Notes under the pieces: model-generated
Databases searched by the model: none
What the model was told of the DNA's origin: nothing
Seen by the model: only the letters and a program-made list of their open reading frames with translations
Source of the DNA: Eledone cirrhosa
Lineage: Eukaryota
Direction: 5' to 3'
NCBI GenBank assembly: GCA_964016885.1
Contig: OZ024745.1
Coordinates: forward strand, 29,636,001 to 29,700,000
DNA length: 64,000 bases
Made by a program: the position numbers and the translations under genes
Shown: one piece after another, positions 1 through 64,000 of the stretch
Numbering within the stretch: the stretch's first letter is position 1
Layout of the letters: every line of letters begins with the position of its first letter

Positions 1-440
1 AGACACAGTACAGTGTCTTGGACACAGAGACAGTACAGTGTCTTGGACACAAGACACAGTACAGTGCCTTGGACATCGGCACAGTACAGTGTCTTGGACA
101 CAGACACAGTACAGTGTCTTGGACACAGGCACAGTACAGTGTCTTGGACACAGACACAGTACAGTGTCTTGGACACAGAGACAGTACAGTGGCTTGGACA
201 CAGACACAGTACAGTGTCTTGGACACAGACACAGTACAGTGTCTTGGACACAGAGATAGTACAGTCTCTTGGACACAGACACAGTACAGTGCCTTGGACA
301 AAAAAACAGTACAGTGTCTTGGACACAGGCACAGTACAGTGTCTTGGACACAGACACAGTACAGTGTCTTGGACACAGAGATAGTACAGTGTCTTGGACA
401 CAGACACAGTACAGTGCCTTGGACACAGAGACAGTGCAGT

Positions 441-803
441 AAATGGGGCTTGGATTTTATCCTTTTTATCAGACATAAAACAGAAGTTTGACTTATATTC
501 AGATCAGCTTATAATCGAGTATACAGTTATTTTGTAAATAATCAATAATTTTAGAAATTTAGTGAAATAAATAACCATATTAATAAGTAGATGTTTAGAA
601 CATAAAAATATTCTCCCATAACAACATTTGAGAGTTAACTATTAACATCCTCTAATGATTTAGTAGAAAATATCTAAAAATATAAAAATTTGCAGTAAAG
701 ATTATAATTTTCAATATGAGGCTGTCAAAATGTTTTCTACTTTTGAAGAATGTCTTGCGAATGAGGTTTAATGTAGTACAGATGATGAAGAGTTAAATGT
801 TCT
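441..803. repeat. 363-bp AT-rich island in the satellite, copy 1
   Basis: Non-satellite sequence AAATGGGGCTTGG...TTAAATGTTCT that recurs at 8018, 24246 and 26254. Confidence 0.95.
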
Positions 804-3800
804 GCACACAGACACAGTACAGTGCCTTGCACACAGAGACAGTACAGTCTCTTGGACACAGAGACAGTACAGTGTCTTGAACATAGACACAGTACAGTAC
901 CTTGGACACAGACACAGTACAGTGCCTTGGACACAGAGATAGTACAGCATCTTGGACACAGAGACAGTACAGTGTCTTGGACACCGAGACAGTACAGTGT
1001 CTTGGACACAGAGACAGTACAGTGTCTTGAACACAGACACAGTACAGTGCCTTGGACACCGAGACAGTACAGTATCTTGGACACAGAGACAGTACAGTGT
1101 CTTTAACACAGACACAGTACAGTGCCTTGGACACAGAGACAGTACAGTGTCTTGGACACAGAGACAGTATAGTGTCTTGGACACAGTACAGTGCAGTGTC
1201 TTGGACACACAGATAGTACAGTGTCTTGGATACAGACACAGTAGAGTGTCTTTGACACAGACACAGTACAGTGTCTTGGATACAGACACAGTACAGTGTC
1301 TTGAACACAGACACAGTACAATGTCTTGGACACAGACACAGTACAGTGTCTTGAACACAGACACAGTACAGTGTCTTGGACACAGAGACAGTACAGTGTC
1401 TTGACCACAGATACATTACAGTACCTTGGACACAGAGACAGTACAGTGCCTTGGACACAGAGATAGTACAGTGTCTTGGACACAGAGACAGTACAGTGTC
1501 TTGGATACAGACACAGTACAGTGCCTTGGACACAGACACAGTACAGTGTCTTGGACACAGAGATAGTACAGTGTCTTGGACACAGAGACAGTACAGAGAC
1601 TTGGACACAGAGACAGTACAGTGTCTTGGACACAGACACAGTACAGTGTCTTGGACACAGAGACAGTACAGAGTCTTTGACACAGACACAGTACAGTGTC
1701 TTGATCACAGAGACAGTACAGTGTCTTGGACATCGACACAGTTCAGTGTCTTGGACACAGACACAGTACAGTGTCTTGGACACAGAGACAGTACAGTGGC
1801 TTGGACACAGAGACAGTACAGTGTCTTGGACATAGAGACAGTACAGTGTCTCTGACACAGACACAGTACAGTGTCTTGGACACAACACAGTACAGTGTCT
1901 TGGACACAGAGACAGTACAGAGACTTGGAGACAGAGATAGTACAGTGTATTGGACACAGAGACAGTACAGAGACTTGGACACAGAGACAATACAGTGTCT
2001 TGGACACAGAGACAGTACAGAGACTTGGACACAGAGACAGTACAGTGTCTTGGACACAGACACAGCACAGTGTCTTGGACACAGAGACAGTACAGTGTCT
2101 TGGACACAGACACAGTACAGTGCCTTGGACAACGGCACAGTACAGTGTCTTGGACACAGACACAGTACAGTCTCTTGGACACAGACACAGTACAGTGTCT
2201 TGGACACAGACACAGTACAGTGTCTTGGACACAGAGACAGTACAGTGGCTTGGACACAGACACAGTACAGTGTCTTGGACACAGACACAGTTATGTGTCT
2301 TGGACACAGAGATAGTACAGTCACTTGGACACAGACACAATACAGTGCCTTGGACAAAAAAACAGTACAATGTCTTGGACACAGACAAAGTACAGTGCCT
2401 TGGACACAGACACAGTACAGTGTCTTGGACACAGAGACAGTACAGTGTCTTGGACACAGAGACAGTACAGTGTCTTGGATACAGACACAGTACAGTGCAT
2501 TGGACATCGACACAGTACAGTGTCTTGGACACAGACACAGTACAGTGTCTTGGACACTGAGATAGTACAGTGTCTTGGACACAGAGACAGTACAGAGACT
2601 TGGACACAGAGACAGTACAGTGTCTTGGACACAGACACAGTACAGTGTCTTGGACACAGAGACAGTACAGTGTCTTGGACACAGACACAGTACAGTGCCT
2701 TGGACATCGGCACAGTACAGTGTCTTGGACACAGACACAGTACAGTGTCTTGGACACAGGCACAGTACAGTGTCTTGGACACAGACACAGTACAGTGTCT
2801 TGGACACAGAGACAGTACAGTGGCTTGGACACAGACACAGTACAGTGTCTTGGACACAGACACAGTACAGTGTCTTGGACACAGAAATAGTACAGTCTCT
2901 TGGACACAGACACAGTACAGTGCCTTGGACAAAAAACAGTACAATATCTTGGACACAGACAAAGTACAGTGCCTTGGACACAGACACAGTACAGTGTCTT
3001 GGACACAGACACAGTACAGTGTCTTGAACACAGACACAGTACAGTGCCTTGGACACCGAGACAGTACAGTGTCTTGGACACAGAGACAGTACAGTGTCTT
3101 TAACACAGACACAGTACAGTGCCTTGGACACAGAGACAGTACAGTGTCTTGGACACAGAGACAGTATAGTGTCTTGGACACAGAGACAGTGCAGTGTCTT
3201 GGACACACAGATAGTACAGTGTCTTGGATACAGACACAGTACAGTGTCTTGGACACAGACACAGTACAGTATCTTGGATACAGACACAGTACAGTGTCTT
3301 GAACACAGACACAGTACAATGTCTTGGACACAGAGACAGTACAGTGTCTTGAACACAGACACAGTACAGTGCCTTGGACACAGAGACAGTACAGTGTCTT
3401 GGACACAGAGACAGTACAGTGTCTTGGACACAGAGACAGTACAGTGTCTTGGACACACAGATAGTACAGTGTCTTGGACACAGACACAGTACAGTGTCTT
3501 GGACAAAGACACAGTACAGTGTCTTGACCACACACACAGTACTGTACCTTGGACACAGACACAGTACAGTGCCTTGGACACAGAGATAGTACAGTGTCTT
3601 GGACACAGAGACAGTACAGTGTCTTGGACACAGAGACAGTACAGTGTCTTGGATACAGACACAGTACAGTGCCTTGGACAAAAAAACAGTACAATGTCTT
3701 GGACACAGACAAAGTAGAGTGCCTTGGACACAGACACAGTACAGTGTCTTTGACACAGAGACAGTACAGTGTCTTGGACACAGAGACAGTACAGTGTCTT

Positions 3801-6800
3801 GGATACAGACACAGTACAGTGCATTGGACATCGACACAGTACAGTGTCTTGGACACAGACACAGTACAGTGCCTTGGACACTGAGATAGTACAGTGTCTT
3901 GGACACAGAGACAGTACAGAGACTTGGACACAGAGACAGTACAGTGCCTTGGACAAAAAAACAGTACAATGTCTTGGACACAGACAAAGTACAGTGCCTT
4001 GGACACAGACACAGTACAGTGTCTTGGACACAGACACAGTACAGTGTCTTGGACACAGAGATAGTACAGTGTGTTGAACACAGAGACAGTACAGTGCCTT
4101 GGACACCGAGACAGTACAGTGTCTTGGACACAGAGACTGTACAGTGTCTTTAACACAGACACAGTACAGTGCCTTGGACACAGAGACAGTACAGTGTCTT
4201 GGACACAGAGACAGTATAGTGTCTTGGACACAGAGACAGTGCAGTGTCTTGGACACACAGATAGTACAGTGTCTTGGATACAGACACAGTACAGTGTCTT
4301 GAACACAGACACAGTACAATGTCTTGGACACAGACACAGTACAGTGTCTTGAACACAGACACAGTACAGTGTCTTGGACACAGAGACAGTACAGTGTCTT
4401 GATCACAGATACATTACAGTACCTTGGACACAGAGACAGTACAGTGCCTTGGACACAGAGATAGTACAGTGTCTTGGACACAGAGACAGTACAGTGTCTT
4501 GGACACAGAGACAGTACAGTGTCTTGGATACAGACACAGTACAGTGCCTTGGACACAGACACAGTACAGTGTCTTGGACACAGAGATAGTACAGTGTCTT
4601 GGACACAGAGACAGTACAGAGACTTGGACACAGAGACAGTACAGAGTCTTGGACACAGACACAGTACAGTGTCTTGATCACAGAGACAGTACAGTGTCTT
4701 GGACATCGACACAGTACAGTGTCTTGGACACAGACACAGTACAGTGTCTTGGACACAGAGACAGTACAGTGGCTTGGACACAGAGACAGTACAGTGTCTT
4801 GGACATAGAGACAGTACAGTGTCTTGGACACAGACACAGTACAGTGTCTTGGACACAACACAGTACAGTGTCTTGGACACAGAGACAGTACAGAGTCTTG
4901 GAGACAGAGATAGTACAGTGTCTTGGACACAGAGACAGTACAGAGACTTGGACACAGAGACAGTACAGTGTCTTGGACACAGAGATAGTACAGAGACTTG
5001 GACACAGAGACAGTACAGTGTCTTGGACACAGACACAGCACAGTGTCTTGGACACAGAGACAGTACAGTGTCTTGGACACAGACACAGTACAGTGCCTTG
5101 GACAACGGCACAGTACAGTGTCTTGGACACAGACACAGTACAGTCTCTTGGACACAGACACAGTACAGTGTCTTGGACACAGACACAGTACAGTGTCTTG
5201 GACACAGAGACAGTACAGTGGCTTGGACACAGAGACAGTACAGTGTCTTGGACACAGACACAGTTATGTGTCTTGGACACAGAGATAGTACAGTCACTTG
5301 GACACAGACACAGTACAGTGCCTTGGACAAAAAAACATTACAATGTCTTGGACACAGAGACAGTACAGTGGCTTGGACACAGAGACAGTACAGTGTCTTG
5401 GACATAGAGACAGTACAGTGTCTTGGACACAGACACAGTACAGTGTCTTGGACACAACACAGTACAGTGTCTTGGACACAGAGACAGTACAGAGTCTTGG
5501 AGACAGAGATAGTACAGTGTCTTGGACACAGAGACAGTACAGAGACTTGGACAAAGAGACAGTACAGTGTCTTGGACACAGAGACAGTACAGAGACTTGG
5601 ACACAGAGACAGTACAGTGTCTTGGACACAGACACAGCACAGTGTCTTGGACACAGAGACAGTACAGTGTCTTGGACACAGACACAGTACAGTGCCTTGG
5701 ACAACGGCACAGTACAGTGTCTTGGACACAGACACAGTACAGTCTCTTGGACACAGACACAGTACAGTGCCTTGCACACAGAGACAGTACAGTCTCTTGG
5801 ACACAGAGACAGTACAGTGTCTTGAACATAGACACAGTACAGTACCTTGGACACAGACACAGTACAGTGCCTTGGACACAGAGATAGTACAGCATCTTGG
5901 ACACAGAGACAGTACAGTGTCTTGGACACCGAGACAGTACAGTGTCTTGGACACAGAGACAGTACAGTGTCTTGAACACAGACACAGTACAGTGCCTTGG
6001 AAACCGAGACAGTACAGTGTCTTGGACACAGAGACAGTACAGTGTCTTTAACACAGACACAGTACAGTGCCTTGGACACAGAGACAGTACAGTGTCTTGG
6101 ACACAGAGACAGTGCAGTGTCTTGGACACACAGATAGTACAGTGTCTTGGATACAGACACAGTACAGTGTCTTGGACACAGACACAGTACAGTGTCTTGG
6201 ATACAGACACAGTACAGTGTCTTGAACACAGACACAGTACAATGTCTTGGACACAGACACAGTACAGTGTCTTGAACACAGACACAGTACAGTGTCTTGG
6301 ACACAGAGACAGTACAGTGTCTTGACCACAGATACATTACAGTACCTTGGACACAGATACAGTACAGTGCCTTGGACACAGAGATAGTACAGTGTCTTGG
6401 ACACAGAGACAGTACAGTGTCTTGGACACAGAGACAGTACAGTGTCTTGGATACAGACACAGTACAATGCCTTGGACACAGACACAGTACAGTGTCTTGA
6501 ACACAGAGATAGTACAGTGTCTTGGACACAGAGACAGTACAGAGACTTGGACACAGAGACAGTACAGTGTCTTGGACACAGACACAGTACAGTGTCTTGG
6601 ACACAGAGACAGTACAGAGTCTTGGACACAGACACAGTACAGTGTCTTGATCACAGAGACAGTACAGTGTCTTGGACATCGACACAGTACAGTGTCTTGG
6701 ACACAGACACAGTACAGTGTCTTGGACAGAGAGACAGTACAGTGGCTTGGACACAGAGACAGTACAGTGTCTTGGACATAGAGACAGTACAGTGTCTTGG

Positions 6801-8017
6801 ACACAGACACAGTACAGTGTCTTGGACACAACACAGTACAGTGTCTTGGACACAGAGACAGTACAGAGTCTTGGAGACAGAGATAGTACAGTGTCTTGGA
6901 CACAGAGACAGTACAGAGACTTGGACACAGAGACAGTACAGTGTCTTGGACACAGAGACAGTACAGAGACTTGGACACAGAGACAGTACAGTGTCTTGGA
7001 CACAGACACAGCACAGTGTCTTGGACACAGAGACAGTACAGTGTCTTGGACACAGACACAGTACAGTGCCTTGGACAACGGCACAGTACAGTGTCTTGGA
7101 CACAGACACAGTACAGTCTCTTGGACACAGACACAGTACAGTGTCTTGGACACAGACACAGTACAGTGTCTTGGACACAGAGACAGTACAGTGTCTTGGA
7201 CACAGACACAGTACAGTGTCTTGGACACAGACACAGTTATGTGTCTTGGACACAGAGATAGTACAGTCACTTGGACACAAACACAGTACAGTGCCTTGGA
7301 AAAAAAACAGTACAATGTCTTGGACACAGACAAAGTACAGTGCCTTGGACACAGACACAGTACAGTGTCTTGGACACAGAGACAGTACAGTGTCTTGGAC
7401 ACAGAGACAGTACAGTGTCTTGGATACAGACACAGTACAGTGCATTGGACATCGACACAGTACAGTGTCTTGGACACAGACACAGTACAGTGTCTTGGAC
7501 ACTGAGATAGTACAGTGTCTTGGACACAGAGACAGTAGAGAGACTTGGACACAGAGACAGTACAGTGTCTTGGACACAGACACAGTACAGTGTCTTGGAC
7601 ACAGAGACAGTACAGTGTCTTGGACACAAGACACAGTACAGTGCCTTGGACATCGGCACAGTACAGTGTCTTGGACACAGACACAGTACAGTGTCTTGGA
7701 CACAGGCACAGTACAGTGTCTTGGACACAGACACAGTACAGTGTCTTGGACACAGAGACAGTACAGTGGCTTGGACACAGACACAGTACAGTGTCTTGGA
7801 CACAGACACAGTACAGTGTCTTGGACACAGAGATAGTACAGTCTCTTGGACACAGACACAGTACAGTGCCTTGGACAAAAAAACAGTACAGTGTCTTGGA
7901 CACAGGCACAGTACAGTGTCTTGGACACAGACACAGTACAGTGTCTTGGACACAGAGATAGTACAGTGTCTTGGACACAGACACAGTACAGTGCCTTGGA
8001 CACAGAGACAGTGCAGT

Positions 8018-8380
8018 AAATGGGGCTTGGATTTTATCCTTTTTATCAGACATAAAACAGAAGTTTGACTTATATTCAGATCAGCTTATAATCGAGTATA
8101 CAGTTATTTTGTAAATAATCAATAATTTTAGAAATTTAGTGAAATAAATAACCATATTAATAAGTAGATGTTTAGAACATAAAAATATTCTCCCATAACA
8201 ACATTTGAGAGTTAACTATTAACATCCTCTAATGATTTAGTAGAAAATATCTAAAAATATAAAAATTTGCAGTAAAGATTATAATTTTCAATATGAGGCT
8301 GTCAAAATGTTTTCTACTTTTGAAGAATGTCTTGCGAATGAGGTTTAATGTAGTACAGATGATGAAGAGTTAAATGTTCT
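8018..8380. repeat. 363-bp island, copy 2
   Basis: Identical by eye to copy 1 at an offset of 7,577. Confidence 0.95.
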
Positions 8381-11300
8381 GCACACAGACACAGTACAGT
8401 GCTTTGCACACAGAGACAGTACAGTCTCTTGGACACAGAGACAGTACAGTGTCTTGAACATAGACACAGTACAGTACCTTGGACACAGACACAGTACAGT
8501 GCCTTGGACACAGAGATAGTACAGCATCTTGGACACAGAGACAGTACAGTGTCTTGGACACCGAGACAGTACAGTGTCTTGGACACAGAGACAGTACAGT
8601 GTCTTGAACACAGACACAGTACAGTGCCTTGGACACCGAGACAGTACAGTATCTTGGACACAGAGACAGTACAGTGTCTTTAACACAGACACAGTACAGT
8701 GCCTTGGACACAGAGACAGTACAGTGTCTTGGACACAGAGACAGTATAGTGTCTTGGACACAGTACAGTGCAGTGTCTTGGACACACAGATAGTACAGTG
8801 TCTTGGATACAGACACAGTAGAGTGTCTTTGACACAGACACAGTACAGTGTCTTGGATACAGACACAGTACAGTGTCTTGAACACAGACACAGTACAATG
8901 TCTTGGACACAGACACAGTACAGTGTCTTGAACACAGACACAGTACAGTGTCTTGGACACAGAGACAGTACAGTGTCTTGACCACAGATACATTACAGTA
9001 CCTTGGACACAGAGACAGTACAGTGCCTTGGACACAGAGATAGTACAGTGTCTTGGACACAGAGACAGTACAGTGTCTTGGATACAGACACAGTACAGTG
9101 CCTTGGACACAGACACAGTACAGTGTCTTGGACACAGAGATAGTACAGTGTCTTGGACACAGAGACAGTACAGAGACTTGGACACAGAGACAGTACAGTG
9201 TCTTGGACACAGACACAGTACAGTGTCTTGGACACAGAGACAGTACAGAGTCTTTGACACAGACACAGTACAGTGTCTTGATCACAGAGACAGTACAGTG
9301 TCTTGGACATCGACACAGTTCAGTGTCTTGGACACAGACACAGTACAGTGTCTTGGACACAGAGACAGTACAGTGGCTTGGACACAGAGACAGTACAGTG
9401 TCTTGGACATAGAGACAGTACAGTGTCTCTGACACAGACACAGTACAGTGTCTTGGACACAACACAGTACAGTGTCTTGGACACAGAGACAGTACAGAGA
9501 CTTGGAGACAGAGATAGTACAGTGTATTGGACACAGAGACAGTACAGAGACTTGGACACAGAGACAATACAGTGTCTTGGACACAGAGACAGTACAGAGA
9601 CTTGGACACAGAGACAGTACAGTGTCTTGGACACAGACACAGCACAGTGTCTTGGACACAGAGACAGTACAGTGTCTTGGACACAGACACAGTACAGTGC
9701 CTTGGACAACGGCACAGTACAGTGTCTTGGACACAGACACAGTACAGTCTCTTGGACACAGACACAGTACAGTGTCTTGGACACAGACACAGTACAGTGT
9801 CTTGGACACAGAGACAGTACAGTGGCTTGGACACAGACACAGTACAGTGTCTTGGACACAGACACAGTTATGTGTCTTGGACACAGAGATAGTACAGTCA
9901 CTTGGACACAGACACAATACAGTGCCTTGGACAAAAAAACAGTACAATGTCTTGGACACAGACAAAGTACAGTGCCTTGGACACAGACACAGTACAGTGT
10001 CTTGGACACAGAGACAGTACAGTGTCTTGGACACAGAGACAGTACAGTGTCTTGGATACAGACACAGTACAGTGCATTGGACATCGACACAGTACAGTGT
10101 CTTGGACACAGACACAGTACAGTGTCTTGGACACTGAGATAGTACAGTGTCTTGGACACAGAGACAGTACAGAGACTTGGACACAGAGACAGTACAGTGT
10201 CTTGGACACAGACACAGTACAGTGTCTTGGACACAGAGACAGTACAGTGTCTTGGACACAGACACAGTACAGTGCCTTGGACATCGGCACAGTACAGTGT
10301 CTTGGACACAGACACAGTACAGTGTCTTGGACACAGGCACAGTACAGTGTCTTGGACACAGACACAGTACAGTGTCTTGGACACAGAGACAGTACAGTGG
10401 CTTGGACACAGACACAGTACAGTGTCTTGGACACAGACACAGTACAGTGTCTTGGACACAGAAATAGTACAGTCTCTTGGACACAGACACAGTACAGTGC
10501 CTTGGACAAAAAACAGTACAATATCTTGGACACAGACAAAGTACAGTGCCTTGGACACAGACACAGTACAGTGTCTTGGACACAGACACAGTACAGTGTC
10601 TTGAACACAGACACAGTACAGTGCCTTGGACACCGAGACAGTACAGTGTCTTGGACACAGAGACAGTACAGTGTCTTTAACACAGACACAGTACAGTGCC
10701 TTGGACACAGAGACAGTACAGTGTCTTGGACACAGAGACAGTATAGTGTCTTGGACACAGAGACAGTGCAGTGTCTTGGACACACAGATAGTACAGTGTC
10801 TTGGATACAGACACAGTACAGTGTCTTGGACACAGACACAGTACAGTATCTTGGATACAGACACAGTACAGTGTCTTGAACACAGACACAGTACAATGTC
10901 TTGGACACAGAGACAGTACAGTGTCTTGAACACAGACACAGTACAGTGCCTTGGACACAGAGACAGTACAGTGTCTTGGACACAGAGACAGTACAGTGTC
11001 TTGGACACAGAGACAGTACAGTGTCTTGGACACACAGATAGTACAGTGTCTTGGACACAGACACAGTACAGTGTCTTGGACAAAGACACAGTACAGTGTC
11101 TTGACCACACACACAGTACTGTACCTTGGACACAGACACAGTACAGTGCCTTGGACACAGAGATAGTACAGTGTCTTGGACACAGAGACAGTACAGTGTC
11201 TTGGACACAGAGACAGTACAGTGTCTTGGATACAGACACAGTACAGTGCCTTGGACAAAAAAACAGTACAATGTCTTGGACACAGACAAAGTAGAGTGCC

Positions 11301-14300
11301 TTGGACACAGACACAGTACAGTGTCTTTGACACAGAGACAGTACAGTGTCTTGGACACAGAGACAGTACAGTGTCTTGGATACAGACACAGTACAGTGCA
11401 TTGGACATCGACACAGTACAGTGTCTTGGACACAGACACAGTACAGTGCCTTGGACACTGAGATAGTACAGTGTCTTGGACACAGAGACAGTACAGAGAC
11501 TTGGACACAGAGACAGTACAGTGCCTTGGACAAAAAAACAGTACAATGTCTTGGACACAGACAAAGTACAGTGCCTTGGACACAGACACAGTACAGTGTC
11601 TTGGACACAGACACAGTACAGTGTCTTGGACACAGAGATAGTACAGTGTGTTGAACACAGAGACAGTACAGTGCCTTGGACACCGAGACAGTACAGTGTC
11701 TTGGACACAGAGACTGTACAGTGTCTTTAACACAGACACAGTACAGTGCCTTGGACACAGAGACAGTACAGTGTCTTGGACACAGAGACAGTATAGTGTC
11801 TTGGACACAGAGACAGTGCAGTGTCTTGGACACACAGATAGTACAGTGTCTTGGATACAGACACAGTACAGTGTCTTGAACACAGACACAGTACAATGTC
11901 TTGGACACAGACACAGTACAGTGTCTTGAACACAGACACAGTACAGTGTCTTGGACACAGAGACAGTACAGTGTCTTGATCACAGATACATTACAGTACC
12001 TTGGACACAGAGACAGTACAGTGCCTTGGACACAGAGATAGTACAGTGTCTTGGACACAGAGACAGTACAGTGTCTTGGACACAGAGACAGTACAGTGTC
12101 TTGGATACAGACACAGTACAGTGCCTTGGACACAGACACAGTACAGTGTCTTGGACACAGAGATAGTACAGTGTCTTGGACACAGAGACAGTACAGAGAC
12201 TTGGACACAGAGACAGTACAGAGTCTTGGACACAGACACAGTACAGTGTCTTGATCACAGAGACAGTACAGTGTCTTGGACATCGACACAGTACAGTGTC
12301 TTGGACACAGACACAGTACAGTGTCTTGGACACAGAGACAGTACAGTGGCTTGGACACAGAGACAGTACAGTGTCTTGGACATAGAGACAGTACAGTGTC
12401 TTGGACACAGACACAGTACAGTGTCTTGGACACAACACAGTACAGTGTCTTGGACACAGAGACAGTACAGAGTCTTGGAGACAGAGATAGTACAGTGTCT
12501 TGGACACAGAGACAGTACAGAGACTTGGACACAGAGACAGTACAGTGTCTTGGACACAGAGATAGTACAGAGACTTGGACACAGAGACAGTACAGTGTCT
12601 TGGACACAGACACAGCACAGTGTCTTGGACACAGAGACAGTACAGTGTCTTGGACACAGACACAGTACAGTGCCTTGGACAACGGCACAGTACAGTGTCT
12701 TGGACACAGACACAGTACAGTCTCTTGGACACAGACACAGTACAGTGTCTTGGACACAGACACAGTACAGTGTCTTGGACACAGAGACAGTACAGTGGCT
12801 TGGACACAGAGACAGTACAGTGTCTTGGACACAGACACAGTTATGTGTCTTGGACACAGAGATAGTACAGTCACTTGGACACAGACACAGTACAGTGCCT
12901 TGGACAAAAAAACATTACAATGTCTTGGACACAGAGACAGTACAGTGGCTTGGACACAGAGACAGTACAGTGTCTTGGACATAGAGACAGTACAGTGTCT
13001 TGGACACAGACACAGTACAGTGTCTTGGACACAACACAGTACAGTGTCTTGGACACAGAGACAGTACAGAGTCTTGGAGACAGAGATAGTACAGTGTCTT
13101 GGACACAGAGACAGTACAGAGACTTGGACAAAGAGACAGTACAGTGTCTTGGACACAGAGACAGTACAGAGACTTGGACACAGAGACAGTACAGTGTCTT
13201 GGACACAGACACAGCACAGTGTCTTGGACACAGAGACAGTACAGTGTCTTGGACACAGACACAGTACAGTGCCTTGGACAACGGCACAGTACAGTGTCTT
13301 GGACACAGACACAGTACAGTCTCTTGGACACAGACACAGTACAGTGTCTTGGACACAGACACAGTACAGTGTCTTGGACACAGAGACAGTACAGAGACTT
13401 GGACACAGAGACAGTACAGAGACTTGGACACAGAGACAGTACAGTGTCTTGGACACAGAGACAGTACAGTGTCTTGACCACAGACACAGTACTGTACCTT
13501 GGACACAGACACAGTACAGTGCCTTGGACACAGAGATAGTACAGTGTCTTGGACACAGAGACAGTACAGTGCATTGGACATCGACACAGTACAGTGTCTT
13601 GGACACAGACACAGTACAGTGTGTTGGACACTGAGATAGTACAGTGTCTTGGACACAGAGACAGTACAGAGACTTGGACACAGAGACAGTACAGTGTCTT
13701 GGACACAGACACACTACAGTGTCTTGGACACAGACACAGTACAGTGTCTTCGACACAGAGACAGTACAGTGTCTTGGACACAGACACAGTACAGTGCCTT
13801 GGACATCGGCACAGTACAGTGTCTTGGACACAGACACAGAACAGTGTCTTGGACACAGACACAGTACAGTGTCTTGGACACAGGCACAGTACAGTGTCTT
13901 GGACACAGACACAGTACAGTGTATTGGACACAGAGACAGTACAGTGTCTTGGATACAGACACAGTACAGTGTCTTGGACACAGACACAGTACAGTGTCTT
14001 GGACACAGACACAGTACAGTTTCTTGGATACAGACACAGTACAGTGTCTTGGATACAGACACAGTACAGTGTCTTGGACACAGACACAGTACAGTGTCTT
14101 GGACACAGAGACAGTACAGTGTCTTGGATACAGAGACTGTACAGTGTCTTGGACACAGACACAGTACAGTGTCTTGGACACAGAGACAGTACAGTGTCTT
14201 GGACACAGACACAGTATAGTGTCTTGGACACAGACACAGTACAGTGTCTTGGATACAGAGACAGTACAGTTTCTTGGATACAGACACAGTAGAGTGTCTT

Positions 14301-17300
14301 GGATACAGACACAGTACAGTGTCTTGGACACAGACACAGTACAGTGTCTTGGACACAGAGACAGTACAGTGTCTTGGACACAGAGACAGTACAGTGTCTT
14401 GGACACAGAGACAGTACAGTGTCTTGGATAGAGACACAGTACAGTGTCTTGGACACAAACACAGTACAGTGTCTTGGATACAGACACCGTACAGTGTCTA
14501 GGACACAGACACAGTACAGTGTCTTGGATACAGACACAGTACAGTGTCTTGGACACAGAGACAGTACAGTGTCTTGGACACAGACACAGTACAGTGTCTT
14601 GGATACAGAGACAGTACAGTGTCTTGGATACAGACACAGTACAGTGTCTTGGACACAGACACAGTACAGTGTTTGGACACAGACACAGTACAGTGCCTTG
14701 GACACAGACACAGTACAGAGTCTTGGACACAGAGATACTACAGTGTCTTGGACACAGACACAGTACAGTGCCTTGGACACAGACACAGTACAGTGCCTTG
14801 GACACAGAGACAGTACAGTGTCTTGGACACAGACACAGTACAGTGCCTTGGACACAGACACAGTACAGTGTCTTGGACACAGACACAGTACAGTGTCTTG
14901 GACACAGACACAGTACAGTGTCTTGGACACAGAGATACTACAGTGTCTTGGACACAGACACAGTACAGTGCCTTGGACACAGACACAGTACAGTGCCTTG
15001 GACACAGAGACAGTACAGTGTCTTGAACATAGACACAGTACAGTACCTTGGACACAGACACAGTACAGTGTCTTGGACACAGAGATAGTACAGTGTCTTG
15101 GATACAGATACAGTACAGTGTCTTGGACACACAGATAGTACAGTGTCTTGGACACAGAGATAGTACAGTATCTTGGACACAGAGACAGTACAGTGTCTTG
15201 GATACCGAGACAGTACAGTGTCTTGGACACAGACACAGTACAGTGCCTTGGACACAGAGATAGTACAGTATCTTGGACACAGAGACAGTACAGTGTCTTG
15301 GACACCGAGACAGTACAGTGTCTTGGACACAGAGACAGTACAGTGGCTTGAACACAGACACAGTACAGTGCCTTGGACACAGAGATAGTACAGTGCCTTG
15401 GACACAGAGACAGTACAGTGTCTTGGACACAGAGACAGTACAGTGTCTTGGATACAGACACAGTACAGTGTCTTGGACACAGAGATAATACAGTACCTTG
15501 GACACAGACACAGTACAGTGCCTTGGACACAGAGATAGTACAGTATCTTGGACACAGAGACAGTACAGTGTCTTGGACACCGAGACAGTACAGTATATTG
15601 GACACAGAGACAGTACAGTGTCTTGAACACAGACACAGTACAGTGCCTTGGACACAGAGATAGTACAGTGCCTTGGACACAGAGACAGTACAGTGTCTTG
15701 GACACAGAGACAGTACAGTGTCTTGGACACAGAGACAGTACAGTGTCTTGGACACACAGATAGTACAGTGTCTTGGACACAGACACAGTACAGTGTCTTG
15801 GACACAGACACAGTACAGTGTCTTGGACACACAGATAGTACAGTGTCTTGGATACAGACACAGTACAGTGTCTTGGACACAGAGACAGTACAGTGTCTTG
15901 GATACAGACACAGTACAGTGTCTTGGACACAGACACAGTACAGTGTCTTGGACACAGAGACAGTACAGTGTCTTGGTCACAGAGACAGTACAGTGTCTTG
16001 GATACAGACACAGTACAATTTCTTGGACACAGATACAGTACAGTGTCTTGGATACAGACACAGTACAGTGTCTTGGACACAGACGCAGTACAGTGTCTTG
16101 GACACAGAGACAGTACAGTGTCTTGGATACAGACACAGTACAGTGTCTTGGATACAGACACAGTACAATGTCTTGGACACAGAGACAGTACAGTGTCTTG
16201 GATACAGACACAGTACAGTGTCTTGGACACAGACACAGCACAGTGTCTTGGACACAGAGACAGTACAGTGTCTTGAACACAGAACAGTACAGTGTCTTGG
16301 ACACAGAGACAGTACAGTGTCTTGGACACAGAGACAGTACAGTGTGTTGGACACACAGATAGTACAGTGTCTTGGATACAGACACAGTACAGTGTCTTGG
16401 ACACAGAGACAGTACAGTGTCTTGGACACAGAGACAGTACAGTGTCTTGGACACACAGATAGTACAGTGTCTTGGATACAGACACAGTATAGTGTCTTGG
16501 ACACAGACACAGTACAGTGTCTTGGATACAGAGACAGTACAGTTTCTTGGATACAGACACAGTAGAGTGTCTTGGATACAGACACAGTACAGTGTCTTGG
16601 ACACAGACACAGTACAGTGTCTTGGACACAGAGACAGTACAGTGTCTTGGACACAGAGACAGTACAGTGTCTTGGACACAGAGACAGTACAGTGTCTTGG
16701 ATAGAGACACAGTACAGTGTCTTGGACACAAACACAGTACAGTGTCTTGGATACAGACACCGTACAGTGTCTAGGACACAGACACAGTACAGTGTCTTGG
16801 ATACAGACACAGTACAGTGTCTTGGACACAGAGACAGTACAGTGTCTTGGACACAGACACAGTACAGTGTCTTGGATACAGAGACAGTACAGTGTCTTGG
16901 ATACAGACACAGTACAGTGTCTTGGACACAGACACAGTACAGTGTTTGGACACAGACACAGTACAGTGCCTTGGACACAGACACAGTACAGAGTCTTGGA
17001 CACAGAGATACTACAGTGTCTTGGACACAGACACAGTACAGTGCCTTGGACACAGACACAGTACAGTGCCTTGGACACAGAGACAGTACAGTGTCTTGGA
17101 CACAGACACAGTACAGTGCCTTGGACACAGACACAGTACAGTGTCTTGGACACAGACACAGTACAGTGTCTTGGACACAGACACAGTACAGTGTCTTGGA
17201 CACAGAGATACTACAGTGTCTTGGACACAGACACAGTACAGTGCCTTGGACACAGACACAGTACAGTGCCTTGGACACAGAGACAGTACAGTGTCTTGAA

Positions 17301-20300
17301 CATAGACACAGTACAGTACCTTGGACACAGACACAGTACAGTGTCTTGGACACAGAGATAGTACAGTGTCTTGGATACAGATACAGTACAGTGTCTTGGA
17401 CACACAGATAGTACAGTGTCTTGGACACAGAGATAGTACAGTATCTTGGACACAGAGACAGTACAGTGTCTTGGATACCGAGACAGTACAGTGTCTTGGA
17501 CACAGACACAGTACAGTGCCTTGGACACAGAGATAGTACAGTATCTTGGACACAGAGACAGTACAGTGTCTTGGACACCGAGACAGTACAGTGTCTTGGA
17601 CACAGAGACAGTACAGTGGCTTGAACACAGACACAGTACAGTGCCTTGGACACAGAGATAGTACAGTGCCTTGGACACAGAGACAGTACAGTGTCTTGGA
17701 CACAGAGACAGTACAGTGTCTTGGATACAGACACAGTACAGTGTCTTGGACACAGAGATAATACAGTACCTTGGACACAGACACAGTACAGTGCCTTGGA
17801 CACAGAGATAGTACAGTATCTTGGACACAGAGACAGTACAGTGTCTTGGACACCGAGACAGTACAGTATATTGGACACAGAGACAGTACAGTGTCTTGAA
17901 CACAGACACAGTACAGTGCCTTGGACACAGAGATAGTACAGTGCCTTGGACACAGAGACAGTACAGTGTCTTGGACACAGAGACAGTACAGTGTCTTGGA
18001 CACAGAGACAGTACAGTGTCTTGGACACACAGATAGTACAGTGTCTTGGACACAGACACAGTACAGTGTCTTGGACACAGACACAGTACAGTGTCTTGGA
18101 CACACAGATAGTACAGTGTCTTGGATACAGACACAGTACAGTGTCTTGGACACAGAGACAGTACAGTGTCTTGGATACAGACACAGTACAGTGTCTTGGA
18201 CACAGACACAGTACAGTGTCTTGGACACAGAGACAGTACAGTGTCTTGGTCACAGAGACAGTACAGTGTCTTGGATACAGACACAGTACAATTTCTTGGA
18301 CACAGATACAGTACAGTGTCTTGGATACAGACACAGTACAGTGTCTTGGACACAGACGCAGTACAGTGTCTTGGACACAGAGACAGTACAGTGTCTTGGA
18401 TACAGACACAGTACAGTGTCTTGGATACAGACACAGTACAATGTCTTGGACACAGAGACAGTACAGTGTCTTGGATACAGACACAGTACAGTGTCTTGGA
18501 CACAGACACAGCACAGTGTCTTGGACACAGAGACAGTACAGTGTCTTGAACACAGAACAGTACAGTGTCTTGGACACAGAGACAGTACAGTGTCTTGGAC
18601 ACAGAGACAGTACAGTGTCTTGGACACACAGATAGTACAGTGTCTTGGATACAGACACAGTACAGTGTCTTGGACACAGAGACAGTACAGTGTCTTGGAC
18701 ACAGAGACAGTACAGTGTCTTGGACACACAGATAGTACAGTGTCTTGGATACAGACACAGTACAGTGTCTTGGACACAGAGACAGTACAGTGTCTTGGAC
18801 ACACAGATAGTACAGTGTCTTGGACACAGACACAGTACAATGTCTTGTATACAGACACAGTACAATGTCTTGGACACAGACACAGTACAGTGTCTTGGAT
18901 ACAGACACAGTACAATGTCTTGGACACAGAGACAGTACAGTGTCTTGGACACAGACACAGTACAGCGTCTTGGATACAGCCACAGTACAATGTCTTGGAC
19001 ACAGACACAGTACAGTGTCTTGGACACACAGACACAGTACAGTGTCTTGGACACACAGATAGTACAGTGTCTTGGATACAGACACAGTACAGTGTCTTGG
19101 ATAGAGACACAGTACAGTGTCTTGGATACAGACACAGTACAATGTCTTGGACACAGAGACAGTACAGTGTCTTGGACACAGACACAGTACAGTGTCATGG
19201 ATACAGAGACAGTACAGTGTCTTGGACACAGACACAGTACAGTGTCTTGGATACAGACACAGTACAATGTCTTGGACACAGACACAGTACAGTGTCTTGG
19301 ATACAGATACAGTACAGTGTCTTGGATACAGACACAGTACAGTGTCTTGGACACAGAGACAGTACAGTGTCTTGGATACAGACACAGTACAGTGTCTTGG
19401 ACAGAGACACAGTACAGTGTCTTGGACACAGAGACAGTACAGTGTCTTGGTCACAGAGACAGTACAGTGTCTTGGATACAGACACAGTACAATTTCTTGG
19501 ACACAGATACAGTACAGTGTCTTGGATACAGACACAGTACAGTGTCTTGGACACAGACGCAGTACAGTGTCTTGGACACAGAGACAGTACAGTGTCTTGG
19601 ATACAGACACAGTACAGTGTCTTGGATACAGACACAGTACAATGTCTTGGACACAGAGACAGTACAGTGTCTTGGATACAGACACAGTACAGTGTCTTGG
19701 ACACAGACACAGCACAGTGTCTTGGACACAGAGACAGTACAGTGTCTTGAACACAGACACAGTACAGTGTCTTGGACACAGAGACAGTACAGTGTCTTGG
19801 ACACAGACACAGTACAGTGTCTTGGATACAGACACAGTACAGTGTCTTGAACACAGACACAGTACAATGTCTTGGACACAGACACAGTACAGTGTCTTGA
19901 ACACAGACACAGTACAGTGTCTTGGACACAGAGACAGTACAGTGCCTTGGACACAGAGACAGTACAGTGTCTTGGACACAGAGACAGTACAGTACCTTGG
20001 ACACAGACACAGTACAGTGTCTTGGACACAGAGATAGTACAGTGTCTTGGATACAGATACAGTACAGTGTCTTGGACACACAGATAGTACAGTGTCTTGG
20101 ACACAGAGATAGTAGAGTATCTTGGACACAGAGACAGTACAGTGTCTTGGACACCGAGACAGTACAGTGTCTTGGACACAGACACAGTACAGTGCCTTGG
20201 ACACAGAGATAGTACAGTATCTTGGACACAGAGACAGTACAGTGTCTTGGACACCGAGACAGTACAGTGTCTTGGACACAGAGACAGTACAGTGTCTTGA

Positions 20301-23300
20301 ACACAGACACAGTACAGTGCCTTGGACACAGAGATAGTACAGTGCCTTGGACACAGAGACAGTACAGTGTCTTGGACACAGAGACAGTACAGTGTCTTGG
20401 ATACAGACACAGTACAGTGTCTTGGACACAGAGATAATACAGTACCTTGGACACAGACACAGTACAGTGCCTTGGACACAGAGATAGTACAGTATCTTGG
20501 ACACAGAGACAGTACAGTGTCTTGGACACCGAGACAGTACAGTATATTGGACACAGAGACAGTACAGTGTCTTGAACACAGACACAGTACAGTGCCTTGG
20601 ACACAGAGATAGTACAGTGCCTTGGACACAGAGACAGTACAGTGTCTTGGACACAGAGACAGTACAGTGTCTTGGACACAGAGACAGTACAGTGTCTTGG
20701 ACACACAGATAGTACAGTGTCTTGGACACAGACACAGTACAGTGTCTTGGACACAGACACAGTACAGTGTCTTGGACACACAGATAGTACAGTGTCTTGG
20801 ATACAGACACAGTACAGTGTCTTGGACACAGAGACAGTACAGTGTCTTGGATACAGACACAGTACAGTGTCTTGGACACAGACACAGTACAGTGTCTTGG
20901 ACACAGAGACAGTACAGTGTCTTGGTCACAGAGACAGTACAGTGTCTTGGATACAGACACAGTACAATTTCTTGGACACAGATACAGTACAGTGTCTTGG
21001 ATACAGACACAGTACAGTGTCTTGGACACAGACGCAGTACAGTGTCTTGGACACAGAGACAGTACAGTGTCTTGGATACAGACACAGTACAGTGTCTTGG
21101 ATACAGACACAGTACAATGTCTTGGACACAGAGACAGTACAGTGTCTTGGATACAGACACAGTACAGTGTCTTGGACACAGACACAGCACAGTGTCTTGG
21201 ACACAGAGACAGTACAGTGTCTTGAACACAGACACAGTACAGTGTCTTGGACACAGAGACAGTACAGTGTCTTGGACACAGAGACAGTACAGTGTCTTGG
21301 ACACACAGATAGTACAGTGTCTTGGATACAGACACAGTACAGTGTCTTGGACACAGAGACAGTACAGTGTCTTGGACACAGAGACAGTACAGTGTCTTGG
21401 ACACACAGATAGTACAGTGTCTTGGATACAGACACAGTACAGTGTCTTGGACACAGAGACAGTACAGTGTCTTGGACACACAGATAGTACAGTGTCTTGG
21501 ACACAGACACAGTACAATGTCTTGTATACAGACACAGTACAATGTCTTGGACACAGACACAGTACAGTGTCTTGGATACAGACACAGTACAATGTCTTGG
21601 ACACAGAGACAGTACAGTGTCTTGGACACAGACACAGTACAGCGTCTTGGATACAGCCACAGTACAATGTCTTGGACACAGACACAGTACAGTGTCTTGG
21701 ACACACAGACACAGTACAGTGTCTTGGACACACAGATAGTACAGTGTCTTGGATACAGACACAGTACAGTGTCTTGGATAGAGACACAGTACAGTGTCTT
21801 GGATACAGACACAGTACAATGTCTTGGACACAGAGACAGTACAGTGTCTTGGACACAGACACAGTACAGTGTCATGGATACAGAGACAGTACAGTGTCTT
21901 GGACACAGACACAGTACAGTGTCTTGGATACAGACACAGTACAATGTCTTGGACACAGACACAGTACAGTGTCTTGGATACAGATACAGTACAGTGGCTT
22001 CGACACAGACACAGTACAGTGCCTCGGGCACAGAGACAGAAGAGAGTCTTGGACACAGAGACAGTACAGTGTCTTGGACACAGACACAGTACAGTGCCTT
22101 GGACACAGACACAGTACAGTGTCTTGGACACAGAGACAGTACAGTGCCTTGGACACAGAGACAGTACAGTGTCTTGGACACAGAGACAGTACAGAGACTT
22201 GGACACAGAGACAGTTCAGTGTCTTGGACACAGACACAGTACAGTGTCTTGGACACAGAGACAGTACAGTGTCTTGGACACAGACACAGTACAGTGCCTT
22301 GGACATCGGCACAGTACAGTGTCTTGAACACAGACACAGTACAGTGCCTTGGACACAGAGACAGTACAGTGTCTTGGACACAGAGACAGTACAGTGTCTT
22401 GGACACAGAGACAGTACAGTGTCTTGGACACACAGATAGTACAGTGTCTTGGATACAGACACAGTACAGTGTCTTGGACACAGACACAGTACAGTGTCTT
22501 GGATACAGACACAGTACAGTGTCTTGAACACAGACACAGTACAATGTCTTGGACACAGACACAGTACAGTGTCTTGAACACAGACACAGTACAGTGTCTT
22601 GGACACAGAGACAGTACAGTGCCTTGGACACAGAGACAGTACAGTGTCTTGGACACAGAGACAGTACAGTGTCTTGGATACAGACACAGTACAGTGCCTT
22701 GGACACAGACACAGTACAGTGTCTTGGACACAGAGATAGTACAGTGTCTTGGACACAGAGACAGTACAGAGACTTGGACACAGAGACAGTACAGTGTCTT
22801 GGACTCAGACACAGTACAGTGTCTTGGAGACAGAGACAGTACAGAGTCTTGGACACAGAGACAGTACAGTGTCTTGGTCACAGAGACAGTACAGTGTCTT
22901 AGACACAGACACAGTACAGTGCCTTGGACATCGACACAGTACAGTGTCTTGGACACAGACACAGTACAGTGTCTTGGACACAGAGACAGTACAGTGGCTT
23001 GGACACAGAGACAGTACAGTGTCTTGGACATAGAGACAGTAGAGTGTCTTGGACACAGACACAGTACAATGTCTTGGACACAACACAGTACAGTGTCTTG
23101 GACACAGAGACAGTACAGAGTCTTGGACACAGAGATAGTACAGTGTCTTGGACACAGAGACAGTACAGAGACTTGGACACAGAGACAGTACAGTGTCTTG
23201 GATACAGAGACAGTACAGAGACTTGGACACAGAGACAGTACAATGTCTTGGATACAGACACAGTACAGTGTCTTCGACACAGAGACAGTACAGTGTCTTG

Positions 23301-24245
23301 GACACAGACACAGTACAGTGCCTTGGACACCGGCACAGTACAGTGTCTTGGACACAGACACAGTACAGTCTCTTGGACACAGACACAGTACAGTGTCTTG
23401 GACACAGACACAGTACAGTGTCTTGGACACAGAGACAGTACAGTGGCTTGGACACAGAGACAGTACAGTGTCTTGGACACAGACACAGTACACTGTATTG
23501 GACACAGAGATAGTACAGTCTCTTGGACACAGACACTACAGTGCCTTGGACAAAAACAGTACAATGTCTTGTCTTGAACACAGACAACGTACAGTGCCTT
23601 GGACACAGACACAGTACAGTGTCTTGGACACAGAGACAGTACAGTGTCTTGGACACAGAGACAGTACAGTGTCTTGGACACAGAAACAGTACAGTGTCTT
23701 GGACACTGAGATAGTACAGTGTCTTGGACACAGAGACAGTACAGAGACTTGGACACAGAGACAGTACAGTGTCTTGGACACAGACACAGTACAGTGTCTT
23801 GGACACAGAGACAGTACAGTGTCTTAGACACAGACACAGTACAGTGCCTTGGACATCGGCACAGTACAGTGTCTTGGACACAGACACAGTACAGTGTCTT
23901 GGACACAAGCACAGTACAGTGTCTTGGACACAGACACAGTACAGTGTCTTGGACACAGAGACAGTACAGTGGCTTGGACACAGACACAGTACAGTGTCTT
24001 GGACACAGACACAGTACAGTGTATTGGACACAGAGATAGTAAAGTCTCTTGGACACAGACACAGTACAGTGCCTTGGACAAAAAAACAGTACAATGTCTT
24101 GGACACAGACAAAGTACAGTGCGTTGGACACAGACACAGTACAGTGTCTTGGACACAGACACAGTACAGTGTCTGGGACACAGAGATAGTACAGTGTCTT
24201 GGACACAGACACAGTACAGTGCCTTGGACACAGAGACAGTGCTGT

Positions 24246-24608
24246 AAATGGGATTTGGATTTTATCCTATTTATCAGACATAAAACAGAAGGTTGACTTA
24301 TATTCAGATCAGCTTATAATCGAGTATACAGTTATTTTGTAAATAATCAATAATTTTAGAAATTTAGTGAAATAAATAACCATATTAATAAGTAGATGTT
24401 TAGAACATAAAAATATTCTCCCATAACAACATTTGAGAGTTAACTATTAACATCCTCTAATGATTTAGTAGAAAATATCTAAAAATATAAAAATTTGCAG
24501 TAAAGATTATAATTTTCAATATGAGGCTGTCAAAATGTTTTCTACTTTTGAAGAATGTCTTGCGAATGAGGTTTAATGTAGTACAGATGATGAAGCGTTA
24601 AATGTTCT
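24246..24608. repeat. 363-bp island, copy 3
   Basis: Same length as copy 1 with a few substitutions (e.g. GGGATTTGG, GAAGCGTTA). Confidence 0.95.
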
Positions 24609-26253
24609 GCACACAGACACAGTACAGTGCCTTGCACACAGAGACAGTACAGTCTCTTGGACACAGAGACAGTACAGTGTCTTGAACATAGACACAGTAC
24701 AGTACCTTGGACACAGACACAGTACAGTGCCTTGGACACAGAGATAGTACAGTATCTTGGACACAGAGACAGTACAGTGTCTTGGACACCGAGACAGTAC
24801 AGTGTCTTGGACACAGAGACTGTACAGTGTCTTGAACACAGACACAGTACAGTTCCTTGGACACAGAGATAGTACAGTGCCTTGGACACAGAGATATTAC
24901 AGTGTCTTGGACACAGAGACAGTACAGTGTCTTGGATACAGAGACAGTACAGTGTCTTGGACACAGAGACAGTACAGAGACTTGGACACAGAGACAGTTC
25001 AGTGTCTTGGACACAGACACAGTACAGTGTCTTGGACACAGAGACAGTACAGTGTCTTGGACACAGACACAGTACAGTGCCTTGGACATCGGCACAGTAC
25101 AGTGTCTTGAACACAGACACAGTACAGAGTCTTGGACACAGAGATACTACAGTGTCTTGGACACAGACACAGTACAGTGCCTTGGACACAGACACAGTAC
25201 AGTGCCTTGGACACAGAGACAGTACAGTGTCTTGGACACAGACACAGTACAGTGCCTTGGACACAGACACAGTACAGTGTCTTGGAAACAGACACAGTAC
25301 AGTGTCTTGGACACAGACACAGTACAGTGTCTTGGACACAGAGACAGTACAGTGTCTTGAACACAGAGATAGTACAGTGTCTTGTTCACAGAGACAGTAC
25401 AGTGTCTTGGTCACAGAGACAGTACAGTGTCTTGGTCACAGACACAGCACAGTGCCTTGGACATCGACACAGTACAGTGTCTTGGACACAGACACAGTAC
25501 AGTGTCTTGGACACAGAGACAGTACAGCGGCTTGGACACAGAGACAGTACAGTGTCTTGGACATAGAGACAGTACAGTGTCTTGGACACAGACACAGTAC
25601 AGTGTCTTGGACACAACACAGTACAGTGTCTTGGACACAGAGACAGTACAGAGTCTTGGACACAGAGATAGTACAGTGTCTTGGACACAGACACAGTACA
25701 GAGACTTGGACACAGAGAGAGTACAGTGTCTTGGACACAGAGACAGTACAGAGACTTGGACACAGAGACAGTACAGTGTCTTGGACACAGACACAGTACA
25801 GTGTCTTGGACACAGAGACAGTACAGTGTCTTGGACACAGACACAGTACAGTGCCTTGGACATCGGCACAGTACAGTGTCTTGGACACAGACACAGTACA
25901 GTCTCTTGGACACAGACACAGTACAGTGTCTTGGACACAGACACAGTACAGTTTCTTGGACACAGAGACAGTACAGTGGCTTGGACACAGACACAGTACA
26001 GTGTCTTGGACACAGACACAGTACAGTGTCTTGGACACAGAGATAGTACAGTCTCTTGGACATAGACACAGTACAGTGCCTTGGACAAAAAAAACAGTAC
26101 AATGTCTTGGACACAGACAAAGTACAGTGCCTTGGACACAGACACAGTACAGTGTCTTGGACACAGACACAGTACAGTGTCTTGGACACAGAGATAGTAC
26201 AGTGTCTTGGACACAGACACAGTACAGTGCCTTGGACACAGAGACAGTGCAGT

Positions 26254-26616
26254 AAATTGGGTTTGCATTTTATCCTACTTATCAGACATAAAACAGAAGG
26301 TTGACTTATATTCAGATCAGCTTATAATCGAGTATACAGTTATTTTGTAAATAATCAATAATTTTAGAAATTTAGTGAAATAAATAACCATATTAATAAG
26401 TAGATGTTTAGAACATAAAAATATTCTCCCATAACAACATTTGAGAGTTAACTATTAACATCCTCTAACGATTTAGTAGAAAATATCTAAAAATATAAAA
26501 ATTTGCAGTAAAGATTATAATTTTCAATATGAAGCTGTCAAAATGTTTTCTACTTTTGAAGAATGTCTTGCGAATGAGGTTTAATGTAGTACAGATTATG
26601 AAGAGTTAAATATTCT
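26254..26616. repeat. 363-bp island, copy 4
   Basis: Same length, the most diverged copy, 2,008 bp after copy 3. Confidence 0.95.
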
Positions 26617-29600
26617 GCACACAGACACAGTACAGTGCCTTGCACACAGAGACAGTACAGTCTCTTGGACACAGAGACAGTACAGTGTCTTGAACATAGA
26701 CACAGTACAGTACCTTGGACACAGACACAGTACAGTGCCTTGGACACAGAGATAGTACAGTATCTTGGACACAGAGACAGTACAGTGTCTTGGACACCGA
26801 GACAGTACAGTTTCTTGGACACAGAGACAGTACAGTGTCTTGAACACAGACACAGTACAGTGCCTTGGACACAGAGACAGTACAGTGTCTTGGACACAGA
26901 GACAGTACAGTGTCTTGGACACACAGATAGTACAGTGTCTTGGATACAGACACAGTACAGTGTCTTGGACACAGACACAGTACAGTGTCTTGGATACAGA
27001 CACAGTACAATGTCTTGGACACAGAGACAGTACAGTGTCTTGACCACAGACACAGTACAGTATCTTGGACACAGACACAGTACAGTGCCTTGGACACAGA
27101 GATAGTACAGTGTCTTGGATACAGAGACAGTACAGTGTCTTGGACACAGAGACAGTACAGTGTCTTGGATACAGACACAGTACAGTGCCTTGGACACAGA
27201 CACAGTACAGTGTCTTGGACACAGACACAGTACAGTGTCTTGGACATCGACACAGTACAGTGTCTTGGACACGGACACAGTAGAGTGTCTTGGACACAGA
27301 GACAGTACAGTGGCTTGGACACAGAGACAGAACAGTGTCTTGGACATAGAGACAGTACAGTGTCTTGGACACAGACACAGTACAGTGTATTGGACACAGA
27401 GACAGTACAGAGTCTTGGACACAGAGATTGTACAGTGTCTTGGACACAGAGACAGTACAGTGTCTTGGACACAGAGACAGTACAGAGTCTTGGACACAGA
27501 GATAGTACGGTGTCTTGGACACAGACACAGAACAGTGTCTTGGGCACAGAGATAGTACAGTGTCTTGGATACAGACACAGTACAGTGACTTGGACACAGA
27601 GACAGTACAGTGTCTTGGACACAGAGATAGTACAGTGTCTTGGATACAGACACAGTACAGTGTCTTGGATACAGACACAGTACAGTGTCTTGGCCACAGA
27701 GATAGTACAGTGTCTTGGACACAGAGAGAGTACATTGTCTTGGACACAGACACAGTACAGTGTCTTGGACACAGAGACAGTACAGAGTCTTGGACACAGA
27801 GACAGTACAGTGTCTTGGACACAGACACAGTACAGTGTCTTGGACATCGACACAGTACAGTGTCTTGGACACGGACACAGTAGAGTGTCTTGGACACAGA
27901 GACAGTACAGTGGCTTGGACACAGAGACAGAACAGTGTCTTGGACATAGAGACAGTACAGTGTCTTGGACACAGACACAGTACAGTGTCTTGGACACAGA
28001 GACAGTACAGAGTCTTGGACACAGAGATAGTACAGTGTCTTGGACACAGAGACAGTACAGTGTCTTGGACACAGAGACAGTACAGAGTCTTGGACACAGA
28101 GATAGTACGGTGTCTTGGACACAGACACAGAACAGTGTCTTGGACACAGAGATAGTACAGTGTCTTGGATACAGACACAGTACAGTGTCTTGGATACAGA
28201 CACAGTACAGTGTCTTGGCCACACAGATAGTACAGTGTCTTGGACACAGAGAGAGTACATTGTCTTGGACACAGACACAGTACAGTGTCTTGGACACAGA
28301 GACAGTACAGAGTCTTGGACACAGAGACAGTACAGTGTCTTGGACACTGTGACAGTACAGTGTCTTGGATACAGACACAGTACAGTGCCTTGGACATCGA
28401 CAAAGGACAGTGTCTTGGACACAGACACAGTACAGTGTCTTGGACACAGAGACAGTACAGTGGCTTGGACACAGACACAGTACTGTGTCTTGGACACAGA
28501 GACAGTACAGTGTCTTGGACACAGAGATAGTACAGTGTCTTGGACACAGACACAGTACCGTGTCTTGGACACATAGATAGTACAGTGGTTTGGACACAGA
28601 CAAAGATCAGTGTCTTGGACACAGACACAGTACAGTGCCTTGGACACAGACACAGTACAGTGTCTTGGACACAGACACAGTACAGTGCCTTGGACACAGA
28701 CACAGTACAGTGTCTTGGACACAGACACAGTACAGTGTCTTGGACACAGACACAGTGTAGTGCCTTGGACACAGAGATAGTACAGTGTCTTGGACACAGA
28801 GACAGTACAGTGTCTTGTACACAAAGATAGTACAGTGTCTTGGATATAGACACAGTACAGTGTCTTGGACACAGACAGAGTTCAGTGTCTTGGACACAGA
28901 CACAGTACTGTGTCTTGGACACAGAGATAGTACAGTGTCTTGGACACAGAGACAGTACAGTGTCTTGGATACAGACACAGTACAGTGTCTTGGACACAGA
29001 GATAGTACAGTCTCTTGGATACAGACACAGTACAGTGTCTTGGACACAGAGATAGTACGGTGTCTTGTACTCAGACACAGAACAGTGTCTTGGACACAGA
29101 GATAGTACAGTGTCTTGGATACAGATACAGTACAGTGACTTGGACACAGAGACAGTACAGTGTCTTGGACACAGAGATAGTACAGTGTCTTGGATACAGA
29201 CACAGTACAGTGTCTTGGATACAGACACAGTACAGTGTCTTGGACACAGAGATAGTACAGTGTCTTGGACACAGAGAGAGTACAGTGTCTTGGACACAGA
29301 CACAGTACAGTGTCTTGGACACAGAGACAGTCCAGAGTCTTGGACACAGAGACAGTACAGTGTCTTGGACACTGTGACAGTACAGTGTCTTGGATACAGA
29401 CACAGTACAGTGCCTTGGACATCGACAAAGGACAGTGTCTTGGACACAGACACAGTACAGTGTCTTGGACACAGAGACAGTACAGTTGCTTGGACACAGA
29501 CACAGTACTGTGTCTTGGACACAGAGACAGTACAGTGTTTTGGACACAGAGATAGTACAGTGTCTTGGACACAGACACAGTACCGTGTCTTGGACACATA

Positions 29601-30794
29601 GATAGTACAGTGGTTTGGACACAGACAAAGATCAGTGTCTTGGACACAGAGACAGTACAGTGTCTTGGACACAGAAAAAGTACAGTGTCTTGGACACAGA
29701 CGCAGTACAGTGTCTTGGACACAGACACAGTACAGTGCCTTGGACACAGACACAGTACAGTGTCTTGGACACAGACACAGTACAGTGCCTTGGACACAAA
29801 CACAGTACAGTGTCTTGGACACAGACACAGTACAGTGCCTTGGACACAGACACAGTACAGTGTCCTGGACACAGACACAGTACAGTGCCTTGGACACACA
29901 CACAGTACAGCGCCTTGGACACAGACACAGTACAGCGTCTTGGACACAGACACAGTACAGTGCCTTGGACACAGACACAGTACAGTGTCTTGGACACAGA
30001 CACAGTACAGCGTCTTGGACACAGACACAGTACAGTGTCTTGGACACAGACACAGTCCAGTGCCTTGGACACAGACACAGTACAGTGTCTTGGACACAGA
30101 CACAGTAGAATGTCTTGGACACAGACACAGTACACTGTCTTCGACACAGATACAGTACAGTGTCTTGAACACAGACACAGTAGAGTGTCTTGGACACAGA
30201 CACAGTACAGTGCCTTCGACACAGACACAGTAGAGTGTCTTGGACACAGACACAGTACAGCGTCTTGGACACAGACACAGTACAGCGTCTTGGACACAGA
30301 CACAGTACAGTGTCTTGGACACAGACACAGTACAGCGTCTTGGACACAGACACAGTACAGTGTCTTGGACACAGACACAGTCCAGTGCCTTGGACACAGA
30401 CACAGTACAGTGTCTTGGACACAGACACAGTAGAATGTCTTGGACACAGACACAGTACAGTGTCTTCGACACAGATACAGTACAGTGTCTTGAACACAGA
30501 CACAGTAGAGTGTCTTGGACACAGACACAGTACAGTGCCTTCGACACAGACACAGTACAGTGGCTTGGATATTTTACCCGTTTTTCTCAACGATTATTTA
30601 TCAATCAACCAGATGTTCATTCATATCTCTTAAATCATCATCCTCGTTTTTATGTTGACTTTTCCATGGTAGCATGGGTTGGACAGGACTTTTTTAGGCA
30701 ACGTTTTATAGCCTGATACACAGCCAATTATTTTTAAAGAAGGAAAGAGAGTGATAGAGAGGAAGTTAGAAAGAAATATAGAGGAAGAATAGTC

Positions 30795-30925
30795 CCCAGT
30801 ATTAGATTGGTACTTTTGGATGAAAGGCAAAGTTGACCCCCGTAGGATTTGCACTCAGAACACCGAGAACCAGAATAAATACTGCCAAGCATTCTATCTG
30901 ATGTTCTAATGAATCTGCCAATTCA
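30795..30925 (-). mobile_element. Degenerate tRNA-derived SINE fragment
   Basis: GGATGAAAGGCAAAGTTGAC...GGATTTGCACTCAG matches the reverse complement of the copies at 59.7 and 60.4 kb. Confidence 0.6.
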
Positions 30926-31175
30926 GCACTAAAAGGAGTGCAGCTGAACCACAGCTCTGACTTAGATGTAGAGTCTGTCACCCTCTCCTCCTTTCTTTCG
31001 TTACCTAATAATCCTTACCGTTTCCTCCCTTTTCCTCTCTTTTATGACAGTTACGGTTCTTTCCAATGTTACTTTCTTTTTCTATATGTTTGATTAGATA
31101 TTACATTCTTTAGTATTTTGTATGTAATTTTATCCTAGAAATATATTTGACTATTTTGAAATCAAGGGAACTAAC

Positions 31176-31295
31176 CTTAATATAGAGACTTAGTTGGTCA
31201 TCATAACCAACCCATTGGTTACCTGCAACTAGATAGGGCACTTTTTCATCGGTCAACCGTTTGACTGTGGCACCCTGATGGATCATGTGACAGAT
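31176..31295 (-). CDS. GH18 chitinase, coding exon 7 (last visible; the gene continues)
   Basis: TAG|ATC...AAG|GTTAG, 120 nt, phase 0. Translates ICHMIHQGATVKRLTDEKVPYLVAGNQWVGYDDQLSLYIK, containing the GH18 motif VPY...NQWVGYDD. Confidence 0.93.
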
Positions 31296-31399
31296 CTAGA
31301 AATATAGACATTAATCTAAATAAATCTTATAATTTCTCAAGGCAACTGGGTGAGTTGAAATTTGAAATGTTAGAATAAAAACACAGAAATCACTATATA

Positions 31400-31735
31400 T
31401 AACAACAATAACAACACCAACAACAGGAGCAACAACAAGAACATCAACAACATCATCATCACCAACAACAACAATAGTGTGAGCATAACAATGAAAACAA
31501 CAACATGAGCAATAACATCAACAACATAACAACAACAGTAACAATATCAACAACATCAACAACAACATCAACCTTAACTTCAATGACGTGAGCAATAACA
31601 ACAACAATAAAAGGAGCAACAACAATAATAGTGTGAGCATAACAATGACAACAACAACAATATGAGCAGTAACTAAAGGAGCATCATCATCAACAACAAC
31701 AAGAATAACAACAGCAATAACAACAACAACAAAGA
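31400..31735. repeat. Degenerate (CAA)n microsatellite
   Basis: Directly visible. Confidence 0.9.
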
Positions 31736-31774
31736 AACAGAAATATATTCAACAAGCGTGAGTTGTTTATTTAC

Positions 31775-31960
31775 CTCATAGTATGCCAAAAATCCAGTTT
31801 CCCCTGTATAGCTACCAGCTGTTCCCCCATGTATGGATGGGGCATGCAATCCATTCACGTTTGGGTTTCTTAAGGTGAAACTTCTGCCGTACAATGGTAA
31901 TCCAACATTAAGTTTATTCAGGGGAACACCTTTCTCTTTCCAATATCTCATAGTCCACAT
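31775..31960 (-). CDS. GH18 chitinase, coding exon 6
   Basis: CAG|ATG...GAG|GTAAA, 186 nt. Contains KLNVGLPLYGRSFTL and GFLAYYE, typical GH18 motifs. Confidence 0.95.
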
Positions 31961-32612
31961 CTGTAAAAATTTAATAAATGGTTATAGTTGGTTTGTAGAA
32001 AGTCAATATAATGCAAGTTAGACATGCAACAGTGAAGCGTAGTAGTGTTGAGTGGAGTAGACTGAGAATAGCCAAACAAAATGGCTGTTTACATTTTTGT
32101 CATTAAGAGCTTGGTCTCTAGATTGCAATTTTCCTGTGCCAAACTGGGAGGAAGGCATCTTACCTGGGGATGAAGTCCCCCAACGAGGTGGTATTGTTGA
32201 TGCAGTGGGTATCACTGGCTGTTCTCTGTAGCAAAATATTTCAATAAGTTGTCTACAATTCCTGTCCTCAACACACAAACCTCCACATATTGCTAAACAG
32301 TATCCCACAATTCATGCCATCAATGTATATACACACATATATATATATATAGCTAAACAGTTCCTCACAATTCATACCCTTAACTCATATACACATATAT
32401 ATTGTTAAACAGTAGCCCAACACATATACATACACATATTGTCTTTTCCTCTACACATATTGTCTTTTCCTCACCACATATTAATTTCTAGTTAGCTCTT
32501 TCATAATGCCTGCCTAAAATATGCTAACGTTAAGTTAACTATTGATTTTTTTTTTTTATGTGGATAGCATCCTTGAGTAATTAGTAATATATTCAACAAA
32601 TGCTCAACTTAC

Positions 32613-32736
32613 CATATTTAAGTATCTGTTGTTACCAGTGTCATTTATAGCTGCTCTGTAAGGACTGTTATGTCCTGTCTTTAACTCCCAAGAACCATGG
32701 TAGTCATAGGTCATTACATTGAGAAAGTCAACAAAT
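32613..32736 (-). CDS. GH18 chitinase, coding exon 5
   Basis: AAG|A TTT...ATG|GTAAGT, 124 nt. Contains VDFLNVMTYDYHGSWELKTGHNSP (MTYDxHG motif). Confidence 0.95.
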
Positions 32737-33387
32737 CTTAGAAACAAAAAAACAGAAGATTAACATAAAGAATAGAACTATAATAAAGGGCTTAGGATCT
32801 CTTCACCTTAACTCTGGTTCAAAAATGGAATAAAATGGTCCTCCATCTGTTTCAGTAAGTAAGGCAAGTGTTGGGGTAGATTTAACCCTTTTGATACCAA
32901 ACTGCCTGAAACCACCCCTGGTTTTATGATATCAAACAGAGCCTTCTGGTTGGTTTGTTGGTTTGTATTATAATTGTTAATTAGAAGATTTATGTTCTGG
33001 TATCAGTGAAGCTGCATCATACAGCATGAGGCTCAGCTGTTAGGAGAATGCTACTGGAGCTCAGCTGTTAAACCTGTCTCTAATATGTAGTGAACAAACC
33101 TTCTGATGGACCCTTATCAATTTTGATCACAAGTGTTCTAGTTATTCAATCAATGTAACACTTTGTTCATGAAATTAATGTGTAAGTGGCTGAGCATTCC
33201 ACAGATACGTATACCAATAATGTAATTCTTAAGGATATTCAGCATGACACAATATATATCAAGGCTAGCCCATTGAATTACAAATAGAGTTCATTATAGT
33301 GTAAGAGGTTGAGCACTCTACAGACATGTGTACCAATAACAAAAGTTAGTGGGTGATTTTAGACTCATAAAATGTTTTTGTACATAC

Positions 33388-33512
33388 GGGTGTATATCAC
33401 TGATGATATATCCTGCATCTATATTAGTTTTCCCTGCAGGAACTGCTGCTATCAGTAACAATCGTGATTTACCAGTATATCTGGATTCTTCTTCGAAAGC
33501 TTGGTGGCATTC
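33388..33512 (-). CDS. GH18 chitinase, coding exon 4
   Basis: CAG|GAA...CC|GTATGT, 125 nt. Translates ECHQAFEEESRYTGKSRLLLIAAVPAGKTNIDAGY; phases fit both neighbours. Confidence 0.93.
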
Positions 33513-34350
33513 CTGATAGAAAATAGCAACATTTAAGAATGAACATGTATCATGAGTTAACACTTAACGCAACATGAACTTACAGACATGCATACATACA
33601 CAGATACAGATGGACACACACAGACATCTACACAGATACACACACACATGCACACACACACATGCGCGCACACACACACATGCACACACACATACACACA
33701 CACATATATATATATAATTATATATATATACATATATATATATCTAAAAATGTAGAAGTCCCAAATGCAGAAAATAACTATAACAACAGTCAAACACCAT
33801 AAATAATAGCTTAGAAAATTGGGTAAATTACTCTTAGAGACAGAAAACAAGCTACCTCTATGGAGAATCAAACTCTGTATTTCTTCTATCCCAGCCGAGT
33901 GCTCTAACCATTGAGCTAAGGGGCAGCTGACTACAAATTTAGGTTCCTATACTGAATAGCATTGGATGTAAAGAAGCTTTTTATAGATTGCTGAGTCACT
34001 GGGTGATTTGACATTTTTGAAAACTTTGGAATTCTAAATACAGTGGATTTTTATAAATGAAGAAGAACTGATTGACAAGATCCCAAACCTCATTTGCTTA
34101 CCATGTGGGGTGGAACTCCTCAGATCGGGCCAAGGAAACAATGTTTCCATTGGTCTTTCCATTGCTGATACTTTCTAGCAGTCGCAACTGGTAAAAAGAG
34201 CAACATAAAGTGTCTTGCTCAAGGACCTAATGTATTATTCAGTCCAGGATTCAAACTCACAACCTCATGATTGTGAATCCAATTCTCTAACCACTAAGAC
34301 ACCTACCTTCACTATAAATAATAGCTTATAAATTTGGTAAAATACATCTA

Positions 34351-34835
34351 AATAATAATAATAATAATAATAATGAAATATTGTGTACAGTGCTCAGGTG
34401 CACTACAACTCATCAAAAAGTGTATGTATGGTACATAGGGTAATGTACAAACATCAGGAAAATGAACAGTGCATGAGTCATGATACACACATGTGTGCAT
34501 GTGTATGGAAGGGGTACATCAGGTGTAGTTTTGGCGTATTTCGGGAAGCATGAGTGTCTTAAAGGATGCAGTGTCTCGGCAGCTAACAACTGACGCAGGC
34601 AGTTTGTTCCATGCTTCAGCAACTCTGAACGTGAAAAAATGTCTACGAAAGTCATGGGAGCTGTGCTGTTTTCTGATTTTGTAGGCATGTCCACGTGTGT
34701 TAGACACATGGAGATCAAAAAGGTGCTCAGGGTTGCAATTGGCGAGATGGTTAATAACTTTGTGGGTATTTACCAAGTCCATTGCCAGACGTCGGAGCTT
34801 CAATGAATCCATGCCCAGGGAAGCAAGGCGTTCAT
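34351..34835 (-). mobile_element. CR1-type LINE 3' fragment with (ATT)n tail
   Basis: ORF 34519-34908 (SLKLRRLAMDL...TRGHAYK...RHFFTFRVAEAWNKLP) closely resembles the copy at 40.2-41.0 kb, with the same 3' UTR and tail. Confidence 0.88.
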
Positions 34836-34889
34836 CTAGAGATGTTATTTTCAAAATTTCAAATTGCCCAGTGGCTTGACATAGCATAA

Positions 34890-35160
34890 GAGAGTTGAGG
34901 CATAGCAATAGAAGAATTGGATGTAGTCAGCAAGAAAGAATACTACATTGGTATGGAGATTTGATGTGTATGGAAGATGACAGCTGTGTAAAATAGTGCA
35001 GAGAAATCATCTCAGTAGCTGGGACCCATGGAAGAGGCAGACCCTGGAAGTTTCGGGATGAAGTAGTGAAGGTCAGTCTTAAGAAGTTGGACCCATAATG
35101 CAGATGACAAAGAGCAGAGGGGAGATGTTACATGCTGTACTGGTGAAGACCAGCCTACTA
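34890..35160 (+). mobile_element. Degenerate RTE-type LINE 3' fragment
   Basis: Resembles the C-terminal LRWYGHVMRMED...RGRP region of the 53-56 kb element. Confidence 0.55.
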
Positions 35161-36171
35161 AAATAGAATGTGACCTGACCCATACCTCTGTGACTTCCTC
35201 TCCTCCACTGGCTATCCTCACCATCACTGTACACCCTATCCATGCACCCTCCAATACGCTCGTGAGTAGCTACTCTCTCCAGCTATGTGCACCTTCACTA
35301 TCACTCCCTAGTAGCCATTCTCATGATCACTACACCAATCCCCTATTTCCTGACACACTGGTGACCCACCCTCACTATTTGATGTCATCCTTCCCTTCCT
35401 ACTCTTCACTCTGTCAATCTCACCACACTTGTCATACACTCATAACATCATACTTATCTTCTTACTCACTCTTCCCTCTTTCTCTCTAATAGGGTAGAGG
35501 GGGGCTCTACATTTGAGTCAATTACCAATGATCTCTCTTGTGCTGATGCCATGAAAATACACCCAGTACACCCTGAAAGGTAGTTGGTGATAGGAATGGC
35601 ATCCAACTGTAGAAAGCTTGCCAAAAGAAAGGGTTGGAAGGACTCTTCAGTTGTACGAAAGACATGAGTCTCCCTAGTGTTAGTGATTTGTACAATAAAC
35701 ACATCCAGTACACTTTGAAAAGTGGCTGGCAATAGGAAAGTCATCAAGCCATAGAAAACTTACCAAGCACAGTGTTGGGAGGATCCTTTAGCTGTGTGAA
35801 AGACATAAACTTTTCAGTGTTGGTGTCACGATAAAATGTACTTGGTAGAGTACTCACTCAGTCTATGAAGACCCATTCAACCCTTTCGAGCAGGGCGATT
35901 GGAAGTTAAATTATGTTGCTGATTATGATGATGATGATGATACATATATGTATATGTATGCATATATTAATACTTATCCATGCATTACCAGTGGTTTCAA
36001 GCAGAAAATAAACAGACATTAACAAACATGAAACATGTCTAACTATTCAAATGCATTACACTGTGTATAATGTATTAATAAAGCAGCTGAACAGTTAGAA
36101 GGATCTAGAAAAAAGAAGAAACTTGCTTAAGGTTTAAATATTTGTAACAAAGAAACTATAGAGTTTCCTAC

Positions 36172-36424
36172 TTGAAGAAAGTCAACATAACGTTGTTTGT
36201 CGGTAGAATGACTTCCACGGCTGCCTGGATATTCCCAGTCGAGGTCAAGACCATCAAATGATCGTTTACGTAAGAAGGAGATGGCATCATCAATAAAGAT
36301 CTTACGGGTGGTTACATTAGCAACCATGGCAACAAAGGGGGCTGATCCCATCACCCAGCCCCCAACAGATAGCAAGGTCTTCAAGTTGGTATTGGTCTTC
36401 TTGAGGTCATTCACCTTTTCATAC
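36172..36424 (-). CDS. GH18 chitinase, coding exon 3 (catalytic motif)
   Basis: CAG|G TAT...CAA|GTAGG, 253 nt. Contains [10 protein letters not shown] and [12 protein letters not shown], with the DxxDxDxE catalytic motif intact. Confidence 0.97.
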
Positions 36425-36446
36425 CTGTAACAGGAGACACAGATAA

Positions 36447-36660
36447 ATGGATGGATGGATGGGTGGGTGGATGGGTGGGTGGGGGGTGGATGGATGGGTG
36501 GGTGGGGGTGGATGGATGGGTGGGGGTGGATGGATGGGGGTGAGGGTGGGGTGGATGGGGTGGGGTGGGGTGGGGTTGGATGGGGTGGGGGTGGGGTGGA
36601 TGGATGGATGGGGGGGTAGATGGGTGGATGGGTGGATGGATGAATGGGTGGATGGATAAA
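36447..36660. repeat. G-rich (GGAT/GGGT)n microsatellite
   Basis: Directly visible, with many GGG/GGGG runs. Confidence 0.9.
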
Positions 36661-37403
36661 CAGACAGATAGATAGATGATAAATAGATAGATTGATTGAT
36701 AGATATGTTTCTTTTTATTTGCCACCAGGGCATCAAAAGTGGGACAAGTACAATGGGGGGAGTTTACACAATAAGGCGAGTAAATTGATTGCTAGATAGA
36801 TAGTAAAACAGACTGACAGATAGATAAACAGATAGATACATAGATTAATAGATAGGTAGATAAAATACACCCGGTATGCTCTGTAAAGTGGTTGGTGATA
36901 GGAAGGGCATCCAGTCATTAAAAACTTGTCAAACATAGGTTTGGCAGTACTCTTTAGTTGTATCAAGAGCATTAAACCTCCTTAGGGCTTGTGCCATGAT
37001 GAAATGCACCCAGTAGACTCTGTAAAGTGTAGGGATATATGTGAGTGGGCTGTGGTCTCCATACCCTCTGTAAGGACAGTGTTTCTAATTGAGTGCTGAC
37101 AATCCAGCATGGAAAAGTGGACGTTAAATGATGACAATGATCATGATCATGACAATGATCATGATGGTGATGATGATAATGACGATGATGATAATAATTG
37201 TTTCTACTTTTGGCACAAGGCCAGCAATTACCCAGTACATTACTGGTACTTTACTTTATCAACCCAGTAAGGATGAAAGTTAACCTCGACGGGATTTGAA
37301 CGATGATGATAATAATGATGATGATAATGACGATAATGATGTATTATGATATAATCAGTATAGACTGTATAATGTAGTGAAGAAGTATGAATTGTTCACT
37401 TAC

Positions 37404-37596
37404 ATTCCTTTCTTCCATGCTGTATTTTCATCGTTCCATTCAAAAGCCTTCAGCTTGAAATTGTTAATACTTGCAAACGCGAAGCAGATATGAGTACATA
37501 ATTGTGGGTCAATTTTCTCTGGAGTAAACTTGCCGATACCTTTCCTGTACTGAGACCAGTTAGTGTAGTAACATACACGACGCAGTTCGCACATTG
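37404..37596 (-). CDS. GH18 chitinase, coding exon 2
   Basis: CAG|CA ATG...AT|GTAAGT, 193 nt. Contains [12 protein letters not shown] and [14 protein letters not shown], the canonical GH18 N-terminus. Confidence 0.96.
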
Positions 37597-37619
37597 CTGC
37601 AAATAACGCATTAGAAGTA

Positions 37620-37960
37620 GGAGTCTATTTTAAAGAGCATGGATGAACTGTGAGAAAGACTAGGTATAAAAGGAACCAGAATTAGTGTGCAGGAGAGAAG
37701 ACTGTGTCCATATGGACGTGTGATATGCATGGATGATGTTCACTGGATGGAGAAGTGCCAGGAAATTTCAGTGGAAGGAAGTCACAGTAGAGGAAGACAA
37801 AAGAAGACATGAGCAGAGATGGTGAGAGATGATCTCATATTGTTGAAGCTCACAGAGGAGATGGCAAAGGAATATCATGACGAGTGAAGAAATGTTGTGC
37901 TGAAAAAGAATTGTCCAACCCATGCAAGCATGGAAAAATGGATGTAAAAATGATGAAGAT
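37620..37960 (+). mobile_element. RTE-type LINE 3' fragment
   Basis: Similar to the reverse complement of 53.04-53.35 kb; ends CCAACCCATGCAAGCATGGAAAAATGGATGTAAAAATGATG. Confidence 0.7.
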
Positions 37961-38569
37961 ATCAGAACTTTTTCAACTTTAAGGAATTTATTATTGATTA
38001 GGGAATTCCTGAATAAAATCTAATATATAACATGATGACTGAAACCTGATGATATCTGTTGCTCCCATACCAGTTATTAGAGTGGGTTTGGTTGTTGTTA
38101 AGTTAGTAGTGTTTTGGATATAGTTCTGAAGAGTCTGGTTCGTTTTACTTAATGTCTAATGAGGCATGTATCTGGTGGATCAGGTTGGGTATTTGGATTA
38201 TACAAGAGTTAACTGAAAAGTTCATGTGCTGACTATGAAAGAGTGATGCTAGAGCTATAAAATTTTGCATGTATTAATTAATTTCAACTCTTCTTATTAA
38301 TAACTGCATTGTTTCTTTCCAGGGACTATGTTAAAAAATAATCCTCATTTGGGCATTCCATGAGAGTATCAGCCTATGAACTTTTCAGCTGACCCTCATA
38401 TTGTTTTGAGATCGTGGACAACATTCATTTGGTGTTGATTAATTTATGTTTATGTTAGATCAATTAGCAATCATAGTAATATATAATTACAGTTTATGAG
38501 CCTTGTTGTGAAAAGGATTTTGAAACTTTGGGGGAATTTATTATTATTTAGTGGATTCCTCATGAAGGC

Positions 38570-38860
38570 ACATGGCTAAATACTAAGCGGGGTATTTGGC
38601 TCGTGATGCTAAGGTTTCAAGTTCGATTTCCAGTAGAGCTTTCTTTCATAAAATGGTTCATTTCACATTGCTCCAACCACTCTACTGGCAATAAAGTGAG
38701 GTCTACCTGTAATTCAAAGGACCAGCTTTTCACACAGTCTGTCATGCTGAATCTTCCTGAGAATTACATTATGGGTACTCATGCTCAAATGCTTGCATGA
38801 CAATTTCACAAGCAGGCTGATCTGTTGATTAAACATCTGGGACAGTTGTTAGAACTGACA
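38570..38860 (+). mobile_element. tRNA-derived SINE-like element
   Basis: B-box-like GTTCGATTTCC near the start; body shared with 49.35-49.66 kb. Confidence 0.55.
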
Positions 38861-38987
38861 GATGTCCAACAACAATTTACAACTAAACCAGACAATGGTG
38901 GTATGGAAATATCTCCATTATCAGACTAAAAATCACCAGTGTTATATATAAAGATCATTAGATACCTATAAATGTTGGCTAACTTAC

Positions 38988-39057
38988 CAATGTTCACTGT
39001 ATTTAACAGTAATAGAAGGAGTAATGACAAGAAAGGAGATAACTTGGTTTTCTTCAT
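38988..39057 (-). CDS. GH18 chitinase, coding exon 1 (signal peptide)
   Basis: ATG at 39057, MKKTKLSPFLSLLLLLLLNTVNI, then G|GTAAGT (phase 1, matching exon 2). An acceptor TTTCAG lies 9 nt upstream of the ATG (exon start 39066), implying a further 5' UTR exon. Confidence 0.88.
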
Positions 39058-39162
39058 ACTGGAGGACTGAAACAGAAAATAACACACCACTTTGAGATAC
39101 AACTATATATATGTGTGTGAGTATGCGGGGGTATGCATGTGTATATGTACATATATATATAT

Positions 39163-39460
39163 TATCATCATCATCATCACCGTTTTACGTCCGTTCTTCC
39201 ATGCTAGCATGGGTTAGACGGGTTGTCCTGTCGTGGGCAGTGTCTGGTCGGCTGACCATGCCTTGCTCATACAGGAACTGATTTTGGCTTGATTTCTGAA
39301 GCTGGATGCCCTTCCTAACACCAACCTCATTTACAGTGAGTGCTGGGTGCTTTTTTCCGTGGCGCCTACATGTCCACTTTACAGTGTGGGCTGGGTGCTT
39401 TTTTGCCGTGGCACCTCCACGACCACTTTGCAGTGGGAGGGTGTGGGGGCATATTGTCTA
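39163..39460 (-). mobile_element. Short RTE-derived non-autonomous element
   Basis: (CAT)n plus TTTACGTCCG...CCATGCTAGCATGGG tail as at 53,022-53,080, joined to the GCTGGATGCCCTTCCTAA/41-bp-unit segment. Confidence 0.65.
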
Positions 39461-40159
39461 TATGCTTCAGCTTGTACCCATGGGAGGTCGGGTACTCTGT
39501 ATTACTGCGTGACGCCAGATATATATATATATAAACACACATAAATATATATTTATACACACACACAGATACACACATATATATATATATACATATATGT
39601 ATGTATATATATATATATATACATATATACACAAAAGTCATGAAAGTCTTCATTAACTATGTTAATTAGTCTAATTTCTTAATCATGGGGAAACTACAGT
39701 CTGGACAAAATGCAGATAAACTTATATTTTTTCCTTAAATATATTTTTTTGCTTGCTATGTTCTTAATAATTACTATATTATACCTAAATAAAATTTTGT
39801 ATAAATAATGTTCTGCAAAATATAGATTTTAGCTTGAATAAAGCATATTCGAGTTGATTTATGGTATAATATGATTGGAATAATTTATATTTTAATTCAC
39901 TTTTATAATATATATATTGATAAAAAGATTTTAAAAAACTGAAAGGAGTGTCCCACAAGTGATGCTGACAATTTTCTTCATCTCCAGGGACTTCTATTCC
40001 CAATTTTCATAATTCTATTTTTCTGTCAATATGCCCCCACACCCTCCCACTGCAAAGTGATCGTGGAGGTGCCACGGCAAAAAAGCACCCAGCCCACACT
40101 GTAAAGTGGACATGTAGGCGCCACGGAAAAAAGCCCCCAGCACTCACTGTATTTTTATA

Positions 40160-41021
40160 GATCTTGCTTGCAGTCTGACCTGGACACAATGCAACAGTGG
40201 ATTTCAGACTGGCAACTCAAGCTAGCTGTGGACAAGTGCACCACCATGCATTTTGGGAGTAAAAACCCAGCGTCCACATACTCCCTCCACAGCACTAATA
40301 TCAAGAAGTCTTCCTGTGAACGTGACCTGGGCATTACGGTCAGCAGCGATTTGCGTTGGACGAGGCACGTCTCTAAAATTGTCAAGAAGGCCGAGGGTGT
40401 CTTAGCATCACTCAGCAAGACCTTTGTCAGCCGCTCTCCAGATATCTATTTAAGGCTGTATACAGCTATGGTGCGACCACACTTAGAATTTGCATCACCA
40501 GTCTGGAACCCCTATCTTGCTCAGGACATTGACCGCCTGGAAACTGTTCAGAGACGTGCAACCAAGCGAATACCCTCCATCAGGCATCTACCATACTCTG
40601 AGTGCCTTGCTTCCCTGGGCATGGATTCATTGAAGCTCCGACGCCTGGCAACTGACTTGGTAAACACCCACAAAATTGTTAACCATGTTGCCAACAACAA
40701 CCCTGAGTACCTTTTCGATTTCCATTTGTCTAACACACGTGGACATGCCCACAAAGTCAGAAAACAGCACAGTTCCCATGACTTTCGGAAACATTTTTTC
40801 ACGCTCAGAGTTGCTGAAGCATGGAACAAACTACCTGCATCAGTTGTTAGCTGTCGAGACACTGCATCCTTTAAGGCCTCCATGCTTCCCGAGATCCGCC
40901 AACAGAACAGCTAACACATACACACATGTACTTCCCTGACATTTGTGTATTATTCTATGTACTATATTGACGAGTTGTAGTGCACCTGAGCACTTTACAC
41001 AATAATTTCATTATTATTATA
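40160..41021 (+). mobile_element. 5'-truncated CR1-type LINE (ORF2 C-terminus, 3' UTR, (ATT)n tail)
   Basis: ORF 40168-40914 contains LYTAMVRPHLEFASPVWNP, LETVQRRATK, TRGH and WNKLP motifs. A 23-bp direct repeat flanks it at 39992-40014 and 41025-41047. Confidence 0.92.
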
Positions 41022-41383
41022 TAATTCTATTCCCAGTTTTCATAATTAAAAAAACCTGTGTTGTAGCCATTAAACTTACAAGGATCACCTATGCATTAAT
41101 TTTGAAATTTACTTTTTACAGAACATGTCTTTCAACACCAGTACAATTCACAACAATACTCCAGTGATGTGGGACCAGATGGGATAAGGAGAGGGAATGT
41201 TCTCTGGTGTTGGAGAGTGCATGTGTAGGTGGCCCCATCAACCAACCAATCACAGAACCATTCCTTTACACAACACCTATATAACAACACCTGCAACCAA
41301 TAACACCTTCAAAATTCTTACACTAACATAATCCTTTATTTCCTTTCTCCCCAAAAGAAAATGACAGTAGCTCTTAATAGAAT

Positions 41384-41542
41384 CAGGGCTGTCTTAACGC
41401 ATGGGCATGCTGGGCAGTTGCCCGAGGGCCCCACAAGGATAGGGGGCCCATTTGTATTTTTATTCCTTTGAGTGGTTGTGTAGGTAGGGGCCCCAGTGCT
41501 CTGCTTTGCCCGGGGGGGGGGGGGGCTGTTAAGACGGCCCTG
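41384..41542. mobile_element. hAT-type MITE, 159 bp
   Basis: TIRs CAGGGCTGTCTTAAC / GTTAAGACGGCCCTG (14/15 match) and a perfect 8-bp TSD AATAGAAT at 41376-41383 and 41543-41550. Confidence 0.9.
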
Positions 41543-41794
41543 AATAGAATCAATTGAAAACACAGAACACAGGTATGAAGGCTGAACACTGGGGACAGAC
41601 AAACATTAACAAACCACCAGAGTCATTAGAATCAAGATAAGGGAACATGGAAATAAAAACTAGTTGACACTGCCTCTACAAAAATTATTTTTATCTATAA
41701 CAACTATATAGGTGGCCAAGCTACTCTATTTAAGTGATGAAGAAGCTGATCATCAAATTGAACCCTGAAGACAATGTTTCTATTGATCTTTCCA

Positions 41795-43055
41795 TTGCAA
41801 CAACAACAACAACAGCACAACCACTAACAACATCACCACCACCAACAACAACACCATAAACAACAAGAACTACAATACCACCACCACCAATAACAACAGC
41901 AGCAACAACAATAACAACGCTAGCAACTACAGCAATATGACCAATACCACCAACAACAACAATACCCCCCCCCCCCCACCCACCCACACACACACACACA
42001 CCCCACCAACAACAACAACATCAATTGCCAGGAGTCATTAATCTTAGGTCTGCTCTATCAGTGTTGACTTAATGTTAAACAACAACAGCAGCAGCGGCAA
42101 CAACATGCCTGATAGAAATGTCTTTGATCATAGGTCTGCTCTATCAGGGTTGACCTGGGGTTAACCACCAACAATGATGATATGCCCAGACAACCAACAT
42201 CAAAAACAACACCTCCATTACTACCACAACCACCATCACCATCACCATCACCATCACCACTACCACCACCTTCACTATCACAACCACCATCACCACCAGC
42301 AACAACACCACCACCACCAACATCACTAACACCAACAACATTACTACCACCATCATTACCACAACCACCATTGCCACCACCAACACCACCACCAACACCA
42401 CCACCACCAACACCAACACCACCACCAAAACCACCACCAATACCACCACCAACACCACCACTAACACCATCACTACCATCACCACCACCAACACTAACGC
42501 CAACACCACCACCACCACTAACACCATCACCACCAACACCAACACCAACACCACCACTAACACCATCACCACCATCACCACCAACACCAACACCAACACC
42601 ACCACTAACACCATCACCACCATCATCACCACCACCAACACCACCACCACCACCACCACCACCAACACCAACACCACCAACACCACTAACACCAACACCA
42701 CCAACACCAACACCACCACCACCACCACCAACACCACTACCACCACTAACACCATCACCACCATCACCACCACCACCAACACCACCACCAGCACCAGCAC
42801 CACCAGCACCACCATCACCACCATCACCCCCAACACCACCACCAACACCAACACCACCACCACCACCACTAACACCATCACCATCACCATCACCACCAAC
42901 ACGAACACCACCACCAACACCAACACCAACACCACCACCACCACTAACACCATCACCAACACCACCACCAACACCACCACCACCACCAACACCAACACCA
43001 ACACCAATGCCACCAACACAATCAACAACATCATCACCAACTATAACAACAATCA
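41795..43055. repeat. (CAA/CCA)n low-complexity tract
   Basis: Directly visible; produces the spurious poly-Pro, poly-Gly and poly-Val ORFs. Confidence 0.92.
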
Positions 43056-43516
43056 CCTCTTCCACCAGTTTCCTGTTTGACCCAGTCCCAACTACAGAAT
43101 ATTTTGGTGTTTAGTCCATACATATTTCTGACACAGTGTAGGAATGGCTGTGTGGTTAAGCAAATCATGGGCTTCTGGGTTCAGTCCTCCTGTACAGCAC
43201 CTTGGACAAGTATTTCCACTATAGGCTTGTCAGTTAAAATTGGTAGATGAAGTTCAAATCCAGCTGAGACTTACTTTGTCTTTATCTCTTAGGTTCAATA
43301 AGTAAAGTACCAGTCATACATTGGAGATCTCTCCAATCTCTCTCTCCCCGCTCTATTCTCCTCCACTCTCTCTTTCTCTTCCCACTATCTCTCTCATTCC
43401 ACTCCCAATAGCTTATTTTAGTTATTGCTCGCACCAACCTGAGGCATCTGATTTTTAATGCGATGAAATACCAATGATGGTTGGCAAATCACTGATGACG
43501 GACTAATTTTATAATA

Positions 43517-43581
<65 letters not shown>

Positions 43582-43799
43582 GTTGTGGAAATATCCAAAG
43601 TAGTGGAGAGGATTTAAGGTTTTATGACCTGTCACATTATATGGCATGGATGAATGTGGACTGTGTGGCAGAAAATGATGGCTTATAGTAATTTTGTTTG
43701 TGTAGTCAAAGCAAGAATTATCAAAACCAACGTTCAGCAGCCTCCCAAACTGTATCTTTATTTTGTTTGGGAGAATGGGCAAGATGACAGGAAGAATGA

Positions 43800-44570
43800 G
43801 ATGCACATTGTAGGTTTAGCCTAGAGTGCTAACTACCCAGTTGTACATTATAGAGTTAGTTTAGGGCACTAAATACCTGAGTACACATTGTACAGCTAGC
43901 TTACAGCAATAAATACTGAAATACATATTGTAGAGCTAGCTTAGGGTACTAAATACTGGAGCACATATTACTGCTAGATGAGGGAACTAAAAACCAAACC
44001 ACATATTGTAGGGCTAGCCTAGGGTATTAAATATCCAAAGCACACATTGTAGGGCTAGCCTAGCGTATTAAATATCCAAAGCACACATTGTAGGGCTATC
44101 CTAGGGTATTAAATATCTAAAGCACTCATTGTAGGGCTAGATTAGGGCCCTATAAACCAAAGCACACATTGTAGGGCTATCCTAGGGTATTAAATATCTA
44201 AAGCACTCATTGTAGGGCTAGATTAGGGCCCTATAAACCAAAGCACACATTGTAGGGCTAGCCTAGGGTGTTAAATAACCATGTATAAATATTAGAGTTA
44301 GCCTAGTGTGCTAAATAGCCAAAGCACAGACTGTAGAGCTAGCCTAGGGTGCTAAATGCCCATGTACATAATGTAGAGCTAGTCTATGGTGTTAAATACT
44401 AAAGCACACATTGTAGAGCTAGCCTAGGGTGTTAAACCCCATGTATGCATATTAGAACTGCTAGCTTGGTGTGCTAAATACCCAGGCACACATTATAGGG
44501 CTAGCCTAATGTGTTAAATACCCAGGTACACAATGTAGACCTAGCCTAGAGTGGTAATTACCCAGACACT
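43800..44570. repeat. ~40-bp minisatellite (CACATTGTAGGGCTAGCCTAGGGTATTAAATATCCAAAGCA-like), about 19 copies
   Basis: About 40-bp periodicity, best conserved at 44.0-44.3 kb. Confidence 0.9.
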
Positions 44571-44904
44571 AGCTCTGCCTATTATACTACCACACTGTGG
44601 ACATGAAAGGAAAGAAAGAAGACAGAATATGTTCTTAAAGAGTGCACACATGTAACGGAAACTAGAGTTTACAGAAGTCAACATTCCTAGAGTCTGCATA
44701 ATAATGGGTTAGGCTTTTCTTTTTCCTGTTACTGTTGATGTGACAGAAACAACAACAACAATAAGACAGAAACAACAACAACAACAACAACAACAATAAG
44801 ACTGTATAACAACAATAACAACTATCAGTTGTGGCAGCAGCAATAATGACAATAGGAAGTGGCCAACATTTCAATACCATGTATCAGCAACAAAACTTCT
44901 AATA

Positions 44905-45120
44905 ACAATGGTTTCTGATTTAGGCACAAGGTCAGCAATTTGGGGGAAGAGGAAAGTCAATTAAATTGCCCCCAGTGTGTTACTGGTTCTTTATTTTACT
45001 GACCCTGTGAGGATGAAAGGCAAAGCTAACTTTGGCAGGATTTGAACTCAGATCGTGAAGGGGTGTAACATTATGCCATAAAGCATATTGTCCGGTGTTC
45101 TACCGATACTACCAATCTAC
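44905..45120 (-). mobile_element. tRNA-derived SINE
   Basis: Reverse complement of the 60.4-kb copy (GGATTTGAACTCAG B-box; GGCACAAGG 3' part). Confidence 0.75.
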
Positions 45121-45249
45121 TGCTACTACTAATAATAATTTTTTTATTAGCCACACAAGGGTGACATTAAGCAAACAATAGAAATGGCACAGGAAGACAC
45201 AGTGTAGGTTTTTGTGTGTAAAAAAGGTTATATAGATGGGCTGTGTCTC

Positions 45250-46252
45250 TCATGAACTTTAAAAGGCAATGGATAACATCATGTCAAAAGTAAGAGATTG
45301 TGATACACAGAAATCTGCTGATGTAGTAGCACCCAAAGAATACAATAAGAGAGTGTAAAAAGAACTTGAAAAGGAATGGAAGGATAAACTTATGCATGGA
45401 CAGTACACTAGAAATAAAGTAGGCATTGGTTGGGAAAAGAGCTGGTAATGGCAATCTGAAAGGATGCACTGGAGTTCTGGTGTGCAACACCCAGGAGCAG
45501 GCTCTTCGAACTATCTACATTAAACATCACGTTGACAAAACGATAAAATCGCCATTATGTAAAATGTGTGGAACAAAAGGGGCCATGGTCAGCCATATTG
45601 TAAGTGAATGTGTTAAGTTTACACAGCGAGAGTACAAAAGATGATATGATAATGTTGCCAGATATATCCATTGGATGATAACTAAGAAATGTGAGTTTGT
45701 CAGAACAACTAAATGGTATGAGCAGGGACTAGAAGAGGTCTTAGAGAATGGCGAAGTTAAACTTTTGTTGGACTTCACAATTCCATGTGATAAAATGGTT
45801 GAAGCAAGAAGGTCAGACAGTTTAGCTGTGAACAAGAAAAAAAAAGAGGCCCAAATTATTAATATATCTGTCACAAGAGATAATAGAGTGACAGATAAAG
45901 AGCTGGAAAAGATGGAGAAGTATAAGCCACTGAAGAAGGAAGCTGGAAAGTTGTGGGGGATGAAGAAGGTTTTAGTGATTCCAGTGGTGATCGGAACATT
46001 GGGATGTATATCGGATAGTTTGAAGGACTGTGTGAATAGAATCAGAATTGGTGCAAGGTTACAGGTCATGCAGAAGACAGCACTTCTTGGTGCAGCAAGA
46101 ATTTTAAGAATTACATCTTGTCAATGTAAGACATAGGAGAGGATGCAGTGAAGGACCTTTGTCAACTTGTTGACTGCTCTCTAACTGAAATATCTAGATC
46201 ATTTAACATCTAAGAGTCTGAGATTTACAAAAATGAACTGAAATAATAATAA
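45250..46252 (+). mobile_element. R4/Dong-like non-LTR retrotransposon 3' fragment (CCHC motif and restriction-like endonuclease), disrupted
   Basis: CKMC...SHIVSEC knuckle, an in-frame stop, then EARRSD...KELEKMEKYKPL...IPVVIGTLG...QKTALLGAARILR, and a short (AAT)n tail. Confidence 0.8.
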
Positions 46253-46344
46253 AACCCTTCTGTTGGATATGCCAAGATATAGACAGGGAGATCGAAGTCA
46301 ACTGACCAGTTATAATAGTCCAAGACTACAAAGATCGAAAATGT

Positions 46345-46730
46345 CTTCTAATTGATATTTCAATTTCCACAGATGACTATATATCTATGAACGAAATGCA
46401 GAAAGTAGCTAAAATTAAAAGATTTAAAGATAGAAATAACATAAATGTGGGCAATGAAAACAGAAACCAGAAACAATCCCTATAATAATAGGAGCTCTGA
46501 GAATGATAAAAAAACACAGACTGATATACAACCAAAGCCCAGGACTTACAAATATATACTTCATACAAAAAATAGCACTACTAGGCACAGCACATATATT
46601 ATGAATACTCTCAATACAATAGAAACAACACCACCAAAAACCATACTGCACATACCTAAGGCACACAGAGCTGTGCTCGGTAATGCAGTGATGATGTGCA
46701 ATAGAAACAAGATTAACAACAATAATAATA
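46345..46730 (+). mobile_element. Second, more degenerate R4/Dong-like 3' fragment
   Basis: Frameshifted TIPIIIGAL and IQKIALLGTAHI motifs followed by an (AAT)n tail. Confidence 0.6.
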
Positions 46731-47050
46731 ATTGTTTCTACTTTTGGCACAAGGCCAGCAATTACCCAGTGCATTACTGGTACTTTATTTTATCGACCCC
46801 GTAAGGATGAAACAACAATAATAATAATGATAATGGTTTCTGATTTAAGCACAAGGCCAGCAATTTTGGGGGAGGGGAAAGTCGATTAAATCGACCTCAG
46901 TGCATGACTGGTACTTTATTTTATCAACCAACCCCAGAAAGATGAAAAGGAAAGTTGATCTCAGTGGGATTTAAACTCAGATTATAAACAGGTAGAACAA
47001 AAACAACAATGGCATTTTGTTAGATGTTCTAATGAGTCTGCCAATTCATT
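46730..47050 (-). mobile_element. Tandem SINE fragments
   Basis: Two copies of the GGCACAAGGCCAGCAATT...CTGGTACTTTATTTTATCGACCCC segment. Confidence 0.7.
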
Positions 47051-47340
47051 AGAAATAGCAGACAAATCTCCCTCAAATCCCACACTACAGATTCAGAAAA
47101 GAAGGATATGTTGGTTAATGTAGTCTTGGATGCAGTAAGTGATGGTCATAACTGGAATGCATTTAATCATATGCCTGTTTAATGTGGGCTGACTAAGGGC
47201 TAAATAATAATAACACCAACAATAAAGAATAGAATAAAAGACTTACCAATTGTGTTGTGTAGGTAGAATGTTCAATTGGGACAGACAGCCTGTCCACCAA
47301 CAGTTGTGTCTAATGAGACAAACACTACACTGCAGACCTG

Positions 47341-47395
<55 letters not shown>

Positions 47396-47409
47396 TATAT
47401 ATATATGTG

Positions 47410-47475
<66 letters not shown>

Positions 47476-47478
47476 TAT
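47341..47478. repeat. (TA)n microsatellite
   Basis: Directly visible. Confidence 0.95.
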
Positions 47479-47794
47479 TTGGTAATGGTTGTGTTGATAA
47501 TGGGAGTGTTGACATTGAAATGTGTGTTGTGGTAGTGATGGTGTTGATGGAGGTGGGAGGAGCACCACAAATTATATATGGCTTCCTTCACAACTTTTAC
47601 CAGCTCACTTTCCCAAATTTTATCTATCTACCTATTTACCTAGCTATCAATCCATCTATCTATCTATCTATAACTGTAATTTATTAATGTTAAAGTTTAT
47701 TAATTAATTATTTATTAATGTTTTTATCCCCCCCCCCCCACCATCATGTCTTGTAATGTCCAATTTCTTGTATGCCCTTGTGGAAAATAAAGAA

Positions 47795-47838
47795 AGATAT
47801 CTATCATTCTCTAACTATTTGTCCGTCTATCAATTTAA

Positions 47839-47872
<34 letters not shown>

Positions 47873-48105
47873 GTCCATCTGTTTGTCACTCAGTCAGTCT
47901 GTCTATCTCTCTGTCTGTATTGTCCCCTTTTCTTGTGCGCCCTTGTGGCAAATAAAGAAATATATCTATCCATCTATCAAGCTGTCTATCTCTCTCTCTA
48001 TATCTATCTATCTATCTATCTGTCCATCCGTCCATCTCTCCATCCATCTATCTATATCTATCTATCTATATCTATCTCTCTGTCTATCTATCTATCTATC
48101 TCACT
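47795..48105. repeat. (TCTA)n-rich microsatellite
   Basis: Directly visible. Confidence 0.85.
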
Positions 48106-48396
48106 ATCCCACTTACCCCTATACTCCTTACCCACCACCTTCCCCTACACAATACACAATGGATACACCGGAAGGATGAAGAAGTCCTATGATAGACGCA
48201 CCCCTACAAAAAACAATGGAATGTTCTCCCTCACAAAGAACTGAGTAAGCAAGCAACAGTAAGATTTGCCCACACTGCTCCAGGCAGGACTTAATCCTGA
48301 GTCCTATAAAGTTTATCTCCCACCACCACCACCACCACCACCACTACTACAATGGCAAGTCTGACTTCCTTGTTTCATCACATAACTGAAGTTCAT

Positions 48397-48430
<34 letters not shown>

Positions 48431-50329
48431 GTACACTCACAAACAGATAGATCAACAGATAAATAGATAGAGAGAGAGATGGGCAGATAGGTGAATAAAT
48501 ATCTATCATCATAATCGTCATCATCACCATCATTTGATATCTGTTTTTCCTTGCTAGAAAGGGCTGGATGAGTTGTCAGTACTGTATTGGAGTTACAGAC
48601 CTGTTAGACTGGCTGGGGAACTGCTTCTTACATATGTTCCTGCAATCTACAGAGTGCATGACATGCATTTTATTATGGCACCAACACTAGGGAGGTAACC
48701 CTGCCTTCAACACAGCTAAGTGTTCTCTCAACGCTTTTTTGACATAGTTTCTACAGGGTGTACTGGGTGCATTCTTTTAGTCACCAACACAAGGGAGGTT
48801 GAAGTATCATGTCTAACGAGTCCTTTCAACCCTTTTTGGTATGATTTCTATGTCTGGAATCCCTTCTTAGCACCAACCATTTTACAGAGTACACTGGGTA
48901 TGTTTTATGTTGCTACCAGCACTAGGGAGGTTGTTGGTCATTGAATCAACTGAAGAACCAGCACCCCCACCCTACCCTATATGAAGGGAATAAAAAGGAT
49001 GAAGGTGCAGCTATGTATATAATGAGGGTGAGGTTAATTACTGTGGGCTGGGAGGGTGGAGACAAGTGAGTAGGTCAGGTCATATTTTATGTTGGTAGGT
49101 AAGTCTTCTTCAGTACAGCATGTCACCAATACTGACAGTCGTTTGTCATCTCTGCCATGAAGCTTAGCTTCTCAAGGTCTGTCTTCATTACTTCATCTTA
49201 TGCCTACCTCTTATACTTACCTCTTTCCCCGAGAGATTTCTCTGCACTTTTTAATGCAGCTGTCCTCTTCCATACACATCACATGTCCTTACCATGACAG
49301 TCTTCTTTCTTGCACACTACATTAGTACATTGGATTCCTCTCATGCCTAGTTAAAAAGTTTGTTTTGCAATCATAAGGTCCTGAGTTCAATCTCACTCTG
49401 TGATATCTTGAGCAAGTGTCATTTACTATAGCCTTGAGTCGACCCAGACCTCGTGAGTTATTCTGGGTAGGCAGAAACTGTTTGGTAGTCTTTCAGTAAT
49501 TCAATGGGCCAGCCTTGTCAAATTCTGTGTCACATTGAATCATACTGAGAATTATTTTAAGAGTACACAAGTCTGTGGAATGCTCAGCCACTTGCCCATT
49601 AATTTCACAAGTAGGCTGTTCCATTGATCAAATCAACTGGAACACTCAGCGTTGGAATTGACTGATATCCAGCACACATATTAGAATGGTGTTTCAAATT
49701 TACGGTTCATCAGTTATATCCTTGAAAATCTTTAACTTAACTTAGGCAGAGAAGGAAAAGGAACACCTATGATCTTTTTCAGATCTTCGATGACCAGTAG
49801 TTGTAGGGGTGGGGTGGGGTGGAAAGAAGTTGTCCTGAAACCACACACATATTCTGAAGACTTGTGACAAAATAGACTCTGAAACCAAAATGCTAAACAC
49901 CCGGTTGTTTTACATAATGTTTACCCTCTCTTCTATTAGAGAAAGAAAAATGAAAACTTAAAATCATTTTCTCTAAAAATTTGATGTAAGAATCTTAATT
50001 TCATTATTTCCAAATACCAGTTTCATTGTTAGTTATATTATTAAATCCCTCCAAATTCTTGATTATTTGCAAAATTATTTGAAAATTGTAGGTAGTGTCT
50101 TTCATTAGAAATATAGTAAAAACAAGAATGGTTTCTCTGGCAGGCTTCTAGGCAGCTTCTATTTACTAATTTTTACACACCATGCTATAAGTAGTTGGCA
50201 TTAGGAAGGGCATCTAGCTGTAGAAACAATATGCAACCTAACATCAGTTACAGGTTGTCATGGCCAGAGACCAGCCAAGTCAAAAGACCATGTCTCATCC
50301 ATATATTCCAGTTTGGCTTAGTTTCTATG

Positions 50330-50610
50330 GCTGGATGCCATTCCTGATGTCAACCATTATACAGATTATACTGGGTGCATTATACCATGGCACCAGCACT
50401 ACCACTTTACAGAGTTAACTGGGTTTCATTTTATTGTGGCACCAACACTACCACTCTACAGAGTGGACTGAGTTCATTTTATCATGGTACTAGCACTACC
50501 ACTTTACAGAACATACTGGGTACATTTTATCATGGTACCTGTACTACCACTTTACAGATTTTACTAATTACATTTTATCATGGTACCTGTACAACCATTT
50601 TACAGAGAGT
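50330..50610. repeat. ~41-bp minisatellite (CACTTTACAGAGTGGACTGGGTGCATTTTATCATGGCACCAGCACTAC-like)
   Basis: About 6 tandem units following GCTGGATGCCATTCC; same unit as 63.3-63.7 kb in the opposite orientation. Confidence 0.8.
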
Positions 50611-51339
50611 ACTTGATTACTTGATGAGTTTCCAGATGTAGCTACTTCTTCAGATGACACCTATTGAATATGGTGAAGAAAAACAACAATAAATCAGAGA
50701 TCATATTACATCAGAATACATGCTGTAGAAAGTTTGTTAGAAATACTGACTAGGATCCTATAAATCATCACAGATAAACACTTGTTGGAGTTTAGCTGGA
50801 GAGCAGAGAACAGCACTTGATAGCTTTTCTTTTTGTATAACATTACTAACAGATGGTGGCTTATAGACAAAACTAACTGGACAAGTAATACTGAGTTTAT
50901 TGTTTGATATATTGAATGGCTATCATCTAAAGAAGTGCTTTTACATGGAAACTTAGAAGTAATGACATGACCTCACTTAAATATAATATCAGTTATCAAT
51001 TGAATACCAATTAAAGTAAAAGTTAAGATATATAACACTTACTTTGCCCTGTACTTATCTATAGATTAGATTCTGTTATCTAGTCTTCCAGTATTGAAAT
51101 ATTTCAGTACAATGTCATCAGATTTATTACTGGTACACACCTAACTGGTACACACCTACAAGAAATGACACAACAACCAATTTTTAATTAAAAAAATAGC
51201 AACTCTTTCAAAATGTTTGGCCACATCAAACACTCAAGTTGTGGTCTCTCTAAAATCTGTATAGAAGGTATGATACCTGGAAAGAAAACTGAGGACATCA
51301 GAATAAGCACAAGATGGAACAAGAAATACTGGAGTAGGA

Positions 51340-52650
51340 GAGTATCAAAACTAACCTTCTGTTAAATGTAGGTTCAGGACAGCGCTATGTGATGCATATG
51401 ACAAGAGGGAGGAGGAGTTACTCACATATGACTTAGGGGACATTTGGAAGTTTCTATGAGATAATCTATTGCAGGCTACTGAAGAGACTTGTGGTGACCT
51501 GGTGGTAAAACAGCACTGAAGTTATTAAGACCAAGAGACAAACATGGAAAACTGGAAAAATGGGGGGAAAATAACATATAGCTAAAAGAGAAGCTAGATT
51601 AGAGGTATACATAGCATGCAAAGAGGCTGGAAGCAGAAGGTTTGCAAATGTCCTTGTTAGGATCAGAATTATGCGATGTCCTGCATTACAAAGCAGTGTC
51701 TCAGTACAAATAAGGATGTTGTAGGGAAAAAGTGTGTTTGAAATGATGCTGGTGCACTTAGTATTACTGCTGCTTGAAAGAAAGAGGCCTGAAAATGCTA
51801 TTATGTGAAAGGTTAATGAATGTGGAGAAAGAGTGGAAGAGAGACGACCCCCTGCTGACTCAACAGAGGAACCAACTATTGAAATTGACAGTTATAGGGT
51901 CAAAGAAGCAAACAAGAAAATGAAAAGGGGTAAAGCTACTGGTTAGTCAGAGATAGTTGAGTTACTGAAAGTCTGAAAAAGTATAAATCAAACTAGTAAC
52001 CTGCATAGTTAATCAGATAATATAGGATAAGGTCATACCCAATGACTAGTGCAACAGTCAATAATTGTTACAAGGAAGAAGGGAAGGAGATAGAAAAAAG
52101 TAACTACAGTAACATAAAACTAATGGACCAAGCCATGAAAGTGACAGTTTTGGAATAGCTAGTTAGGGACAGAGTTAAATTAGATGAGATTTAGTTTGGT
52201 TTTGTGCCTGGGAGGAGCAACACAGATGACCTCTTCTTGGTGAGACAACTACAGGAGAAGTTCCTAGTTAAATATAAGCCGCAATATCTAGCTTTCATTG
52301 ATCCACAGAAAGCCTTTGACAGAGAACCATGATCTGTTATTTAGTGGTGTAGAAGATTGGATTAAGAGAGCAGTGCAAACCTTGTAAAGAGGACCTGTCA
52401 TTAAAGTGAGAGTAGGTAATGAGTTTCGTGAAGAATTCAATGTACAGGTAGGTGTTCGCCAGGATTCAGTCTTCAGCCCACTCCTGTTTATCATAGTTCC
52501 CCAAGCCATAACAGAGGAGTTTAAGACCAGCAGTCCATGGGAACTTCTGTATGTTGATGACCTGGTTCTTATTCTATGGAAGAGCTAGAGAAGAAATTCT
52601 GGCTTTAGAAACAGAACTAAGAATCAAAAGGGCTGAAAGTAAACGTGAAC
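51340..52650 (+). mobile_element. Highly degenerate RTE-type LINE fragment (RT region)
   Basis: VQVGVRQDSVFSPLLFII...PWELLYVDDL parallels the RT of the 53-56 kb element; many stops. Confidence 0.8.
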
Positions 52651-52960
52651 ATTCAGCTTAGTGGTTAGAACATTAGGTTCACAGTTGTGAGGTTGGGAGT
52701 TTGATTCCCAGACCAGGTAGTGCATTGTGCCCTTGAAGAGGACTGTATTTCACATTACTCCAGTTCTCTCAGCTGGAGAAATGAGATGTAACACCATTGT
52801 TACCAAGCTCTAAGAAATTTTGCTTTTCCCTTGAACAACATCGGTGATGTGGAAAGAGAGGACTGCTATGCATAGGCGACTTCTGGTCTTCCACAAAAAC
52901 ACCATGCCCAGGCTTGTGCCTTGGAGGGGAACTTTCTAGGTACAAAACCCATGGTCATTT
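52650..52960 (+). mobile_element. tRNA-derived SINE-like element
   Basis: AGCTTAGTGGTTAG A-box-like and GAGTTTGATTCCC B-box-like motifs. Confidence 0.55.
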
Positions 52961-52990
52961 GTGATTTTATAAACACAGACACATACATAC

Positions 52991-53021
<31 letters not shown>

Positions 53022-53022
<1 letters not shown>

Positions 53023-56000
53023 CATCATCATCATCATCATTTTACGTCCGCTTTTCCCTGCTAGCAAGGGTGGGACAGGTCCTATTCAGCACAGCATCTC
53101 TCCACTTGTCACGGGCCTTCGTCATCTCCACCATGAGCTTCAGCGATCTGAGGTCTGTTCTCACCACCTCCGCCCATGTTTTTTGTGGTCTACCTCTACC
53201 ACGTCTTCCTTCAACTGGCATTTCCTGGCACTTCTTCACCCATCAGACATCCTCCATGCGCATCACATGTCCATACCACCTCAGTCTTTTCTCTCGCACA
53301 CTAAATTCTATCCCTCTCAGACACAGTTTCTCTCTCAACACATCCATGTTGGGTCGTTCACACACATTGACATTGCACATCCAAGGGAGCATGCTTGCCT
53401 CATTTCTCTCCAGCCATCGCATATCCTCTGCAGTTGCTGCCCATGTCTCACTACCTTGCAGCATTGCGCTCCTCACACAGGCATCATATAACCGGCCTCT
53501 TGTATGCAGGGAGAAACCCTTCTTCATCAGCAGAGGGAGCGGCTCCCTAAACTTCTTCCAACCCATCCTTATTCTAGATACTATGGCCTCAGCACCCCCC
53601 CCCTCCCATGCTAATCTGATCTCCTAGGTACCGGAAGCTATCCACCACTTCTATAGCACCTGCCTGCATTTGAAAAATGTGTCTATCAATGCGAATTCTA
53701 CTGTCTAATTTCCCTGTACATCTACTGCATACGTATTTCTCCCTACCTGTTAGTTTGCCTGCTATCCCACTACATCTCTTGTGTACCCAGGATCTGCATT
53801 GTGTGCATTTTATAGAATTTATGCCAGTTCCTTTTCTGCATATCGAACATGGCCATTTCCCTGCCGGAATCGGAGTTTTGTCCTTTTTTCTACTCATCAA
53901 CACTTTTGTCTTAGCTAGGTTCACTCTCAGTCCTCTTGCTTCCAACTGCTGTTTCCATAGCTAGAATTTATTCTCTAGCTCCTCTACTGATTCTACTACA
54001 AGAACCAGATCATCAGCATAGAGAAGTTCCCATGGACAGCCAGTCTTAAACTCCTCTGTTATAGCTTGGAGGACTATAATGAACAAGAGCGGGCTGAGGA
54101 CCGAACCTTGATGTACTCCTACTTGTATCTGGAATTCCTCACTAAACTCCATTCCTACCCTGACTTTACTGACAGTACATCTGTACAAAGTTTACACTGT
54201 CCTCACAAGCCATTCCTCAACACCTAGTTTCCTTAGGGACCACCAGATGACAGATCGGGGTACCCTATCAAAGGTCTTCTCTAGGTCAACAAAGGCTTAT
54301 TCTTCTGTAAGAAACTCTCTTGTAATTGTCTCACCAAGAAGAGGGCATCTGTTGTACTTTTCCCAGGCTCAAAACCAAACTGCATCTCATCTAGTTTGGC
54401 CCTTTCTCTAATTAGTTGTGCTAATATCCTTTCTGCCACTTTCATAACCCGATCCATCAGTTTTATACCCCTATAATTGCTCCTCTCCAGAGCATCCCCT
54501 TTACCTTTGTAGCAATTTATGAGAATACTGCTGCACCAGTCTTTGGGTATGACACCACCATATATAGCCTGATTGATGATGCGTGCAACCAGTTTAGTGC
54601 CTACGTCCCCTGATGCCTTCAGCATCTCAGCAACTATCCCTGACAGTCCAGCAGCCTTACCATTTTTCATTTCCTTAATTGCCTCTTGGACCCCTATATT
54701 CGTCGATCTCAATAGCTGGTCGGATCTACCAAGGGTAATTTCTCTCTCTCCCATTCGTTCTCCACATTCATCAGTCTCTCATAATGACATTTCCAGGCCT
54801 CCTTTTTCTGATCATTCGTGACATTAAGTACACTGGCATCATTCTGGACACATTTATCTCCAACAACATCCTGACTTGCATTGACACACTGCCTTGCAAT
54901 ATGGAACACCGCACGCCTCTGATCTTCCCATCGCAGAACATTGGCAAACCTCCTACTCTCAGCCTCCCTGCGTGCTAAGTACACCAGAGGTCTAGCTTCT
55001 CTCTTAGCGGCTGTATATCCTTCTCTACTCCCACCCTTTTCCCAAGCCTTCCATGCTAGTCTTTTGTCTCTAATGGCCTTATCTACTGTGCTTTTCTACC
55101 ACCAGGTCACTCTCTGTCTGGTTGGAGCTCTGCTCCAGTCACAAGTTTCATCAGTAGCCTGAAGTAAATTATCACGTAAGAAATTCCAGTTATTATCTAT
55201 GTCATACGACTCTAAATCGTCTTCTTTTTCGTCATACACATCTTGAAGAGCTTTCCTAAATTTGTATTTTAGTGAAAGGTCTTTTAGCTTCCAGACCTTT
55301 CTTCTCCACATCTTCCTGTATGTCTCATTCTATCTCTTGCTTACTGAGATATCACTAACGACTAACCTATGCTGTAGGGTACGTTCTTCCCCAGGGTATG
55401 CCTTGGTATTTGACACCATCTGCCCGTCCCACTGCCTAACTAGTAAGAAGTCAATCTGGCTTATGTGCTCACCTGATTTGTCGGTTATTAGGTGGTTGGC
55501 AGGTTTCTGGAAGTTAGTGTTGCACATATTCAGTGTACTTGCATCACAAAATTCAAGAAGTCTCACTCCTTCTTCATTTCTTGAGCCGTAACCGTGTCCC
55601 CCATGTACCCCAGTGTAACCATCCTGGAGCTGTCCAAAATGGCCATTGAAGTCCCCTGTTAGCATAACGATGTCTCCGTCCTCTGTCATTGTGGCTGTTT
55701 GTAAAAGTTGCTCGTAAAAGCAGTCTTTCTCTTCTTTACCTAGGCCTGCTTGGGGAGCATAGGCAGAGATAATTGTCAGTAGTCTGTTGCCTACAACTAA
55801 TCTAAGCTTAATTATTCGATTACTAACTCGAACTACCTCTATTGTCTTATTGATCCATCTCTCAGCCAGGAAAATGCCTACTCCCCCTAACTCATCATCC
55901 TTACCTACCCAGAAAAGCTTATAACTAAGATGTTTGCCTGCGATTCTCTCGCAGACGCACCTCTCCATCTCACCTCTTGCATGCACCACTCATCCACATG

Positions 56001-56065
56001 CCTTCTCTCCAGCATCTCCGCTATTTCACTAGATTGCCAACATTAAGTGTTGCAACTCTGAGATG
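53022..56065 (-). mobile_element. Near full-length but disrupted RTE-clade LINE (APE endonuclease and RT) with (GAT)n tail
   Basis: Successive ORFs give RVATLNVG; GVGIF..ISAYAPQ..GDFNGH..QIDFLL (APE); NYRGIKL..QFGF; GVHQGSVLSPLLF..LLYADDL (RT); FRYLG; LRWYGHVMRM; RGRP. Broken by stops and frameshifts. Confidence 0.93.
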
Positions 56066-56487
56066 TGACGTCTTCATATTTTCGTTGTTCCTATCTATTT
56101 GTTGCTGTGCTCATAATTGTTTTGGCATTGATGCACTGGTTGGATGCTCTTCCTAACACCAGTGCCACTTTACAGCATGGACTGGGTGCTTTTATTTGTG
56201 CCACCAGCACTAGAGAGGATGTCTTACTGGACTCATGGGCCCCCTCTACCCCTCCATTTTACAGCATGGTCATAACAAAAAAAATATATATATATATACA
56301 CACATACACAAACACATCTATATATATATAATGTGAGGAGTGTGTGCGTATTATGTATATATATATATATATATATATATGCATAAACCATTATGTATGT
56401 TTGTGTTCATTATACTTTTAACTAGTTCCATTAAATGTGTTTATGTTGCACACATATGCATACATGCATTTTTGTGTGTGTGTATGT

Positions 56488-56520
<33 letters not shown>

Positions 56521-56877
56521 GTCGTCGTTTAACGTCTATCTTCCACACTAGCATGGCTTTAGTATGTGTCTGCAATATATAAGTGTATGTGCGTGTGTGT
56601 GTGTGGGGGGGGGGGGACTATTATAAATATGAGTGTATACTTATGCACATATGTGTATAAATGTGAGCATGCAGATATGTATAACTGTGTGCATGCGTAT
56701 GTGTTTGTGTCTACACCATGTCTAGTATACTGTGTTGTGATTGGTGCAAAATAAGCTGTTCTAACCCCCATTATCAGGACTGATGTGTCATAGTATTGAG
56801 AGGTTAGGTTCAGGAGTACAGCAAAGGGTTCAGGGCTACAAACAACAAGACTTACTTCTTCTCTAAACCTGTATTTA

Positions 56878-57520
56878 ATGGTGGTGGTGATGGTGGTGGT
56901 GGTTGTGCTGGTGGTGACAGTGGTGGTGATGGTGGTGGTGGTGACGGTGGTGGTGATGGTGGTGGTGGTGCTGGTGCTGGTGGTGACGGTGGTGGTGATG
57001 GTGGTGGTGGTGACGGTGGTGGTGATGGTGGTGGTGGTGCTGGTGCTGGTGGTGACGGTGGTGGTGATGGTGGTGGTGGTGACGGTGGTGTGATGGTGGT
57101 GGTGCTGGTGCTGGTGGTGCTGGTGCTGGTGGTGGTGCTGGAGGTGGTGATGGTGGTGCTGGTGGTGATGGTGGTGGTGGTGGTGCTGGTGCTGGTGGTG
57201 CTGGTGGTGATGGTGGTGCTGATGGTGGTGGTGGTGCTGGTGGTGCTGGTGGTGCTGGTGGCGATGGCAGTGGTAGTGATGGTTGTGGTGGTGGTGGTGA
57301 TGGCAGCAGTGGTGATGGCAGTGGTAGTGATGATTGTGGTGGTGGTGGTGATGGTGGTAGAGGTGATAGCAGTGGTCATTATGATGAATGTTGTGGTGAT
57401 GGTGATGGTGTTGGCAGTGTCGTCGTCAGTCATTATGATCATGGTGTTGATGTTAATGGTAGTGGTGGTATTAGTGGTGCTGATGGTGGTGATTATTGAG
57501 TAGTGTTGTTGTTAGTGGTA
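56878..57520. repeat. (GGT/GCT/GAT)n trinucleotide tract
   Basis: Directly visible. Confidence 0.92.
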
Positions 57521-58640
57521 GTGAAGTGGAGGGCTATAGTGAGGTAGGGTGTTGGAGGGAACAATATGTAGATGGTGCTGGTTGTCTCTACACCCAATTT
57601 CTTCTATGATTCACTCACCAATGATTGGTGTTGTTTGTTTTGCCCCGAGTCAGTCATGACCCAGCAGATATATGATCAAAGGCATTCCATATATGGTAGT
57701 ATCAGTCAACTGGAAGCTCCAATTTGCATAGATTATGCACTAAAGTAGATAAAACATGTTAGTGTTTTACATGTGGTAAAGGAGTTTGCTTTGCAACCAT
57801 AGTTTCAGATTCAGTCCCACTGCACAGAACCTTGGACAAATGTCTTCTACTACAGCGTCGGGTTGACTAATGCCTTGAGAGTGGAATTTGGTACGTAGAA
57901 ATTGTGTGGCGGCTGTGTTTGTTTATGTCCTAGTGATTTAGCTGCTTGACAAAAAGAGATTGATAAAGTAACAGACTTGAAAAAAGAGTAATGCATTGCT
58001 CCAGTCTAATGACTGAAGTCAGTAAAAGAGTAAAAGAAAAAGAAACGAATTTATGCTTCTTTGGTTAAATCATGTTTTCTGTCTGTACAGCTATACTAAC
58101 ATGTATTTTTTTTTGGTGGTGGTGGTGGGGGGGGGGGGGTTATAATTCTACATTGAGTATTCCTCGGTGGACTAAGACACATGTATACAATTTCTGAGGG
58201 TGACTTCCTCTAGATTTGAATCAGATTAGTTACTTCTCTTTCTGTTCATGGAGAAATCCATAAAATAACATGTGTACATATAGCAGTATCTTATTTACAC
58301 ATTTAAACAGCTTTGGTTAAACATACAGACAGGAGCAAGACATAAGATTGTAGAGTGTTGTATTTTACTGGAAGCATTGTGTAAAGTGTAGAAAATAAGA
58401 CAAGGATTTGGGACCCATTGATGTCACCTTTTTCCACTGAGAATAATGGGCATACAACATCATATAGATGAGTATTGGTGCTACAGTCCATGGTCCTGGA
58501 TACTCAGTAATAAGGATGGGAAGAGACCAGACCTTGTGTTGTATGTTTGTTTAGTAAACAGGTGAAAATTCACATTTTTTTTAGTTCTTTTAATGCTTTC
58601 AAAAAATACATTTGGATCATAATTTGATTTTTATTTTGTA

Positions 58641-59110
58641 CTAGCAGTGGTACCCGGCGTTGCACGGGATAAGGTATTTTGGAACGCAGGCTGCCAACAG
58701 ACCTAATCGTGGAAAAACTGCATGCCTGGACAATATGTAAAGAAAATAAACCGAAAAAAGCCCTAAAAAGCTGAAAAAATGGAGTTTTTCACCTAATGCG
58801 TACCCTAGGCCATAAAAAAAGTTGGATTTTCTTTGCTCACGGTATGAAGAAGAGACTGACTAATACATACTTACAATTTCAAGGAAATCGGTCCGGCATA
58901 ACGCCTCAAAAAAACCCTAAAAAGCTTAAAAAACGCAGTATTTCACCTAGGGGATCAAAAAGTTGAATTTTTATGTGCATAACACTCCCTGAAACATAAG
59001 TAATATACATGTAAAGTTTGAAACAAATCGGTTGGGTACTTCTTGAGTTTTAGGGATTCAAACTCACAGACGCACACACGGACAGACATCCTCAGTTTTA
59101 TATATATAGA
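58641..59110 (-). mobile_element. Non-autonomous Helitron, 470 bp
   Basis: Minus strand starts TCTATATATATAAAAC and ends CCCGTGCAACGCCGGG (hairpin) TACCACTGCTAG|T. Confidence 0.8.
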
Positions 59111-59675
59111 CTAGCAGAAAACCACCCGTGGGCGGTTTTCTGCTAGTATATATATATATTACACACACAGAAATGTATATATATTTCTGTGTGTGTATAT
59201 ATATATATATATATATTACACACAGAAATGTATATATATTTCTGTGTGTATATATATATATATATTACACACACAGAAATGTATATATATTTCTGTGTGT
59301 ATATATATATATTTCTTTGTGTGTATATATATATATATATATTACACACACACAGAAATGTATATATGTTTCTGTAGCACTCCTCAATTCCCCCCCTCTC
59401 TCCCTCCCGCTATCCCCCCCTTGTAGTCTGTCTCTTTCTTTCACTCTCACTCTCTCTCTACGCGTGCGCAAAAAACATTCGCACGCGCGCACGTGTTTTA
59501 GCGTCTATTCACTCTCTCTCCCTCTCTCCCTTCCGCTACCCCCTCTCGTAGTCTGTCTCTTTCTTTCACTCTCACTCTCTCTCTACGAGTGCGCAAAAAA
59601 CATTCACACGCGCGCACGTGTTTCCACTGTCGGACAGACAGACAGAGAAATTGCTGGTTATATATTAAAAGGAGA
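59111..59675 (-). mobile_element. Probable second non-autonomous Helitron with internal tandem repeats
   Basis: Minus strand starts A|TCTCCTTTTAATATATAA...(CTGT)n and ends GGTTTTCTGCTAG. Contains TA-rich units and a ~120-bp duplication. Confidence 0.55.
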
Positions 59676-59699
59676 TTAGAATATATTATTCTATATCGG

Positions 59700-59885
59700 T
59701 GAATTAGCAGTATCGGTAGAGGGTTGGACGCCATGCTTTGATGCATAGAGTTACCGCCCTTGCCATTCTGAGTTCAAATCCCGCCTAGGTTAACTTTGCC
59801 TTTCATCCTTACGGGGTCGATAAAATAAAGTACCAGTAATGCACTGGGATAATTGCTGGCCTTGTGCCAAAAGTAGAAACAATTA
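59700..59885 (+). mobile_element. tRNA-derived SINE
   Basis: GAGTTCAAATCC B-box; highly similar to 60405-60583. Confidence 0.8.
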
Positions 59886-60404
59886 TTCTATATCACCACC
59901 ATCATCATTACCATCATCATCATCATCATCATGTCATCATCATCATCCAACCCATGCTGGAATGGGTTGCCACAGTCAGAGACTAGAAGAGTTGAAGAAA
60001 TCTCACCTTACTCATACATTCCATATTTGGCATAATTCCTACAGCCGGATGTCCTTCTTAATGCCAGCAACCTTACAAGGTGAACTATTATTTTTAAATC
60101 TTTATAAAAGCAAGGATGTGTGTGTGTCTGTGTACAACTTTACATGCATAAGGCTTTCACAATTACCAACTGAATTTGACCAAATTTTCTGTACACGTTG
60201 CACAGGTCGCTAAGATTGTCACATCACAAACATTTTTCAAATCGACCCACGTTGGGCAATAAAAAATCGATATCAAAATTATCGGTAGAAAAATTGATGT
60301 AAGGGAGATAACAAACTTTATTGACAATCCTTATAAAAAGGGGAGATAACGAACTTTTCAGAAATATAAACATCACATTCATTAATAAATTACTAATATT
60401 GTGG

Positions 60405-60583
60405 ATTGGCAGTATCGGTAGAGGGTCGGACGCCATGCTTTCCAGCATAGTTACGTCCCTTTACGATCTGAGTTCAAATCCCGCCGAGGTTGACTTTGCC
60501 TTTCATCCTTACGGGGTCGATAAAATAAAGTACCAGTAATGCACTGGGTAATTGCTAGCCTTGTGCCTAAAGTAGAAACAATT
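60405..60583 (+). mobile_element. tRNA-derived SINE inside the Helitron
   Basis: GAGTTCAAATCCCGCC B-box and a body shared with the other copies in the window. Confidence 0.8.
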
Positions 60584-60898
60584 ATCGTTTGTTTCTTTGT
60601 TTATTCTTTGTTGCACTTTCAAAGTAAAAAAAAACACTTGTTGTTTTAACTAGTTTCACTATATTAAGAGTTAATTTTCGCGTTAAGGGCATAATCTTGC
60701 AGCAGTCTCGATTTGATGAGATTTTGATGATGGTTTGTTTATTTTTAGAACAATCGTTATGAGACTTTCCATTCAAACCATTGGTACCTACAACTTTTAG
60801 ATTTTTAAAACTTTCATAAGCAAAGGCATGTTGATACAAAAAAAAAATTTGTTGCACTTTCAAAGTTAACTGTAACGCTTTACAACTTTTCACCAAAT

Positions 60899-61204
60899 AT
60901 GCCCCGTAAAAGAAAGTATTCACATATTGGTTATCGGTCGAAGAAAACAATGCGTGTAAATGAGGCTCCGCCGATAACCGAAAATAGACAATCACTAAAT
61001 GCGGTGAGTACAGTTATTGAAACATCTTTGTCCGCCGCTGAGCGTCGGTTAGTGCGGCGAACCAATAATGCTGAAGCAACTGCTGCAGCACGAGCTGCAG
61101 AGACTACAGAGCAACGTGAAACACGCCTTGCTATGCATGCTACAGATACTGCTGCAGCAAGATCTGCAGAGACAGTACAAAAATATGAAAGGCAGCAACT
61201 TTGA
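60899..61204 (+). pseudogene. Probable Helitron RepHel N-terminal fragment
   Basis: MPRKRK start and repeated AARAAET..QRETRL-type units, directly followed by the helicase fragment in another frame. Confidence 0.55.
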
Positions 61205-62367
61205 TCCCTGGTGGAAGGACGGCACATTCAGTTTTTAAATTGGCCCCAAAATTGGAAACTCCTACTTGTCATATCACCAAAGACTCCGAAAGGGCTCATC
61301 TGCTGCGAAGATGTCACCTTATTGTTTGGGATGAGTGCACAATGACGCACAAAGGTGTTCTTGAGGCACTAGACAGGTCTTTGCAAGACATACGGGATTG
61401 CAGTGATGTTATGGGGGGTGTCACCCTTCTGCTATCAGGAGACTTCAGACAGACTCTTCCTATAATACTGAAAGGAACAAGAGCAGATGCGGTAAATGCA
61501 TCTCTTAAGTCTTCACCATTGTGGCGACAAGTGACATCATTAAGACTAACTACCAACATGCGTGCAAGGTTGCATGGGGACCCTCTGTCATCAACATTTT
61601 CTGGAGACATTCTTACAATAGGAGATGGTAACCTGCCACCGGATACAGATGGACACATAGCAATTGATCACATCTGCAATGTAGTTGAAACTGTCGATGA
61701 TCTCAAGGCGAGTGCATTCCCGAACTTGCATGATAACTATACGAATCTTGATTGGCTATGCGAAAGAGCCATTCTTGCACCCCAAAATATCACGGTTAGC
61801 TGTATTAACGATCAGCTTCTTCAGCTTCTTCCTGGATGTCCACGGATATATAAATCTATTGATACTGTATGTGATCCACAGGATGCGGTCAATTATCCAG
61901 TTGAATTTCTAAATTCTTTAAATCCTCCTGGTTTACCTCCTCATACATTGGTTCTGAAAGAGGGAATTCCAGTTATTTTGCTGAGAAATATCACTCCTCC
62001 AAAACTCTGCAATGGTACACGCCTTGTGGTTAAAAAACTGTCTCCACTTAGTATTGACGCTACCATTCTATCCGGGTGTGGAAAAGGCGAGGATGTGATA
62101 ATAACAAAAATTAGCCTGACTACATCAGGCGTGGATACTCCCTTCTCCTTTCGCTGAACCCAATTTCCCCTTCATGTTACCTTTGCGATGTCCATAAACA
62201 AGTCGCAAGGTCAAACTCTGTCCGTCGCTGGAATTCACTTGGATGAACCTTGTTTTTCGCACGGACAATTCTACGTTGCCTGCTCACGAGTTGGCAGTAG
62301 AGATAATCTCTTTGCGTTTGTTCCGAAAAGAAAAACAAAGAATATCGTCTATCCTCAAGTGCTTTAG
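61192..62367 (+). pseudogene. Helitron Pif1-family helicase fragment
   Basis: AATLIPGGRTAHS, LIVWDECTM, GDFRQTLP, LTTNMR, LCNGTRL; premature TGA at 62155-62157; then in-frame QFPL..FAMSINKSQGQTL..FSHGQFYVACSRV..NIVYPQVL*. Walker A and Rep domains are absent. Confidence 0.92.
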
Positions 62368-63289
62368 TGTTAACAAAAAAACTTATTACAACTCCGACTT
62401 GACTTCACCTTACTCATTACAAAACATACCAATGAATATGTCATGCAGGATATTTTGGATTATAAGTTAAAAATTTAACCATACACAGCAAAGGATGCTC
62501 TCAAAGAATAGATTTTCTCTTATTCTACTCTCATTGTTTTTTTGTTTGTATACAACTCTGCTTTCATTACAACTTTTTGTACTTTAGCAAAACTACCTGT
62601 TTTTTTACAGATTTGCAATGTGTATTGTCTTTAATCATTTGTATAACTACATCCTGTTCAGTGTTTTCCTTCATTATCAACATAGTTTTATGTGTACAAA
62701 GATTGCACTAAATATTCGTTTGCATTAATTATTGAAGACTTCTGCTTATTTTGACAGGTTGGGGACAAATAATGTTCTTCTTTTACTTCCTAGCTGTATA
62801 TTCTTAGCATAATTTCAAACTCCGAGCAACGCCGGGTAAATCTGCTAGTATAATAAAAAAAAAATATATATATTTCAGAGTTGTACATATCTAACAAGTT
62901 CTTGACATTGCACTGTGTGTTGAAACTAAATTAATTATATCATTGAAGTCTTCTTTCAGATGTTAAAAAACACACAAAATTTGTTAAATTGATTTTATAT
63001 GCATCATTCATTTTTGTGATAAAGGTTTCATTGTACTCTGTGTGACCTGACCACCACTTGATGACCTAGTTCCACTGAAACAGGGCAACAACAAATTTTT
63101 ACAGCAAGAAATAAATGATAAATTTAATCTCAATTTAAGAGTTTTCTCCGCTTTCTAATATAATTCTATAACAATGTGATTGCAAAATATATGATATTCT
63201 TGCCATGCTCTTTTCCCTATCACTACATCATTGCTTCTCTTTACCAAGTTTTGGATAAAACAGTTGCCCATGTGTTTGTGTCAGGATGA

Positions 63290-63850
63290 AAAATACCCAG
63301 CCTTATTTGTAAAGTGGTAATGCTGGTGCCATGATAAAATGTGTGCAGTACACTCTGTAAAGTGATAGTGCTGGTGCATGATAAAATACACCCAGCCCAC
63401 CTTGTAAAGTGGTAGTGTTGGTTTCATGATAAAATATACCCTGCTTACTCAATAAAGTGGTAGTGCTGGTGTCACAATTAAATGTATCCACTCCACACTG
63501 TAAAGTGGTAATGCTGGTGTTATGATAAAATGTATCAAATCCACTCTGTAAAGTAGTAGTGCTGATGTCATGATAAAATACACCCAGCCAACCCTGTAAA
63601 GTACACTCTGTAGAGTTGTGCTAGTATTATGATAAAATACACCCAGTACATGCTGATGCCATGGTAAAAAGTATTCAGTTTAATCTGTAAGATGGCAGGA
63701 GTTAGGAAGGGCATCTAGCTGTAGAAACCAAGCCAAATAGAATATATCAGCTATATGTTATAATTTGACCTGTCTTGTTCCAGAATGTGGTAACCCATCT
63801 AACCAAGACCAGAATGGAACATGAGCATAAAATTGTGATGATGATGAGGG
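63290..63850 (+). mobile_element. RTE-derived short element with an expanded ~41-bp minisatellite
   Basis: About 9 units, then TAGGAAGGGCATCTAGCTGTAGAAAC, then a degenerate RTE-like tail and (GAT)n. Confidence 0.6.
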
Positions 63851-64000
63851 TTAAAAAGTTGATGATGATGTTGATGGTAATGATGATAATGATGATGGTG
63901 ATGGTGGCAATGATGATATTGAAAGCAATGGTGGTGGTGGTGGTGGTGGTGGTGATGATGATGATGATGGTGACAATGAAAACAGTATATTTACAAAATA

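Follow-up and report, generated by a model that had tools for sequence, protein, structure and literature searches.

A 66-kb minisatellite array fills one intron of an intact chitinase gene in Eledone cirrhosa

Introduction

How does a protein-coding gene come to hold tens of kilobases of satellite DNA in a single intron, and can such a gene still work? The question is raised by a 64,000-bp stretch of the Eledone cirrhosa genome (contig OZ024745.1, here C5, positions 29,636,001-29,700,000), which is referred to below as the window. A first-pass annotation of the window had described a satellite array of more than 30 kb inside a chitinase intron and had predicted that the gene's last exons lie to the left. 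Chitinase expression is documented for the salivary and digestive glands of cephalopods, as stated in the available part of PMC12607849.

The chitinase gene on both sides of the array

Ten minus-strand exons (Table 1) join into a stop-free GH18 chitinase of 481 amino acids with a CBM14 tail. All introns of this joined model are GT..AG, and the phases match across the ten exons. The seven exons in the window had been annotated as a single frame of 357 codons without stops, which proved correct; they include a hydrophobic N-terminus and, in exon 3, DxxDxDxE, the catalytic motif of GH18 enzymes. The prediction of further exons was also borne out. In a minus-strand motif scan left of the window, the last barrel strand turned up 1.1 kb beyond the array, followed after another 4 kb by a six-cysteine CBM14 module, and exons 8-10 lie there on the same strand, phase matched and in one protein with the others.

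The module in exon 10 matches PF01607 over positions 1-53 of 53 (E 3.3e-14). The PF00704 segments in exons 7 and 8 each fall alone below the whole-protein cut-off. Judged from sequence, the predicted GH18 barrel is complete, including its last strand, once the two exons are joined, and 219 of 233 retrieved homologues align as a single segment across the junction of exons 7 and 8. In the genome, exon 8 has a single identical match, and all others reach at most 62%. The best homologue is the Octopus vulgaris 'probable chitinase 10' (P0038), with 66% identity over residues 27-405, and end-to-end identity is 46-48% to P0064 and P0066. A close orthologue was not found in two exon searches, in which the best matches reached 67% and 71% (120 matches listed of 196 and 245). 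The layout of a signal-like N-terminus, a GH18 barrel, a Pro/Thr linker and CBM14 is that of chitotriosidase and AMCase. AATAAA occurs 147 and 211 bp after the stop codon.

None of the 481 codons, 18 splice sites or six CBM14 cysteines is damaged, and the catalytic motif is intact, which in itself is weak proof of present function. Exon 7 was compared with organism B (run X4), where, among the contigs listed, 7 of 40 codons carry amino-acid-changing differences and 3 carry silent ones, on a contig that could be a paralogue. These counts give no sign of purifying selection; selection that is relaxed or positive could account for them, as could a paralogue. At the nucleotide level, 12 of the 120 listed bases of exon 7 (31,176-31,295) are different in organism B, about the level seen in the adjoining intron. 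Fast evolution of the exon 7 part of the enzyme is possible on these sequence counts.

Ten contigs of the genome carry at least 18 GH18 domains in all, including opposed pairs about 50 kb apart at C2:149.36-149.42 Mb and C10:14.58-14.63 Mb.

Table 1. Coordinates of the features discussed. Bare positions refer to the window; positions with a contig handle (C2, C5, C13) are genomic.
Feature	Position	Strand	Remarks
Exon 1	38988..39057	minus	start codon, hydrophobic N-terminus; signal peptide predicted by hydrophobicity only
Exon 2	37404..37596	minus	GH18 profile positions 1-48
Exon 3	36172..36424	minus	GH18 51-131; contains DxxDxDxE
Exon 4	33388..33512	minus	homology through joined model
Exon 5	32613..32736	minus	homology through joined model
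Exon 6	31775..31960	minus	GH18 207-256
Exon 7	31176..31295	minus	GH18 267-297; phase-0 donor of large intron
Intron 7	C5:29,599,500-29,667,175 (window part 1..31175)	minus	67,676 bp, GT..AG, phase 0
Exon 8	C5:29,599,354-29,599,499	minus	last barrel strand, GH18 299-317; left of window
Exon 9	C5:29,598,430-29,598,488	minus	Pro/Thr linker; picked by splice phase, least secure
Exon 10	C5:29,595,193-29,595,362	minus	CBM14 and stop; left of window
Composite tandem array, whole	C5:29,600,638-29,666,569		no N
Composite tandem array, window part	1..30569	no strand	TRF and left-side sequence
370-bp AT-rich spacer	436..805	no strand	1 of 16
370-bp spacer	8013..8382	no strand	identical to 436-805
370-bp spacer	24241..24610	no strand	
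370-bp spacer	26249..26618	no strand	
Tandem duplication within array, 7,577 bp	1..13346 (in window)		starts ~1.8 kb left of window
49-bp array	C2:24.9-25.1 Mb		at least 200 kb
34-bp array	C13:24.9-25.1 Mb		at least 200 kb

Size and composition of the array

The window part of the array is one 25-bp tandem repeat (TRF, 86% matches), and inspection of 200 kb left of the window showed that it extends 35 kb further. The intronic location stood, and the size needed one correction: at 65,932 bp, the array is about twice what the window had shown. Its units are arranged head-to-tail, and the whole comprises about 2,400 copies of the 25-bp monomer, which differ by 6.2% on average from the majority unit, and 16 spacers of 370 bp. 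The window's share is (30,569 - 4 x 370)/25 = 1,164 monomers, in agreement with an earlier count of about 1,160.

The array occupies 97% of intron 7 (65,932 of 67,676 bp). The remaining introns of the gene measure 479-3,067 bp (479-2,659 bp for introns 1-6), and intron 7 is thus 22 times the next longest, where more than tenfold had been claimed. For comparison, 17 paralogous GH18 domains were paired by position; the span from exon 6 to exon 8 is 1.4-20.7 kb in these (median 2.5 kb) and 68.3 kb here. A long array is absent from the long paralogue spans, of which two of 20 kb were covered in full and a third for 10 of its 11.9 kb.

The 16 spacers have a mean pairwise difference of 1.9%. The left edge of the array, outside the window, is itself a spacer and is continuous with the flank via an old dispersed repeat. 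Nested duplications appear as exact repeats at lags of 0.85-7.6 kb. The largest one tabulated, of 7,577 bp, shows 1 mismatch in 7,596 bp and may be very recent, or an assembly duplicate. Each monomer contains a small inverted repeat. A 300-nt piece of the array's sense RNA folds far better than shuffled sequences do (z -7.4, 0 of 200 as good).

On its sense strand, the array carries no AATAAA, no GTRAG and no strong acceptors, an absence that reflects just two distinct units, the monomer and the spacer. Elsewhere in the gene, these signals occur at 0.83, 1.73 and 0.23 per kb, respectively. AATAAA is absent from the sense strand of the whole of intron 7 and occurs 16 times on the opposite strand. 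ATTAAA lies on the sense strand of each spacer (16 copies).

A single locus and its probable origin

Exact searches of the 3-Gb genome place the monomer at one locus. All 737 matches to the monomer (23-mer) lie inside the array, in forward orientation with none reversed, and so do all 105 dimer matches, again with none reversed; as the monomer search used exact patterns, diverged copies elsewhere would be missed. All 16 full spacer matches in the genome are also at the array. Outside matches to the flank plus spacer, at 74-81% identity, cross the boundary between the two in 25 of 25 cases, and it is at this boundary that the 15 inner spacers begin. The spacer was captured from the left flank, and the leftmost spacer is, from its sequence context, likely the source copy of the others. 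With a spacer of this descent, growth in place is the likely origin of the array. The right edge also resembles the start of the spacer, but with a score of 35.5 against a shuffle maximum of 46.5 this was disregarded.

Satellites can also be borne by transposons, as in the internal repeats of Helitrons and MITEs or in foldback elements. Like these, the array adjoins an old dispersed-repeat fragment in the intron. A transposon-borne or foldback origin was rejected, as the unit occurs in 0 of 14 fetched copies of the flank-related dispersed repeats and the exact monomers are all forward. Regions 61,001-62,100 and 34,400-34,930 of the window look by eye like fragments of a Helitron helicase and a LINE reverse transcriptase.

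The history of the array may have begun with a short seed that arose next to the old dispersed-repeat fragment, the inverted repeat of the monomer perhaps favouring slippage. A single exchange would then have brought a 365-bp copy of the flank into the array, and repeated unequal exchange would have duplicated kilobase blocks further.

Support from sequencing runs

The locus is present in three runs (X1-X3) from a single sample, which may be the source sample, and intron 7 is assembled without N. Spacer contigs in X1 and X2 have 9-13 times the depth of the exon 7 contig, a rough figure, where 11.5-13.5 is expected from the assembly. Summed over the peak monomer bins, depth is 3,600-5,900 times that of the exon, where the assembly has about 2,400 monomers; contig depth is not copy number and supports the order of array size only. 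One contig each in X1, X2 and X3 bridges spacer to satellite by 31 letters, in the common inner form, and neither outer array junction is bridged among the contigs listed for X1-X5. In organism B, the picture is inconsistent as to the array: depth is 643-859 on right-edge monomers, left-edge monomers are uncovered, and the spacer core has no match among the contigs listed. Exon 7 and the array junction are uncovered in the RAD-seq run X5.

Tandem arrays elsewhere in the genome

The genome was sampled in 53 evenly spaced 10-kb tiles over 20 contigs. Two of the 53 tiles lie wholly within arrays, of 34- and 49-bp units (95% interval 0.5-13%), and, probed over 200 kb each, both arrays were present at 13 of 13 positions. 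Tandem arrays of at least 1 kb with a period of at least 10 account for 8.8% of the sampled bases, some microsatellite multiples included. For this genome, 66 kb is a moderate array size. Introns of Octopus minor average 5.4 kb, according to the available part of PMC6279123. With arrays so common and introns of this length, some arrays of such size are therefore to be expected in introns.

Other repeats were seen along the way. Two probes 30 kb apart (C3:24.90 and 24.93 Mb) share one other repeat; close by, at C3:24.995-25.007 Mb, a 52-bp array extends for at least 12 kb. Two sampled loci (L110 and L117) carry 84-bp tandem repeats that resemble C2H2 zinc-finger coding arrays. Within the window, smaller arrays of the 40-bp and (ACC)n types lie upstream of the chitinase start codon, at 43,845-44,549, 42,223-43,006 and 56,879-57,358.

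Competing explanations

The explanation that we favour, with a probability of about 0.68, is that a single-locus 25-bp minisatellite, grown in place, fills intron 7 of an intact chitinase gene that is likely transcribed and spliced, and that the array is probably a tolerated passenger. Pol II would still transcribe through the array, with splicing by exon definition, and the scarcity of strong decoy signals on its sense strand may be what makes the array tolerable. Pol II advances at 1-3 kb/min; elongation would take tens of minutes longer. Because this genome often holds still larger repeat blocks, the array is likely tolerated rather than useful. Assembly could in principle have misplaced the array into the gene or much inflated it, and the unbridged outer junctions among the contigs listed and the nearly perfect 7,577-bp duplication would suit such an error. 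This is very improbable: without that duplication the array would still be 58 kb, the intron has no N, spacer and monomer depths are of the assembled order, and the leftmost spacer, in running into the flank via the dispersed repeat, ties the array to intron 7. Equally remote is a transcript that reads through donor 7 and leaves exons 8-10 stranded. The first-pass annotation was right about that donor (AAG/GTTAG at 31,176/31,175) and about the short frame behind it, which ends at a stop 21 codons on. However, the product would lose the last barrel strand, though exon 8 aligns with homologues there; both AATAAA and ATTAAA are absent from 31,175-30,570, and exons 8-10 are intact.

It is unlikely that the gene is crippled, that is, a young pseudogene buffered by its paralogues whose full-length mRNA is prevented by silencing, by stalling or by premature polyadenylation at the spacers. 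The sense-strand ATTAAA copies, the existence of 17 or more further GH18 domains in the genome and the 7 replacement against 3 silent codons of exon 7 would fit such a gene, and had it died only when the spacers spread (~1% per lineage), it would still look intact with a probability of 0.12-0.33 at assumed rates. However, after long decay (4.5%) this probability falls below 0.01 at assumed rates, the coding and splicing features listed above are all intact, and the whole intron lacks AATAAA in sense. A role for the array, either as a length-tunable timer or enhancer or as a source of structured intronic RNA to which editing or splicing factors would bind, is decidedly unlikely. Such a role would accord with the folding of the sense RNA, with the strand contrast in AATAAA (0 against 16) and with the enhancement by CACNA1C intronic 30-mer arrays in reporter assays (10.1101/311795, in the part available). 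However, good folding is expected of any tandem repeat of a quasi-palindromic unit and is no sign of selection. Additionally, the strand contrast depends on one spacer unit, none of the 17 paralogous spans approaches such a size, the array is young by its spacer divergence, and large arrays are common in the genome. A bolder proposal is that octopod genes routinely grow and splice private intronic satellites of tens of kilobases, of which the survivors are signal-silent, and that the 66 kb of hairpin-rich nascent RNA here would be an editing substrate or a length-tunable dial on a digestive enzyme; we consider this quite unlikely.

Comparison with known systems

As an analogy, the human CACNA1C intronic 30-mer array comes closest to the chitinase array, and not the megabase introns of the Drosophila Y. 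In the available part of Song, Lowe and Kingsley (10.1101/311795), the CACNA1C array is described as a single-locus, lineage-specific array in intron 3 whose units vary, and as polymorphic, with enhancer activity. Both arrays consist of a short unit in hundreds of copies or more within one intron of a protein-coding gene. Unlike that of CACNA1C, the chitinase array has about 2,400 units, makes up 97% of its intron and contains 16 flank-derived spacers.

The Drosophila Y fertility genes kl-3 and kl-5 have gigantic satellite-filled introns (PMC6508613, available part). These introns reach hundreds of kilobases to megabases, keep their size from one species to another and depend on blanks and heph (PMC11207136 and PMC6508613, available parts); such genes form part of a germ-line programme that has its own RNA-binding proteins. 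The first-pass annotation had drawn this comparison, which holds for the repeat filling and fails on size. In both systems, small exons are split by a tandem-repeat intron that Pol II would have to cross. However, the Drosophila introns are Y-linked, whereas the 67.7-kb intron here lies in what is likely a digestive-enzyme gene, in a genome where larger arrays are common. As for conserved size, the 17 chitinase spans, which are from paralogues and not orthologues, vary from 1.4 to 20.7 kb and give no sign of it. No cephalopod satellite array in an intron turned up among the papers listed in searches of the open literature.

Implications

The present evidence shows no new mechanism. What the locus offers is a fully assembled snapshot of a satellite that is likely being born within a gene, at one locus and with intact exons on both sides, and its 16 flank-derived spacers are an internal age marker of the array. 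For annotation, it is a warning that genes with such introns may be split or truncated. It is also a natural test of the repeat load that an ordinary intron tolerates, in which array length can be set against expression.
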